Part shown: one piece after another, positions 1 through 64,000 of the stretch | How positions within the stretch are numbered: position 1 is the first letter of the stretch | Layout of the letters: the number at the start of each line of letters is the position of its first letter | Source of the DNA: Bacillota bacterium | Lineage (GTDB): Bacteria; Bacillota; SHA-98; UBA4971 | Direction: 5' to 3' | Assembly: GCA_014360195.1 (NCBI GenBank) | Contig: JACIXY010000001.1 | Coordinates: 305,714 to 369,713, forward strand | Length of the DNA: 64,000 nt | Translations under genes and position numbers: made by a program | The notes under the pieces: generated by a model | What the model was told of the DNA's origin: nothing | Databases searched by the model: none | The model's input: the letters and a program-made list of their open reading frames with translations, nothing else

Positions 1-4
1 CACG

Positions 5-50
5 GAGTGCAACACCGGCAGCCCCCGGAGAAGTGGTGGGGGTCTGTGGA
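5..50. repeat. Partial copy (3' core + right arm) of the dispersed palindromic MITE-like element, cut by the window edge
   Basis: GAGTGCAACACCGGCAGCCC followed by an arm resembling the right arm of the 4504-4696 copy (CCGGAGAAGTGGTGGGGG vs CTGGAAAAGTGGTAGAGA). Confidence 0.8.
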
Positions 51-97
51 TTCTTTCGGTGCTCAGGAAGTGCGTTCTCTTCTGGGGGGATCGATCG

Positions 98-1051
98 ATG
101 GATGGAACCGGACTCATAGTATCTTCGTCGCCGCATCAGCGGGCGGCCGTATCGACGCCGGTCATCATGAGTGATGTCATCCTCGCCCTCATGCCCGCTG
201 CCCTGGCCGGGGTATGGTTCTTCGGGCTCCGGGCGCTCGCCATGATGGTCGTGTGCGTGGCGGCGGCCGTCGGCACTGAGGCAGGTCTTGAAAAGCTCAT
301 GAAGAAGCCCGTAACTATTGAGGATTACAGCGCGGCTGTGGCAGGGTTCCTGCTGGCTCTCGTGCTACCGCCGGACCTGCCGCTCTGGATGGGCGCTATC
401 GGCGCTGCGTTCGCCATGGCAATAGCGAAGTTCATCTTCGGTGGGCTCGGGCAGAACATCTTCAACCCTGCGCTCATCGGGCGGGCCGTGCTGCTGGCCT
501 CGTGGCCGGTGTTCATGACGAGGTGGAGGTGGCCCATTTTCCAGGCGCCGTGGATACCGGATTTCGATGCGGTAAGCTCTGCAACCCCGCTCGCCCTCTG
601 GAAGCTCAATGGGATAAAGACGCCGTACCTAAACCTCTTCCTCGGCAACGTAGCAGGATCCATAGGGGAGACCTCGGCCCTTGCCATCCTGGTTGGTGCG
701 GCGTACCTGCTCTGGCGTGGTCATATTAGCTGGCGCATTCCGGTAAGCTTCATCGGAACGGTTGCGGTGCTTACGGCGCTCTTCGGTCAGGACCCGGTCT
801 TTCACGTGCTTGCGGGGGGTCTCTTGTTGGGCGCGTTCTTCATGGCCACGGATTATGTTACGAGCCCGGTCACTCCGAAAGGGCAGATCGTCTTCGGAGT
901 CGGGTGTGGTGTGCTGACGGTGTTCATCAGGCTATACGGCGGTTACCCCGAGGGCGTGTGCTATGCGATCCTGATCATGAACGCCGCCGCCGCTCTCATA
1001 GACAGGCTTACGGTGCCGCGCAAGTTCGGGGAGGTGAAGAAGGTTGCGTGA
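98..1051 (+). CDS. rnfD: Rnf electron transport complex subunit D
   Basis: SSSPH N-terminus, FGGLGQNIFNPAL, FMN site SSATPL, FMATDYVTSP; ATG 98 after GGGGGA. Confidence 0.95.
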   Translation: MDGTGLIVSSSPHQRAAVSTPVIMSDVILALMPAALAGVWFFGLRALAMMVVCVAAAVGTEAGLEKLMKKPVTIEDYSAAVAGFLLALVLPPDLPLWMGAIGAAFAMAIAKFIFGGLGQNIFNPALIGRAVLLASWPVFMTRWRWPIFQAPWIPDFDAVSSATPLALWKLNGIKTPYLNLFLGNVAGSIGETSALAILVGAAYLLWRGHISWRIPVSFIGTVAVLTALFGQDPVFHVLAGGLLLGAFFMATDYVTSPVTPKGQIVFGVGCGVLTVFIRLYGGYPEGVCYAILIMNAAAALIDRLTVPRKFGEVKKVA

Positions 1052-1640
1052 CGTGTTGAGGTTGGGTTTCATCCTCTTCGCGATATGCGCGGTGGCCGCG
1101 GGGGCGCTCGCGTTCGTGAACGACATCACTGAGGAGCGCATCGCGGCACAGGCCGCCATGAAGCTGGAGCAAGCGCTGGAAAGCGTGGTGCCGGGTGCAG
1201 AGGAGTTCAGGGACGAGACAGATAGAGTGCTGGCGCTAAAGGCTGCAGTGTCTGACGGGGGGAGGCCGGAGTTCCCGCTGATCAACAGGGTGTATGTGGG
1301 ATACGACAACGGGGAGATGGTGGGAACGGCATTCGCCTGCACTCCGTCCGGTTACGGCGGGCCTATCGACGCCGTGGTCGGCGTCTCACGCGATGGCGTC
1401 GTGACAGGGCTTACGGTGGTGAAACACACTGAGACCCCGGGGCTGGGCGCGAACATCACGAGCCGCGACTTCCAGATGCGCTTTGTCGGCCTGCGGGCAG
1501 GGATTCCAGTAAAGGTTACTAAAGACGGCGGTCAGGTGGAGGCCATCACCGGGGCGACGATCTCATCCAGGGCGGTCGCGAGCGCGGTTGACCAGGCGCT
1601 TCGGCTGTTCGAGCTCGTTACGCGAGAGGGGGTCTGGTGA
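1044..1640 (+). CDS. rnfG: Rnf subunit G (FMN-binding)
   Basis: N-terminal TM helix, GYGG, ETPGLG, flavinylation motif ITGATISS. Confidence 0.95.
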   Translation: MRDVLRLGFILFAICAVAAGALAFVNDITEERIAAQAAMKLEQALESVVPGAEEFRDETDRVLALKAAVSDGGRPEFPLINRVYVGYDNGEMVGTAFACTPSGYGGPIDAVVGVSRDGVVTGLTVVKHTETPGLGANITSRDFQMRFVGLRAGIPVKVTKDGGQVEAITGATISSRAVASAVDQALRLFELVTREGVW

Positions 1641-2270
1641 ATGAGCTTTAGGTCGGAGCTTACAAAGGGCCTTGTCAGGGAGAACCCTACTTTCAGGATC
1701 CTCCTTGGGATGTGCCCAACCATGGCAACTAGCCTTGCCATCTCCAATGGGATAGGCATGGGGATCGCAGCTACCTTCGTGCTCGTTGGGTCGAACGTGA
1801 TCGTGTCGATGCTGCGAAACGTCATTCCGTCGAGGATACGTATCCCCTGTTACATCGTGGTGATAGCGTCGTTCGTCACCATGGTGGATCTCATCATGGC
1901 CGCGTTCGTGCCGAAACTGCACGAGGTCCTCGGGATATTCATCCCGCTCATCGTCGTGAACTGCATCATCCTGGCGAGGGCCGAGGCGTTCGCGTCCAAG
2001 AACGGGGTGCTGTACTCGCTTGCTGATGGGATCGGCATGGGCCTCGGGTTCACCCTGGCCCTCACGGGGCTGAGCGCCATCAGGGAGCTCCTCGGGACCG
2101 GCACCCTCCTTGCGGTGCCGGACTTCGGGTTTCCCGGGTTCAGGATATTCGACCGCAGCCTTGCGGCGGTCATGGTGATTCTCCCTCCTGGGGGCTTCAT
2201 CACGCTAGGGCTTTTGATCGGCCTTCTCAACTCCCTGACCCGGCGGAAGAAGAAGGCGGCGCAGACATAA
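1641..2270 (+). CDS. rnfE: Rnf subunit E
   Basis: ENP..LLGMCP, FIPLIVVNC, LPPGGF. Confidence 0.95.
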   Translation: MSFRSELTKGLVRENPTFRILLGMCPTMATSLAISNGIGMGIAATFVLVGSNVIVSMLRNVIPSRIRIPCYIVVIASFVTMVDLIMAAFVPKLHEVLGIFIPLIVVNCIILARAEAFASKNGVLYSLADGIGMGLGFTLALTGLSAIRELLGTGTLLAVPDFGFPGFRIFDRSLAAVMVILPPGGFITLGLLIGLLNSLTRRKKKAAQT

Positions 2271-2305
2271 GGCCGGGCACAGGATCGTGACGGGAGGGAT
2301 ACTGC

Positions 2306-2905
2306 GTGGGCGAGATACTGGTGATATTCTTCGGCGGGGTGCTGCTCAACAACTTCATCCTGTCGAGGTTCCTCGGAATATGTCCGTTCATAGGCGTATC
2401 AAAGCAGGTCGAAACCGCGACCGGCATGGGCATGGCGGTTGTGTTCGTGATGGGCGTGGCATCTGTAGTGACCTGGATGGTCGAGCACTATATCCTGATG
2501 CCGCTGGGCCTCGGCTATCTCCGGACCATCGCCTTCATCCTCGTGATCGCCGCGCTCGTACAGCTTGTAGAAATGGTGATCCAGAAGGTAAGCCCGGTGC
2601 TGTACAAGGCCCTCGGGATCTACCTGCCGCTCATCACCACCAACTGCGCGGTGCTGGGAGTGGCGATTCTGAACATAACCGAGAAGTACAACCTGCTCGA
2701 GGCGGCGGTGAACGGTATCGCCGGCGCATCCGGGTTCACGCTGGCGATAGTCCTGTTCGCGGCGATAAGGGAGCGCATGGACCTTGCACCGATACCCGAG
2801 TCGCTGAAAGGCTTTCCCATGGCCCTCATAACGGCGGGCCTTATGTCCATCGCGTTCCTGGGGTTCGTCGGGTTCAGGCTGAAAGAGCTTTTCGGCGTCA
2901 TGTAG
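2306..2905 (+). CDS. rnfA: Rnf subunit A
   Basis: [30 protein letters not shown]. Confidence 0.95.
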
Positions 2906-2929
2906 GATTTCGCGAGGGGTGAGCAAGGG

Positions 2930-3757
2930 ATGATTTACCTTAAAGCGGTCCTTAGCCTCGGACTGATGGGGGCGGTATTTGGGCTTGCGCTTGCTCTCGC
3001 CGCGAAGAAGTTCGCGATCGAGCAGGACCCCAGGCAGGACAGGATTGTGGAGGTTCTTCCCGGTGCCAACTGCGGCGGGTGCGGCTTCCCCGGGTGCAGC
3101 GGTCTTGCAGCTGCAATCGTCGCCGAGAAGGCCCCTGTTGACGGGTGCCCCGTGGGTGGTCCCGCTGTGGCCGCGAAGGTTGCGGCCATCATGGGCGTGG
3201 AGGTCGGAGCGGCGAAAGAGAGAAAAGTGGCCAGGGTGCTGTGTCAAGGCAGCTCTGATAACTGTGGGTCGAGGTTCGTGTACGACGGCCTTTCCGACTG
3301 CAAGGCAGCGCAGCTTGTGGACGGCGGTGCGAAAGCGTGCGTGTACGGCTGCCTCGGCCTGGGGTCGTGCGTGGCGGCGTGCTCCTTCGATGCGCTGCAC
3401 ATGGGGCCTGATGGGCTTCCCGTGGTGGACGAGGAGGAGTGTACGTCCTGCGGAAGGTGCGTTGCGGCCTGCCCGAGGGGCATCATCCAGCTGGTCCCGG
3501 CAGCTCAGTCCGTGACGGTCCTTTGCAGGTCGTACGCGCGAGGCGCGGAGGTCCGCAAGACGTGCAAGGTCGGATGCATCGGGTGCGGACTGTGCGTGAA
3601 GGTGTGCCCGACCGGGGCTGTCACCGTAGAGAACAACCTTGCCGTCATTGACCCGGCGAAGTGCGACGCCTGCGGCAAATGCGTGGAGAAGTGCCCGACG
3701 AAGTGCATCGTGATGAAGGGTGCGAAGGCAAGCGCCGACGCCCTCGCGGCAAGCTAA
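2930..3757 (+). CDS. rnfB: Rnf subunit B (polyferredoxin)
   Basis: LPGANCGGCGFPGC plus several CxxCxxCxxxCP motifs. Confidence 0.95.
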   Translation: MIYLKAVLSLGLMGAVFGLALALAAKKFAIEQDPRQDRIVEVLPGANCGGCGFPGCSGLAAAIVAEKAPVDGCPVGGPAVAAKVAAIMGVEVGAAKERKVARVLCQGSSDNCGSRFVYDGLSDCKAAQLVDGGAKACVYGCLGLGSCVAACSFDALHMGPDGLPVVDEEECTSCGRCVAACPRGIIQLVPAAQSVTVLCRSYARGAEVRKTCKVGCIGCGLCVKVCPTGAVTVENNLAVIDPAKCDACGKCVEKCPTKCIVMKGAKASADALAAS

Positions 3758-4507
3758 GTGAGCATGAAGGACCGCGTTGAGAGAGGAAGGCCCGACCCGT
3801 ATTTCCTTGCGGGCGGGCCCACCGCGTGTCTTCTCATACACGGCTTCACCGGGTCACCTGCGGAGATGGCTCCAGTCGCGGAGTACCTTCAGAGCCGAGG
3901 CTTCACCGTCCACGCTCCTCTCCTCGCTGGCCACGGAACGACGCCGGAGGACATGGAGAAGACAGGATGGCGAGACTGGGTGCGAAGCGCGGAGGCAGGG
4001 TACGAGTTTCTTGCCGGACGTGCGGAACGCATCTATACGATCGGTCTGTCCATGGGCGGGCTGCTCGCCCTGCATCTTGCTGCAACGAAGCCCGTGGCTG
4101 GTGTCGTGGCCATGTGCGCGCCCATCCGCCTCAAAAAGCGCACTGCGCTTCTCGCACCCATCCTCCGGCACGTTGTTCGGTTCATCCCGAAAGGGTCGCC
4201 CGCGCCACCGTTTGCGGCCGATCTGTGGAGCTACGACCGCACGCCGGTTGCGTGCGTGCCGCACCTCCTGCGTCTTATCCGCATCGTCCGCCGCGAACTT
4301 GGGGCGATCTCGGCTCCGGCCCTCGTGGTCCAGGGCGCAGGCGACCAGACCGTCGATCCTGAAAGCGCCCGGTTCATAGTGGAGCATCTTGGATCGCGGA
4401 CAAAGAACCTCCTTATGCTGGCGAACTCTGGCCACCTGGTCACCCTCGACCAGGACCAGGGAACGCTCTTTTCCGCTATCGCGTCGTTTGTCTCCAGGAT
4501 AGCGTAA
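3758..4507 (+). CDS. Alpha/beta hydrolase, carboxylesterase (Est/YvaK-like)
   Basis: HGFTGSP, GLSMGG nucleophile elbow, D-x-x-V and SGH catalytic residues. Confidence 0.9.
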   Translation: MSMKDRVERGRPDPYFLAGGPTACLLIHGFTGSPAEMAPVAEYLQSRGFTVHAPLLAGHGTTPEDMEKTGWRDWVRSAEAGYEFLAGRAERIYTIGLSMGGLLALHLAATKPVAGVVAMCAPIRLKKRTALLAPILRHVVRFIPKGSPAPPFAADLWSYDRTPVACVPHLLRLIRIVRRELGAISAPALVVQGAGDQTVDPESARFIVEHLGSRTKNLLMLANSGHLVTLDQDQGTLFSAIASFVSRIA

Positions 4508-4696
4508 GTGCGGATTTAGAAGACATCACCAGTCTCCCAAAGGGTTTCAGGCTGCCGGTGCTTGCGCGAGGGGGCGTTGAAGATTTGGCAGGCCTCGACG
4601 CCAAATCTAACGAGGCGCCCCGCAAGGGCGCCGTCCCCCGAGCGCAACACCGGCAACCCCTGGAAAAGTGGTAGAGACCTTTGAACCCACACTTAG
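4504..4696. repeat. Palindromic MITE-like element, long core, diverged arms (193 bp)
   Basis: GTAAGTG...CACTTAG ends; inner IR GGCTGCCGGTG/CACCGGCAACC; two apical hairpins. Confidence 0.85.
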
Positions 4697-4920
4697 AGGT
4701 TTTTCTCCATCTTCCTGATGCTTTCGCGCGCGATGGCCTCCTCGCCTTTCTTCACCAGTCTCTTCACCATCTGGCCGCCGACCTTTCCGGCCTCCCTGAC
4801 GCTGGGTGCGTCGGGGTCTTTCATGTCGTCGGCCAGGCCGAGATGCTCCGCAGTCTCCCACTTCAGTCGATCAAGCTGTCGCAACGTTCTCAAACGGTCG
4901 TTGTTTTTCTTCCTTCCCAA
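4693..4920 (-). CDS. Small acid-soluble spore protein, alpha/beta type
   Basis: LKWETAEHLGL and REAGKVGGQMVKRLV motifs; RBS AAGGGAAGGAG. Confidence 0.85.
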   Translation of the reverse strand: MGRKKNNDRLRTLRQLDRLKWETAEHLGLADDMKDPDAPSVREAGKVGGQMVKRLVKKGEEAIARESIRKMEKNL

Positions 4921-5130
4921 ACTGTGCGCTCTCCTTCCCTTGCGTCCTTAGAGGCATCTCATCCTTATGATTGCCACATCCCGGGAACATATGACAGACC
5001 CTGTGCGGACACACGGCGAGCGGCCGGGGCCTGCCCCCGTTGCCGATGTGCTAGCCCAAATGGCTGCTTGTCAGGGTTTAGGAGAAGTGATACACTGTGT
5101 CCGGGAAATCCGTCGGGGGGTGCGATTCAG

Positions 5131-6246
5131 TTGAAGTGGGAGTACGGGCGCAGGCGAAGAGGGAGAAGGCAGCGATTGCTGGTCCTTTTTCTCATTCTTC
5201 TCCTGGGTGCTCTTACTGTTGCTGGTTATGCGCTTGTGAGGTTCGGCGTCCTCCCATGGCCGCAGAGGGCCACTACTGTGCACGGCGAAGGTGGCGGCAG
5301 GGTTGCGGGCACCGGCGCCGCTGAACCTGAGGAGTATGTGGAAAGCCAGTTCCTGATGGACACATATGTCAGTATACGGGCGTTCGGCCACGGGGCTAAA
5401 GACGCCGTTTCCGCGGCGTTCAACGAGATGCGCCGCATTGAGAGTCTCACGAGCAGGTTTGTTCCAACAAGTGATGTTTCCCGGGTGAACCAGGCGGCTG
5501 GCCTGGACCCCGTCCAGGTGAGCGATGAGACCTTCATGCTCCTCGAAAAAGCCCGAGAATGCTCGGACCTTTCCGGCGGAGCCTTCGACGTCACGATCGG
5601 GCCGGTGATCGACGCATGGGGTTTTGGCACTGAGAATCCCCACGTGCCGGACCCTGACGTCCTTGCGAAGGCCGTAGCCCTCGTGAACTTCCGTGCGGTG
5701 GAGCTTGACCCCGCCCAGAAAACGGTCAGGCTCGCCACTCCGGGTATGTCCATCGATCTCGGCGGCATCGCCAAGGGCTACGCGGCAGACCGGGCGGCTG
5801 CGGTGCTGCGGGAGCACGGAGTCAAGCACGCCCTCATTGATGCAGGTGGCAATATCGTCGCGGTGGGCTCCCGTCCTGACGGGAAACCGTGGCATATCGG
5901 GATAAGAGACCCGAGGGGCTCAAGCCCAACCGACACCATAGGCCCGGTGGTTGAGATAAGCGACGGAGCGGTCGTGACGTCCGGCGATTACGAGAGGTTC
6001 TTTGTCGAAGGCGAGCGGCGTTACCACCACATCTTTGATCCCAAGACGGGCAGGCCCGCGGATCGTGCGGAGAGCGTCACGATCATCGCACCAAACTCTG
6101 TTGATGCCGACATGCTTTCCACTGCAGTATTTGTTCTCGGCCCGTTGGAAGGGCCGAAGATCCTGGAAGGGCTCAACGGCGTCTCGGCGATGGTGGTCGG
6201 TGCCGATGGGCGACTTGTGTTCTCGCCCGGGTTCCCGGCGCATTGA
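5131..6246 (+). CDS. apbE: FAD:protein FMN transferase ApbE
   Basis: MDT, GAFDVTIGP, DLGGIAKGY, TSGDYER, HHIFDPKTG; N-terminal TM; start TTG 5131 inferred from RBS. Confidence 0.9.
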   Translation: MKWEYGRRRRGRRQRLLVLFLILLLGALTVAGYALVRFGVLPWPQRATTVHGEGGGRVAGTGAAEPEEYVESQFLMDTYVSIRAFGHGAKDAVSAAFNEMRRIESLTSRFVPTSDVSRVNQAAGLDPVQVSDETFMLLEKARECSDLSGGAFDVTIGPVIDAWGFGTENPHVPDPDVLAKAVALVNFRAVELDPAQKTVRLATPGMSIDLGGIAKGYAADRAAAVLREHGVKHALIDAGGNIVAVGSRPDGKPWHIGIRDPRGSSPTDTIGPVVEISDGAVVTSGDYERFFVEGERRYHHIFDPKTGRPADRAESVTIIAPNSVDADMLSTAVFVLGPLEGPKILEGLNGVSAMVVGADGRLVFSPGFPAH

Positions 6247-6303
6247 TGTCGCCCGAGCGATCTTTGAACTGGCACTTTATCAGCCAGGGGTGGGGATGCC
6301 ACA

Positions 6304-6942
6304 TTGAGGTTCGTTCTTGCGTCCGCGTCGCCTGCGCGGGCTGAACTCTTGCGGCAGATCGGGCTTCGCTTCGATGTTGTGCCAAGCGGGATAGCTGAAG
6401 ACATGGTCAATGGCAACGACCCCGGGGAAAGCGTCGCGGCCGTTGCTCTGGCCAAGGCACGCCACGTGGCGCGTAGCGAGCGCGACGCGGTGGTCATTGC
6501 GGCCGATACTGTCATCGTGCTTGACGGTGAGGTGCTCGGCAAGCCGGCGGACGCTGATGATGCTCGTAACATGCTTCGCCGAATGTCCGGGCGATGGCAC
6601 CAGGTGGCAAGCGGACTTGCGGTGGTGGATGCGCGTTCCGGACGCGAAGCCGCCTGCCACGAGGTCACCCTGGTGCGCATGGCGAGCCTCTCTGCGAGCG
6701 CTATTGACGGGTACGTGGGGACGGGCGAACCGCTTGGCAAGGCGGGTTCGTATGCCATACAGGGTCGAGGCGCGCTCTTTGTGGAGAGGATCTCCGGGTG
6801 CTACTTTAATGTGGTAGGCCTTCCCATCGCCCGGCTCGTGGATCTCGCCCGCGCCGTCGGCGTGGACCTCATGCGCGAAGCCTTCGGGGGGTATGGGGTA
6901 TGCGGGAGCACCCAGGGCAGCGACGATCCTCCTTCACGATGA
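6304..6942 (+). CDS. maf: Maf nucleotide pyrophosphatase
   Basis: LASASPAR, ADT, LGKP, KAGSYAIQG, NVVGLP. Confidence 0.95.
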   Translation: MRFVLASASPARAELLRQIGLRFDVVPSGIAEDMVNGNDPGESVAAVALAKARHVARSERDAVVIAADTVIVLDGEVLGKPADADDARNMLRRMSGRWHQVASGLAVVDARSGREAACHEVTLVRMASLSASAIDGYVGTGEPLGKAGSYAIQGRGALFVERISGCYFNVVGLPIARLVDLARAVGVDLMREAFGGYGVCGSTQGSDDPPSR

Positions 6943-7709
6943 AGGAAATGCCGGCACAAGAGCGACCCAGGGAACGCCTTCTCCGGGCGGGCCCCGAGGC
7001 GCTCTCTTCCGCGGAACTCGTGTCTATCATCCTCGGCACGGGCGTCCGCGGCCAGACAGCCCTCTCGCTTGCGGGCGCGGTCTTGCGCGCTTTCGGCGGC
7101 CTGCGTGGGATAGCGGCGGCTTCCACCCGCGACCTGGCCAGCCACAAGGGGATCGGGCCGGCCAAGGCGGTGCAGCTCAAGGCCGCCATGGAGCTGGGCA
7201 GGAGAGCCGTGACTCTCGAGCCGGAAGAGCTCGTCCAGGTGAGCGGGCCGCGCGATGTGGCGAGCCTTCTCATGGGCGAGATGCGCTACCTTGACAGGGA
7301 GCATTTCAGGGTGGTGCTGCTCAATGCGAAGCACCGGATCATAGACGTTGTGACGGTGTCCGTGGGGTGCCTCGACAGCTCGCTCGTTCACCCGAGGGAG
7401 GTGTTCAAGGAGTGCCTCAAGAGAAACTCCGCCTGCGTCATACTGGTGCACAATCACCCGAGCGGCGATCCGACGCCGAGCGGCGACGACATTGCAATAA
7501 CGCGCAGGCTGGCAAGCTCCGGTCTCATTCTCGGGATAGAAGTGCTTGACCACATAATTGTGGGAGACAACAGGTACTCAAGCCTTAAGGAACTCGGCCT
7601 CATGACACCCGCCACCGCGACTTGCTCGGGGGCATTGTCCTGGCACGAGCCCTGGCCGGGCCCAGCTGCCTGTGCTGCCGGAAGGGAGAATACGAGCTGT
7701 GATTCTTGA
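6900..7709 (+). CDS. radC: RadC family JAB-domain protein
   Basis: ERPRERL, VHPREVF, HNHPSGDPTPS, LDHII; start may be ATG 6939. Confidence 0.93.
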   Translation: MREHPGQRRSSFTMKEMPAQERPRERLLRAGPEALSSAELVSIILGTGVRGQTALSLAGAVLRAFGGLRGIAAASTRDLASHKGIGPAKAVQLKAAMELGRRAVTLEPEELVQVSGPRDVASLLMGEMRYLDREHFRVVLLNAKHRIIDVVTVSVGCLDSSLVHPREVFKECLKRNSACVILVHNHPSGDPTPSGDDIAITRRLASSGLILGIEVLDHIIVGDNRYSSLKELGLMTPATATCSGALSWHEPWPGPAACAAGRENTSCDS

Positions 7710-8748
7710 CCCTATCCTCGCCTTCTTTTCCAAGGATCTCGCCATTGATCTTGGGACCGCCAACTCCCTGGTTTACGTGAAGGGCAAAGGGGTCGTCATC
7801 CAGGAGCCGTCCGTGGTGGCGATCCGCAAAGACACAGGCGCCATTCTCGAGGTTGGGTCCGCCGCCAACCGCATGGTGGGCAGAACCCCTGGGAACATAG
7901 TGGTCGTGCGCCCGCTCAAAGACGGCGTCATAGCTGACTTCGACGTGACCGAGATGATGCTCCGCCATTTCATCGTCCGGGCGCACAGGGGGCGTGCAGT
8001 CGTTCGGCCGAGAGTTATCATAGGAGTGCCGTCAGGTGTGACCGAAGTAGAGAGGCGGGCCGTGATCGATGCGGCGCTCCAGGCAGGGGCTCGTGAGGCG
8101 CACCTCATCGAGGAGCCTCTCGCGGCTGCCATCGGCGCCGGTCTTCCCGTCTTTGAGCCTTCGGGCAACATGGTGGTGGATATCGGCGGAGGCACCACGG
8201 AGATAGCCGTGATATCCCTTGGGGGAATCGTGGCCTCAAGGTCCATTCGCATCGCAGGGGATGAGATGGACGAGGCCATAGTGCAACATGTCAAGAAGGT
8301 CTACAATCTTGTAATCGGGACCAGGACAGCCGAAGAGATCAAGAAGCAGATCGGGTCGGCATGCCCCCGGCACCCAGAGGCTACCATGGAGGTAAAGGGC
8401 AGGGATATGGTATCTGGCCTGCCGAAGACCGTGCGTATCTCCGCAGGCGAGGTCGAGGAGGCGCTCCGGGAGCCCATCGGGGCCATCGTCGAGGCTGTGA
8501 AGATGACTTTAGAGAGAACGCCGCCCGAGCTTTCCGCGGACATCATCGACAAGGGGATCGTTGCTTCAGGCGGTGGCTCTCTTCTAGAGGGCATCGAACA
8601 GGTGCTTGCGGATTCCACGGGTATGCCGGTGCACCGCGCCGACGAGCCTCTCACGTGCGTCGTGAGGGGCGCGGGCAAGGCCCTCGAGGAAATGGATCGC
8701 TACCGGCGGATGCTTACGAGCTCATCGCGGATCGGACAGAGAAGCTGA
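7699..8748 (+). CDS. mreB: Rod shape-determining protein MreB
   Basis: DLAIDLGTAN, EPLAAAIGAG, DIGGGTTE. Confidence 0.97.
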   Translation: MILDPILAFFSKDLAIDLGTANSLVYVKGKGVVIQEPSVVAIRKDTGAILEVGSAANRMVGRTPGNIVVVRPLKDGVIADFDVTEMMLRHFIVRAHRGRAVVRPRVIIGVPSGVTEVERRAVIDAALQAGAREAHLIEEPLAAAIGAGLPVFEPSGNMVVDIGGGTTEIAVISLGGIVASRSIRIAGDEMDEAIVQHVKKVYNLVIGTRTAEEIKKQIGSACPRHPEATMEVKGRDMVSGLPKTVRISAGEVEEALREPIGAIVEAVKMTLERTPPELSADIIDKGIVASGGGSLLEGIEQVLADSTGMPVHRADEPLTCVVRGAGKALEEMDRYRRMLTSSSRIGQRS

Positions 8749-8750
8749 CT

Positions 8751-9671
8751 ATGGCTGGCAGGGGTGACGCGCCTGTGCAGCAGGAGCCCAACGGCAAGCG
8801 CTACGGAGTTGCAATGGTTGCAATATTGCTGCTGCTTGTGGCGCTCCTTTTCGTGACCTCCGGCGAAAGGGAGTCGTTATCGCCGCCGGAGAGCGCCGTG
8901 CGTGAGGTGCTCGCGCCTTTGGAAAGGGTCTTTTTCCGCGTGGCAAGCGAGATAAGCGGGGCTGTGCACACCGTCGCGAACCTGCGGCACCTTGTTCGCG
9001 AGAATGACCGACTGTACCTTGAGATATCGCGCTTGATGGCGGAGAACGCCCGACTTGAAGAGTACAGGCTCGAGAACACACGCCTGCGGAAGCTGCTGGA
9101 TTTCCAGGCCACCCTCGACTACCCGACGTGCGCCGCGCAGATCGTGGGCAGGGATCCGGGCAACTGGCTCGGGACGGTTACCATCAACAAAGGGACGCGC
9201 CATGGCGTCAGGAAGAACATGGCTTGCGCGACCATGGAGGGACTCGTGGGCAGGGTGCTGTCAACGACCCCGCGCACCGCGACCGTGCTGCTCATCCTCG
9301 ATCCCAGGAGCGCGGTGGGAGGCATGGTGCAGCGCACAAGGACCCTCGTCCTACTGGAGGGGGATCCCGCGAGACCGGGCCTTTGCCTTGTGAAGTCCCT
9401 CACCCCGGAGTGCGACGTGCAGGTGGGAGACAGGGTGCTCTCATCGGGGCTGGGTGGCGTCTATCCGAAGGGCCTGGTCATCGGGGAGATCGTGGAGGTA
9501 ATGCCGGGAAAGTATGGCGTCGGGAGAGCGGCGTACCTCAAGCCAGCTGTCGACTTCGCCCGGCTTGAAGAAGTTCTGGTTATTACTCGCAGTCCCGAGC
9601 CCGCGGGGGTCCCGGCGGAGGCTCGTGCTCAGACTCCGGGACAGTCGCCGGAGGAGGCGGCACAGCAGTGA
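8751..9671 (+). CDS. mreC: Rod shape-determining protein MreC
   Basis: TM + coiled coil (ENxRLRKLL), GLVGRV, SGLGGVYPKG. Confidence 0.93.
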   Translation: MAGRGDAPVQQEPNGKRYGVAMVAILLLLVALLFVTSGERESLSPPESAVREVLAPLERVFFRVASEISGAVHTVANLRHLVRENDRLYLEISRLMAENARLEEYRLENTRLRKLLDFQATLDYPTCAAQIVGRDPGNWLGTVTINKGTRHGVRKNMACATMEGLVGRVLSTTPRTATVLLILDPRSAVGGMVQRTRTLVLLEGDPARPGLCLVKSLTPECDVQVGDRVLSSGLGGVYPKGLVIGEIVEVMPGKYGVGRAAYLKPAVDFARLEEVLVITRSPEPAGVPAEARAQTPGQSPEEAAQQ

Positions 9672-10177
9672 AGCATCTTCTCTTGCTCTGCGCTGGCACG
9701 CTCCTTGTTGTGCTCGAGACAACCGTGGCCCCGTTCGTGGCGATCCGGGGTGTGAAGCCGGATCTGGTGTTAGTCCTGGTGGTGCTTGTGGGAATGCTTT
9801 CCGGGTGGAAAGACGCGGCACTCGTCGGCCTTTTCACGGGCTTCATCGAAGATGCGTGTTCGGGGCAGTTCCTGGGGCTTTTCATGCTCACCCGCACGGT
9901 CGTGGGCATCGGGGCGGGCCTCTCATACGCGAGAGTGTTCCAGGACCGCGTCATCGTGCCGATTGCCCTGGTCTTCCTCGGTGGGGTCGTCGGAGGAGGG
10001 CTGCACAGCTTCCTGTTGTCGTCCTTCGGGGTACCTCTGCCACTTTCCTTGGCGACCTTTCGGGTGGTCCTGGTGCAGGCGCTGTACTCGGCGGTGCTTG
10101 CACCGATCCTTCTCAAGGGGGTCACCCGGCTAGACCTGTACGTGAGGCGGGCGTCCGAGCGCCGCCAGGCCCTCTAA
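9668..10177 (+). CDS. mreD: Rod shape-determining protein MreD
   Basis: Hydrophobic, KPDLVLV, GFIED motif, operon position. Confidence 0.9.
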   Translation: MKHLLLLCAGTLLVVLETTVAPFVAIRGVKPDLVLVLVVLVGMLSGWKDAALVGLFTGFIEDACSGQFLGLFMLTRTVVGIGAGLSYARVFQDRVIVPIALVFLGGVVGGGLHSFLLSSFGVPLPLSLATFRVVLVQALYSAVLAPILLKGVTRLDLYVRRASERRQAL

Positions 10178-10299
10178 GTTAGGGTGCGTTAATTCTTGTC
10201 CGTCTTCCAGTAGTCGCCGGGTTGCCAGTGACCCAAGGAGAGAGTGCAACACCGGCAACCCCTCCCAAGAGTCGGGAGCATTTCTGCACTCTCACTTAG
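10174..10299. repeat. Palindromic MITE-like element, short core, arms B/A (126 bp)
   Basis: CTAAGTTAGGGTGC...GCACTCTCACTTAG; core GGGTTGCCAGTG-ACCC-AAGGAGA-GAGT-GCAA-CACCGGCAACCC. Confidence 0.92.
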
Positions 10300-10347
10300 G
10301 CGCGGAGGCTTGCGCAAGAACGGCGGGAAGCGACCAGGGGGGAGATC

Positions 10348-12393
10348 ATGCCCGAATCCCCAGCGCAGAACAGGCTGAAACACCTTAGTTTCGTGGTCCT
10401 CGCGGTGCTCGTGGTTCTTGCTTCGCGTCTCTGGCACCTCCAGATCATGCGGGGCGACGTGTACGAGGCGTTGTCGCGGGGCAACAGGGTGCGCGTGATC
10501 CCGGTCCCGGCACCGAGAGGAAAGATACTCGACCGCCATGGCGTGCCCCTCGCAACCAGCCGCATGGCGTTTTCCGTGTCCATTGTGCCTCAAGACGTGC
10601 CTGACATGGAGGCAACGGTCGCGCGCCTTGCTTCCATCCTCGGCATATCCCCGGCGAACATCAGAGAAAAGCTCGCCGCCCCGAGGCGGCCTTTCGAGCC
10701 TGTGAGGCTCAAAACAGACGTGGACCCCGCCGTGGTGACGGCAATAGGCGAGCAGCGCACCGACCTTCCAGGGGTGGTCATCGAAGAGATCCCGGTGCGT
10801 AGCTACGTCTATGGTGACTTCGCAAGCCATCTCATCGGTTTCATAAGAGAGATCGATTCATCCGAGCTGAAGTTGTATAGAGACAAGGGCTACCGATCTG
10901 GCGACCTCATAGGCAAGGTGGGGGTCGAGAGGACCTTCGAGGAATACCTCCGCGGTGTCGATGGCGGGGAGCAGGTGGAAGTCAACAGCCTCTCTCAGCC
11001 CATCAAGGTGCTGGGAAGCCTTGCGCCCATCCCCGGAAACGACGTGGTGCTCACCATCGACCAGAAGGTCCAGGCCGCAGCCGAGCGCGCCCTCTCGGAG
11101 CAGTTGCAGGAGCTTTCCAAATCGCCGAAGACCAGGGGTGCAAAGGCCGGGGCGGTCATCGCCATGGACCCGAGAACCGGCGAGATACTTGCCATGACCA
11201 GCAAGCCTTCGTACGACCCCAACATGTTTGTCGGCGAGGTATCCGCCGAAGAGCTCAACTTTCTTTCATCAACGCCGAGCCCGCAACCGAACCGGGTGAC
11301 CAGCCACACCTATCCTCCAGGGTCGGCGTTCAAGGTCGTAACCGCGCTTGCGGCGCTCGAACGTCACAAGGTCACGATGGACGACAGGTTCGTATGCACC
11401 GGCCGCGACCCCCAGTCGGGGAAGATGTGCTGGACCGTCGAGCGCGGTAGGGGCCATGGCAAGCAGGACCTGGTCGCAGGGATCGCAAACTCGTGCAACA
11501 TCGTGTTCTACGAACTGGGGCGGCGAGTCGGCATCGACGATCTGGCGATGTACGCCAGGATGTTCGGCTTCGGGCGACCCACCGGGATTCAGCTCTTTCC
11601 AGGTGACGCATCAGGCCTTGTGCCTGACCGCGCCTGGAAACGGCTGAACTTCAAGGGTTACGATCAGATATGGTACCCAACGGAAACGCTCGATGTTGCC
11701 ATCGGACAGGGGGCCCTCCTCGTCACACCGCTCCAAGTCGCGAACGCGTACGCGACCATCGCCGCCGGCGGGATCATGCACGTGCCGATGGTCGCCCGGG
11801 CCGTGCTCACGCCCGACGGAAAGGTCATCCGCGAATTCGCGCCGAAAGTGGCCGGGAGCGTCAATGTATCCCGGGAGTCTTTTGACATCCTCAAGCAAGG
11901 ACTTGCAAAGGTCGTCTCGGAGGGCACCGCCGCCGGGGCTTTCAAGGGGTTCCCGGTTCCGGCGGCAGGCAAGACGGGCACCGCGCAGAACCCCAGGGGC
12001 GACAGCCACGGGTGGTTCGCGGGGTTCGCGCCTCTGGACGGCCCGGAGATAGTCGTCGTGGTCCTGGTGGAACACGGGACCAGCGGGTCGCTGGCCGCAG
12101 CGCCTGTCGCGAGAAAGGTGATGGAGGCATATTTCGGGCTCGACCAGAAACAGCCTGAAGCGCCAGGCTCCGGCACGGCTCCCGGACCGGCCGGGGACTC
12201 CCGGGACCAGGTCGTGCGTCCCGCCGATGAGACGGGCGGCACGATTCCAACACCTGGGACAAACCAGGAGGCGAAAGCCCCGGGTGAGGTGCCCGGTGAG
12301 TTGCCCGATGAGGTGCCCGACGGCTCGGCCGCCTCGCACCAGGGGCCCGGAGGCATCCCTTCACCTGAGGTTGGGCGGTTACCGGCCCCGTGA
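10348..12393 (+). CDS. mrdA: Penicillin-binding protein 2 (class B)
   Basis: PRGKILDR, SAFK (SxxK), SCN (SxN), KTGT; Pro/Gly-rich tail. Confidence 0.93.
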   Translation: MPESPAQNRLKHLSFVVLAVLVVLASRLWHLQIMRGDVYEALSRGNRVRVIPVPAPRGKILDRHGVPLATSRMAFSVSIVPQDVPDMEATVARLASILGISPANIREKLAAPRRPFEPVRLKTDVDPAVVTAIGEQRTDLPGVVIEEIPVRSYVYGDFASHLIGFIREIDSSELKLYRDKGYRSGDLIGKVGVERTFEEYLRGVDGGEQVEVNSLSQPIKVLGSLAPIPGNDVVLTIDQKVQAAAERALSEQLQELSKSPKTRGAKAGAVIAMDPRTGEILAMTSKPSYDPNMFVGEVSAEELNFLSSTPSPQPNRVTSHTYPPGSAFKVVTALAALERHKVTMDDRFVCTGRDPQSGKMCWTVERGRGHGKQDLVAGIANSCNIVFYELGRRVGIDDLAMYARMFGFGRPTGIQLFPGDASGLVPDRAWKRLNFKGYDQIWYPTETLDVAIGQGALLVTPLQVANAYATIAAGGIMHVPMVARAVLTPDGKVIREFAPKVAGSVNVSRESFDILKQGLAKVVSEGTAAGAFKGFPVPAAGKTGTAQNPRGDSHGWFAGFAPLDGPEIVVVVLVEHGTSGSLAAAPVARKVMEAYFGLDQKQPEAPGSGTAPGPAGDSRDQVVRPADETGGTIPTPGTNQEAKAPGEVPGELPDEVPDGSAASHQGPGGIPSPEVGRLPAP

Positions 12394-12493
12394 CGCGGCT
12401 TCCGGATGAACGTGCTGCCGGGTTGCGTCCGCCGCATGTTTTCCGTGGCGACGGGCAGGAATTGCGTTTTCCTCTGGTGAAAGTATTGTAGCA

Positions 12494-12619
12494 CTAGGTG
12501 AGGGTGCAGAAATGCTCCCGACTCTTGGGAGGGGTTGCCGGTGACTCAAAGAGAGAGTGCAACACCGGCAACCCGGCAACTACTGGAAGAGGGGCGAGAA
12601 CTAACGCACCCTTACTTAG
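12494..12619. repeat. Palindromic MITE-like element, short core, arms A/B (126 bp)
   Basis: CTAGGTGAGGGTGC...GCACCCTTACTTAG; core GGGTTGCCGGTG-ACTC-AAAGAGA-GAGT-GCAA-CACCGGCAACCC. Confidence 0.92.
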
Positions 12620-12665
12620 CCGTACCACCCGAATGGGGCTTTGGAGGAGGCGTGCGCGGCTGCCC

Positions 12666-13442
12666 ATGAAGACAGAGGATGTCATATTCAAGGGAACGAA
12701 ACGGGGCCTGTGCATCATCCTGCCCCACGACGAGGACTTCACAAGGCTCAAGGGGAAACTGGCGGATAAACTGGAGAAGACTTCGGGTTTCTTCGCTGGG
12801 GCGACCCGCGCCGTGCTGGATATCGGCGAGCTTGCTCTCTCCGAAGAGGATGTGGGTGAGCTGGTGAGTATAGTCGAATCGTTCGGCATGTCGGTCTCGC
12901 GGGTCGCCGGCGGAATCGGCCTGGCAACGGTGGCGGAGCCGCCGGCGGCGCGCTCTGCGCCGCCAGTGCCATCCAGGTCGGTGCCGCCTCACCAGCACCC
13001 GCAGGAACAGGAGCGGTCCTGCGGTCATGGTCGCGCAGGTGAGGCGGAGATTTCAGCCTGCGCGCGTAGCGAGACCCTCCTCGTCCGGAGGACCCTCCGG
13101 TCTGGTCAGCGCGCCGCCTTCGCTGGGAACGTCGTGGTGCTCGGCGACGTGAACCCCGGCGCTGAGGTGGTGGCTGGGGGGGATATCGTGGTTGTGGGTG
13201 CCTTGCGTGGGGTCGCCCACGCCGGGACGCCCGACAACAGGAGTGCCATAGTGGTTGCGCTCAGGTTCATGCCCACCCAGCTCCGGATCGCTGATGCCAT
13301 CGCAAGGCCTCCGGACGGCGAGAGCAAGGCCCCGCGGACCCCGGAGATGGCGCGAATCAAGGACGACCAGATAGTGATCGAGGCCTACTCTGCGAGAAAG
13401 GCCGAGCTGGAGGAGGAGCCTGCATGGAAGGAAGGGTTATAG
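12666..13442 (+). CDS. minC: Septum site-determining protein MinC
   Basis: VIFKGTKRGL, TLRSGQ, GDVNPGAEVVAGG, LRGVAHAG; ATG 12666 downstream of GGAGGAGG. Confidence 0.93.
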   Translation: MKTEDVIFKGTKRGLCIILPHDEDFTRLKGKLADKLEKTSGFFAGATRAVLDIGELALSEEDVGELVSIVESFGMSVSRVAGGIGLATVAEPPAARSAPPVPSRSVPPHQHPQEQERSCGHGRAGEAEISACARSETLLVRRTLRSGQRAAFAGNVVVLGDVNPGAEVVAGGDIVVVGALRGVAHAGTPDNRSAIVVALRFMPTQLRIADAIARPPDGESKAPRTPEMARIKDDQIVIEAYSARKAELEEEPAWKEGL

Positions 13443-14221
13443 TGGTCACCTCGGGCAAAGGAGGCGTGGGCAAGACCACCGCGGTCGCAAACATCGGGTG
13501 CGGCCTCGCCTCTCGGGGTAAGAAGGTGGCCCTGGTCGACGCTGACATCGGACTACGTAATCTCGACATCGTGCTCGGCCTGGAGAACAGGATCGTGTAT
13601 GACATCGTCCACGTGATCGAGGGCAAATGCCGGCTGCGGCAGGCCCTCATAAGGGACAAGCGGTTGCAGACGCTATTCCTGATGCCTGCGGCCCAGTCCA
13701 GAGACAAGGAAGCCGTGCAGCCGGAGCAGATGAAACAGCTCACCAGGACCCTCGCTCAGGAATTCGACTATGTCGTCATAGACTGCCCTGCCGGCATAGA
13801 AAGAGGGTTCAAGAACGCCATCGCCGGCGCGGATGAGGCTGTCATCGTGACTACGCCGGAGGTGTCTGCGGTGCGCGATGCCGACCGGATCGTCGGCCTC
13901 CTCGAGGCACAGGGTGTGAGCGGGCCCAAGCTTGTGATCAACAGACTCCGGCCGGAAATGGTGAAGCGCGGTGACATGCTCAACGTCGACGACGTGATAG
14001 ACATCCTTGCCATTGACCTCCTGGGGGTCGTTCCCGATGACGAGTCCGTGATCACCTCCACCAATAAAGGCGAGCCTGTGGTGCTCGACGGGGCCTCCAG
14101 GGCCGGGGAGGCGTTCAGGCGCATAGCCGCGAGGATCGATGGGGAGGATATCCCGTTCATGTCTCTGGAAGCCGGGGGCTTCTGGTCCAGGCTCAAGCGG
14201 TTTATTGGTGTGGGAAGGTAA
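13424..14221 (+). CDS. minD: Septum site-determining ATPase MinD
   Basis: SGKGGVGKTT, DADIGLRNLD, C-terminal amphipathic helix. Confidence 0.97.
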   Translation: MEGRVIVVTSGKGGVGKTTAVANIGCGLASRGKKVALVDADIGLRNLDIVLGLENRIVYDIVHVIEGKCRLRQALIRDKRLQTLFLMPAAQSRDKEAVQPEQMKQLTRTLAQEFDYVVIDCPAGIERGFKNAIAGADEAVIVTTPEVSAVRDADRIVGLLEAQGVSGPKLVINRLRPEMVKRGDMLNVDDVIDILAIDLLGVVPDDESVITSTNKGEPVVLDGASRAGEAFRRIAARIDGEDIPFMSLEAGGFWSRLKRFIGVGR

Positions 14222-14243
14222 CTCTGGGGGGAGGGGACGCGCC

Positions 14244-14552
14244 GTGTTCGACTTCATGTCACGAATCCTGGGCGGCAAGTCGAGGCCAGGCGGGCCAGGG
14301 AGCAAGAGCCTCGCGAAGGAGCGGCTCAAGCTCGCGCTGGCGTGCGACCGCGTCGATGTCTCCCCACAGATGTTCGAGGGTCTCCGCGTAGACCTTGCGA
14401 GGGCTGTCTCCAAGTACGTTGAGATCGACGAGGCAGGCGTGAAGCTCAAGTTCGATTCGTCCGACAGGAGGCTTGCGCTCGTGGCGAGCGTGCCTGTGAT
14501 CGGAATGAGACGGGGGAGCGAAGCGGCCCGCCGCAGCAAGGACAGAAGGTGA
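14244..14552 (+). CDS. minE: Cell division topological specificity factor MinE
   Basis: AKERLKLAL..DR, SKYVEID, LVASVP; GTG 14244 after GGAGG. Confidence 0.88.
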   Translation: MFDFMSRILGGKSRPGGPGSKSLAKERLKLALACDRVDVSPQMFEGLRVDLARAVSKYVEIDEAGVKLKFDSSDRRLALVASVPVIGMRRGSEAARRSKDRR

Positions 14553-14562
14553 GGGCACGTCG

Positions 14563-15681
14563 GTGCTCCTTGACAGGCGTCTTCTACGAAACCTCGACTA
14601 CTCGCTGGTCTTCGCGGTGCTAGCCCTCTGCCTCGTTGGGTTCGTGATCGTGTTCAGCGCGACGCGCGGCGGTATCGGTCCCGGGTCTCCGCAGGACCCG
14701 CTATACTTCGTCAAGAGGCAGGTTGCTGCCTTCATCCTCGGGACGCTGGCCTGCGCTGTCATCCTCACCACGGACTACAGGCTCGCGGAGAGGGCCCACC
14801 AGGTGCTGTACGTCGGCAATGTGGGCATGTTGGCGCTTGTGCTTGTAATGGGGCACAGGATCTCAGGAGCGCAGAGCTGGTTTAGGCTTGGCCCCGTCGC
14901 GCTGCAGCCGTCGGAGCTCGCGAAGGTAGCACTGATCCTGACCCTGGCCCATCATCTTTCTGAGGCTCACGACATAACCACTCATCGCGGGCTTGCGCTT
15001 GCGTTCCTGCACGCGGCTGTCCCTGCAGGGCTCGTGCTGCTTCAGAACGACCTGGGAACAGCCCTCGTGTTCTGTGGGATAACGTTTGCCATGCTTTACG
15101 TGGCGGGGGCGCGGGGGAAGGATCTCCTTGCTGTGGTTGGTGCCGGGGCACTCGCGTCGCCTGTCGTATTCTTCTTTCTCCTCAAGGACTACCAGCGGGC
15201 ACGGCTCTTGGCCTTCCTGAACCCATACGCCGACCCTACGGGTACAGGGTATAACGTCATCCAGTCCACCATCGCCATCGGATCCGGCAGGTTCTTTGGG
15301 AAGGGTCTGTTCCATGGCACGCAGGCGCAACTCAACTTCCTTCCGGCCCACCATACCGACTTCATTTTCTCGGTCATCGGAGAGGAGCTCGGTTTCATCG
15401 GAGCCGTGGCTGTGCTGACTTTGTACGGCCTGGTTCTGTGGCGCTGCCTGCATGCTGCGGCCTGCGCGAAGGACGCCTTCGGGCGGCTGGTCGCAACGGG
15501 CGTTGCCGCGATGTTGCTCTTTCACGTGCTGGTCAACGTGGGCATGACCATGAGCCTCATGCCCGTTACCGGCATCCCTCTGCCGTTCCTGAGCTACGGC
15601 GGTAGTTCGCTCATGGCCAACCTCGTCGCCATCGGGTTTGTCCTCGACGTCTACATGAGGCGGCAGAAGATCCTATTCTGA
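14563..15681 (+). CDS. rodA: Rod shape-determining protein RodA (SEDS)
   Basis: QPSELAK, DLGT, GYNVIQS, HTDFIFS, GIPLPFLSYGGSS. Confidence 0.95.
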   Translation: MLLDRRLLRNLDYSLVFAVLALCLVGFVIVFSATRGGIGPGSPQDPLYFVKRQVAAFILGTLACAVILTTDYRLAERAHQVLYVGNVGMLALVLVMGHRISGAQSWFRLGPVALQPSELAKVALILTLAHHLSEAHDITTHRGLALAFLHAAVPAGLVLLQNDLGTALVFCGITFAMLYVAGARGKDLLAVVGAGALASPVVFFFLLKDYQRARLLAFLNPYADPTGTGYNVIQSTIAIGSGRFFGKGLFHGTQAQLNFLPAHHTDFIFSVIGEELGFIGAVAVLTLYGLVLWRCLHAAACAKDAFGRLVATGVAAMLLFHVLVNVGMTMSLMPVTGIPLPFLSYGGSSLMANLVAIGFVLDVYMRRQKILF

Positions 15682-15707
15682 TCACCGCCATTTCCCACCT
15701 TTGGCTG

Positions 15708-15776
15708 TCGAGTGAAGGTTCGTTAGTTCCTCCCAGTTTGCCAACATGTCGGGAGCATTTCCGGACTCTCACGTGG
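15708..15776. repeat. Core-deleted, decayed copy of the palindromic element (arm C fused to arm A)
   Basis: GAGTGAAGGTTCGTTAGTTCCTCCCAGTTTGCCAACAT matches the left arm of the 36018 copy; GTCGGGAGCATTTC..ACTCTCAC matches the right arm of the 10174 copy. Confidence 0.75.
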
Positions 15777-15866
15777 CGGCCGGCTTCCCCCAGGACTGTG
15801 CCGTGCTGGCTGCTGGTCCCTGTGCATAGGGGGCGCCGGGTCACAATATACTCTTAACGTGGCGGG

Positions 15867-16931
15867 ATGGGGCTTTTCCATGAGAGGGGGAGCGCGATGC
15901 CGGCCAGGCTAGCCCGCGACGCCGCAATTTCGCTTCTGATCTTCGCTGTGGTCCTGGCGGTTACCAGGACCAACCTGGCGGTCGCGACAGCAGTAAGGCC
16001 CTACCTGGAGGCGGTTCTGACTCGCAGCACCAGCGTTGCGGAGATCGGCAGGACGGTACGGGATGCGGCCCTGGACCTTCTTACCTGGAACCCGTGGTCG
16101 CAAAAGCCCGTCGGCGCACGGAAAACGGTGGGAGATGACGAGCGAAGCGGAGCACGTTCCGGAGAGCTTGCAGGCGGAGGTCCCGACGACGCTCCCGAGG
16201 CCCCTGATATCTCCGAGCCTGCTGCGCTGTCCCTTGTACGCCTGCCTGAGGACGGCGGTGTGAAAGACTCCGCCCTCGCCGAAGACAAGAGTGTCGCCCT
16301 GAACGTGGCGGACCCGGTGACGAACCGGGGGCCTGGCGAGGCCCGGGCCCTGCCTCCACACGGGACCCGGATCGGCCCCCAGGCCGAGGGGGAGGGCGAG
16401 GTCGGCGCCGGGGCCGCACCTTCGCACCAGGGCGCCGGTGACGGCTCAGCCGGCGGGGGCCAGCAGAAGCTTGCCACACGCACGGCGCCAGCCAGCCTCA
16501 GGCCCGCGCCATCCACCCGTGACGGCGCGAAGCTGATAGCCCCGGCAAGCGGGCAGGTGACCTACGGGTTCGGTTACAGGATTCACCCGATCTACAGGAG
16601 GCGTCTCTTCCACGAGGGTATAGACATCGCCGCGCGCGCCGGCACCCCGATACGGGCAGCGGCCGCGGGGAAGGTCCTCCGCGCCGGTCCCTGCGGGACT
16701 TACGGCAAGATCGTGGAGCTGGACCATGGCGGTGGGGTCACCACCCTCTATGCCCACTGCTCGACGGTCCTTGTCAAACCGGGAGACGCCGTGCGCGCCG
16801 GGCAAAAGATCGCAGAGGTGGGCAGCACAGGCCTTTCCACCGGTCCGCACCTCCATTTCGAGGTTTCGGTGGATGGGAAACCCACGGACCCTTTCGCCTA
16901 CCTCGAAGGGGGCAGGCGTGACAGGTTGTGA
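15867..16931 (+). CDS. M23 family peptidase (SpoIVFA position)
   Basis: HEGID (HxxxD), YAHC, STGPHLHFE; N-terminal TM; directly upstream of spoIVFB. Confidence 0.88.
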   Translation: MGLFHERGSAMPARLARDAAISLLIFAVVLAVTRTNLAVATAVRPYLEAVLTRSTSVAEIGRTVRDAALDLLTWNPWSQKPVGARKTVGDDERSGARSGELAGGGPDDAPEAPDISEPAALSLVRLPEDGGVKDSALAEDKSVALNVADPVTNRGPGEARALPPHGTRIGPQAEGEGEVGAGAAPSHQGAGDGSAGGGQQKLATRTAPASLRPAPSTRDGAKLIAPASGQVTYGFGYRIHPIYRRRLFHEGIDIAARAGTPIRAAAAGKVLRAGPCGTYGKIVELDHGGGVTTLYAHCSTVLVKPGDAVRAGQKIAEVGSTGLSTGPHLHFEVSVDGKPTDPFAYLEGGRRDRL

Positions 16932-17800
16932 GGATCGCCCGCATCTACGGGATGGAGTTCCGGGTGAGCCCGTTCTTCCTCCTCCTGCTCCTTGCCTATG
17001 CCTCGGTTGGCCTGCTTCGCGAGACCCTTCTTGTGTTCTGGATCGTGCTCTTGCACGAGCTTGCCCACGTCGCCGTGGCGGGATGCTTTGGCATCCGCGC
17101 CGAGCGTGTCGAGCTGCTGCCCTTCGGCGGTGTCGCGTCGTTTTCCGAACCCCTCGTAGTGAGCCCGGCTCGAGAGGCTGTTATCGCCATCTCCGGCCCC
17201 ATCCATAACTTCGCCTTCGCGTTCCTCGCCGCCGCTCTGGAACGCAGCGGCTATGTCGCGAGCGGCCTTGCCCGGTTCCTGGTTGAGACGAACATCGCCA
17301 TTGGCCTGTTCAACCTTCTTCCCGGCATCCCCCTCGATGGAGGCCGCCTGCTCCGGGCCGCCCTGGTCCCCCGCATGGGGCCGGTAAAGGCCTCTGGGTT
17401 GGCTGCCGCCGTCGGGCGCCTGGTCGGCCTGGGCGTGCTCGTAGCGGGAGGAGCCCTCGCGTATCTTGGGCGGTGCAACGTGCTGGTCCCTGTCCTTGGG
17501 GGGTTCCTCGTGTTTGCGGCATCGCGGGAGGCCCGCATGGTATCCTGGGCCAGGGTGAGGGACACTCTCAGGAAGAAACGCGAGTTCCTTGCGGCAGGCA
17601 CCATGGTCGTGCATCTCCTTGCGGCTCACGAGACAGCGCTGCTTGGGGATGTGGCGCGACGGTTCGTCCCTGGGAAGCTCAACGTGGTGGTGGTGTTTGA
17701 CAGGGAACTCGCGATCCGGGGGCTGGCAACCGAGGTGGACGTCCTGAGGGCCATGACCCAGCACGGCCCGGACGCCCCCGTGAGAACCGTGGCACCGTGA
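16928..17800 (+). CDS. spoIVFB: M50 intramembrane metalloprotease, SpoIVFB-like
   Basis: HELAH, PFGG, FNLLPGIPLDGG, C-terminal CBS-like region. Confidence 0.85.
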   Translation: MRIARIYGMEFRVSPFFLLLLLAYASVGLLRETLLVFWIVLLHELAHVAVAGCFGIRAERVELLPFGGVASFSEPLVVSPAREAVIAISGPIHNFAFAFLAAALERSGYVASGLARFLVETNIAIGLFNLLPGIPLDGGRLLRAALVPRMGPVKASGLAAAVGRLVGLGVLVAGGALAYLGRCNVLVPVLGGFLVFAASREARMVSWARVRDTLRKKREFLAAGTMVVHLLAAHETALLGDVARRFVPGKLNVVVVFDRELAIRGLATEVDVLRAMTQHGPDAPVRTVAP

Positions 17801-17945
17801 GAACCAACACCTGGATGTTCCCGTAGCGCAGGCGGGTGGAATCTGATAGAATGTGGTCGGATGGCCGACGTCCCGGGTGGTTTCGGGCGCCGGCATGTGT
17901 GAATACTATGGCTGGTGTGATAGTGTATACCCGGTGGGACGGTGC

Positions 17946-19826
17946 ATGCAGATAGATTCGCGGCTGCTCGACGAGATCCTCGAAGTGGTGGAGAGGCCTG
18001 CTCGCTATGTGAACGGCGAGTGGAACGCCGTGCATAAGCGCCCCGATGAGGTGGATGTCAGGGTTCTCCTGGCTTTTCCCGATACCTACGAGGTGGGGAT
18101 GTCCCATCTCGGCCTGAAGATCCTGTACTACATACTCAACCAGCGCGACGACGTCGCGTGCGAGCGTACCTTCATGCCATGGGTGGACATGCACGCCGCA
18201 ATGAAGGATAAGGGCATCCCGCTGTACTCCCTCGAGTCGCGCCTACCTGCCCGCGAGTTTGACATCCTCGGCTTCAGCCTCCAGTACGAGCTGTCGTACA
18301 CGAACGTCCTTGCGATGCTGGATCTCGCGGGGATCCCCGCCCGCTCCGAGGCAAGGGGAGCGGACGACCCCCTGGTCATTGCGGGAGGGCCATGCGCCTA
18401 CAATCCGGAGCCGGTGGCGCCGTTCTTCGACGCCATTCTTCTCGGCGAAGGAGAGGAGGCCGTGGGCGAAATCGTTGATGAATACAAGCGGGCAAGGCGC
18501 GAGAGCCTTTCCAGGCGGGAGATGCTCGAGGCCCTGGCACGCGTTCCCGGCGTGTACGTGCCGTCCCTCTATGAGGTTGAGTATCGCGAGGATGGCAAGA
18601 TCGCCAGGATCTTCCCGACAAGCCCGGCCGCGGCCTACCCGGTGCAGAAGAGAGCGGTCAGGGACCTTGGCACCGTGCCGTTTCCCGATAAATTCGTGGT
18701 GCCGTTTGCCGAGATCATCCACGACCGGATCATGCTCGAGGTTTTCCGTGGGTGCACTCACGGTTGCAGGTTCTGCCAGGCAGGCATGGTTTATCGGCCG
18801 GTGAGGGAGAGGGACCTCGACGACCTGTGCGAGCTTGCAAGGCGTCTTGTGACGAGCACAGGTTATGAGGAGATATCTCTGATGTCGCTATCCAGCGCCG
18901 ATTACTCACGCATCAGGGAACTCGTCTCGAATCTCCTCCAGCGCTATTCCGGGTCGGGCGTGGCGGTTTCTCTTCCATCGCTTCGAGTAGACTCGTTTTC
19001 CGTTGATCTCGCAAAGGAGGTGGAGAAAGGAAGGAAGACCGGGCTAACCTTTGCCCCGGAGGCGGGGACGCAAAGGCTCAGGGATGTTATCAATAAAGGT
19101 GTGACCCGGAACGATCTGCTGGAGGCGGTCAGGGCGGCCTTCGCCGCCGGGTGGCAGGCGGTCAAGCTGTATTTCATGATCGGGCTGCCCACCGAGACCG
19201 AGGACGACCTCGCCGGCATCGTGAACCTGGCGAGGGAGGTCCTGGCTTGCGGCAGAGAAGAACTGAGGCGTGCCGGCACGACGCGGTCACCCCAGGTCAC
19301 GGTGAGCGTCTCATCCTTTGTGCCGAAAGCCCATACACCATTTCAGTGGCACCCCCAGGCACCCATGGAGGAACTCCTCGAGAAGCAGGACTACCTCAAA
19401 CACCACCTGCGTGGGAGAGGGCTGAAGCTGGCATGGCATGACGTCAAGAGCAGCTTCCTTGAGGCAGTGTTCTCAAGGGGGGACAGGCGCCTCGCGGCGG
19501 CGCTCGAGGAGGCGACCACTCTTGGATGTAGGTTTGACGCATGGCACGAGGAGCTTCGTTTCGACAAATGGCAGGAGGCCTTCGCCAGGTCGCGCGTGGA
19601 CCCGAAGTTCTACGCAAATACACACTGGAGCTACGATGACGTGCTGCCCTGGGACCATCTCAGCGCCGGGGTATCGAGAGACTACCTCGTGGCTGAGTCC
19701 AGGCGGGCAGCGGAGGGCGTTCCAACTCCCGACTGTCGGCTCGGAAAATGCGTGAAGTGCGGGGTCTGTCCGCAACTTAAGGTGGCGCCGCGCATCCTTG
19801 CAAGGCCTGTTGAGGGGGTGTCGTAG
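17946..19826 (+). CDS. TIGR03960-type B12-binding radical SAM protein
   Basis: FPDTYEVGMSHLG, RGCTHGCRFC, FAPEAGTQRLR, C-terminal CxxCGVC. Confidence 0.9.
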   Translation: MQIDSRLLDEILEVVERPARYVNGEWNAVHKRPDEVDVRVLLAFPDTYEVGMSHLGLKILYYILNQRDDVACERTFMPWVDMHAAMKDKGIPLYSLESRLPAREFDILGFSLQYELSYTNVLAMLDLAGIPARSEARGADDPLVIAGGPCAYNPEPVAPFFDAILLGEGEEAVGEIVDEYKRARRESLSRREMLEALARVPGVYVPSLYEVEYREDGKIARIFPTSPAAAYPVQKRAVRDLGTVPFPDKFVVPFAEIIHDRIMLEVFRGCTHGCRFCQAGMVYRPVRERDLDDLCELARRLVTSTGYEEISLMSLSSADYSRIRELVSNLLQRYSGSGVAVSLPSLRVDSFSVDLAKEVEKGRKTGLTFAPEAGTQRLRDVINKGVTRNDLLEAVRAAFAAGWQAVKLYFMIGLPTETEDDLAGIVNLAREVLACGREELRRAGTTRSPQVTVSVSSFVPKAHTPFQWHPQAPMEELLEKQDYLKHHLRGRGLKLAWHDVKSSFLEAVFSRGDRRLAAALEEATTLGCRFDAWHEELRFDKWQEAFARSRVDPKFYANTHWSYDDVLPWDHLSAGVSRDYLVAESRRAAEGVPTPDCRLGKCVKCGVCPQLKVAPRILARPVEGVS

Positions 19827-20554
19827 TGGAGCGGAATGCGCCCTCCTCTCCAGGGAAGCCGCAGGCCACTTGCAGGATCAGGCTGACAAAGACAGGGCCT
19901 GCACGGTTTATGTCGCATCTCGATTTCATCCGCGCGGTCGAAAGGGCGGTGAGGCGGGCTGACCTCCCCGTGGCGCTGACGGAGGGCTTCCACCCGCACC
20001 CGCGCATGTCCTTTTCGCCGGCGCTGCCGGTCGGGGTGGAGAGCGAGTGCGAGCTTGTCGATGTGGACCTTCGCGAAAGCCCCAGCGTCGACGAGGTGGC
20101 AAGAAGGCTCGGGTGCGTGTTGCCGCCCGGGATGCGTCTTGTGTCGTGCGTGGTGTTGCCTCGGGGTGGGCCGTCCCTAAGTTCGATGATCCGGGCCGCG
20201 TCTTACCAGGTGGACTTCGCACGCGACAATATCGCGGGACGTCCGGATGTCATCGAAGCCGCCATAGAGGGGCTTCTTCGGGCTGACGCGATTCCTATTT
20301 CCCGCACGACGCCCAAGGGTACGAGGGAGTTCAACCTGAGGCCCCTGATTTATGATCTGCGGCTCCTACGGGGGAATGGAGCCGTCTCGGTGCACATGTT
20401 GGTCGCCGCCGGGCCGCGGGGGCATGTGCGGCCCGACGACGTGGCGCGAGAGATCGCGCGTCGGGCGGGCCTCGGGCCGGGGGCGCGTCCTGCGAGGATC
20501 GTGCGAAAGGAGTTTTACGTGGAGAGGGACGGGAGATTCCGCCCTCTTCTCTAA
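19826..20554 (+). CDS. TIGR03936 radical SAM-associated protein (DUF2344)
   Basis: FMSHLD, RAVRRADLP, EGFHPHP, ALPVGVES. Confidence 0.88.
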   Translation: MERNAPSSPGKPQATCRIRLTKTGPARFMSHLDFIRAVERAVRRADLPVALTEGFHPHPRMSFSPALPVGVESECELVDVDLRESPSVDEVARRLGCVLPPGMRLVSCVVLPRGGPSLSSMIRAASYQVDFARDNIAGRPDVIEAAIEGLLRADAIPISRTTPKGTREFNLRPLIYDLRLLRGNGAVSVHMLVAAGPRGHVRPDDVAREIARRAGLGPGARPARIVRKEFYVERDGRFRPLL

Positions 20555-20636
20555 CCGACGACCCGGCCGGCGGGGCTAGGACATGGGCTCGGCCTGGCTT
20601 TCCCCACAGGGGAGTTATTTCGAGGAGTGAAAATGA

Positions 20637-22403
20637 ATGTCCAAGGAAATAGTGGTGAACGTGCGGCCGGGAGAAACCCGGGCCGCTGTGATAGAGAACG
20701 GACACCTAGTGGAGATCCAGATCGAGCGACAAGCCCACCAGAGGTATGTCGGGAACATTTACAAAGGCCGCGTGGAAAACGTGCTTCCGGGCATGCAGGC
20801 GGCCTTTGTTGACGTGGGGCTCGAACGCAACGCCTTCCTCTATGTGGAAGACGCGCTGAAGGCGAGGGAGGGCCAGTTCGATGATCTGGACGTGGAGGAT
20901 GTGAAGGCTCTCTCCATAAAGGACATCCTGAAGGAAGGACAACAGATAATCGTTCAGATCACGAAGGAGCCCATCGGGACAAAGGGGGCGAGAGTGGTAA
21001 CCCAGATCACGCTTCCCGGGCGAAATGTCGTGCTCATGCCCACAGTGGACTACGTCGGAGTGAGCAGGCGCATCGCCAACGACGAGGAGCGTGCGCGGCT
21101 GAAGAAAATCGCGATGAGGGCCAAGCCCCGGGGCTGCGGGGTCATCGTCCGCACCGCTGCGGAAGGGAAGGACGAGAAAGAAATAACGCAGGAGATCGGG
21201 TTCCTGGTGAAGCTGTGGCGGCGTATCAAAATGAAGGCCCGTCGCACTCCGGCGCCCGCTCTCTTGCATCGCGACTACGATCTCATCTACCGAATAATGA
21301 GGGACCTCTTCTCGGAGGACGTGGACCAGTTCATTGTGGACGACGCCCACGAGTTCGAGAAGGCCAGGGACCTTTTGAACATCATGTCTCCGCAGCTGAA
21401 GGGGAAACTCAAGTACTACGCGGGAGAGGAGCCCATATTCGACCATTACGGCATCGAGGAGGAGATCGAGAAGGCGCTGCGGCGCAGGGTGTGGCTTTCG
21501 TGCGGCGGGTACCTGGTGTTCGACCACACCGAGGCCCTCACAAGCATTGACGTCAACACGGGCAGGTTCATCGGCACCACCAACCTGCAGGATACCGTGC
21601 TCAAGACAAACCTTGAGGCTGCAAGCGAGATCGCGCATCAGCTGAGGCTGCGGAACATCGGGGGTATCATCATAATCGACTTCATCGACATGGACTCCGA
21701 GGAAGCCCGACAGCAGGTCATAAAGAGGCTGGAGGAGGAACTCCGGAAAGACAAGACGCGCGCCACGGTGCTGGGCTTCACACACCTTGGCCTCCTCGAG
21801 ATGACGCGGAAGAAGACCCGTCCCGGCCTGGAGGAGGTGCTTTCGCGACCGTGCCCGTACTGCGACGGGCGCGGGCGGGTGCTATCGGAAGAGACCCTGG
21901 CCCTCCGGGCGGAGAAGGAGATACGGCGCATGGCAGCCAGGCAGGCCGAGGAGGCGATGCTTGTGTCGATGCACCCCAGCGTCGCGGCGCTTCTCATAGG
22001 GCAGGGAGGGAGCAACCTCTCCAGGATCGAGCAGGAAACCGGCAAGGTGATCTATGTCAAGGGCAACCCGGCGCTTCACATCGAGGACATGGACGTGGTC
22101 GCCACGGGAACGCGGGAAGAGGTCGAGAAGCGCGCGCTCCCTGTAAGTGTGGGGGACGTTCTCGAGGTCGAAGTCCAGGAGCCACACGCCTCGAATCCCA
22201 GCAACGGGATAACGCGTATCGACGGATACATCGTGGATATCGACGGCGGCGGAAATCTTGTGGGCAAGAGGGTCAAGGTTGAAATAGCCAAGGTGTTTCG
22301 AACGTACGCGCGGGCGAAGCCTCGAGACATCGCAGGCGGCGGTCCGGGTCCCGGCCTTGACGAGGCGAGCCTGCAGGCAGGAACGGGCAACGGCGGCGTT
22401 TGA
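20637..22403 (+). CDS. rng: Ribonuclease E/G family with C-terminal TRAM-like domain
   Basis: GNIYKGRV, LPGMQAAFVD, IDVNTG, GGIIIIDFIDM, CPYC. Confidence 0.93.
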   Translation: MSKEIVVNVRPGETRAAVIENGHLVEIQIERQAHQRYVGNIYKGRVENVLPGMQAAFVDVGLERNAFLYVEDALKAREGQFDDLDVEDVKALSIKDILKEGQQIIVQITKEPIGTKGARVVTQITLPGRNVVLMPTVDYVGVSRRIANDEERARLKKIAMRAKPRGCGVIVRTAAEGKDEKEITQEIGFLVKLWRRIKMKARRTPAPALLHRDYDLIYRIMRDLFSEDVDQFIVDDAHEFEKARDLLNIMSPQLKGKLKYYAGEEPIFDHYGIEEEIEKALRRRVWLSCGGYLVFDHTEALTSIDVNTGRFIGTTNLQDTVLKTNLEAASEIAHQLRLRNIGGIIIIDFIDMDSEEARQQVIKRLEEELRKDKTRATVLGFTHLGLLEMTRKKTRPGLEEVLSRPCPYCDGRGRVLSEETLALRAEKEIRRMAARQAEEAMLVSMHPSVAALLIGQGGSNLSRIEQETGKVIYVKGNPALHIEDMDVVATGTREEVEKRALPVSVGDVLEVEVQEPHASNPSNGITRIDGYIVDIDGGGNLVGKRVKVEIAKVFRTYARAKPRDIAGGGPGPGLDEASLQAGTGNGGV

Positions 22404-22429
22404 CACGGCGGAAGAGGCTGTGGTAAACT
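22400..22429 (+). promoter_or_regulatory. SigA promoter of rplU-rpmA
   Basis: TTGACA-18-TAAACT with extended TG. Confidence 0.75.
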
Positions 22430-22444
22430 TCGCATTGTGGGCGC

Positions 22445-22524
22445 GTGTCGCCATGCCGCTCGGGGCAGGCTCCCGATGAAAACGCGCAGGATGAAGGCCC
22501 TCGCGTGCCTGGCCCCGGCGAGTC
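22445..22524 (+). ncRNA. Ribosomal protein L21 leader
   Basis: TCGCC...GGGGCAGG...CCTGGCCCC-GGCGAGTC stem ending in GGCGAGTC, upstream of rplU. Confidence 0.7.
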
Positions 22525-22551
22525 AAAGCGAGAGGAGACGCGAAAGTCAAG

Positions 22552-22923
22552 ATGTATGCGGTGATCGAGACAGGCGGAAAGCAGTACTGCGTGAAAGAGG
22601 ACGACGTCTTCCGCGTTGAGAAACTGGGCCAGGAGCCGGGGAAGACCGTGGAGTTCGACCGGGTACTGATGGTGGCAGATGACGAGGGCGTCGTCACGGT
22701 TGGAACCCCGTATGTTCCGGGCGCGAAGGTTATCGCCAGGGTGATCTCGGAAGGGAAGTCCCGCAAGTTACTGGTGTTTAAGTACAAGGCGAAGAAGAAC
22801 TACAGAAGGCGCTACGGCCACAGGCAGCCCTTTACGGAAGTGCGTGTGCAGAGCATCCAGCCGGAGACTCCTGCGGCCGGTTCGGATACACCCGCAAGCC
22901 CTTCTGATAGCGGGGAGGTATGA
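22552..22923 (+). CDS. rplU: 50S ribosomal protein L21
   Basis: [19 protein letters not shown]. Confidence 0.97.
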
Positions 22924-22926
22924 TGG

Positions 22927-23196
22927 ATGGCTCACAAGAAAGGTGTAGGTAGCTCAAGAAACGGTCGCGATTCGAGGTCAAAGAGGCTCGGCGTGAAGGA
23001 GCACGCGGGCGAGTTCGTCTCCGCGGGGAGCATCCTCGTGCGGCAGCGGGGCACCAGGATACGCCCGGGCGTGAACGTCGGAGTGGGGGGGGACGACACC
23101 CTCTACGCCAGGGTCAGCGGCCGCGTGTCGTACGAGCGGTGCGGCAGGGACGCGAAGCGGGTGAGCGTGTACCCTGTAGAGGTCGCGGGTTCCTAG
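22927..23196 (+). CDS. rpmA: 50S ribosomal protein L27 (no N-terminal extension)
   Basis: [21 protein letters not shown]. Confidence 0.97.
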
Positions 23197-23361
23197 ATCA
23201 CGCGAGCTGCGGGCCAGGTTGCGCGAGGGCGCCCCGCCTGGGGTGCAGCGGCACCATGTTGCCAAACCCACCATGTGGCAGGGGGGCGTAGTCGCGTTCC
23301 TTTGAGATGCATGCCGCGGCATGCGACGGCACGAAACGCGCCGGAAAGGAGCGTTGCCGCT

Positions 23362-23488
23362 GTAAGCGAGGGTGCGTTAATTCTTGTCCGTTCTCCAGTA
23401 GTTGCTGGGTTGCCGGTGACTCAAAGCGAGAGTGCAACACCGGCAACCCCTCCCAAAAGTTCGCGAGCATTTCTGCACCCTCACTTAG
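23362..23488. repeat. Palindromic MITE-like element, short core, arms B/A (127 bp)
   Basis: Colinear with 10174-10299; GTAAGCGAGGGTGC...GCACCCTCACTTAG. Confidence 0.92.
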
Positions 23489-23654
23489 GTTGGAACCCAG
23501 AATGTAGCGGCGAAAGCCGCCGCCGGAGGAACCCACCGTGTGGGCCTTGCCGGAAGGCTTTTCGCACGGCGGTGCCCGAAGTACATAGCCCTCCGCAGGT
23601 GTGTGGGAAAGCCTGCGGGGGGCTTTTGCATGGCTCGCGCGGGGCACGCCGTGA

Positions 23655-24806
<1,152 letters not shown>

Positions 24807-24823
24807 CGGGGGGAGGGCCGGTC

Positions 24824-25471
24824 GTGACGCATGATGCCACCTCTGTGAAAAGAGACGTAGGGAAAATCAAAAGACTTGGCATCATGGGTGGCACGTTTGA
24901 CCCAATACACTACGGGCATCTTGTCACAGCGGAGGTCGCGAGGGTCAAGTTCGGCCTCGATGTGGTGGTGTTTGTGCCATCCGGCGTGCCTCCCCACAAG
25001 CACGGAGTGGAGATATCGCCCGGGAGAGACCGTTACATGATGACGGTTCTCGCAACCGCGACGAATCCGTACTTTGAGGTATCCAGGGTGGAGCTTGACC
25101 GCCCGGGGCCCTCGTACACGGTGGACACCGTCAGGGAGTTTCGGACAAGGTACGGGCCCGGGACCGAGCTTTACTTCATTACGGGGGCGGACGCGGCTGT
25201 GGAGATATTCACGTGGAAGGACGCCCACGAGCTCTTGAAGATGTGCGCGTTCATAGTGGCGACCAGGCCGGGGTACTGCACGACGCGCCTCGAGGCGGAG
25301 CTTGGCCGCGCCCGTGCTGTTTCGACGCACGGGGTCTTTGTGCTCGAGGTGCCTGCCCTCGCTATCTCGTCCACGGATATCAGGGCGCGCGTGAAACATG
25401 GGGACCCCATCCGTTATCTTCTTCCTGAAAGCGTGGAAAACTACATAAGAAAGGCCGGACTGTACCTGTGA
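24824..25471 (+). CDS. nadD: Nicotinate-nucleotide adenylyltransferase
   Basis: [28 protein letters not shown]. Confidence 0.95.
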
Positions 25472-25505
25472 CCCGCCGGGATCCTGCAGCAGTCTGCTGT
25501 GGGCG

Positions 25506-25534
25506 TTTACAGCGAGCGGCATCGGTGGTATAAT
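25506..25534 (+). promoter_or_regulatory. SigA promoter
   Basis: TTTACA-17-TATAAT with extended TG. Confidence 0.75.
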
Positions 25535-25801
25535 AAGCTTGACGAGATGCAGGAGCTGGAGAATCTAGGAGCTGGAGGTCAGGCTGGGTGCCGTAAGATC
25601 ACGAGCGCACGCGGGAACCAGCGTGCATGCCCAAGTGAAAAGTCCCACCAGTGTATATCCTTGTTTTGCGGGTTTCCGTGGTTCAGGTCTTTCCGTAGGC
25701 GGAATCCGATCGGGGGCAGTCAAAGCCGATACGCAGCACAGCGGCCATCCACGGTGAAGTCGGTGGCCGCGCCACGATCTGAATAGAATGTGCGGATGGA
25801 G

Positions 25802-25834
25802 AACCAAGGTATCTTGCAACCTTGGTTTTTCTTT
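25802..25834 (+). terminator. Intrinsic terminator-like hairpin upstream of the RRM gene
   Basis: AACCAAGGT-8 nt-ACCTTGGTT followed by TTTCTTT. Confidence 0.6.
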
Positions 25835-25859
25835 CATAATAAAGCGGAGGTGGTATGCG

Positions 25860-26117
25860 GTGACAAAGACCCTGTATGTGGGGAACCTGCCCTGGGCGGT
25901 GACCGAGGAAGACCTGGCCGAGGCGTTCAGGGCGGTGGCGGATGTCAAGGGTAGTAGAGTTATTACCGACAGAGAAACGGGCAGATCGCGCGGGTTCGGT
26001 TTCGTAGAGGTTGACGATGAGGATGTGGAGCGCGTGGTGGCGGCGATGAACGGCGCCGACATCGGAGGAAGGCAGATTATCGTCAACGAAGCGAGGCCGC
26101 GCCAACCAAGGTACTGA
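25860..26117 (+). CDS. RNA-binding protein (single RRM)
   Basis: RNP2 LYVGNL, RNP1 RGFGFVE, VNEARPR; GTG 25860 after GGAGGTG. Confidence 0.93.
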   Translation: MTKTLYVGNLPWAVTEEDLAEAFRAVADVKGSRVITDRETGRSRGFGFVEVDDEDVERVVAAMNGADIGGRQIIVNEARPRQPRY

Positions 26118-26241
26118 GCGCCTTGCGATACGCCGACGCGAAAGCTGGTCGAGGCGAGGCAGCGGGGCAGGGAGACCGGCGCGATTGCGGGCGCTTCCTG
26201 GTACATTTAGCTGAACCGATGCGGATGGGAGGCGGGCAGGC

Positions 26242-26637
26242 ATAGACCCACTATCCATTGCTGAGATAGCCCGTGCTGCTGCGGAGGACAAGAAGGCCCA
26301 GGACGTGCTGGTGCTCGATGTCCGGGAGCTGACGATAATAGCCGACTACTTCGTCATAGCGAGCGGGACCTCGCGCACGCAGGTAAAGGCCATCACCGAT
26401 GCTGTAATGCACGAACTCAAGGAACGAGGCGTGCTACCCCGACATAAGGAGGGTACCGTCGAGGGCGGCTGGATAATCCTCGACTACGCTGACACGGTGG
26501 TTCACGTGTTTCACGCCCGGGAGCGAGAGTATTACGACCTCGAGCGCCTCTACAGGGGTGCGCGGGTTGTGGGGGGCCGGGTCGGGGAGGGTTCGCGTGC
26601 CTTGTGCACCGAGCCGCGTGAGGCTCGTCGGTCTTGA
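26242..26637 (+). CDS. rsfS: Ribosome silencing factor RsfS (probable ATA start)
   Basis: DKKAQD, ADYFVIASG, EG..WIILDY, VHVF, REYYDLERL. Confidence 0.9.
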   Translation: MDPLSIAEIARAAAEDKKAQDVLVLDVRELTIIADYFVIASGTSRTQVKAITDAVMHELKERGVLPRHKEGTVEGGWIILDYADTVVHVFHAREREYYDLERLYRGARVVGGRVGEGSRALCTEPREARRS

Positions 26638-26662
26638 CTTGCCCGAGAGGGTCTGCTATAAT
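26634..26662 (+). promoter_or_regulatory. SigA promoter of tRNA-Ala
   Basis: TTGACT-17-TATAAT with extended TG. Confidence 0.8.
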
Positions 26663-26706
26663 CGCAGTGAACCGCAGGGAGCAACTGAATACGCGATTAT
26701 ATGTCT

Positions 26707-26782
26707 GGGGACGTAGCTCAGTTGGGAGAGCGCGTGAATGGCATTCACGAGGTCGTGGGTTCGATTCCCATCGTCTCCACCA
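26707..26782 (+). tRNA. tRNA-Ala (GGC)
   Basis: 76-nt cloverleaf, acceptor GGGGACG/CGTCTCC with G3:U70, anticodon loop AT-GGC-AT, GGTTCGATT T-arm, encoded CCA. Confidence 0.98.
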
Positions 26783-26867
26783 TTTTTTGTCTTCATAGTG
26801 ACGTGTGGTCCTTTGGCCGCTGACTCGAGTCGTCGTCTGACCGCTGACTCGAGCGACGCCTGTGAGC

Positions 26868-26895
26868 CGCCCCCCGTCCGCGCGGACGGGGGGCG
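26868..26895. terminator. Perfect 28-bp GC-rich palindrome, probable terminator after the tRNA
   Basis: CGCCCCCCGTCCGC/GCGGACGGGGGGCG then TTCCCGTTTT. Confidence 0.55.
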
Positions 26896-27026
26896 TTCCC
26901 GTTTTGACAGCCGCTGGCGATATCGCCCGCAAACCATCTTCATGGGCTAGCCTACTACAACAGGAAATCCCTGTTGCACATTGAACCTCTATGGCGCGAC
27001 CCGGAACAGGTCAAGGGGGTGGTTTC

Positions 27027-27692
27027 ATGTTCGACCTCTCGAGGCGGCAAAGGTTCGTCGTGGCTGTGTTACTCGTTGCATTCGGTGTTGGCGGCGTCGT
27101 GCTCGTCGCAAGACGCCTGGCCGGGGGCGATGTTGTGCTGATGCCGGGCCCGGTGCCGCTTGCCGATGGCCAGCAGGTTGAGGCCGCGGAAAGGGACGAG
27201 CCGGCGAAGGACTCGTCCGGCGGCGGCAAGGTTACGGTGCACGTATGCGGGGCGGTGACCACCCCGGGCGTGTACACGCTCCCTTCAGGCTCGCGCGTGG
27301 CCGACGCGGTGCGGCTCGCAGGTGGCCTTGCGCCCGGGGCATGCCCGGAGCTTGTGAACATGGCTAAGGTTCTGTCCGACTCGGTGCAGGTTTACATACC
27401 GATGAAGCCTGCAACAGGGTCCGGGGCGGGCGCGAGTTCGGGCGCAGGTTCTGCCGCGGGGTGCACCGAGCCTTCACGGGTGTCCGAGACAGACCATATG
27501 CGTGTCAACATCAACACGGCCGGCCTTGCGGAGCTCGACTCGCTACCAGGCATTGGCCCTGCGCTTGCCCGGAGGATAATCGAGCACCGGAACGCGAAAG
27601 GCAGGTTTGAGAGGCCGGAGCAGCTCACGGACGTGCCCGGGATCGGCCCGAGGAAGTATGACGCCCTGAAGGACCTCATCGCTGTGCATTAA
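27027..27692 (+). CDS. comEA: Competence DNA-binding protein ComEA
   Basis: TM, SLBB domain (VHVCGAV..PGVY), HhH domain (NINTA..ELDSLPGIGP). Confidence 0.93.
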   Translation: MFDLSRRQRFVVAVLLVAFGVGGVVLVARRLAGGDVVLMPGPVPLADGQQVEAAERDEPAKDSSGGGKVTVHVCGAVTTPGVYTLPSGSRVADAVRLAGGLAPGACPELVNMAKVLSDSVQVYIPMKPATGSGAGASSGAGSAAGCTEPSRVSETDHMRVNINTAGLAELDSLPGIGPALARRIIEHRNAKGRFERPEQLTDVPGIGPRKYDALKDLIAVH

Positions 27693-27879
27693 GAGAGAGT
27701 TCAGAAATGCTGCCGACTTTTGGGAGGGGTTGCCGGTGCTTGCGCGAGGGGCGTCAAAATCCGGCCACTCGCGCGACAGGGCGGATTTTGGCGAGGCGCG
27801 CCCCGCTTGGGGTGCCGTCCCCGAGTGCAACACCGGCAACCCGCGCCAAAGTCGAGAGAGTTTCTGAACCCCCTCTTAG
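27689..27879. repeat. Palindromic MITE-like element, long core, arms A/A-like (191 bp)
   Basis: TTAAGAGAGAGTTCAGAAA...TTTCTGAACCCCCTCTTAG; inner IR GGGTTGCCGGTG/CACCGGCAACCC. Confidence 0.92.
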
Positions 27880-27910
27880 GGTCAACGACGTCCAATGGAG
27901 GCGCGTGACC

Positions 27911-30310
27911 GTGCAGAAAGACGCAGTCCTTCAGTGCGCGCTCGTCCTTTTCGGTTCCGGCGCGGCGATGATGAAGGCGTGGGGACGAGTCTCTCTTCTG
28001 GGTCCTGCAGCGCTGCTCGTAGCAGCAGCGGTCTGGCAAGTGTGGCGTGGGGTAAGGGGAAGGGGGAGGGGGAGGGGAGGGTCGCAAGGTTCTGGGCCTG
28101 GGAGCCTTGCCCTCTGGGCTCTTGTTCTCCTCACTGGCGCGGCGTCCATGAGGGTGGCGCTGTCCCCGGGGCCATGTGACCGGGCTCTCCAGAGGCTCGC
28201 TTCCTGCGGGAGCGTCGTGCTTGTCGGTGTCATCGACGGCATCCCGGACGTAACTCACGATGGCCGATGGCGAGGTATCGTGAGGGTTCAATCGGCAAAT
28301 GGCGACCCGGGCGCATCGGGGGCGAGGGCCCTCCTTGTCGTTGATAGCGACGAATCTATTCAGGCTGAGCTTGTGCCAGGCGCGAGAGTGGAGGCATCAG
28401 GGCGGTTCTACCTTCCACAGCCCCCGGCAAACCCGGGGGAGCCTGACATGAGGGTCGTCCTCGGCTGCCGGGGCGTGTCGGGGACGCTGTACGTTCGCAG
28501 TCCTGACGATATCAGCCTGCACTCAACGCGGCGGCCGGAGGTGGCCGCGGCCCTGGCCGCAGCGCTTCGCCATCGCCTGGTGGAGGTGATCCGGGCCACC
28601 TTGCCGCAAGACCAGGCAACGCTTCTTTCGGGTATGCTCTTCGGGCGCGCCCCAGAGAAGATACAGGACAGGCTTCAGGCTACGGGCACTGCCCATCTCT
28701 TCGCCGTGTCGGGCCTGCACGTCGGGCTGGTGGCGGCAGTGCTGTGCGGCATTCTGGCCGGCCTCGGCCTACGTGGACCCGCCCTTCTGGCACCTGCGCT
28801 GGCGGGCAGCTGGCTCTACGCGGCCGCCTGCGGAATGCGTCCCTCCGTGGTAAGGGCGGCGATGATGCTGTCATGCGCAGGCGTCGCGGCCCTCATGCGT
28901 CGCCCCGGAAGCGTCCGGGGCGCTCTCTACCTTACGGGGCTTGTCATGCTGGGCTGCAATCCCCTTCTCGTGTTTGACCCCAGCGCCCAAATGTCCTTTG
29001 CAGCGGTTTTCAGTATCGTGCACCTTTCCCCGCGCATAAGGCAGCTCCTAAGGAGACTCCCAGGCTGGCTTGCCGACTCCCTCGCAGCATCGCTGGCGGC
29101 CCAGATCGGCGTGATGCCGCTAGGCGCATGGTACTTCGGGCAGGTCTCACCGGTCGCGGTCGTCGCAGGCATCCCCTGTCTTGCTCTTGCGGGGATGGCG
29201 GTCGTCATGGGGTTCGTGGCGGGCCTTGTGGGGATCGTCTACATCCCGGCCGCATTCGTGCTCAACACCGGGAATGCTCTGGTGCTGCTGGCCCTGGAGC
29301 GGGCGATCGATGTGCTGGCAAGCGTGCCTTTCGCATCCCTTCCTGTGGCGCGGCCCCCGCTATGGGGACTCCTCGGCTTCTACCTCGCGCTGTTCGCTGC
29401 AGGTGGGCCGAGATGCGTACAACGGGCGCTCTGGGCAAGCCGCCGTCATTTCGCAGTGCTGGGGCTGGCTGCCGCCGCAGCTGTGGTGTGGGTCGCTGCA
29501 GTGAGGCCGGGCGCACTCGAGATCGTGTTCCTTTCGGTTGGGCAGGGCGACTCAAGCCTGATCCGGAGTCCTTCTGGTCGGACCATCCTGGTAGACGGTG
29601 GTGGCCTCCTTGGACCGGAGCGCGACCCCGGGGCGGAAGTCGTTGTGCCGTACCTGCTGCGCCGGGGTGTAAGGCGACTCGACGTGGTGGTCGCCACACA
29701 CCCCCACCAGGATCACATCGGCGGTCTCTTTGAGGTGGTCCGGCGTCTCAAGGTGCAGGTTCTCGTGAAACCCCCGGTCCCCGAGGATCTGAGGCCGGAC
29801 CTCGACAGGCGCCTGGTAGCCGTTGCGCGAGGAAGAGGCGTTCCCGTCGTCGAGGTTGTGCGGGGCGGCCGCCTCGACCTGGGAGACGGTGTCACCATTG
29901 ACGTCCTCCATCCACCTCCCACCGATTCAGGCCACATGGTACAGGATCTTAACGACCTTTCCATCGTCATGATGGTCAGCTTTCGGTATATGCAGGTACT
30001 GCTCACAGGGGATGCCGGGCCCGAGGTTCTCGCCGGACTTGTACAGGAGGGATGCGGCCTGGACGCGGACATCCTGAAGGTGCCACACCACGGGGCCGCA
30101 GGGGGGTGTCCACTGGAATTTCTCCGGTCAGTGTCCCCTGCCTGGGCAGTGATACCGGTCGGCCCTAATACGTTCGGACACCCGGCTATGGGCACCCTTG
30201 AAGCGCTGGCCCGGGCGGGAGCGAATATCCTCCGTACCGATCTGAACGGGGCGGTGACCGTCAAGGGGCAGGGGAGGCGGGTCCGGCTCTCCACCATGCG
30301 TGGGACGTAA
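27911..30310 (+). CDS. comEC: DNA internalization competence protein ComEC/Rec2
   Basis: [20 protein letters not shown] domain [25 protein letters not shown]; GTG 27911 after GGAGG. Confidence 0.93.
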
Positions 30311-30390
30311 CAGACGGGCGAAAAAGGTCGGTTCGTGGAAGGAATGACGGACTTTGGGTAGAAATCTATATATCCTCCAGGTAAGTAAAT

Positions 30391-30580
30391 AGAGCCTGCG
30401 GGCGCAGTGAAACCCGCGGCCGCAAAGAACCCGGGTCTTATGACCCTGCAGGAAGACACTGCAAGGCCGCGAGAGGTGTTTGGAAAGAGGGGGTGAGCGC
30501 GGGGCCTGAAGCCTCTTGTGGTTATCGGGGGTAGACGGTATCCGGAGAACAGCTGGGGAAACGACTACCGGGTTACCCGA
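30391..30580 (+). promoter_or_regulatory. Structured 5' leader, candidate riboswitch (c-di-GMP-I/GEMM-like features)
   Basis: Stem GCGGG/CCCGC, then CGCAAA, AACCCGG-GTC (30428-30437) complementary to GAC-TA-CCGGGTT (30563-30574). Confidence 0.35.
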
Positions 30581-30609
30581 ATCCAACACGAAAGGGGGGA
30601 TTCCCTGAT

Positions 30610-31911
30610 ATGCGCGCCTCAGGCGCGCCACGTCAGGGAAACCAGTTGAAGCGAGTTATTGTCTGCGTCATATGTCTCAGCCTTCTCGTTATGCTTCTCG
30701 CGGGATTCTCCTCTGCGTCAGCAAGCTCCAAGGTCACGATAACGTTCTGGCATGGAATGGGATCGGCCCTGGGTAAGACCCTGGACGAACTGGTTGCGGA
30801 GTTCCAGAAACAGTACCCGGACATCATTGTGAAGGCTGAATACCAAGGCAGCTATGGGGCCCTCAACCAGAAAATAATGGCCGCGCTTGCAGCGAAGAAG
30901 CCTCCGACAATGGCGCAGGCGTACGGCAACTGGGTGGCTGAGTATGTGAAGGCCGGTGCCGTGAAGCCGGTTGAAGACTTCTTCGCGGGTCCCGGCGGGC
31001 TCTCGAAGGATGAAATCGAAGACTTTTGGCCGGAGCTGCGCGTCGGCTGCACCTTCGACGGGAAGATGTACACCCTTCCCTTCAACAAAAGCGTGGCCAT
31101 CTACATCTACAATCTCACAGCTCTCAAGGAGGCTGGCCTTGAGCCGCCCAAGACCTGGGAGGAACTCCTCGCTGCCTCGAAGGCGATGACCGTGGTGAAG
31201 GACGGCAAAGTCACGCGCTACGGCATGGTGCTCAGGCCCAACGTTGACTACTTTGCCAACCTCCTGTTCACCAACGGCGGCCGTTACCTGGATCCGAGCG
31301 GCAAGAAGGCCGTGTTCAACGGCTCTGAAGGCGTCGAGGCTCTTCAGTTCATGGTTGACATGCTTCATAAGTATAAGGTCGCCTACTACATCCCGGGCTA
31401 TGCTGACGCTGACTTCGGGGCCGGCAAGACATGCGGGTACTTCGCCACCTCAGCGAGCTACTCGTACACCGACAAGGCGGTCGGCAGCAAGTTCGAGTGG
31501 GGCATCGGCCCGATACCGTACAAGAAGGGCCCGGCCGCCCCGGTGGCCGGCACCGACCTCGTCATGTTCGCCTCTGCCACCCCCGAGGAACAGCAGGCTG
31601 CGTGGAAGTTCATGAAGTGGCTCACGAGCCCGACCCAGACGGCATACTGGGCCATCAACACCGGCTACATCCCTGTGAGAAGGTCTGCGCTCTACCTGCG
31701 GCAGATGAAGGAATGGATGGCTGCCAACCCCAGGAACGCGGCCAGCCTCAACGCTCTCAAGTTTGCGGTGACCGATCCGAACATAGCGGAGTGGCAGGAC
31801 ATCCGCGAGATCATAAGCCAGGCCGTGGAGGAGGCGTTCCTCGCGAAGGCGACCCCCAAGGAGGCTCTGGACAAGGCGGCGGAGAAGGTCAACGCTCTCC
31901 TTGCTAAGTAA
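30610..31911 (+). CDS. ABC transporter substrate-binding protein (CUT1/UgpB-like)
   Basis: Signal peptide, ITFWH, YTLPFNKS, PKTWEEL, AAWKFMKWL, TGYIP. Confidence 0.9.
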   Translation: MRASGAPRQGNQLKRVIVCVICLSLLVMLLAGFSSASASSKVTITFWHGMGSALGKTLDELVAEFQKQYPDIIVKAEYQGSYGALNQKIMAALAAKKPPTMAQAYGNWVAEYVKAGAVKPVEDFFAGPGGLSKDEIEDFWPELRVGCTFDGKMYTLPFNKSVAIYIYNLTALKEAGLEPPKTWEELLAASKAMTVVKDGKVTRYGMVLRPNVDYFANLLFTNGGRYLDPSGKKAVFNGSEGVEALQFMVDMLHKYKVAYYIPGYADADFGAGKTCGYFATSASYSYTDKAVGSKFEWGIGPIPYKKGPAAPVAGTDLVMFASATPEEQQAAWKFMKWLTSPTQTAYWAINTGYIPVRRSALYLRQMKEWMAANPRNAASLNALKFAVTDPNIAEWQDIREIISQAVEEAFLAKATPKEALDKAAEKVNALLAK

Positions 31912-31952
31912 GTCGCCTTCTGGTGTAACCGTGCTCTAAGTTGCGGGATGAA

Positions 31953-31989
31953 CGGTCCGGGGCGGCTGCACGGGAGTTGCCCCGGACCG
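31953..31989 (+). other. Strong intercistronic hairpin after the SBP gene
   Basis: CGGTCCGGGGCGGCT / AGTTGCCCCGGACCG with no U-tract; position typical of an mRNA-stabilising hairpin in ABC operons. Confidence 0.55.
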
Positions 31990-32025
31990 GTTGTCCCGTC
32001 CGTTTCCAGGGGAGGAGGCGCATCC

Positions 32026-34158
32026 GTGATCCGTGAAAGAAGGGCCCTGTGGTCTGCCGTCATATGTGTTATCACGGTATTCGTGGCTGCCTGCGGTCTC
32101 GCGGCCGCCGAGGATGCCGAATGGGGCTTCTATTTTGGGTATCTTCATTCCCACACCTCGTACTCTGACGGAGCGCTCACCCCTGAGGAGGCGTACGCAT
32201 ACGCAAGGGATGTTGCCGGCCTCGATTTTCTCGGGATCACGGAGCATGGCTACTACATGTTCGAAAACCCCCACCACTGGGACGCCCTTGTGGAGGCCGC
32301 GAAACGGTTCACTGAGCCAGGGAGGTTCGTGGCGTTCAGAGGCACGGAATGGACCCACGGGGCCGGACACATATCCGTCATCGAGGCCCCGGAGCCGTGC
32401 TCGCGTGACATGCAGATCAGCTTTGATGACCTCGTAGCCTGGATGGAGGGGAAGAACGGCATCGCCAGCTTCAACCATCCGGGCAGAAACGAGCAGGGAA
32501 ACTGGGACGATTTCAAGTACTCGCTCGGCGGCAACAGGACCATAAGGCTCCTCGAGGTCGGCTCCGGCCCATACCCAAGGAACACTTTCTATGAGGCATC
32601 ATACATCCGGGCCCTCGATCGCGGCTGGCAGGTAGGCGCCATCAACAGCCAGGACAACCACAGGGCCGACTGGGGCAGCGCAGCGGATACCAGAACGGGC
32701 GTGGTGGCACGCGCCCTCACACGTGAGGACCTCACGGAAGCGCTGCGGGCGATGCGCACTTACTCCACGGAGGATAGGAACGTGCGGGTGAGGTTCACGG
32801 GAAATGGCAAGTGGATGGGGGAGGTCTTGCCGCTTGGCCAGGTCGAGTTCGAGATCGAGATAACCGACCCTGACCCCGGCGATGCCGTGGAGAAGGTGGA
32901 GGTAAGATCCAATCGTGGGGCCGTCCTCATAACGTTCCGGAGCTCAGGCGACGAGGGCGGGCCAGACCGGCCTTTCAGGCGGGCCTTCCCACTTGTACCT
33001 AGGCAGGGCTACAGCTGGTACTACCTGCGCGTCGAGCAGAGAGACGGAGACGTGGTCGTGACCAGCCCTATTTGGGTTAAGAGCCGGTCGGAGCTAATGA
33101 TGGTCGACCTTCGGTTCGATGTCCCGTTTGCCAAGAAGGGTGCGAAAGGATATCTGCGTGGCGATATCGTGAACCTGGGCGCCGACCCCATGCACGGGGT
33201 CATCGTTGAGTTCGCGGCGACCGTGGGGGAGCAGCGGATGCCGATAGGAGCGGTGAAGGCCGATGTCGGACCGGGTGCGACTGTGCCCGTCTCGCTCGAG
33301 TGGGCATGCCCAATAAGCGGCGACGTGACACTGACCGCCACGGTGATCGATCCGTCCATGCCTGCGTACACCGAGAATGTCTACTCGATTCCTGTGCGGA
33401 TACTTCCGGAAACCTTGCCGAAGATCGTGGTGGACGAAGGCCACAACAACCGCTCAAGCGGCTTTGCCGGTAAGTTCCTTGATGTCCTGGCTTGCGCCGG
33501 GTACGAGGGCGTGCTGAACCAGGGGAGGATAACGGCCGAAACCCTCAGGGGAGCGTCGGTCCTCGTCATCGCCAACCCTGAACCCGGGATCTCTCTGACG
33601 CCTACGACTCTTGACAAGTCCGAGCTTGCTGCGATACATGAGTTCGTCGCTGGCGGAGGCGCACTCATCCTTGCGGGCTCGTCGGATGCATCCGACCCGT
33701 CCCGCAGCGTGGGGCAGCTCAACGGGATTCTGGCATCCGTCGGCTCGTCGATGAGATTCTCCGACGACGAGGTTCAGGAGGAGAAAGGCTCCGTGCCGAG
33801 CTCAACGGTTACGTGCATCCTGACCCCCGACGGCGAGAAGGTTCTCGGCCCATTGTCCCTGCCGGTTCGCATGACACAGGCATGTTCCATCGCGGATGAT
33901 AGGTTCGGCGACCTCGCCGGGCGTAGCGGCGTGCTGATCCTTGTGGTTGGGGGCGAAGGAACGAGGAGCGCCGACACCAACGGGAAAGGCCCGTGCCATC
34001 TCTATGCGTCGGGGCCCGTCGTGTGCGCCTCCGAGAACATCGGTAATGGGCGCGTGGTCGCCATCGGTGCGCCGGTTTACTCGGTTTATGATTTCCGCCC
34101 TGACCTCGGTAACGAGGAGTTCATGTTAAAGCTCGTTAGGTGGCTGGAATCACGGTGA
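32026..34158 (+). CDS. Secreted PHP-domain metallophosphoesterase (CehA/McbA-like) with Ig-like and C-terminal DUF4350-like domains
   Basis: Signal peptide, HSHTSYSDG, ITEH, EWT, NHP, QDNH; VVDEGHNN; GTG 32026 after GGAGGAGG. Confidence 0.75.
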   Translation: MIRERRALWSAVICVITVFVAACGLAAAEDAEWGFYFGYLHSHTSYSDGALTPEEAYAYARDVAGLDFLGITEHGYYMFENPHHWDALVEAAKRFTEPGRFVAFRGTEWTHGAGHISVIEAPEPCSRDMQISFDDLVAWMEGKNGIASFNHPGRNEQGNWDDFKYSLGGNRTIRLLEVGSGPYPRNTFYEASYIRALDRGWQVGAINSQDNHRADWGSAADTRTGVVARALTREDLTEALRAMRTYSTEDRNVRVRFTGNGKWMGEVLPLGQVEFEIEITDPDPGDAVEKVEVRSNRGAVLITFRSSGDEGGPDRPFRRAFPLVPRQGYSWYYLRVEQRDGDVVVTSPIWVKSRSELMMVDLRFDVPFAKKGAKGYLRGDIVNLGADPMHGVIVEFAATVGEQRMPIGAVKADVGPGATVPVSLEWACPISGDVTLTATVIDPSMPAYTENVYSIPVRILPETLPKIVVDEGHNNRSSGFAGKFLDVLACAGYEGVLNQGRITAETLRGASVLVIANPEPGISLTPTTLDKSELAAIHEFVAGGGALILAGSSDASDPSRSVGQLNGILASVGSSMRFSDDEVQEEKGSVPSSTVTCILTPDGEKVLGPLSLPVRMTQACSIADDRFGDLAGRSGVLILVVGGEGTRSADTNGKGPCHLYASGPVVCASENIGNGRVVAIGAPVYSVYDFRPDLGNEEFMLKLVRWLESR

Positions 34159-34206
34159 CGGGCGGGTCTTATCCTGTGGTCGTATTTTGTAAGGTGGTGC
34201 TTTCAG

Positions 34207-35127
34207 GTGCCGGTTCGACGGTTCACGGCGAAGGACGCAGCTAGACGGCGCAGGTATCTCAAGGAAACCTTCACTGCCTACCTCTATCTCTTGCCCGCCA
34301 CTGCAGTGCTCGTGACGTTCCACTTTGCGCCGGTGTTCTACGCGTTTTACGTCAGCTTGCTTGACTGGAACTACATAAGCCCGAACCCCACCTTCGTGGG
34401 TTTCGCAAACTACGCTGCGCTCCTCAAGGACTCTGACTTCATAACGTCCTTGATAAACACGGTGTACTACGTCATAGGCACGGTTCCGACCTCTATGGCA
34501 GTTGCGCTGTTTGTGGCCATCCTGCTCAACCAGAAGATCAGAGGGCTTGCGTGGTACCGCACGGTGTATTTCCTGCCTGTCATCACCGCGGCCAACGCTG
34601 TGGCCATAATCTGGTTCTGGATATACCACCCTGACTACTCCGGGCTTCTGAACGGTCTCCTGGACAGGCTCGGGCTGCCCATTCAGTCATGGCTTTTGGA
34701 CCCGAAGTGGGCCATGCCCTGCATAATCCTGATGAGCATCTGGAAGGGACTCGGGTACAACGTCGTCATTTTCCTGGCCGGATTGCAAAACATCTCCAGC
34801 GAGTACTATGAGGCGGCGCAGATAGACGGCGCGAAGGGTTGGTCCATATTCAGGTACATCACCTGGCCGCTCCTGTCGCCGACCACGTTCTTCGTCCTCA
34901 TCATATCGGTCATTGGGTCGTTCCAGGTGTTCAGCCAGGTGTACGTTATGACCAGGGGCGGGCCGCTCAAGAGCACTCTCGTAGTGGTGTACTACCTCTA
35001 CAAGATTGGGTTTGAGGACTTTAAGATGGGCTATGCGTCAGCGATGGCGTATGCGCTTTTCATGATCATCTTCACCCTCACGCTCCTGCAGCGGAAATAC
35101 ATCGGCTCACGGGTGTACTACCAGTGA
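34207..35127 (+). CDS. Carbohydrate ABC transporter permease 1
   Basis: FVGFANY, EAAQIDGA (EAA loop), GYASAMA. Confidence 0.93.
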   Translation: MPVRRFTAKDAARRRRYLKETFTAYLYLLPATAVLVTFHFAPVFYAFYVSLLDWNYISPNPTFVGFANYAALLKDSDFITSLINTVYYVIGTVPTSMAVALFVAILLNQKIRGLAWYRTVYFLPVITAANAVAIIWFWIYHPDYSGLLNGLLDRLGLPIQSWLLDPKWAMPCIILMSIWKGLGYNVVIFLAGLQNISSEYYEAAQIDGAKGWSIFRYITWPLLSPTTFFVLIISVIGSFQVFSQVYVMTRGGPLKSTLVVVYYLYKIGFEDFKMGYASAMAYALFMIIFTLTLLQRKYIGSRVYYQ

Positions 35128-35145
35128 GAAGGAGACGTATCTAAG

Positions 35146-36021
35146 ATGAGGCATCAAGCAATGAGCCGCGTGAAGACCCAGCACAGCCCCGGCGCCACGG
35201 CCGCCCGCATCCTCCGGTCCCTCGGCATCCACGCTCTTCTTCTGGCGGGGGCTACGATCATGCTCGCGCCCTTCGCCTGGATGATCTCGACATCGCTGAA
35301 GGATTACAGCGAGGTGTTCACGGTTCCCATCAGGTGGATACCGTCGCGCCTGGTGTGGTCGAACTATGTGGACGCCTGGAACGAAGCGCCCTTCGCGAGG
35401 TACTTCTTCAATAGCGCGTTCGTGGCGACAGTCACCACGATAGGGCAGCTTGTCTTCTCCGCACTTGCCGCCTACGCTTTCGCAACCATGAACTTCTTCG
35501 GTCGGGAGGTCATCTTCACGCTTTTCCTGGGAACCATGATGATCCCGGACCAGATGACTTTGGTCCCCAACTACGTGCTCCTGTTCAGGCTCAACTGGAT
35601 CGACACCTACTACGCCCTCATCGTGCCCTGGCTGGGGAGCGTGTTCAGCATATTCCTGATGCGGCAGTTCTTCCAGACCATCCCGAAGGAGCTGTACGAC
35701 GCGGCTCAGATCGATGGTTGCTCGCGGTTCGGGTACCTCTGGAGGGTTATGGTGCCGCTCTCCCGGCCTGTGTTCATCACGTGCGGCCTGTTTACGTTCA
35801 TCGGGAGCTGGAACGCGTTCCTCTGGCCTCTCATCGTAACGAACACCGATAGAATGCGCACGATCCAGGTTGGACTGTCCACGTTCATGCAGGAGCACGG
35901 CACCGTGCCGACACTGTTGATGGCTGCGTCTACGATGGCTATAATGCCTGTAGTGATCGGGTTTTTCTTCGTGCAGAGGCAGTTCATTCAGGGCATCGCG
36001 CGGACAGGCCTGAAGAGCTGA
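35146..36021 (+). CDS. Carbohydrate ABC transporter permease 2
   Basis: PFAWMISTSLK, DAAQIDG, WNAFLWP, QRQFIQG. Confidence 0.93.
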   Translation: MRHQAMSRVKTQHSPGATAARILRSLGIHALLLAGATIMLAPFAWMISTSLKDYSEVFTVPIRWIPSRLVWSNYVDAWNEAPFARYFFNSAFVATVTTIGQLVFSALAAYAFATMNFFGREVIFTLFLGTMMIPDQMTLVPNYVLLFRLNWIDTYYALIVPWLGSVFSIFLMRQFFQTIPKELYDAAQIDGCSRFGYLWRVMVPLSRPVFITCGLFTFIGSWNAFLWPLIVTNTDRMRTIQVGLSTFMQEHGTVPTLLMAASTMAIMPVVIGFFFVQRQFIQGIARTGLKS

Positions 36022-36216
36022 GTGGGAGCTCGTTAGTTCCCCCGAGTTTGCCAACATCTGGCGGGCTGCCGGTGTTGCACTCGGGGACGGCGCCCCAAGC
36101 GGGGCACTCTTCGCCAAAATCCGACCTGTCGGGCGAGTGGCCGGACTTTGACACCCCTCGTGCAAGCACCGGCAACCATTTCCCAGAGTTAGGAGCATTT
36201 CTGTACTCTCACTTAG
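36018..36216. repeat. Palindromic MITE-like element, long core in reverse orientation, arms C/A (199 bp)
   Basis: CTGAGTGGGAG...CTCTCACTTAG; the core is the reverse complement of those at 27689 and 60682. Confidence 0.92.
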
Positions 36217-36269
36217 GCCCGCGCGTGGGGTACCGTGCGCGAGCCAGGCAGGAGTGAGGCGATTTACGA

Positions 36270-37343
36270 ATGGCCGCGGGACCAGGAGACGTGGCGGGCG
36301 ACATAAGATCCGGGAGGCTAAAACCGGTTTACCTCCTGTACGGGGAGGAGGAGTATCTGCGCGACGAGGCGGCGCGGCGGATGGCCGACGCATGTCTCGA
36401 CCCGGATATGCGGGATTTCAATTATACCGTATTTCGGGCCGGCGAGGTCGACCTTGCGTCTGTGGCTGCTGCGGTCATGTCACCTCCGGCGTTCGCTGAA
36501 AGACGCGTCGTGGTCCTGCGCGGGTTCGACGAGCTCTCCGCGGACGAGCAAAGAGCGTTTGTCGGCGCGATTCAGAGGATGCCACGGACCAGCCTGGTCA
36601 TCCTCATCGCTGCGACAGCGGACGAAAGGACAAGCGCTTGTAGGGCGATCGCAGAGATGGGGAGGGTCGTGCGTTACAGGCGCCTTTACGAGAACGAGGC
36701 AGCGGCGTGGCTCGCCCGGCACGCAAGGGAGCGCGGCATCGATTTGAGGCCCGAGGCCCGCGAGTACCTGGTGAGAACCCTCGGCACGAGCGCTGCAAGG
36801 CTTGCTGAAGGTTTTGAGAAAGCGTGCAACTACGCAGGGATAGGGGCTGGGGGAACAGGACCGGCAGATAGCGGCGCGGGCGGGCGGCACAAGGTCACGC
36901 TGGATGACGTCATGGCAGCGTCCGCGAGTGAGCCGGCCCTCGGCATATTCGACCTCGTAGATGCCATCGGGCAAAGGGACACGGCGAAGGCCGTGGCGGC
37001 CGCGCGCCGTCTCCTCAGCTTCGGAGAGGTGCCGGTGCGCATTCTTGCCATGATCGCCCGACAGGTGAGACTCATTCTGCAGACGAAAGCCCTCGAGGCA
37101 GAGGGCGCGACTCTGAAGAAGATTGCCGCCGCCACACGCCTGCAGGACTTCATGGTGCGCAAGTATCTTGCCCAGGCCAAAAACTTCGACACCGAAGACC
37201 TGGAAGACGCCTTCATCGCCCTTGCCAGAGCGGATGTGGACCTCAAAACCTCCGCTGCCCCTGAGGGAGTGGTGCTGGAAAAGCTCATCGTGCACCTGTG
37301 TACTTACAGGGCACGCGGCGTATCCACATCCTCGCTGCTATGA
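36270..37343 (+). CDS. holA: DNA polymerase III subunit delta
   Basis: PVYLLYGEEEYL, FNY, FAERRVVVL, IFDLVDAI; upstream of convergent rpsT. Confidence 0.9.
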   Translation: MAAGPGDVAGDIRSGRLKPVYLLYGEEEYLRDEAARRMADACLDPDMRDFNYTVFRAGEVDLASVAAAVMSPPAFAERRVVVLRGFDELSADEQRAFVGAIQRMPRTSLVILIAATADERTSACRAIAEMGRVVRYRRLYENEAAAWLARHARERGIDLRPEAREYLVRTLGTSAARLAEGFEKACNYAGIGAGGTGPADSGAGGRHKVTLDDVMAASASEPALGIFDLVDAIGQRDTAKAVAAARRLLSFGEVPVRILAMIARQVRLILQTKALEAEGATLKKIAAATRLQDFMVRKYLAQAKNFDTEDLEDAFIALARADVDLKTSAAPEGVVLEKLIVHLCTYRARGVSTSSLL

Positions 37344-37667
37344 TAACCTGCTGACGACACTGCCCTCGTGCCCTCGCCCGAACACGTGGGACGACCTGCC
37401 GGGCACAGGCTTCGTTCTACCGGGTACAGGCTTCGTTCGCACAGGGGGGAGCCGGTCCGGCCCTGCGCGGGCTTTGCCATCGTGTCGTCTTCCTGTGCAA
37501 CGGGGCCTGCCGGCCCCGAAACGTCTCCTCGCGCGCAACGGTGTCCCCCGACCGATCTATCTGGCACGACACCCGAATCCGGCATGATACCCGGAAAGCC
37601 GCTCCTGGCTCACTGGCGCTCACCAGCGGCTCGGCTTGTGTCTTGTGTCAGCAGGGTGCTCGGTGTG

Positions 37668-37961
37668 CTACTGCTGGGCCACCGGCGCCCCCGGTGCTCC
37701 CGCAAGAGCAACGAGCTTCCTCGAAAGGCGGGACTTACGCCGCGCCGCCTGGTTCTTATGGATAACGCCCTTCTTCGCGGCCTTGTCTATGGCGCTTATG
37801 GCTTTCCGCAGTGCAGCCTCGGCCGCCGACAGGTCGCCCTGCGCGAGCTGCGCCTCGTACTTCTTCACGGCGGTCTTGACCGAGCTCTTTGTGGATGCGT
37901 TGCGCAGGGCCCGCATCCGTGCCGTCCTGGCTCGCTTCGCTGCTGACTTGATGTTAGGCAA
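37668..37961 (-). CDS. rpsT: 30S ribosomal protein S20
   Basis: PNIKSAAKR, IDKAAKKGVIHKNQAARRKSRL; TTG start after AAGGGGG. Confidence 0.96.
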   Translation of the reverse strand: MPNIKSAAKRARTARMRALRNASTKSSVKTAVKKYEAQLAQGDLSAAEAALRKAISAIDKAAKKGVIHKNQAARRKSRLSRKLVALAGAPGAPVAQQ

Positions 37962-38001
37962 ACGCTTCAACCCCCTTGCAACTTGGCCGATCACGAAACC
38001 A

Positions 38002-38030
38002 ATTCTACCATGAGCCGCCCAGGACTGCAA
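38002..38030 (-). promoter_or_regulatory. SigA promoter of rpsT
   Basis: TTGCAG-17-TAGAAT with extended TG on the minus strand. Confidence 0.6.
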
Positions 38031-38184
38031 CACGTCTTGAGGACTCAAAAACGTGTGGGAGCCGGCGGCGGTGGATACAGAGCCACGCCGGTGGGAAAGA
38101 TACGACACGAGCGGGGGTTCTTGCCCAAGCTGCCAGAGTGGAGAGTGATGACGAGTGCGGCTATCTGGTAGACGGAGCGTGCGG

Positions 38185-39225
38185 GTGATAAGGGGCCGCG
38201 GCCTGCGGGCTCCGCGCGGAGGTGCGAAGCCATCCCGGAACGGGCCACCGGACGTCATCTGGGATAGCTTCGGCGTGCGAACTGACCTTGCGGTGGAAGC
38301 ACGCGAATTCGTCGCGCGCAGAACGGGCGCTGAGATCCCTGGGGTCCTCTCGGAGACCGAAAGGACCCAGTACGCGACCATAACCCGGGTGAAGGTCGTC
38401 ACAGAGGAAGCCGAGCGGGCCCTCGGAAAGGTGCGGGGCAACTATGTCACGATAGAATCGCCGCACCTTCGCAGCCGAAGCAAGGAGATACAGGAGGATC
38501 TCGCGCAGACCTTCGCCCGTGAGTTCCTGCGGCTTGCGCCCCTCGCCCCCGACGCGACAGTGCTCGTGGCAGGGCTCGGCAACTGGCAGGCCACGCCCGA
38601 TGCCCTTGGGCCGCGCACGGTCGAGTACCTCACGGTCACCAGGCACCTTCACGGCCTGGTGCCCCCTGAGCTTCGTGGCGGCATGCGGCCGGTGTGCGCC
38701 ATCGCCCCGGGCGTGCTGGGCCTCACCGGGATCGAAACCGGGGAGATAATCCGGGGGGTTGTGAGCAACGTCAGGCCGGACCTCGTTGTGGTGGTAGACG
38801 CGCTTGCGTCCATGTCAACGAGCCGGCTCGGCACGACCATCCAGATGGGCGACACGGGCATCAGGCCGGGGTCGGGTGTAGGTAACAAGCGCCTCGGGAT
38901 CACCAGGGAAAGCCTGGGTGTGCCTGTGGTCGCCGTCGGCGTGCCGCTAGTGGTGGCCGCGGAAACCATAGCCCTTGATGCCATGGAGTTCGTGCAGAGT
39001 CAGGGCGGAGGGCCAAGAGGGGGTCCGGCGCAGGGCGGGCCGGGTGCGGCGGAAAGGCGGCAGTTCCTGAGGCAAGCGCTCGCCCCATACTTCGGGGCCC
39101 TTGTCGTTACACCCAAGGAAATCGACGACCTTGTGGAGGACCTCGCCACCGTCGTTGCGGGCGGCCTCAACGCCGCACTTCATCCGTCCATGGATTGGGA
39201 CAGGATACTCGCGTACCTCTCCTGA
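38185..39225 (+). CDS. gpr: Germination protease GPR
   Basis: RTDLAVEA, GLGN..TPDALGP, PGVLGLTGIET, VDALA, VTPKEID; exact start uncertain. Confidence 0.93.
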   Translation: MIRGRGLRAPRGGAKPSRNGPPDVIWDSFGVRTDLAVEAREFVARRTGAEIPGVLSETERTQYATITRVKVVTEEAERALGKVRGNYVTIESPHLRSRSKEIQEDLAQTFAREFLRLAPLAPDATVLVAGLGNWQATPDALGPRTVEYLTVTRHLHGLVPPELRGGMRPVCAIAPGVLGLTGIETGEIIRGVVSNVRPDLVVVVDALASMSTSRLGTTIQMGDTGIRPGSGVGNKRLGITRESLGVPVVAVGVPLVVAAETIALDAMEFVQSQGGGPRGGPAQGGPGAAERRQFLRQALAPYFGALVVTPKEIDDLVEDLATVVAGGLNAALHPSMDWDRILAYLS

Positions 39226-39367
39226 TAATTGATACTTTGCCAGATACGAAAGCAACATTAGTCTAAATCCCCCACCCGGCTCATATAGATGAGTTAAGCA
39301 GGCAAGGCTCGCCCTGGACGGGCTGGACAGGCGAGCGCTGCGACCGGCAGAGTGGGGGTACGTTGAA

Positions 39368-40693
39368 ATGGGGTCCGTGTGGAGAAGCCACAGGTGGTCC
39401 TGGCGCGCTCGAAGGCGCCCTCAAGCTCAGCTTGCTCGACACCGCGCCGCCACAAAGCCCTGGGGTCCTGCTTTTCTGTATTCTGCAGTACTGCTGGTGG
39501 GCCTCGGCGTGGGGCTCGCCGGCTTTCTGGAGCTTGGGACCGCCCCGGCCGGTGGGGGGATCCTTCCTGTGCTCAGCGGGTTCCTTGTGGAGGGCGAGCG
39601 GAGGCTCACCGACGATACCCGGGCCATGCTGAGCGCCATCGCGCCGCACGGGCTTGTCGAGAGCGCCATTCCCATGTTCGCGCAGGTCCGAAGCAAGGAG
39701 GCGACGACGTCCTTGGGGCTCGCGCCCCGGGGGATCCGATCCCTTGTACTGGCGCTCTCCGAGGCAGACCTCGAGGACCCGAGGACCTTTCTCACTATTG
39801 GGATACCGGGATTTCGTACCTCGGCAAAGGCCCCTCCGGCTGCCGCAAGGCACGGAGCCGCCGACCGGGGCGCAGGCCCGCCGCAGGCCCCAGCGCGTGA
39901 CCAGGTCGGGCTGCCCGACGAGACGAGCACCCTCGAGCATCCGCCGGCCGGCCCGGGAAGCCCGGTCCGCCAGCGGGAGCCGCTGCCGCCGCCCGTCGTG
40001 GTTCCGCGCCCGCTGCCTGCGGAGCCTGGCGTAGAGGAGCCGCATCGCGTCCCGACGCGGGGGTGGGGCGACGAGCCGCTTGTGTTCATCTACCACTCGC
40101 ATAGCTCGGAGGCATACAGGCTGACCTCGGGGGCGGACCACGTGTGGGGCAGTGAGGAGGGTGTCATCGCCGTAGGTGCCGCGCTCGCGAAAGCTCTTTC
40201 GGAGAAGTACAACATTCCTGTTCTCCACTCGCGCAAGATCCACGACTACCCGGTGTGGAGGGAGGCGTACATCAACTCGTATAAGACGGTTTCTGACGCC
40301 CTGGAGAAACACCCCACGATAGAAATGGTGCTCGACGTGCACCGGGACGCGGGAACGACGCGGCTCTCAGGTCCGCCCACCGTGGAGATAGGCGGCCGGA
40401 AGGCCGCGCGGGTGTTCATCGTCGTGACGACGGACCGGTTCGGGCTTCCCCATCCGAACTGGCGCGAGAATCTAGCCTTTGCCTACTACCTCAACGCAAA
40501 GATGGATGAGATGTACCCCGGACTGTCCCGGGGGATCAACGTGCGTGACGACGCCAGGTGGAACCAGCACGTCCATAACAGGGCGGTCATCCTGGAGATC
40601 GGCTGTGAACAGAACACAAGGCAGGAAGCGGAGACAGCGGCAGCGCTCCTTGCGGATGTCATAGCATGCGTGCTGGAGGATATCCAGCGATGA
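39368..40693 (+). CDS. spoIIP: Stage II sporulation protein P
   Basis: IYHSHSSEAY, LDVHRD, YPGLSRG, WNQH, LEIG; follows gpr. Confidence 0.9.
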   Translation: MGSVWRSHRWSWRARRRPQAQLARHRAATKPWGPAFLYSAVLLVGLGVGLAGFLELGTAPAGGGILPVLSGFLVEGERRLTDDTRAMLSAIAPHGLVESAIPMFAQVRSKEATTSLGLAPRGIRSLVLALSEADLEDPRTFLTIGIPGFRTSAKAPPAAARHGAADRGAGPPQAPARDQVGLPDETSTLEHPPAGPGSPVRQREPLPPPVVVPRPLPAEPGVEEPHRVPTRGWGDEPLVFIYHSHSSEAYRLTSGADHVWGSEEGVIAVGAALAKALSEKYNIPVLHSRKIHDYPVWREAYINSYKTVSDALEKHPTIEMVLDVHRDAGTTRLSGPPTVEIGGRKAARVFIVVTTDRFGLPHPNWRENLAFAYYLNAKMDEMYPGLSRGINVRDDARWNQHVHNRAVILEIGCEQNTRQEAETAAALLADVIACVLEDIQR

Positions 40694-41172
40694 GGTGGAT
40701 GGCTGCTGCCCGGGCGGGTGGCTGGGCCATGTGCGTCGTTCTGTTCGGCGTGCTTGCCGCGTGTGGTTTGAACCTCGTGGAGCGGGCCCAGAACGACCTT
40801 ATTGGTGTGGACAGGCCAGTGTCGTCTGTACGCATCGAGCGTGTTGCGAAGCACGGCTACCTGGTCTACCTGCTGGGCACCTCGTATTGTGTGGACCTTG
40901 GCGACGAAGTTGCCGTTGCGCGACGCGCTCAGCTGAGGACCTCACTCGTTGCCCGCGAAGGCGCCCGCCGCGCCGCCGCGGCCGCAAGATGCGCTGCTCA
41001 CGTCATGAGCGAGGCCTGTACCCGCCTTCGGACCTGGCTCCAAAATCTCTGGGCCACCTCCGGGTCGGGCGGGGGTTGCCGCGATCCGCGGGCCGTCGAG
41101 AGGAAGGACGGATCGTCCCGCATGTCGAAACCAACCATGGACGTGCAGCGTGAATCGATCACGGGACCCTGA
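40690..41172 (+). CDS. Hypothetical membrane-anchored protein
   Basis: ATGA overlap with the spoIIP stop, GGAGG RBS, one hydrophobic segment. Confidence 0.55.
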   Translation: MRWMAAARAGGWAMCVVLFGVLAACGLNLVERAQNDLIGVDRPVSSVRIERVAKHGYLVYLLGTSYCVDLGDEVAVARRAQLRTSLVAREGARRAAAAARCAAHVMSEACTRLRTWLQNLWATSGSGGGCRDPRAVERKDGSSRMSKPTMDVQRESITGP

Positions 41173-41188
41173 GGAGGTGGAGCCCGGA

Positions 41189-41614
41189 GTGTATTGCATC
41201 ACCCACTTCATCGCAGGCGCCATCATTGGAACGGCCGTCCCCGGCCCGGTCAGCGCGGCCTGCGCAGGGCTTGTGAGCCACGCGGTGCTCGACAGCGTGC
41301 CGCACTCAGAGTACAGCCGCGCTTCCCAAGGCGTGCTGGACGTCGTCTGCACATGTCTCTTCGCCCTGGGCATACTGATGGCAGGGGCGGACGTGCGTGC
41401 CATCGCAGGCGGCCTCGGCGGGGCGCTGCCCGACCTGGAGGTTGCGGCGGCTTTTCTGTTTCCGAGGGCGTACAGGCCGCACGGACGCCTTAGCCTGGTC
41501 TTCCCGAGCCACAGCGGGCTTATACGGCACAGGCGCCTTGTGTTCCCGTGGGGGGCTCTTACGCAAGCCCTTGCCATCTGTGGGCTGGGAGCGCTCTTTT
41601 TTTGGGCTTTCTGA
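41189..41614 (+). CDS. Hypothetical membrane protein with His/Asp motifs (possible membrane metal-dependent hydrolase)
   Basis: THFIAG, SHAVLDSVPH, GGALPDL, FPSH; strong GAGGAGGTG RBS. Confidence 0.7.
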   Translation: MYCITHFIAGAIIGTAVPGPVSAACAGLVSHAVLDSVPHSEYSRASQGVLDVVCTCLFALGILMAGADVRAIAGGLGGALPDLEVAAAFLFPRAYRPHGRLSLVFPSHSGLIRHRRLVFPWGALTQALAICGLGALFFWAF

Positions 41615-41647
41615 CAGCGAGTCGTCCGACAAAGCGGATATCAGGCT

Positions 41648-41761
41648 CGACGGGCCAGATTTTGGTGAAGCGCGCCCCGCTTGGGGCGCCGTCCCCGAAT
41701 GCAGCACCGGCAACCCGACACCTGCCAGAAAACCAGAACGGACCAATGAACCCTCAGTTAG
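41648..41761. repeat. 5'-truncated copy of the palindromic element (long core 3' half + C-type arm)
   Basis: CGACGGGCCAGATTTTGG...CGCCCCGCTTGGGGCGCCGTCCCCGAATGCAGCACCGGCAACCC...CCCTCAGTTAG. Confidence 0.88.
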
Positions 41762-41812
41762 GAATGTTCGGTGCCTGATGCTGCGTGCGGCCGCCGAGCC
41801 GTGAAAACGCGC

Positions 41813-41842
41813 TTGACAAAGGATGAAACAGGGTGGTATGTT
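41813..41842 (+). promoter_or_regulatory. SigA promoter of the hrcA/dnaK operon
   Basis: TTGACA-18-TATGTT with extended TG. Confidence 0.75.
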
Positions 41843-41855
41843 TATCGCGGGAAGT

Positions 41856-41882
41856 TTAGCACTCTGGTCGTGCGAGTGCTAA
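41856..41882 (+). promoter_or_regulatory. CIRCE operator (HrcA site)
   Basis: Perfect TTAGCACTC-N9-GAGTGCTAA. Confidence 0.98.
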
Positions 41883-41898
41883 CGAAGGAGGATTCGTG

Positions 41899-42948
41899 AT
41901 GGGCTTCCAGCCGGTGATGGACGCCAGAAAAAGGCGCATACTGGAAGCAGTCACCGATGACTATATCAATACCGCGGAGCCGGTAGGGTCCCGCACGATT
42001 GCGCGCAGGTACAACCTGGGCGTCAGCCCTGCCACCATTAGAAACGAGATGGCAGACCTGGAAGAGTCGGGCTACCTCGAACAGCCCCATACGTCCTCCG
42101 GGCGCATCCCGTCCGAGAAGGGTTATCGCTTCTATGTGGACTTCATTATGAAGCGGAAGCCTGTCTCCGAAGACGAAAGGGCGCGCATCAGGCGAACCCT
42201 GGCTGAAAAGCGGCGCGAGATCGACCTGATAATCGAGGAAACCGCGAGAATACTCGCGCATCTGTCCAGGTACGCCGCTTTCGTGCTGTCGCCGATCTCG
42301 AGGGCAGGAGTGTTCAGGCGAGTCGAGATTCTGCCGGTTGACAGCCGGAATGTCCTCGTTATTCTCATCATAGATCCCGGTTTCGTGCGCACACACCTTA
42401 TTGCGACGGGGCGCCCCCTGACGAGGCAGCAGCTAGCGCACATTGCGCAATTCCTCAACTTGCGGCTCGCCAATCTTCCACTATCTCGCATAGGGACGCA
42501 GCTCCTCCGCGAGATCAAGTCCGAGCTCGACGACTACAACAGCTTCGTCGACGCGACAATCGAGGCAATTGCGCAGTCCCTCGAGGACCGGCATGAGGAA
42601 CAGGTGTACAGCGACGGCCAGGTGAACCTCCTTGAGCAGCCGGAGTTTCAGGATATCTCGAAGGCCAGGACGGTGCTGGAGTTCCTCGCCGAAGACGACG
42701 CACTTTACGAGCTTCTCTCCGGCGTAGTGGAGACAAGGGGCGTGACCGTCACCATCGGCCGCGAGGCAGGGCATCCCAGCATGAACCTGTGCAGTATGGT
42801 GAGCGCGCCGTATGAAGTCCGGGGCGTCCCCATGGGCGCGCTTGGCGTGGTCGGCCCGACCCGCATGCATTACTCGCGCGTTGTGGCTTTGGTTGAGTTC
42901 GTTGCCGAGAACCTCGGCGATATCCTCACGAGGATCCTGGTCATGTGA
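41899..42948 (+). CDS. hrcA: Heat-inducible transcription repressor HrcA
   Basis: [38 protein letters not shown]. Confidence 0.97.
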
Positions 42949-43048
42949 CGCATCCAGGCGGTTGCCGGGTGTCATCAGGCGTTTTTCGGCGCATGGGGTT
43001 AAGGTCAGCTTAGCCCCATGAAACTGTTTCGGGGAGAGAGGGGTTCTT

Positions 43049-44611
43049 TTGAGCGAGCGGCGCAAGGCAACCGAGACCGGCGGGAATGAGAGGATGGCGG
43101 CGCTAATCTCCAATGCCTCCGCGCTTCGAGCGGTGGCATCGGCCGTCGAGGGGACCATCGGCCCCAAGGGCCTCGACACCATGCTTGTAGACAGGTTTGG
43201 GGACGTGGTCGTGACCAACGATGGGTGCACGATCCTGGAGCGTATGGAGGCAACGCATCCGGCTGCGAAGATGCTCATCAACGTCGCCAGGGCCCAGCAG
43301 GAGGAGATCGGTGACGGAACCACGACCGCTACGATTATGGCGAGTGCCCTCGTGCAGGCTGGCCTTGACATGGTGGCCGATGGCGTGCCGGTGCCGCGCC
43401 TCATAGAGGGTGTGAGGGTGGGTGCCAAGGCCGCCATCGAGACGCTGGAGCGATCTGCCCGGCCGGTCGCCGGGCTTGACGATCCCCTGCTCCTGCGCGT
43501 GGCACACACGGCGGGAAGGGGCCACGAGGACATAGCCATGCTCGCCGTGGACGCTGCGAAGCTCGTAGGCATGGATAACCTCCTTGACCCGGCCTTTCGG
43601 CTGCGGGATGCCATCGTCGCTCAGGAGGGAGCGAGGAACGAGGTATTCATGGGGGTCATCGTGAAGAAGGGAAGGCACAACAGGCACATGCCTGCGAGCG
43701 CGGTTCCCGCGAGGATCCTGGTGCTCGATGACGCGCTCCAGCCTGAGAAGCTCGATGACGAGGCGCTCGCCACCGAGCGCGGCATCGAGAGGCACCTTTC
43801 TCTCCAGGAGGAGTTCGAGCGTAACCTGAGACGGCTTGTGGCGTGCGGGGTCAACGTGATCCTGGTGGACCGGGGTCTTGCGGACATCGCAGAGGACGTC
43901 CTCACGGACGCGGGTGTCATGGTCGCAACGAGGGTGTCCTGGCGGGACCTTCGCAGGGTTGCCGAGCACACAGGCGCCCGCCCCGTGAAGCGCTCATGGC
44001 TCGCCCGGTCGGCCGGCGAGATCGAGAAGGTCCTCGGGAGGGCCGAGAGAGTGTACGAGGACGAGAAGCTTTCGGAAATCCGAATAGTCGGGGGCCGCGG
44101 CAAGCCGATGGCGACGATAGTGGTGGGGGCGGCGACGAGCGACGTCGTCGGGGAGCGCGAACGGATCGCCCATGATGCCGTCTCGGCGGTCCAGGCCGCA
44201 GTCAGGGGCGGAGTGGTTCCTGGCGGTGGCGCGGCCGAGATCGCCGCGGCGAGGCGCCTTGCGGCGGTGAGGCAGGAAGTGAAGGGCATGGCGGCTTACG
44301 GCGTAGACTGCGTTGTGGCCGCGCTCAAACGGCCGCTTGCCCAGATCGTCCAGAATGCAGGGTACAACCCCCTTGAAAAGGTCGAGGAAGCGCTGGTGGC
44401 CCAGTCCGCGAGGGGCAGCGACAGCCTCGCCGTGAACTGCGATACGGGCGAGATAGCTGATATGCTGGCTCTAGGTGTCGTGGACCCGGCACCCGTGAAG
44501 CTTTACGCCCTGAGGGCGGCGGCAGAGGTTGGAGAGGCTGTCCTCAGGATTGACAGGATAGTGAAAAAGAGAGAGGATAACGTGGGTGAGGCGAAGGAGG
44601 CAGACACGTGA
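43049..44611 (+). CDS. Thermosome-like (group III) chaperonin, TCP-1/cpn60 family
   Basis: [47 protein letters not shown]. Confidence 0.9.
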
Positions 44612-45339
44612 GCGAGGAGGCTTTTGAGGCCCAGGGCTGTGCGCCCGCCGATGACGGGACAACCAGGCAGGAGGTTGCGCCGGACTCAACCCAGGAGACT
44701 CGCGCCGCCGACCAGTCCACGGGAGAGGCCGCGGAGGGTGCAGAGAGCGCGGAGAACAAGGTGGATCTCGAAGCATTGCTCCGTCAGGAAACGGCGCTCA
44801 AGGAAAGGTATCTCGCCGGGTGGCAGCGGGCTCAGGCTGACCTGGAGAACCTTAAAAAGCGTGTGGCGCGTGAGCAGGCGGAATTCCGCACGGTGGTCGT
44901 GGAGGCTCTCGTCAAGGACATGCTCCCCGCCCTCGACAGTCTGGAGCGGGCGGTAAAGCACGCGAAGACGAGCGCAGCTGACGAGGGCATAGCACAGGGC
45001 CTGGACCTTGTGATGAATAAGTTTCTGGAGTTTCTCGAGAGGGAGGGCATAAGGCCAATCTCGGCTGCCGGGGAGCCGTATGACCCCATGAGGCACGAGG
45101 CTATATTGCAGGTGCCCACCAGCAAAGTGGAGGAAGGCACCGTTCTCGAGGAAGTTCAGCGAGGGTACGCGTCCAGGGACCGCGTGATCAGGCCCGCGCT
45201 CGTGACGGTGGCGTGCAGGCCTGCCCCGCAGCCCGAGGGGGCGGCCACCGATGCAGCCAATGACGCTGACGGGGCTGGCGGAGCTGGCGGAGCTGGCGAG
45301 GAGATGGAAGCCGGCGACGCGGGTAGCGACCGCGAGTAG
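44608..45339 (+). CDS. grpE: Nucleotide exchange factor GrpE
   Basis: RAQADLENLKKR, LPALDSLERA, YDPMRHEA, QRGY, RPALV. Confidence 0.95.
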   Translation: MSEEAFEAQGCAPADDGTTRQEVAPDSTQETRAADQSTGEAAEGAESAENKVDLEALLRQETALKERYLAGWQRAQADLENLKKRVAREQAEFRTVVVEALVKDMLPALDSLERAVKHAKTSAADEGIAQGLDLVMNKFLEFLEREGIRPISAAGEPYDPMRHEAILQVPTSKVEEGTVLEEVQRGYASRDRVIRPALVTVACRPAPQPEGAATDAANDADGAGGAGGAGEEMEAGDAGSDRE

Positions 45340-45499
45340 GCGTCCCATCCCGCGGTGCCGGGTGGCCCGAGGGGTAGACGCCTGTGCGGACGCGCGAGAT
45401 GTATCGCCGACGTTTCGCCGTGCGGTTGCGGTTCGGTGGGCAGCGCTTCGCAGAAAGTGCACGTTTTGTAGATAGTGCAGGAGATGAGGGGGTAGGACG

Positions 45500-47380
45500 A
45501 TGTCACGAGTGGTAGGAATAGATCTCGGAACGACCAACTCAGTCATCGCCGTGATGGAGGGCGGCGAGGCTAAGGTCATCCCGAACGCCGAAGGTTCGAG
45601 GCTCACTCCCTCGGCTGTGGCTTTTTCCAAGACAGGAGAGCGAATGGTCGGACAGGTTGCCAAGAGGCAAGCTGTCGTCAACCCTGAGAGAACCATTCTG
45701 TCCATCAAGAGAAAGATGGGCACGACCTACAGGGTAAGGATCGACGACAAGGAGTACACGCCACAGGAGATCTCCGCCATGATCCTCCGCAAGCTCAAGG
45801 AGGACGCCGAGGCGTACCTGGGGGAGAAGGTGGAGAAAGCCGTCATAACTGTCCCCGCGTATTTCACTGATGCCCAGCGGCAGGCGACCAAGGACGCCGG
45901 GAGGATCGCGGGTCTCGAGGTCCTCCGGATCATCAACGAGCCGACTGCAGCCGCTCTGGCTTACGGCCTCGATAAGGGCCAGGACCACACGATCCTCGTG
46001 TTCGATCTGGGCGGCGGCACGTTCGACGTCTCAATCCTGGAGCTTGGGGACGGCGTCTTCGAGGTAAAGGCCACTTCCGGCAACAACCTCCTGGGCGGGG
46101 ACGACTTCGACAGGAGGATCGTGGACTACGTAGCGGAGGAGTTCTCAAAACAGCACGGCATAGACTTGCGCAAAGACAGGGTCGCCCTGCAGCGGCTGAC
46201 TGAGGCTGCGGAGAAGGCCAAAATCGAGCTGTCGGGGCTTCTCACGGCCAACATTAACCTGCCGTTCATCGCGGCTGACTCAAGCGGGCAGCCCCTGCAC
46301 CTGGACATGACGCTGACCAGGGCGAAGCTGGAAGAGCTCACGCAGGACCTTGTCGAAAAGACCCTCGGGCCTACTCGAAGGGCGCTCGCAGACGCGGGGC
46401 TTGAGCCCAAGGACATCGACAAAGTGATCCTCGTTGGCGGACAGACCAGGATGCCCGCGGTACAGAGGGCCATCAGGGACCTCATCGGCAAGGAGCCGCA
46501 CAAGGGCGTGAACCCCGATGAGGTGGTGGCTCTCGGAGCCGCCATCCAGGCGGGCGTGCTCGCCGGCGAGGTGCGCGACGTGTTGCTTCTCGACGTGACC
46601 CCGCTGTCCCTTGGTATCGAGACGCTCGGCGGGGTGTTCACGAAGCTCATCGAGCGCAACACGACCATCCCGACCACCAAGAAGCAGATATTCTCGACGG
46701 CGGCTGACAACCAGACAACGGTGGAAATCAACGTGCTCCAGGGCGAGCGGCCAATGGCCGCCGACAACGTGTCCCTGGGGAGGTTCCAGCTTACCGGGAT
46801 ACCCCCCGCGCCCCGCGGGGTGCCGCAGATCGAGGTGACCTTCGATATCGACGTAAACGGTATAGTCCACGTGTCAGCCAAAGACCTCGGAACGGGCAGG
46901 GAGCAGAAGATCACCATCACGTCATCGAGCGGCGTATCACGTGAGGATATCGAGCGGATGGTCAAGGAAGCGGAGGCCCACGCCGAGGAAGACAAGCGCA
47001 GGCGCGAAGAGGCTGAGCTCCGTAACGAAGCTGACTCGCTCATATACACCGCCGAGAAGACCCTCAGGGAGCACAAGGATAAGATATCCGGCGATCAGGC
47101 GGCGAAGGTCGACCGAGCGAAAGAGAACCTGCGCTCTGCGCTTGCGGGCAAGGACATCGCAGCCATCAAGGCTCGCAAGGACGATCTCCTCGGCGCGCTG
47201 CACGAGGTGACAACGGCGATGTACAGCCACGCCCAGGCGGCCGGACCCAGTGCCGGTGCGGGTGCGGGCGGCGACGGGGCGACCGGGACCGGCGGCTCTT
47301 CGGGAGGCGCAGGAGGAGCCAGGTCAGGCGGGCGCGACGATGTCGTCGACGCCGAGTATAAAGAGGTCAAGGACGAGTAA
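45500..47380 (+). CDS. dnaK: Chaperone DnaK
   Basis: [31 protein letters not shown]. Confidence 0.98.
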
Positions 47381-47426
47381 CCCCGCATCTTGCGGCTTGT
47401 GCGCCGCATGTCCAGGGGTGTGAAGA

Positions 47427-48575
47427 TTGGCAAAGCGCGACTACTACGAAGTCCTGGGTGTGGACAGAAACGCAAGCCAGGATGAGATCAAGAAAGCGTT
47501 CCGGAAGCTTGCGCGCAAGTACCACCCGGACATGAACAAAGAGGATCCCTCCGCCGAGGAGAAGTTCAAGGAGATAAACGAAGCGTACGAGGTGCTATCC
47601 GACCCGGAGAAGCGCCGTCGCTACGATCAGTTCGGCCATGCCGCGGAAGGCCCGGCCGGCGGGCCTGGCGGCATGGGCGGCTGGGATTTCGGCGACTTCG
47701 GCACGTCGTTCGACAGCATCTTCGACATGTTCTTCGGCGGCGGTTTCGGCGGGACGAGGGCTGCAAGGCCGGGCCCGGAGAGAGGCGCCGACCTCCGCTA
47801 CGATCTCGAGATTTCGCTGGAAGAAGCCGCCTTAGGTCTTGAGAGGGAGATCGAGGTAGTGCGCCTCGATACTTGCTCCAAGTGCGGCGGCACGGGGGCG
47901 AAGCCGGGCACATCGCCTGTCACGTGCCCGGTGTGCGGTGGTCGAGGCCAGACCACCCAAGTGCGGACCACCGCCTTCGGGAGGTTCACCAGCATCACCA
48001 CATGCCCCCGGTGCGGAGGCGAGGGCAGGGTGATCGAATCGCCGTGCCAGACGTGTCAGGGCCGGGGCAGGGTCCGCAAGCGCAAGAAGATCAGGGTGAG
48101 AATCCCCGCCGGAGTGGACTCCGGAATGCGCGTGCGGGTGGCCGGTGAGGGCGAAGCCGGGGTGCGCGGCGGGCCGCCGGGGGACCTCTTCGTCTTCATC
48201 ACCGTGAGACCGCACGAGGTTTTCCAGCGGGAAGGGAACGATATATTCTGCGAGATCCCTATAAGCATCTGGCAGGCAGCTCTGGGTGATGACATAGAGG
48301 TGCCCGCCCTTGAAGGCAGGGCGTCGCTTCACATCCCGGAGGGGACTCAAACCGGCACAGCCTTTCGCCTGCGGGGCAAGGGGATTCCCGATGTACACGG
48401 CGGTCCCCGTGGAGACCAGTACGTCAGGGTGAAAGTGGTGACGCCGACGAGGCTCACAGACAGGGAGAAGGAGCTTATCCGGGAGCTCGCGAGGCTACGG
48501 GGTGCGCACAAGACCGACGATGGGCCGAGAAGTTTCTTCCAGAAGGTCCGCGACGCGTGGGAGCGCCACGCGTGA
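47427..48575 (+). CDS. dnaJ: Chaperone DnaJ
   Basis: HPD, G/F region, four CxxCxGxG repeats. Confidence 0.98.
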
Positions 48576-49353
48576 GCGGGGGCGTCCGAGGTTCTTCGTA
48601 CCCGGGCTCACCACGGCCGGGTCCACGGTAGCCATAACCGGCCAGGATGCCCGCCATATCCTTCGCGTCCTCAGGCTTGGGCCCGGCGATGAGATCGAGG
48701 CCGTGGACGGCGCCGGGGCGGAGCGCCGTGGCCTCATCATAAGGGCCGGAGGCGACGAGGTGCTGGTGATGCTGGCAGAGGGCAGCGACGTATGCCGCGA
48801 GCCCTCTGTATTCATTACTATTCTTCAGGGGCTTCCGAAGGGCGACAAGATGGATGAGGTCGTCAGGAGGAACACCGAGATAGGCGTAAGCCGGTTCCTG
48901 CCCGTGGTGACCGAGCGTACCGTGGCACGGCCGGACCCGTCGGGGGCTGCGAGGCGGGTGCAACGGTGGAGGCGGATCGCGCGTGAAGCCTCCAAACAGT
49001 CCGGGCGGCAGCGCGTGCCGGATGTGCTTGACATCATGGGCTTCCAGGAGGCGCTCGAGCAGGTGGCCTCCGGCACCGGCCCGGATGCATCCGCGCCGGA
49101 CGACCGCCTCATCATCATGCCCTGGGAGCTGGAAAGAGCGCGGAGCATCCGAGACGTGCTGCGGGAGCGCCGTGGAGCCCGCGACATTCTCGTCTTCGTC
49201 GGGCCGGAGGGCGGGTTTTCCCGGGAAGAGGTTGGACAGGCTGTCGCGTGCGGGGCCGTAACGTGCGGGCTGGGCCCGAGGATACTCCGGACGGAGACGG
49301 CGGGCCTCGTGGTGGCTTCGATCATCCTGTACGAGGCCGGGGAGATGGGGTAG
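48520..49353 (+). CDS. rsmE: 16S rRNA m3U1498 methyltransferase RsmE (start unclear)
   Basis: [39 protein letters not shown]. Confidence 0.9.
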
Positions 49354-50733
49354 TTGCCTCAGAAGACGCGAAGATGCGCCTTCTACACTCTAGGGTGCAA
49401 GGTGAACCAATACGACACGGAAAGCCTCGCAAGGCTTTTCCGCGAGCGCGGCTACGACATCGTGGACTTCGAGTCCCTAGCGGACGTGTACTGCATCAAC
49501 ACGTGCACGGTCACGAGCACAAGTGAAAAGAAGTCCAGGCAGGCCATTCGCCGGGCGAAGCGGCGGAATCCTTCAGCCATCGTAGCTGTGGTGGGTTGCT
49601 ATGCGCAGGTCGCGCCGGATGAGGTGGCTTCCATACCCGGGGTCGACGTGGTCGCCGGGATTCGGGAGAGAGGAAAGCTCGTGGACCTTGTGGAGAAAGC
49701 CATGCAGGGCCAGGGTCCTGTGGTCGAAGTGCGCGGAGGCCGCCCCGGCGGCCCCTTTGAGGAGCTTCCTCTCGCGGGGCCGCACGCGAGGACTCGCGGG
49801 TTCATCAAGGTCCAGGAAGGCTGCGACGAGTTCTGCTCCTACTGCAGGGTGCCATACGCGCGTGGAGCGTCGAGAAGCCGGGACCCCGAAAGCGTGCTTG
49901 CTGAGGTGCAGAGGTTCGTGGAGGCGGGCCACAAGGAGATCGTCCTGACCGGTATCCACCTCGGGGCGTACGGCAGGGACCTGGGCGAGCTGGGGAACGG
50001 CGTCCGTCCGGACCTTGCGTGGCTCGTAGAGCGTGTCCACGAGGTGCCGGGACTCGGGCGGGTGAGGCTGAGCTCGGTGGAGCCTCTCGATGTGGATGAG
50101 CGCCTCATACGGGCTGTGGCGGCCCTTCCCAGGGTCGCAAAGCACTTCCACATACCGCTTCAGAGCGGCGACGATGATATCCTGGCGATGATGAACAGGA
50201 GATATCGGGCGTCCGACTACGAGCGTCTTATCGACCGGATCCGCGAGGAGATTTGGCCCGTGGGCATCACCACCGACATCATGGTGGGCTTCCCGGGCGA
50301 AACGGAGGAGAGGTTCGCGCGATCCTGCGAGTTTGCGAGGCGCATCGCTTTCTCGAGGATGCACGTGTTCGCGTACTCGCCCCGGCCCGGCACCCGCGCC
50401 GCCCGCATGAAGGCGCAGGTGGACCCCGCCACGAGGCACGCGCGGAGCGAGACCATGATCGCGCTAGGGCGCGAGCTCGGGCTTAAGTTTCACCAGAGCT
50501 TGGTGGGGTGCCGCGAAGAGGCGCTGGTGGAGGACTATGAAGTTGGCCGCGGTGTCGTGCGTGGGATCGGTAGCACCTACGTGAGAATCGAGTTTCCGGG
50601 AGAAGCGGACCTCGCAGGAGAGCTTGTCCCGGTGTCAGTTGTGGCTGCGGACCCGGACGGGGTCACGGCAAGAAGAGTTTTTCAACCAGAGGTCGCAGAG
50701 GAAGGATCGGAGAGGCGCGGGGAGAAGTTATAA
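49354..50733 (+). CDS. mtaB: tRNA t6A37 methylthiotransferase MtaB
   Basis: TLGCKVNQYDT, INTCTVT, GCYAQ, CDEFCSYC. Confidence 0.95.
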   Translation: MPQKTRRCAFYTLGCKVNQYDTESLARLFRERGYDIVDFESLADVYCINTCTVTSTSEKKSRQAIRRAKRRNPSAIVAVVGCYAQVAPDEVASIPGVDVVAGIRERGKLVDLVEKAMQGQGPVVEVRGGRPGGPFEELPLAGPHARTRGFIKVQEGCDEFCSYCRVPYARGASRSRDPESVLAEVQRFVEAGHKEIVLTGIHLGAYGRDLGELGNGVRPDLAWLVERVHEVPGLGRVRLSSVEPLDVDERLIRAVAALPRVAKHFHIPLQSGDDDILAMMNRRYRASDYERLIDRIREEIWPVGITTDIMVGFPGETEERFARSCEFARRIAFSRMHVFAYSPRPGTRAARMKAQVDPATRHARSETMIALGRELGLKFHQSLVGCREEALVEDYEVGRGVVRGIGSTYVRIEFPGEADLAGELVPVSVVAADPDGVTARRVFQPEVAEEGSERRGEKL

Positions 50734-50752
50734 TTATTAGGGAGGGACTGCA

Positions 50753-51139
50753 ATGACGGCTACCGAGACCGAGGCCCGTCCGCGCGTCGACGGGGTGGAG
50801 CGAGAGTGCCTGTTCTGCAGGATCGCAAGGCGCGAAGTTCCGGCGGATGTTGTGTACGAAGACGACCAGACGTTTGCCTTCCGCGACATCAATCCCCAGG
50901 CGCCCGTTCACGTGCTCGTCATCCCGAAGCGGCACGTAAGTTCCCTGGCCGAGCTGGCCGAGCCCGATGAGGCCCTGATGGGGCATCTTCTGGTTGTTGC
51001 CGCAAGGCTTGCATCCGAACTCGGGGTCGGCGACGGGTTCCGGGTGGTGGGAAACTGTGGCGAGATGGCGGGCCAGAGCGTCTTCCACATCCACTTGCAC
51101 ATTCTCGGAGGAAGACGACTTGGGTGGCCCCCTGGATGA
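50753..51139 (+). CDS. Histidine triad (HIT) nucleotide-binding protein
   Basis: CLFCRI, AFRDINPQAPVH, HIHLHILGGR. Confidence 0.95.
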   Translation: MTATETEARPRVDGVERECLFCRIARREVPADVVYEDDQTFAFRDINPQAPVHVLVIPKRHVSSLAELAEPDEALMGHLLVVAARLASELGVGDGFRVVGNCGEMAGQSVFHIHLHILGGRRLGWPPG

Positions 51140-51199
51140 CTGCCCTCCACAGGCCGGTGCGGGTTGCGGCGCAGGGCGCGGCGCTGCGCAGGTTCGAGA

Positions 51200-51229
51200 T
51201 TGACATGTGATCGAGCGCTGGGGTATAAT
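51200..51229 (+). promoter_or_regulatory. SigA promoter of rpsU
   Basis: TTGACA-18-TATAAT. Confidence 0.85.
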
Positions 51230-51341
51230 CTGGCGTAGGTCTTTTCGGCGAGTGCCCGACTGGTCTCCGCCACCACAGCTGGCTGCCTCAAGTCGCAGCA
51301 CCGTCGGGTAAAGATCGTGGTTGCGGAGGGAGGGAGATCGG

Positions 51342-51521
51342 ATGTCGGAGGTACGTGTCGGAAAAAACGAATCCCTCGATAGCGCGCTCCGCAGGTTCAA
51401 GCGGGAGTGCCAGAAGTCGGGAGTTTTCGCTGAACTTCGGAAGCACGAGCATTACGAGAAGCCGAGCGTGCGGCGGAAGAAGAAGTCTGAGGCCGCGCGC
51501 AAGCGTAGGTTCCGCTACTAG
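51342..51521 (+). CDS. rpsU: 30S ribosomal protein S21
   Basis: [23 protein letters not shown]. Confidence 0.97.
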
Positions 51522-51616
51522 GCTTGGCATAGCGAGTGGTGCCCGACTCTCGTCGGGCATCATCTGTTATGAGGCGGAAGGCAGGCCACCGGGCCGGAGT
51601 AGAGCGGGGGGTTGAA

Positions 51617-52960
51617 ATGAGGCGCACATCCCATCGAATCACCGTGATTCTTCTCGCCCTGGCGCTGGCGGGCGGGTTTGCGCTCACGCTTGCGGCGGGA
51701 CGCGTATGCTCGCAGCAAGCTCCGGAGGACAAGACTGTATACGTGCTCAGCGTAGAGGGACCTATTGAGCCGGGCCTTGCGGCGTACCTGAAGAGAGGGT
51801 TCGAAGCCGCTCGGGACGCCCGGGCCGCGTGCGTCCTGATCGAGGTCGATACCTTCGGAGGCCGTGTTGATGCCGCCACCGAGATACGCGATCTCATTTT
51901 CGACCTCGGGGTACCTTCCGTGGCCTTCGTGAAAGGGAGGGCATGGTCGGCGGGAGCGCTAGTCACGCTCGCCGCCGAGAAGATCGCGATGGCTCCCGGC
52001 GCGAGCATCGGGGCGGCCGAGACCATCCCGAAGGAGGAGAAAGCCATCTCCGCGCTACGCGGCGAGTTCGAGGCAACTGCCGAGGCCAGAGGACGTGATC
52101 CCAGGGTCGCCGCGGCTATGGTCGATGCCGACATAGTCATAGAGGGTCTCATAGGACAGGGCAAGCTCCTCACCCTTACGGCGCAGAAAGCAAAGGAGCT
52201 TGGGCTCGCCGATCTCGTGGCGGGCACCAGGGGGGAGGTCCTGCGCAAGTTCGGCTTCGCCGACGCGGAGCTCGTGGAGGTGCAGCAAAACTGGGCTGAG
52301 AAGGTCGCCCGTTTCTTGACGGAGCCGACCGTAAGCTCGATACTTCTCATCATAGGCTTCCTGGGGCTCCTCTTCGAGGTTACCTCGCCCGGGTGGGGAG
52401 TGCCGGGTACGGCCGGATTGGTGGCCCTCGCGCTCTTTTTCGGCGGCAGGATGATGGCGGGCATCGCCGGGTGGGAGGTCGTGGGCCTCTTCATCCTGGG
52501 CTTCATCCTGCTTATGGTGGAGGCCTTCCTTATACCCGGATTCGGCGTCGCAGGCATCGGCGGGATCGTGGCCATATTCGCCTCGCTCGTCTTGAGCTTC
52601 AGGGATCTGCGCGAGGCCGCGTTCGTGATCTCATTCTCCCTCGTAGTTACGGCGTTCATCGTTGCAACGGCGTTCAAGTACCTCGGGAGATCGCCCGCCA
52701 TCGGACGGCTCATTCTGAGAACGAGCGAAGCCGCCCGCGAAGGTTACGTCGCGACGCCCGAGCGTCAGGCTTATCTGGGCCGGGTAGGAAGGACTCTGAC
52801 CGTAATGCGGCCGAGCGGCACCATACTCGTCGACGGCGCAAGGCTTGACGCGGTGTCAGAGGGGGATTTCATTCCGAAGGACGCCGTCGTAGAGGTCGTG
52901 GACGTCGCGGGGCCGCGCCTCGTGGTGCGCGTCCACGAGGAAAGTGAGCAGCGCATCTGA
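51617..52960 (+). CDS. nfeD: NfeD family membrane protein with ClpP-like domain (YqeZ-like)
   Basis: DTFGGRVD, AWSAGA, GKLLTLT, LIPGFG, C-terminal OB-fold RPSG. Confidence 0.88.
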   Translation: MRRTSHRITVILLALALAGGFALTLAAGRVCSQQAPEDKTVYVLSVEGPIEPGLAAYLKRGFEAARDARAACVLIEVDTFGGRVDAATEIRDLIFDLGVPSVAFVKGRAWSAGALVTLAAEKIAMAPGASIGAAETIPKEEKAISALRGEFEATAEARGRDPRVAAAMVDADIVIEGLIGQGKLLTLTAQKAKELGLADLVAGTRGEVLRKFGFADAELVEVQQNWAEKVARFLTEPTVSSILLIIGFLGLLFEVTSPGWGVPGTAGLVALALFFGGRMMAGIAGWEVVGLFILGFILLMVEAFLIPGFGVAGIGGIVAIFASLVLSFRDLREAAFVISFSLVVTAFIVATAFKYLGRSPAIGRLILRTSEAAREGYVATPERQAYLGRVGRTLTVMRPSGTILVDGARLDAVSEGDFIPKDAVVEVVDVAGPRLVVRVHEESEQRI

Positions 52961-53024
52961 CGCGTGAACCTCGAAAGGGAACCATCACACCATCACCATA
53001 AACGTAACCGGGAGGTAATGGAGT

Positions 53025-54047
53025 ATGGAGACAATGGGAGCGGCATACGCGTTTTTGATCCTGCCTGTCCTTATCATCGTCGGTTTGCTCATCCTGCTGA
53101 ACTTCGTGCCGGTGGGGCTCTGGGTATCCGCGTGGGCGGCCGGGGTGCACGTGGGCATCTTCACCTTAGTGGGGATGCGCTTGCGCCGGGTTCCGCCGGG
53201 GCGGATCATCCTGCCGCTCATCAAGGCGGTGAAGGCCGGCCTTCAAGTGAGCGTGGACAAGCTGGAGGCGCACTTCCTTGCCGGAGGCAACGTCGACCGT
53301 GTGGTTGACGCGCTCATCGCGGCCCAGCGGGCGGAGATCAATCTGTCGTTCGAGCGGGCGTGCGCCATAGACCTTGCGGGCAGAAACGTTCTGGAGGCCG
53401 TTCAGATGAGCGTGAATCCGAAGGTGATCGAGACGCCCGTGGTGGCTGCGGTCGCGAAGGACGGCATCGAGCTCAAGGCCAAGGCCCGGGTGACGGTGCG
53501 CGCCAACATCGACAGGCTCGTTGGCGGCGCGGGTGAGGCCACCATCATCGCGAGGGTCGGCGAAGGCGTGGTGACAACTGTGGGCTCGGCCGAAAGCCAC
53601 AAGGAGGTGCTGGAGAACCCCGACAAGATCTCCCGCACCGTGCTGAGCAAAGGCCTCGACGCGGGCACCGCCTTCGAGATACTTTCCATCGACATAGCCG
53701 ACGTGGACGTCGGAAGGAACATCGGCGCGCAACTACAGATGGACCAGGCCGAGGCCGACAAGAACATCGCACAGGCGAAGGCTGCCGAGCGGAGGTTCGC
53801 AGCGCTTGCGCGCGAGCAGGAGATGAAGGCGCAGGTTCAGGAAATGCGCGCAAGGGTGGTCGAGGCGGAGGCCGAGGTCCCGAAGGCGCTTGCGGAGGCG
53901 CTCCGCTCGGGCAAGCTTGGAGTCCTCGATTACTACCAGTTGCAAAACGTGCTGGCCGACACGCGCATGAGACAGTCTATAGCAAGTGTCAGCGAACCGC
54001 GGGAGCCCGTTGATGCGCCGCCCGCTGAAGACGAGAAAAAGAAGTGA
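53025..54047 (+). CDS. floA: Flotillin-like protein FloA (YqfA)
   Basis: [42 protein letters not shown]. Confidence 0.95.
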
Positions 54048-54054
54048 TGATCTG

Positions 54055-54666
54055 ATGGATGCCATTTTCGGGCTTCTGTTTCTGCTCTATATGGTTGCCG
54101 TGGCCATAGCGGCCGTCTCAAAGGGGCGCCAGGGGAAGACCAGAGGCGCGGGCGCCCCGTGGCCCCGGATACCGCCGCTGGAGGCGCCGGGGACAGGGAC
54201 CGGCGCGGGCGTGCCGGCGAGCCCCGCTGTCGGCCCGGTGGCGTCCGAGGCCGAGGACGATATGACGGTGCAGCCCGGCCGCGCCCTCGAAGCCCGTCCG
54301 GAACCTCCGGCTTCCGAGGGGTCGGCCGCGACGCACCCGGTGTACCAGCGGGCCCCTGAGGAGACACGTGGGCGCGGGACGCGTCGGCGCTCGCCCGAGG
54401 AGTGGTTCTCTGAAGAAGGCCTTAGCCTGGAATGGGCGGAGGCTGGGGCATGGGGGACGGACAGGAGACCGGGCCGCCTCTCCGCGTCTTCAAAGCGCCG
54501 CGTCAGCGCATCGACCGAGGACCGCCGGGGGCGGCGCGACCTGCCCGAGGCGCGGGCTGCTACGGACATCATAGGCGAACTCGGCCCCGAGGAGCTCGTG
54601 CGCGCGATGGTGCTGGCTGAGGTGCTGGGCCCTCCCCGTGCCCTTAGACGCAGAATCAGGCTCTGA
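54055..54666 (+). CDS. Hypothetical protein (YqfB position)
   Basis: N-terminal TM, low-complexity middle, C-terminal AMVLAEVLGPPRA. Confidence 0.75.
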   Translation: MDAIFGLLFLLYMVAVAIAAVSKGRQGKTRGAGAPWPRIPPLEAPGTGTGAGVPASPAVGPVASEAEDDMTVQPGRALEARPEPPASEGSAATHPVYQRAPEETRGRGTRRRSPEEWFSEEGLSLEWAEAGAWGTDRRPGRLSASSKRRVSASTEDRRGRRDLPEARAATDIIGELGPEELVRAMVLAEVLGPPRALRRRIRL

Positions 54667-54719
54667 GTGAGGGTGCAGAAGCGCTTCCGACTTTTGGGAG
54701 GGGTCGCCGGTGACTCAAA
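54663..54719. repeat. 3'-truncated copy of the palindromic element (arm A + start of short core)
   Basis: CTGAGTGAGGGTGCAGAAGCGCTTCCGACTTTTGGGAGGGGTCGCCGGTGACTCAAA. Confidence 0.88.
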
Positions 54720-54797
54720 CATGAGGAGGACCCCAAAATGCGAACGCCCGACTGAAGCCTCCGGCTGCAGCCGGGCGTCATCGTCTGGTGGCAGGAT

Positions 54798-54937
54798 CTA
54801 AGTATGAGGTCATTAGTTTTCTCTCGTTTTCCGAGGTCTTGGGTTGCCGGTGACTCAAAGAGAGAGTGCAACACCGGCAGCCCTGCACGGCGCGTGCGCT
54901 CTCTGGAACTGGCGATTACTTATGGCGATCTACTTAG
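54798..54937. repeat. Palindromic element, short core, C-like left arm and divergent right arm (140 bp)
   Basis: CTAAGTA...TACTTAG ends; core GGGTTGCCGGTGACTCAAAGAGAGAGTGCAACACCGGCAGCCC. Confidence 0.85.
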
Positions 54938-55074
54938 GGGCAAGTTGCCCTGCGTGCAGGAATACACTTAAATAGTGCTGACGGTGTAACCACGGCCGCC
55001 TCCCCGGTCAGGTGCTCTGTGAAAGGGTCCGGTGGCGCGGAGAGCGGCCTGGCCCGAAAGGGACGGGAGGCACG

Positions 55075-55368
55075 ATGCAGGCTGGTGGCAAGGACGGCAT
55101 AACGGGCCGCGTAGAAGAGAGGCTTGCTGACCTCTTTGAGATTCCGAAGAACGTCCTCCTCGACATGCCGAGGATCGTCCTCGTGGGGAACGTGCAGCTG
55201 ACTGTGGAGAACCACCAGGGCATTGTCGAATACACGCAGCAGCGGGTCAGAGTGGCGACTTCGAGAGGCGAGGTCGCGGTGGAAGGCAGGGGCCTATCCA
55301 TCAGCAGGATCACGAAGACCGAGATAGCCATCGATGGGCGTATACACCGCATCGCGCTGTGGGAATAA
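55075..55368 (+). CDS. yqfC: Sporulation protein YqfC
   Basis: EIPKNVLLDMPRI, VENHQGIVEY. Confidence 0.9.
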   Translation: MQAGGKDGITGRVEERLADLFEIPKNVLLDMPRIVLVGNVQLTVENHQGIVEYTQQRVRVATSRGEVAVEGRGLSISRITKTEIAIDGRIHRIALWE

Positions 55369-55398
55369 GACTTACCCCGCCACGGGGAGGGGTGGTCC

Positions 55399-56619
55399 GT
55401 GGCTCTCGCGGACCTGTGGTCTTACTTCAAGGGGTATGTTATAATAGCAGTCAAGGGAAGGACCCTTGAGAAGTTCGTGAACACGGCCCTGGCGCGCGGG
55501 ATAGACCTCTGGGACATATCCAGGGTCGACGACCGCTCCCTCGTCGCAAGGGCCTATCTTCACGATCTTCCCTCTCTTGGGCGGATACTGAGGGAGACGG
55601 ATTGCCGGGGGCGAATCGAGGAGAAAGTGGGCGTGCCGTTCCTCGTGAGGAGGCTCGCCAGGCGAAAGGGCCTCGTCGCCGGTGCAATCCTCTTTTCTGT
55701 TGCGCTGTATGTGCTCTCGTCGTTCGTCTGGTTCGTGGACGTCTCAGGTGTCGAAAGGACGAAGCCCGAGGCCGTCCTCGAGCTGGCGGCGAGGCACGGG
55801 CTTCGCCCGGGTGTGCTGAAAAGATCCATCGATCCCGGGAAAGTCGCCAGGAGCATCCTGGCGGAGTTCCCCGACCTTGCGTGGGCGGCCGTCCACGTCA
55901 GGGGAACGATGGCGAGTATCGAGGTTGTAGAAAAGACCCTGCCTGATGTGAGTCCTGGTGTGGTGGATGTGGTGGCGGCGGAGGACGCGCTCGTTACCAA
56001 CATCATCGTGCTCTCCGGGGAACCGCTCGTGAGCGAGGGCGACACGGTCACGAAGGGCCAGGTGCTCATCGCGGGGCTCATCCTTTGGCCCCAGGACCAG
56101 GATGGCGAGTCGAAGACGGTCGAGGTTGTGAACGCCCGCGGAATAGTTCTCGGCAGGGTTTGGCGGACCCATTCGGAGAAATGCAGACTGGTGAAGGAGA
56201 TCGTCACGGAGACGGGCAGGGTGGCCCGGACGCGTCGCTTTACGGTCGGCGGGCTCACCTTTGTGGTCGGCCCGAAGGCTCCGCCCTTTGCCGACTACGA
56301 AGAGGACGAAAGATCGTACGCGGTGCCTCTTGGCGGCTGGTCCGGGTATTCCATCGGGCTTGATGTCGCGACGTATCGTGAGGTCATCCGCCGGGCCGAG
56401 GTCCTCGACAGGGATGAGGTGCTGGCCGAGGCGCGCGACAGGGCGCGAAGGGCCCTCGAGGCGAGGCTGCCACGAGGTGCCAGGGTCCTTGACGAGAGGG
56501 AAGACCTCAGGTACTCTCAAGGCGGAGTCCTGACGCTTACGATGACGATAGAGACTGCAGAGGATATAGCGAGGGAGAGGAGGCAAGAGCGGGAAATTGA
56601 ACGTCCAGACCGCTCCTGA
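55399..56619 (+). CDS. yqfD: Sporulation protein YqfD
   Basis: GYV, EKFVN, GVPF, LSSFVW, GDTVTKGQVLI. Confidence 0.9.
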   Translation: MALADLWSYFKGYVIIAVKGRTLEKFVNTALARGIDLWDISRVDDRSLVARAYLHDLPSLGRILRETDCRGRIEEKVGVPFLVRRLARRKGLVAGAILFSVALYVLSSFVWFVDVSGVERTKPEAVLELAARHGLRPGVLKRSIDPGKVARSILAEFPDLAWAAVHVRGTMASIEVVEKTLPDVSPGVVDVVAAEDALVTNIIVLSGEPLVSEGDTVTKGQVLIAGLILWPQDQDGESKTVEVVNARGIVLGRVWRTHSEKCRLVKEIVTETGRVARTRRFTVGGLTFVVGPKAPPFADYEEDERSYAVPLGGWSGYSIGLDVATYREVIRRAEVLDRDEVLAEARDRARRALEARLPRGARVLDEREDLRYSQGGVLTLTMTIETAEDIARERRQEREIERPDRS

Positions 56620-57574
56620 AAGGCTACCGCTCAGGGACGTGCACGAGGCCATGGCCCTCTTCGGAAGACGCGATGAGACGCTGCGACTCGTTGAGAAAGA
56701 GCTTGGCGTCACCATATCGTCCCGCGGGGACGATGTGGCCATCGATGGTGACCCGGTCAAGGTGGCAAGGGCTCGCCAGGTGCTCACGGAGCTTCTGGAG
56801 ATCGTGAGGGCCGGCCATCGGCTCACAACGGGCGACATCAGGTACGCTATAGATATGGTGAGAGAGGGCAGTGGGACAAGCCTCGTGGACGTCATGAGCG
56901 ACGTCGTCCAGGTTACCACCAGGGGCAAGCGGATATGCCCCAAGACCCTGGGCCAGAAGAGGTACATCGAGGCGATGCGGAGGTCGGGCATAGTCTTTGC
57001 CATCGGCCCCGCCGGCACGGGCAAGACTTATCTCGCCATGGCGATGGCCATTGCGGCGCTCAAGAACAAGGAGATATCGCGGATCGTGCTGACGCGCCCC
57101 GTGGTTGAGGCCGGCGAGAAGCTGGGCTTTTTGCCGGGCGATCTTCAGGAGAAGGTTGACCCGTACCTGAGGCCTCTCTATGACGCCATATACGACATAG
57201 TCGGCGTTGACACGTTCAGAAAGCACATGGAGAGAGGCATCATCGAGATCGCGCCTCTTGCGTACATGCGCGGGCGGACTCTTGATGACTCCTTCATCAT
57301 CCTGGATGAGGCGCAGAACACCACGCACGAGCAGATGAAGATGTTCCTGACGAGGATGGGGTTCGGCTCGAGAGTGGTCGTGACGGGGGACCTCACCCAG
57401 ATTGACCTTCCGAGCCGGAAGTTCTCGGGTCTCGAGGAGGTCCAGTATATCCTGCGGGGCGTCGAAGGGGTCGAATTCGTGTACCTCACCGACAGGGACG
57501 TGGTGCGCAACGAGCTTGTCCAGAAAGTCATAAGGGCTTACGAAAGGTACGAGCACGAGAAGGGAGAGGCATAG
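56597..57574 (+). CDS. phoH: PhoH family ATPase
   Basis: GPAGTGKTYLA, LAYMRGRTL, DEAQN, TGDLTQIDL. Confidence 0.95.
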   Translation: MNVQTAPERLPLRDVHEAMALFGRRDETLRLVEKELGVTISSRGDDVAIDGDPVKVARARQVLTELLEIVRAGHRLTTGDIRYAIDMVREGSGTSLVDVMSDVVQVTTRGKRICPKTLGQKRYIEAMRRSGIVFAIGPAGTGKTYLAMAMAIAALKNKEISRIVLTRPVVEAGEKLGFLPGDLQEKVDPYLRPLYDAIYDIVGVDTFRKHMERGIIEIAPLAYMRGRTLDDSFIILDEAQNTTHEQMKMFLTRMGFGSRVVVTGDLTQIDLPSRKFSGLEEVQYILRGVEGVEFVYLTDRDVVRNELVQKVIRAYERYEHEKGEA

Positions 57575-57585
57575 GGGGGAGTCGC

Positions 57586-59778
57586 GTGCCTGTTCCGACG
57601 GGAAAGCCTGCCGCAAACCTGACAGCGGCACCGGAGAAGAGGATTGGGCTCTGGTCCGATCCTGTGCTTCACCGCGCCCTGGTGGCGGCAGGTGTCACCA
57701 TCGCGCTGGTCCTGATCCTCTCGGCGATCCTCGTCCCGAGGCGCGTAGACCTGGAGGTCGGCCAGCCGAGCAAGGTTGACGTGGAGGCCTCCCGTGACAT
57801 CATCAACCGTCCTGCCACCGAGCGGCTACGCGAGGAGGCGGCGAGGGAAGCCATAAAGGAGGCCAACGCGTCGCCGGCGAACTACGACATCAGCCTTGCT
57901 GCGAGCATCAGCGCCGAGGACACCATAGATCTCATATTCAGTGCCATTGCCGATGAGCGCCGGAAGCTGGGCGTGGTGCAACAGGGCGTAAACAATCAGG
58001 GAGGCGAACCTGCCTTGCACCGCGGTGGTATCGAGAACGCCGTCTCCCGGTTGTCCGCCAGGGCCGCCAGGGACTTCGGCACGAGGCTCTCCCGCGAGAC
58101 TCTTGCTACCCTTATGGTCCTCTCCCAGGAGGAGTTTGAGGCGGCGAGGGCGGGAGCCAAGTCGGTAGTCGGACGGATCATGAGAGAGATGCGGGTCAGC
58201 AAGGAGACGCTTGACGCCGCAACGAAGCGGGCCGCCGACGCCGTCGGGTCCCTTGGCTTGCCCGACGCGACCCAAAAGGCAGTCACCGAGGTCGTTGCAA
58301 GCCAGATAAGCCCGAACCTGGTCCTTAACCCCGGAAAGGTGGAGAAGGCGCGCGAGGCCGCCATCCGTCAGGTCAAGCCGGTGATGATCCTTAAAGGCCA
58401 GGTGGTCATCAGGCGCGGCGAGATCGCCACTGAAGACCACATCGCCATCTTGCAGGACCTGGGGCTCCTCGCGCCGAGGTTCAACCCCTTCATGCTTGGG
58501 AGTATCTTCATCCTTGTTGTGGTGCTGGTCGCCGTAATCGGGGTGTACCTGTATCTTCATCGGCGTGACGTCTTTTACAGCGCGAAACTCCTGCTGCTCC
58601 TTGGCACGGTCATCGTGATGATCGCCCTTGCCGCTGCCGTGATATGCTCCATCCCATGGCCCGGTGCGGGCTTCCTGGTGCCGGTGAGCCTCGGGACCAT
58701 GCTCATAGCCGTGCTCGTGGACGCGAGGCTGTCAGCTCTCTCCGCGATCGTGTTCGGCGCCCTCACAGGTGTGATCGGCGGGGGATCGTTCCCTGTGGCT
58801 ACGGCAGCTACCGTCTCAGGGCTTGCGGGCACCTTCTGCGTTACCAGGATATCAGAGCGCTCTGACCTCATGCGGGCGGGCACTGTGGTGGGTGCCGCGG
58901 GAGCTCTCGTTATAGCGGCCATCGGGCCACCGGTGGGGGATCCGTCCATTTCGCGGTTCTGGTACCTGGGCCTCATAAACGGCGTCCTGTCCACAGTGGT
59001 GACAATCGGGTTTCTGCCGTTCTTCGAGAATCTGTTCCGCATAACGTCCTCCATCAAGCTGCTGGAGCTTTCCAACCCGACCCAGCCGCTCCTCAGGAGG
59101 TTACTGGTGGAGGCGCCGGGGACGTACCACCACAGCATAATCGTGGGGAACCTGGCCGAAGCCGCCGCAGAGGCGGTGGGGGCCGACTCGCTCCTTGTGC
59201 GGGTGGGCTCATACTACCACGACGTGGGCAAAATGAAACGCCCCTACTTCTTCGTGGAGAACCAGCTCATGCAGGATAACCCTCATGACAAGATAGCTCC
59301 CACTCTGAGCACCCTTGTCATAACGTCCCACGTGAAGGACGGGGTCGAGTTGGCGATTCGCCACCGGCTCCCGGAGGCCATCATTGACATCATCCGGGAG
59401 CACCATGGGACCAGCCTGGTGCCGTACTTCTACCACAAGGCCACGGACGGAGGGCGGGAGGAGACCGTGGATGAGAAGGACTTCCGGTATCCCGGTCCCA
59501 AGCCTCAGACCAAGGAGGCTGCCATAGTCATGCTGGCCGACTCGGTGGAGGCGGCGGTGCGGTCGCTGGCCAGGCCCACGCCCGGCCGAATTGAGGGGCT
59601 CGTGCGGAAGATAATAAAGGAAAGGCTTGCGGACGGGCAATTCGACGAGTGCGACCTGACGTTGAAAGACCTCGACGGGGTCGCTCGGGCTTTCGTGCGG
59701 GTGCTCACAGGCATATTCCACGCCAGGATCGAGTATCCCGACACCAGCCTCAAAGACCTCGAGGCCAAGCGGGCGTAG
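57586..59778 (+). CDS. 7TM-HD domain phosphohydrolase (PgpH-like c-di-AMP phosphodiesterase)
   Basis: Extracellular domain, 7 TM, EAPGTYHHS, YYHDVGK, EHHGT, MLADSVEAA. Confidence 0.88.
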   Translation: MPVPTGKPAANLTAAPEKRIGLWSDPVLHRALVAAGVTIALVLILSAILVPRRVDLEVGQPSKVDVEASRDIINRPATERLREEAAREAIKEANASPANYDISLAASISAEDTIDLIFSAIADERRKLGVVQQGVNNQGGEPALHRGGIENAVSRLSARAARDFGTRLSRETLATLMVLSQEEFEAARAGAKSVVGRIMREMRVSKETLDAATKRAADAVGSLGLPDATQKAVTEVVASQISPNLVLNPGKVEKAREAAIRQVKPVMILKGQVVIRRGEIATEDHIAILQDLGLLAPRFNPFMLGSIFILVVVLVAVIGVYLYLHRRDVFYSAKLLLLLGTVIVMIALAAAVICSIPWPGAGFLVPVSLGTMLIAVLVDARLSALSAIVFGALTGVIGGGSFPVATAATVSGLAGTFCVTRISERSDLMRAGTVVGAAGALVIAAIGPPVGDPSISRFWYLGLINGVLSTVVTIGFLPFFENLFRITSSIKLLELSNPTQPLLRRLLVEAPGTYHHSIIVGNLAEAAAEAVGADSLLVRVGSYYHDVGKMKRPYFFVENQLMQDNPHDKIAPTLSTLVITSHVKDGVELAIRHRLPEAIIDIIREHHGTSLVPYFYHKATDGGREETVDEKDFRYPGPKPQTKEAAIVMLADSVEAAVRSLARPTPGRIEGLVRKIIKERLADGQFDECDLTLKDLDGVARAFVRVLTGIFHARIEYPDTSLKDLEAKRA

Positions 59779-59810
59779 GCCATACGCTCGTCTGCATGGA
59801 GGGGTCGTGC

Positions 59811-60305
59811 GTGCCTGTTGAGATCGTGAACCTTCAGGACAGGATCGAGATCACCGGGGAGCTTTTAGCCGCACTGGATCGCGCGGTGACGGTCGGGCTT
59901 GCCCGCGAGGGAATGGACCCCGTGGGGGTCGAGGTGAGCATAGCCCTTCTGGATGACGAGCGAATCCGCGAACTCAACAGGAAGTTCCGCGGGAAGGACA
60001 CGCCCACTGACGTGCTGTCCTTCGGAATGGATGACCAGGACGTGCCGGAGGATGTGGCCATCCTCGGCGACATAGTGATCTCGCTGGAGACGGCCGCTCG
60101 CGAGGCACCGGAGACGGGAGGCCTTACCCGCCATGTGGTGGTCCTCGCCATCCACGGTCTTCTGCATCTCCTCGGGTACGATCACGAGAACGACGAGGAT
60201 GCCGAGGAGATGGAGGCCCACGAGCGGGAGATCCTGGCGGAGGTCGCCCTGCCTGCCGCCACGGGTGGGGCTCCCGCCTGTCACGAGGGGAGTGACGGCC
60301 GGTGA
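59811..60305 (+). CDS. ybeY: rRNA maturation endoribonuclease YbeY
   Basis: PTDVLSF, LGDIVIS, HGLLHLLGYDH. Confidence 0.95.
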   Translation: MPVEIVNLQDRIEITGELLAALDRAVTVGLAREGMDPVGVEVSIALLDDERIRELNRKFRGKDTPTDVLSFGMDDQDVPEDVAILGDIVISLETAAREAPETGGLTRHVVVLAIHGLLHLLGYDHENDEDAEEMEAHEREILAEVALPAATGGAPACHEGSDGR

Positions 60306-60685
60306 AGACCAGGTCGCTCGGAGAGAGCTTTCGCTGCGCTGTGCAGGGCGTGAAGGCTGTGCTCTCCACCGAGCGCAACATGCGCATTCATTTCATCGCG
60401 GCCGCCTCTGTGCTGGCGGCCGCGGGTGCCCTCAGGGTATCGATGGTCGAGCTTGCGTGCCTCGCCCTTGCCATCGCCCTCGTCCTCATATGCGAGCTTG
60501 CTAACACTGCCCTCGAGCTCATCTGTAATATAGCCTGCCCTGCCTGGGAAATTCGGGTCAAGACCGTGAAGGACATAGCCGCGGGCACGGTGCTCGTAAG
60601 CGCGGCATGGGCGACCGTCGTGGGTGCCGCGGTCCTCGGGCCGAAACTTGTCCCCGTGGCCCGCGCCCTGCTCCGCCTCCTCTAA
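60302..60685 (+). CDS. dgkA: Diacylglycerol/undecaprenol kinase family
   Basis: ERNMRIH, ELANTALE, KDIAAG. Confidence 0.9.
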   Translation: MKTRSLGESFRCAVQGVKAVLSTERNMRIHFIAAASVLAAAGALRVSMVELACLALAIALVLICELANTALELICNIACPAWEIRVKTVKDIAAGTVLVSAAWATVVGAAVLGPKLVPVARALLRLL

Positions 60686-60881
60686 GTGAGGGTGCGAAAA
60701 TGCTTCCAGTTTTTTCGGAGGGGTTGCCGGTGATTGCACGAGAGGTGTCAAAATCCGGCCACTTGCCCGACGGGCCGGATTTTGGCGAGGCGCGCCCCGC
60801 TTGGGGCGCCGTCCCCGAGTGCAACACCGGCAACCCGGCAACTACTGGGAAAGGGACAAGGACTGACGCACCCTCACTTAG
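60682..60881. repeat. Palindromic MITE-like element, long core, arms A/B (200 bp)
   Basis: Perfect terminal IR CTAAGTGAGGGTGCG / CGCACCCTCACTTAG; inner IR GGGTTGCCGGTG/CACCGGCAACCC. Confidence 0.95.
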
Positions 60882-60897
60882 GTGCTTCCAGGGCGAG

Positions 60898-61785
60898 TTA
60901 CAGCACCCGACGCGCACCGATGTACTTCGGGCCGTAGTGTGGGTCGTCGAGATCGATGACGGCGACGCCGCGTGTCCTGGACCCCGATTGGATCACCCTG
61001 TGCTCGCCCATGTAGATGCCCACGTGGGATGCTCCTGCAGCGTATGTGGAGTAGAACACCAGGTCGCCCGGGCAAAGGTCCCCACGATCCACAGGCGTCC
61101 CGACCGCGTACTGTTCGTGAGCGTCGCGCGGAAGCACGATGCCGTTGACGTAGAACACCGTGTACACGAAGCCGGAGCAGTCCACACCGTCGGCGCTCAT
61201 GCCGCCCCAGAGGTATGGTACCCCCAGAAGCTGCATTGCCGTCTTGATGATGTCGTCCGCCCCCCGGCGCGGCGGCGTGCCGTCCCTGTCATAGAGGGCC
61301 ACAGCATCCTCGGCGATGTACCCGGACTTGCCGCCGGGGAAGGCCACCCGCACAAGCCTGCCGCGCCTTCCGAGAACGGCAAGGCGCGCGCCGAGAGTAA
61401 CGTGGGCCAGCGCCGGTCCGCCGCCCTGCTCGCTGCCGAACACGGGGGCTCTCGCAACCCGCACCACTGCGAGTTGCTTCGCGCTCGCGAAGGCTCCGGC
61501 TTCCCGTGCCGGCACGATAGCGGACTTCCTTATCCAGCCAGGGTAGTTCCCCTGCACTGGGATGCGCACCTTGGCCCAATCGCCCGCCTCGTCGATGACC
61601 ACGACCTCTGTGCCGAGGTGAGCTTGGGTGACGCGCTCTGCGCCGTCCGCAGGCTCGGCTCGCACATCAGCCGTCCCGCCACGTACGAACCAGCCTTCGT
61701 GAGACGATGCGCGCGCCTGTCCCTGTATTGCGGTAGAGAGGATCGCGAGCGCCAGAATAAGAGCTATCGTCGGCGAGTATGCCAT
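60898..61785 (-). CDS. Secreted NlpC/P60 peptidase with two SH3b domains (YkfC-like)
   Basis: Signal peptide, PYLWGG, DCSGF, LPRDA, HVGIY; ATG after AAGGAGGAG. Confidence 0.92.
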   Translation of the reverse strand: MAYSPTIALILALAILSTAIQGQARASSHEGWFVRGGTADVRAEPADGAERVTQAHLGTEVVVIDEAGDWAKVRIPVQGNYPGWIRKSAIVPAREAGAFASAKQLAVVRVARAPVFGSEQGGGPALAHVTLGARLAVLGRRGRLVRVAFPGGKSGYIAEDAVALYDRDGTPPRRGADDIIKTAMQLLGVPYLWGGMSADGVDCSGFVYTVFYVNGIVLPRDAHEQYAVGTPVDRGDLCPGDLVFYSTYAAGASHVGIYMGEHRVIQSGSRTRGVAVIDLDDPHYGPKYIGARRVL

Positions 61786-61964
61786 GGCAAACTCCTCCTT
61801 ACGGCGGACCGAGGTGCCCCTCGTCCGCCCACCGCCCACCCTCACATAGTCCATACTATACGCCGCCGCAGCGTTGAGTCCTTGTGGCCCCGATCTGGCT
61901 TTTGTGGATACGGTGGCGGTTTTCTGCTATAATGGGGTCGAGTCGGGACGAGGAGGTTTCTGGC

Positions 61965-63005
61965 GTGCGAGAGCCTTCGGGTGCTGGGATGAGGACGCTC
62001 ATAGCAGTCCTTGTTCTTCTCATGGCTGCGAATGTGGCCATGCTGGCCCGGTCGCTCGATCTCCTGAGGTTTCCCGGGGAGATCACCGACACCGAGATAG
62101 TGCGCGGAGGGGCGAGAGCCCTTGCCGACTACTACGAATCGACCTGCGCGCATTCCGGCCTTGCCAGGAACTCGGCTGTAAGGGACGCTCTCGCGAAGTT
62201 CAAGTTCGAGATAGAGCAGGCCGTAAGCGGCGAAGAGATCGCGTCGGCCATCACGACGTACGGCAGGGCGGTGCAGGATATCATAGCGCGCGAGGAGGAG
62301 AACCAGCGGAGAGAGCTAGTCCTGTGGATCATAAGCCAGGATCCGGCCATAAGAAGCGTCACCGGGAAGACGGTGATCACGGTGGCGCGGGGCAAGGACG
62401 GCCAGGTCACAGTGGAAGGAAAGGACCTTGCTCTCTCGCCTGAGACGACGGCGAGGCTTCGGGCTGAGCCCACCCTCGCGAGCCTGTCCGGGCCTGTAGA
62501 GGTGGAGATCCTGAACGGCAAGGCGTCCCTGGTCGCCCCTAGAACGACGCAGGACGCTCTCAGGCTCCTCCAGGCTGAGCTCGACAACCTTCGCTCGGCG
62601 CTCGAGAGCCTGCGGCGCTCGGCAGGCTACAGCCCGCTGGAGGGGCAGGGTATCGTCGTCAGGGTGTACGACGCCCCGGGCGGGTACTCGAGGGAGGACA
62701 TGGTCCAGGAGAAGGACATCAGGGACATGGTCAACGAGTTGTTCGCGGCAGGCGCGTCGGGCGTGGAGGTAGGAGGCCAGAGGCTCGTAGCCACTTCGTC
62801 CATAAGGAGCGCGGGCCCGTTGCTCCTCGTGAACCAGCAGCCCATCGCGGTGAACCCCGTTGTCATCCGCGCCGTGGGGGACCCCGAGCTTCTTGCAAGT
62901 AGCCTCGAGCTCATCCGGAACAGCCTTAAACCGTGGGGCATACGCGTGGAGATCGAGAGACAGGATAATCTTGTGTTGAGCGCTTTCCGAAAGGAGGACC
63001 AGTAG
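61965..63005 (+). CDS. DUF881 domain membrane protein
   Basis: TM + coiled coil, AG...G.GIVV, DMVNELFAAGA, QRLVATSSIR, IRAVGDP. Confidence 0.82.
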   Translation: MREPSGAGMRTLIAVLVLLMAANVAMLARSLDLLRFPGEITDTEIVRGGARALADYYESTCAHSGLARNSAVRDALAKFKFEIEQAVSGEEIASAITTYGRAVQDIIAREEENQRRELVLWIISQDPAIRSVTGKTVITVARGKDGQVTVEGKDLALSPETTARLRAEPTLASLSGPVEVEILNGKASLVAPRTTQDALRLLQAELDNLRSALESLRRSAGYSPLEGQGIVVRVYDAPGGYSREDMVQEKDIRDMVNELFAAGASGVEVGGQRLVATSSIRSAGPLLLVNQQPIAVNPVVIRAVGDPELLASSLELIRNSLKPWGIRVEIERQDNLVLSAFRKEDQ

Positions 63006-63875
63006 GTGCTGATGCTCCGGGGCCTTTCGAGGTCAGAGAGACGGGACCAGGGCGAGGGCCGACAGCGCATGCTGCGGCTCCTTCTCGTGTGTGCCGCCCT
63101 TCTTCTCGCCCTCGACAGCGTGGCCCTCGCCCGCAGGATGTCGCTCTTTCGCTTCCCCGGGGAGATGGACGACCTGGAGATGGTGCGGCGCGGCGGGTAT
63201 GCGGTGGCGCTGCATCTCCGCTCCATTGCAGAGAAGGCTGGGGTGCAGGACGTACCGTATGTGAAGGATGCGCTCTCGCGCCTTGACGCTGCCATCGGGC
63301 TTGCAGCAAGCCCTGCCGAGGTTGCCAGGGCGCTTTGCGTAGAGGCCAGAGATGCAGAGGAGGCCCTCAGCTTCGCACGCGCCGGCTTCGCCTCGTGGTC
63401 CAGGGCTGAGCAGGAGAGGCAGGCGCGCCAGGACATCCAGAGGCTTCAGGAGCAGGTCAGGGCGCTGCGCGAGGGGCTTACGAGGCTGAGGGAGGCCGCC
63501 GGCGCAGCAGAGCTCGTTGGTCCGGGGGTGGTCGTGCGCGCCTACGACGCGCAGGACGGCTACCGGAGCCGCGAGATCGTCCATGAGAGGGACATCAAGG
63601 AGATCCTCAACCTCCTGTTCCATGCCGGGGCAAGAGGGGCCGAGGTGGGCGGGCAGCGCATCATCGCGCAGTCGTCGGTAAGATGCGCAGGTCCGGTCAT
63701 CCTCGTGAACCAGCAGCCTATTCCCGTGAACCCCGTGGTCATCGAGGCCGTAGGCGACCCACAGGCGCTCAGGCGCGCGCTCTCGGAGGTCAGCGCGAGA
63801 TTCGCACGCGATGGGAAGAGGCTCGAGGTAAGAGAGGAGACCACGGTGACCCTGGGGGCATACAAGAGACGCTAA
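63006..63875 (+). CDS. DUF881 domain membrane protein (paralog)
   Basis: GPGVVV, VHERD, NLLFHAGA, QRIIAQSSVRCAGP, IEAVGDP. Confidence 0.82.
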   Translation: MLMLRGLSRSERRDQGEGRQRMLRLLLVCAALLLALDSVALARRMSLFRFPGEMDDLEMVRRGGYAVALHLRSIAEKAGVQDVPYVKDALSRLDAAIGLAASPAEVARALCVEARDAEEALSFARAGFASWSRAEQERQARQDIQRLQEQVRALREGLTRLREAAGAAELVGPGVVVRAYDAQDGYRSREIVHERDIKEILNLLFHAGARGAEVGGQRIIAQSSVRCAGPVILVNQQPIPVNPVVIEAVGDPQALRRALSEVSARFARDGKRLEVREETTVTLGAYKRR

Positions 63876-63895
63876 AGAGGTTCGGAGGGGTCGGA

Positions 63896-64000
63896 ATGGA
63901 TCATGTCAGGCTGATCGAGCTTGCGAAGGGTGCGAGGGAGCGGGCGTATGCCCCGTACTCGCACTTTCCGGTGGGAGCCGCGCTCCTCGGACGAAGCGGG
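63896..64000 (+). CDS. cdd: Cytidine deaminase (5' part, cut by the window edge)
   Basis: ARERAYAPYSHFPVGAALL; GGAGG RBS. Confidence 0.92.
   Translation, partial: MDHVRLIELAKGARERAYAPYSHFPVGAALLGRSG

Follow-up and report, generated by a model that had tools for sequence, protein, structure and literature searches.

Between the genes of the 64,000-nt stretch of DNA analysed here (the window), a palindromic repeat recurs 12 times. The initial annotation read these repeats as a lineage-specific, non-autonomous family mobilized in trans, recognized no named family in them and proposed them as a candidate undescribed system. What kind of element are they, what could move them, and are they new?

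Census and architecture of the repeats

A blastn search of the whole genome, with the eight complete window copies as queries, returned exactly the 12 window loci that had been annotated, at -22..37, 4504–4696, 10174–10299, 12494–12619, 15720–15747, 23362–23488, 27689–27879, 36018–36216, 41645–41761, 54663–54719, 54798–54937 and 60682–60881. In the assembly (3.38 Mb, 161 contigs) we counted 351 element loci, amounting to 1.4% of its length, in line with the predicted hundreds of copies per genome. These loci have the traits of MITEs, being small, non-coding as read and dispersed in many copies; units span 126–213 nt, with size modes near 126, 140, 199 and 213 nt. Within the window, the outer motif AGTGAGGGTGC (at most one mismatch) occurs nine times against 1.48 expected, a count reached in none of 100 shuffles, and the inner motif GGGTTGCCGGTG is present at 19 places where 0.82 would be expected, a number likewise unmatched in 100 shuffles. 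One of these 19 inner-motif matches, at 48136, falls outside every copy. The 12 copies are listed below.

5–50, no strand: right part of a degenerate long-core copy (core end, inner repeat and decayed arm) that starts ~70 nt before the window
4504–4696, no strand: complete 193-nt copy with long core and arms of a third type (GTAAGTGCGG... / ...CCCACACTTAG); the alpha/beta-hydrolase gene at 3758–4507 takes its stop codon from the copy's terminal TAA
10174–10299, minus strand: complete 126-nt copy with a short core between a left B1 and a right A arm; the core is inverted compared with the most frequent layout
12494–12619, plus strand: complete 126-nt copy in the PBP2/minC gap, with a short core between a left A and a right B1 arm
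15708–15776, minus strand: core-less 69-nt derivative, a B2 arm fused to an A arm
23362–23488, minus strand: complete 127-nt copy upstream of obg, with a short core between a left B1 and a right A arm
27689–27879, plus strand: complete 191-nt copy with long core and A-like arms on both sides, in the comEA/comEC gap; comEA ends on its TAA
36018–36216, minus strand: complete 199-nt copy with a long core between a left B2 and a right A arm; its degenerate end CTGAGT gives the frame at 35146–36021 its TGA stop
41648–41761, plus strand: truncated copy upstream of hrcA that retains the 3' two-thirds of a long core and a B3 arm with the end ...CAGTTAG
54663–54719, plus strand: truncated copy that keeps an A arm, the inner repeat and 7 nt from the start of a short core
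54798–54937, plus strand: complete 140-nt short-core member of the C/D-arm subfamily; these arms bear the long core in a sister genus
60682–60881, plus strand: complete 200-nt copy with a long core between a left A and a right B1 arm; dgkA (60302–60685) ends on its TAA

Each copy consists of a B-type arm (~45 nt) and an A arm (~38 nt) joined by a GC-rich palindromic core. Both arm types start with an 11–14-nt terminal inverted repeat (AGTGAGGGTGC-like); window copies read CTA-AGTGAGGGTGC ... GCACCCTCACT-TAG, and end logos from 100 elements agree. The arms, which the initial annotation had called variable, sort into discrete types (A, B1, B2, B3, C, D and a few more), A being paired nearly always with a B type and C with D. 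The core takes one of two forms, a 43-nt hairpin or a three-helix structure of ~116 nt, and the short form is no simple deletion of the long one.

Both core forms occur on every arm type in near-equal numbers (short/long: A/B1 38/33, A/B2 12/12, A/B3 3/4, C/D 13/16), and the core is flipped in a minority of copies. At one orthologous locus (L075), the copies of the sister genome G006 and of the host genome (G000) have common right-arm variants, which are confined to one and two places in G000, yet carry a short core in one and a long core in the other. Since both forms appear on every arm type and the core changed in place at an ortholog, copies exchange parts, and at least one orthologous insertion has switched core form in place. 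Gene conversion, or repair of an excision gap from another copy, would be the likely route. A rank-based comparison of arm orthology in these two genomes was too noisy to tell re-insertion from conversion at two loci (L052 and L068).

Five candidate solo cores gave no sign of a core moving by itself. Three of them (L_C74, L_C85 and L_C92) lack MITE-family coverage and look like chance pairs of the 12-mer, one (L_C1_96740) could at best be a core in advanced decay, and another is a copy with decayed arms.

Insertion into CTAG and presence among relatives

Insertion can be read directly where one genome is filled and the other empty. At two such loci (L071 and L056), G000 has ...CTAG... and G006 has ...CTA[AGTGAGG...CCCACT]TAG..., with the TA duplicated at both; the empty sites at L070 and L048 are one or two bases off CTAG. 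Of the 351 loci, 100 have ends that satisfy strict criteria; among these, 86 have C before the TA and 89 have G after it, and no base preference was seen farther out. The outer C...G that had been drawn into the element, as (c)TA...TA(g), is therefore part of the target CTAG. This tetranucleotide has the lowest ratio of observed to expected counts of all tetranucleotides in the genome (2233 observed versus 11 708 expected from base composition), and is likewise scarce in the window (27 versus 141).

Because the element ends read TAA inward, insertion into a C-TAG stop codon retains a stop. Among 100 elements, in-frame ends close an open frame of at least 100 codons in 52 cases, compared with a mean of 31 in the two other frames, a modest enrichment. 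All 12 window copies are intergenic and lie within conserved gene clusters, which upholds the annotated placement between genes with at most a stop codon overlapped; six (4504, 10174, 27689, 36018, 54663 and 60682) share bases with the stop codon that closes the open frame upstream. The gaps that hold copies are PBP2/minC, rodA/M23 peptidase, L21../obg, comEA/comEC, ABC permease/holA, ../hrcA, ../yabP-yqfD and dgkA/... The TAA-inward ends and the rarity of CTAG probably account for the dense intergenic placement, the frequent stop-codon sites and the re-use of sites. The transposon would be tied to the rarest tetranucleotide of its host, and its intergenic sites appear close to full and re-used.

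Presence differs between sister species, and clean empty sites exist; the pattern that the initial annotation named as speaking against mobility, identical presence at all orthologous loci, was not observed. Across the five sister-species regions compared, four window copies are missing from one or more. Copy 10174 is found in G006 and missing from G004 and G001. Copy 12494 is found in G006 and missing from G001, G002 and G007, and in G004 a copy with a long core lies a few bases off; two sequencing runs (X17 and X18) also yielded contigs that link 12496 to 12620 without copy 12494. Copy 15708 is common to G006 and missing from G007, and copy 36018 is missing from G004 and G002; for G002 and G007 these are statements of presence or absence, their intergenic DNA being too diverged for insertion junctions to be read. 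Near-identical twins (at least 98% identity) also occur (14 of 215 copies with a full-length partner; maximum 99.5%).

The repeats add an abundant, recently active MITE family to the little-studied uncultured high-GC Bacillota. DNA contigs of two runs stop inside each copy, and contigs ending inside element copies explain breaks in assemblies of these organisms. Element copies could also serve as strain markers.

A candidate parent clade and competing readings

IS630-type insertion sequences offer the closest counterpart to the repeat ends. One element in G020 (L011, 883–2025) and another on a metagenome contig (L186) have the boundaries CTA/AGTTAG...AACT/TAG (slashes mark the element boundaries), and two left ends read CTA/AGTGAAAGTGC (L187) and CTA/AGTAAGAGTTC (L028); all four left ends and both right ends found in this clade have the CTA...TAG flanks. 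The proteins of these elements score 187 and 155 bits on the NF033545 'IS630 family transposase' model (cut-off 100) and also match DDE_3. The nearest IS ends agree with the MITE terminal repeat at 8–10 of 12 positions (L187 at 10 of 12) and have alignable subterminal arms, B-type arms giving the best alignments to IS left ends and A arms to IS right ends. The shuffle test covers the L187 left end, whose best arm score of 16 exceeds those of all 200 shuffles (mean of best scores 8.3, sd 1.75, maximum 15).

The IS630-clade relatives with similar ends, which are candidate parents, belong to other genera of the same class or to an organism of 51% GC. A metagenome scan with the G019 transposase gave three loci, among them L187, whose end comes closest; this element is cut by its contig end and sits in 51% GC DNA unlike G000. 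A search for the IS left-end pattern across the class (22 genomes) identified G019, G020 and G021, plus one place in G001 that proved to be no IS end.

Searches nearer the repeats fit the annotated picture of elements that have no transposase nearby, are non-autonomous and would be mobilized in trans. No IS630-family transposase was detected in the fragmented G000 assembly by DDE_3, NF033545 or tblastn, and no intact one in eight other genomes of the genus, likewise fragmented assemblies. Fragments 70% identical to the transposase of the candidate parent clade are present in two of these eight; the IS630 fragments in G002 and G006 were rejected as partners, having neither ends nor adjoining MITE sequence. 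An autonomous element was sought in G000 among 16 opposed terminal-motif pairs 400–3000 nt apart, and the 12 examined are neighbouring MITEs flanking ordinary frames. Four of ten sub-threshold NF033545 matches in G000 were examined and are HTH regions of rve/Mu-type and ISNCY transposases. PF01359 (mariner) had no match anywhere, control genomes included.

IS630 itself targets CTAG. The TA duplication within CTAG and the likeness of the arms to IS630-family ends, which point to a parent family not visible to the initial annotation, place the repeats among IS630/Tc1-mariner-type MITEs. From these comparisons of sequence, we consider it highly probable that the repeats are MITEs built from both ends of IS630-type insertion sequences (the B-type arm from the left end, the A arm from the right) and inserting at the TA of CTAG, the palindromic core occupying the place of the transposase gene. 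An IS630-type transposase supplied in trans would bind both ends and excise the element, which would then be inserted at the TA of another CTAG, giving rise to the duplication observed.

Two other enzymatic routes deserve weighing. Intergenic, palindromic, very abundant and mosaic copies are also what one would expect of REP/BIME-like palindromes spread by a RAYT (HUH, IS200-like) enzyme; however, REPs are 20–40 nt long and leave no duplication, whereas the units here measure 126–213 nt and have terminal inverted repeats and a target duplication. With Y1_Tnp also unmatched in the genome, in a search whose control was positive in 6 of 14 reference genomes, this origin is barely conceivable. The absence of an IS630 transposase from the assembly despite near-identical twins could instead suggest that another transposase family (e.g. 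an IS5-group enzyme, or the resident rve or ISNCY type) moves the elements and that the likeness to IS630 ends is convergent. The genome does have rve/Mu-type and ISNCY transposases, and a Pseudomonas MITE described as possibly IS5-derived inserts at CTAG (PMC3189936). That element, as described there, duplicates 4 bp, in contrast to the 2 bp (TA) duplicated here; no MITE-type end (up to three mismatches) lies within 3.3 kb around the ISNCY gene, and IS630-clade elements of the same class have the same CTA...TAG flanks and similar ends. A different transposase family is therefore very improbable.

The structure of the repeats invites a reading in which they are primarily structured RNA modules (terminators, mRNA stabilizers or operon processing sites) and their spread is secondary. 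Folded as single-stranded DNA, the 200-nt copy at 60682–60881 reaches -64.2 kcal/mol (z = -8.6) and a 126-nt copy -29.5 kcal/mol (z -5.1). Conservation is higher in the core stems than in the loops, and 111 double compensatory changes were counted, compared with 29.9 in shuffles (sd 4.7); these pair counts use the minimum-energy fold of the majority sequence, a choice that favours this structure. This excess could mean selection on structure; 60 of the 111 changes fall in four pairs and look like inherited subfamily variants, and RNAalifold on 118 long cores gave almost no consensus pairs. Copies inside conserved operons fit an RNA role as well, as do RNA-library contigs that run into copies, a kind of evidence that cannot show transcription. 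Against it, single changes leaving G.U on the strand examined (158) do not outnumber those leaving A.C (175) and so reveal no strand asymmetry, arms and cores occur in both orientations with respect to each other and to flanking genes, the hairpin has no T run after it, and target duplication with empty sites marks a transposon. The sole Rfam match in the window at gathering score is a tRNA (26707–26779), and a relaxed search (E up to 1) of a 3.2-kb locus found nothing inside the 200-nt copy (locus positions 1501–1700), its lone match (E 0.37) lying outside at locus positions 936–969. We regard a primarily RNA-level element as highly improbable; any importance of the core most likely lies in the DNA itself, and nothing points to an RNA function.

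Within the IS630-derived MITE reading, a further conjecture, itself unlikely, is that selection maintains the core, rather than its being passive filler, as a module that moves between MITE lineages by in-place conversion and serves transposition or the operons. If so, the core might fold both ends together for a transposase arriving occasionally on a phage, a plasmid or in a neighbouring genome, and the family would stay mobile in genomes lacking the cognate enzyme. The exchange of cores between copies, including the change of form at an orthologous site, and the tie of the element to CTAG are both worth a specialist's look and leave the classification unaffected.

Comparison with known systems

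The annotated lack of a named family holds against both sources consulted: the repeats have no Rfam match, and a full-text literature search (without supplements) found no description of them, its matches to the motifs being unrelated. The stronger proposal of an undescribed system does not stand, since the TA duplication and IS630-like ends assign the repeats to a known kind. The family is new and the kind of element well known, its closest relatives in type being RUP and the Correia elements. Its significance is accordingly modest, a new MITE family for which a likely parent, an IS630 clade, can be named.

IS630-family insertion sequences duplicate TA, as the repeats do, and the clade members found here have the same CTA...TAG flanks; unlike them, the window elements encode nothing, a palindromic core replacing the coding region. 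MITEPsy1 of Pseudomonas syringae, as far as its description in PMC3189936 goes, is also a MITE of ~100 nt that inserts at CTAG, but it duplicates 4 nt and is assigned to IS5, whereas the window elements duplicate 2 nt (TA).

RUP, the repeat unit of pneumococcus, is described in PMC2229807 as a MITE proposed to be moved by IS630-Spn1 and present in 108 copies. By that description, RUP and the window repeats are both non-coding, ~100–200 nt long, intergenic and present in at least 100 copies, with IS630-like terminal repeats and insertion at TA, a likeness of kind. The repeats differ from RUP in their host, a high-GC uncultured member of the Bacillota, in having two core forms and several arm types, in targeting the full CTAG, in their number (351 loci in 3.4 Mb versus the 108 copies given for RUP) and in that searches of their own genome did not recover the candidate parent IS.

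The Correia (NEMIS) elements of Neisseria, again as presented in PMC2229807, have TA termini with target duplication, short and long forms differing by an internal segment, several related subtypes and dense intergenic copies, all of which recur here; their transcripts fold as long stem-loops. In Correia elements the long form arises from the short one by a 50-bp insert that carries an IHF site, whereas here the two cores are not related in this simple way. Unlike the Correia elements, the repeats described here can be given a named candidate parent IS family.

Copies, arms, and cores

The initial annotation described eight complete and four partial copies of a repeat in the window, and the sequences match that description. 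The repeat is a MITE, a small non-coding element with two arms (main types A, B1, B2, B3, C, and D) around a palindromic core. A blastn census of the whole assembly, G000 (3,377,583 bases, 161 contigs), with the eight complete copies as queries recovered exactly the same 12 loci in the window. Genome-wide, its 2242 hits merged into 351 loci covering 46,762 bases (1.38% of the assembly), bearing out the claim of hundreds of copies per genome, with size modes near 126, 140, 199, and 213 nt. The window has 9 occurrences of the outer motif (1.48 expected) and 19 of the inner motif (0.82 expected), counts attained in 0 of 100 shuffles. Of 241 inner-repeat pairs in the genome (≤ 2 mismatches), 103 enclose the short core, a 43-nt hairpin (41–45 nt overall), and 123 the long core of about 116 nt (108–124 nt); at least three of the long pairs are chance pairings of the 12-mer.

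The arms, taken initially to be variable, are discrete modules rather than free variation. In the commonest arrangement, an A arm precedes the core and a B-type arm (B1, B2, or B3) follows it. C and D arms mark another subfamily, with elements of 140 and 213 nt, and other arm types accompany variant long cores, as in window copy 4504. Among 221 elements with both flanks available, arms were flipped relative to the core in 16 and formed chimeric pairs in 5 (D/B1, A/D, C/B1, B1/B1, and A/A); the remaining elements have one or both arms unclassified.

Arm pairs and core forms among the 221 elements
A/B1: short core 38, long core 33
A/B2: short core 12, long core 12
A/B3: short core 3, long core 4
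C/D: short core 13, long core 16
B1/A (flipped): short core 6, long core 5
B2/A (flipped): short core 2, long core 1
D/C (flipped): short core 0, long core 2

The majority long core folds into an 18-bp outer stem with two inner hairpins (−83 kcal/mol, RNA parameters), and single-stranded DNA folding gives z-scores of −8.6 for a 200-nt and −5.1 for a 126-nt window copy. The derivative at 15708–15776 measures 69 nt and consists of a B2 arm joined directly to an A arm, the entire core being gone; because the sister species G006 has it too, this is an old deletion and no assembly effect. DNA contigs of sequencing runs X2 and X10 stop inside every copy within window positions 1–20000 (near 4582–4618, 10270–10279, 12517–12591, and 15718–15746), so the repeats evidently break up short-read assemblies of this organism.

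Target site and mobility

We compared G000 with its closest sister species, G006 (about 93% identity over a syntenic 20 kb), using 41 fetched G006 stretches with 49 MITE loci. For 31 of these loci the two flanks could be placed on a single G000 contig; for the other 18 they could not.

State in G000 of the 31 mapped G006 loci
More than 100 nt and of equal size in both genomes: 17 (one inverted)
Short fragments common to both: 2
Copy missing from G000: 5
Half-deleted in G000: 1
Ambiguous case: 1
Unequal size: 5

Junctions are readable for four of the five copies missing from G000, the fifth (L078) lying in diverged DNA. At L071 and L056, G000 reads CTAG where G006 reads CTA[element]TAG, and at L070 and L048 the empty sites in G000 are one or two bases off CTAG. 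These filled and empty junctions define the element as AGT...ACT, the duplication as TA, and the target as CTAG. Flank logos from the 100 of 351 loci passing strict end criteria agree, with C before the TA in 86, G after it in 89, and no preference further out.

The comparison of orthologous loci proposed in the initial annotation thus yielded clean empty sites and presence that differs between sister species, and window copies behave likewise. Copy 10174 is found in G006 and missing from G004 and G001; copy 12494 is found in G006 and missing from G001, G002, and G007; copy 36018 is missing from G004 and G002, and copy 15708 from G007. Near the site of 12494, G004 carries a copy with a long core; once reconstructed, its empty site differs from the G001 sequence by one base. 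Contigs of runs X17 and X18 link position 12496 to 12620, a single other letter separating the two; RNA processing cannot be seen in contigs, and the plain reading is a copy-less allele in a strain differing by 3–8%. At the site of 10174, G007 has an unrelated 139-nt spacer starting CCTAAGTA, which may be a relic of another element.

Nearest-neighbor identity has a median of 90.3% for the 215 of 264 copies with a full-length partner, and 14 copies have a twin at ≥ 98% identity (highest 99.5%), indicating that the family moved, or underwent conversion, recently.

CTAG is scarce in this genome, with 2233 occurrences against 11,708 expected from base composition, the lowest ratio among all tetranucleotides; the window holds 27 (141 ± 11 in shuffles) beside its 12 element loci. 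Since the element ends read TAA inward, a TAG stop codon preceded by C stays a stop after insertion. Copies had been said to overlap a stop codon at most, and 6 of the 12 window copies indeed share bases with the stop codon that ends the upstream frame. Across the genome, 46 elements out of 100 terminate an open frame of at least 100 codons at one end or at both; 52 ends do so in frame, whereas the other two frames average 31, a modest excess in a GC-rich genome. Open frames adjoining copies at 9514–10179, 41150–41611, and 53986–54663 have no Pfam match at 1e-5.

Exchange of parts and the role of the core

Four sites occupied in both G000 and G006 hold dissimilar elements.

Shared sites with dissimilar elements
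L068: short versus long core
L075: short versus long core, the G000 copy with an additional 70-nt insert in an arm
L052: same element type but inverted (87% identity after reverse complementing)
L064: different arm type

The G000 copy at L075 (contig C81, about 27784–28077) has a long core, and its insert of about 70 nt, absent from G006, is unrelated sequence in the B arm. The two genomes have right-arm variants in common at this site that G000 as a whole shows in just 1 and 2 places, so this is an orthologous insertion that has changed its core in place. At L052 and L068, where a rank test of arm likeness gave a noisy result, either conversion or re-insertion at a scarce site may have occurred. 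Given that each main arm type carries both core forms and that arm chimeras are rare, we infer patch-wise conversion, or gap repair templated by other copies, which fits better than single crossovers.

Selection on a transcribed core would be expected to leave strand asymmetry, but one-sided stem changes among 115 distinct long cores leave G.U (158) about as often as A.C (175). Double compensatory changes amount to 111, where 300 shuffles give 29.9 ± 4.7 and at most 45; the fold used for scoring comes from the same consensus, a choice that favors the structure, and 60 of the 111 are concentrated in four pairs, apparently as variants inherited within subfamilies. The Rfam search suggested earlier gave no match. 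In our view the core is a palindrome at the DNA level that the transposon carries along, any function being putative.

Candidate parent, distribution, and known relatives

The initial annotation saw no transposase nearby and proposed a check for IS630 or HUH genes. G000 has no match to DDE_3 or Y1_Tnp, nothing above the cut-off for NF033545 (ten weak hits), and no tblastn hit to an IS630-clade transposase. The four weak hits examined correspond to the HTH parts of rve/Mu-type and ISNCY transposases. A gene for a 474-aa ISNCY-family transposase (L196:550–1974; NF033594, 409 bits), about 155 kb upstream of the window on contig C1, has no MITE-type ends within 3.3 kb. Another multi-copy G000 element, unrelated to the MITE (C100:52–1559, C77:5885–6622, C80:40978–41677, and C75:10641–10945), is 68–76% identical to a flank of metagenome locus L188.

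DDE_3 matches occur in 9 of 41 related genomes. In G020, from another family of the class, a 1143-bp element is bounded by CTA|AGTTAGTGTCC...AACT|TAG, and a relative in G019 keeps the left end CTA|AGTAAGAGTTC while its right end has decayed; NF033545 places both proteins in the IS630 family (187 and 155 bits, cut-off 100). Of the eight other genomes of the genus, two contain fragments at 70% identity to the IS630-clade transposase, with stops and without ends. Three loci came from a metagenome scan, among them L186, a complete relative flanked by CTA...TAG, and L187, whose left end CTA|AGTGAAAGTGC agrees with the MITE at 10 of 12 positions but which lies in DNA of 51% GC, unlike G000. Among all 287 trimmed arms, B-type arms gave the best alignments to left IS ends, and A arms to the L186 right end; in the shuffle control, performed for the L187 left end, its best score of 16 exceeds all 200 shuffles (maximum 15, mean 8.3, sd 1.75). 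From these alignments, the MITE looks like both ends of such an IS630-family element with the core in place of the gene. IS630 itself targets CTAG and duplicates TA.

With a 200-nt copy as query, 19 of the 41 related genomes matched (E ≤ 0.001).

Matches to the 200-nt copy
Other genomes of the genus: 8/8
Two sister genera: 1/1 and 6/8
Another family of the class: 2/2
Elsewhere: one weak hit

In one sister genus, the matches span the core of the query only; 9 of 11 copies fetched from it have clear C and D arms with a long core, and most are flanked by CTA and TAG or by close variants. A 24-nt core word, matched exactly, is present in at least 88 stretches from MAGs whose records name a Bacillota, Firmicutes, or Clostridia bacterium, and also in contigs (L098, L101, L110, and others) of one ‘Betaproteobacteria bacterium’ MAG, a label that looks out of line. 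DNA near-identical to 4 kb of the window (share ≥ 0.73) is present in 8 runs of 4 oil-field or oil-production metagenome studies, and one of these runs, X2, is about 99% like the window over long contigs.

Full-text searches of the literature gave no description of this MITE family, which is itself new, although elements of its kind are already known. One of the nearest is a Pseudomonas MITE that likewise goes into CTAG sites but with a 4-nt duplication, and that has been attributed to IS5 (PMC3189936). The others are the RUP elements of pneumococcus, which share IS630-like ends and a TA target, and the Correia elements, which share TA, short and long forms, and subtypes (PMC2229807).
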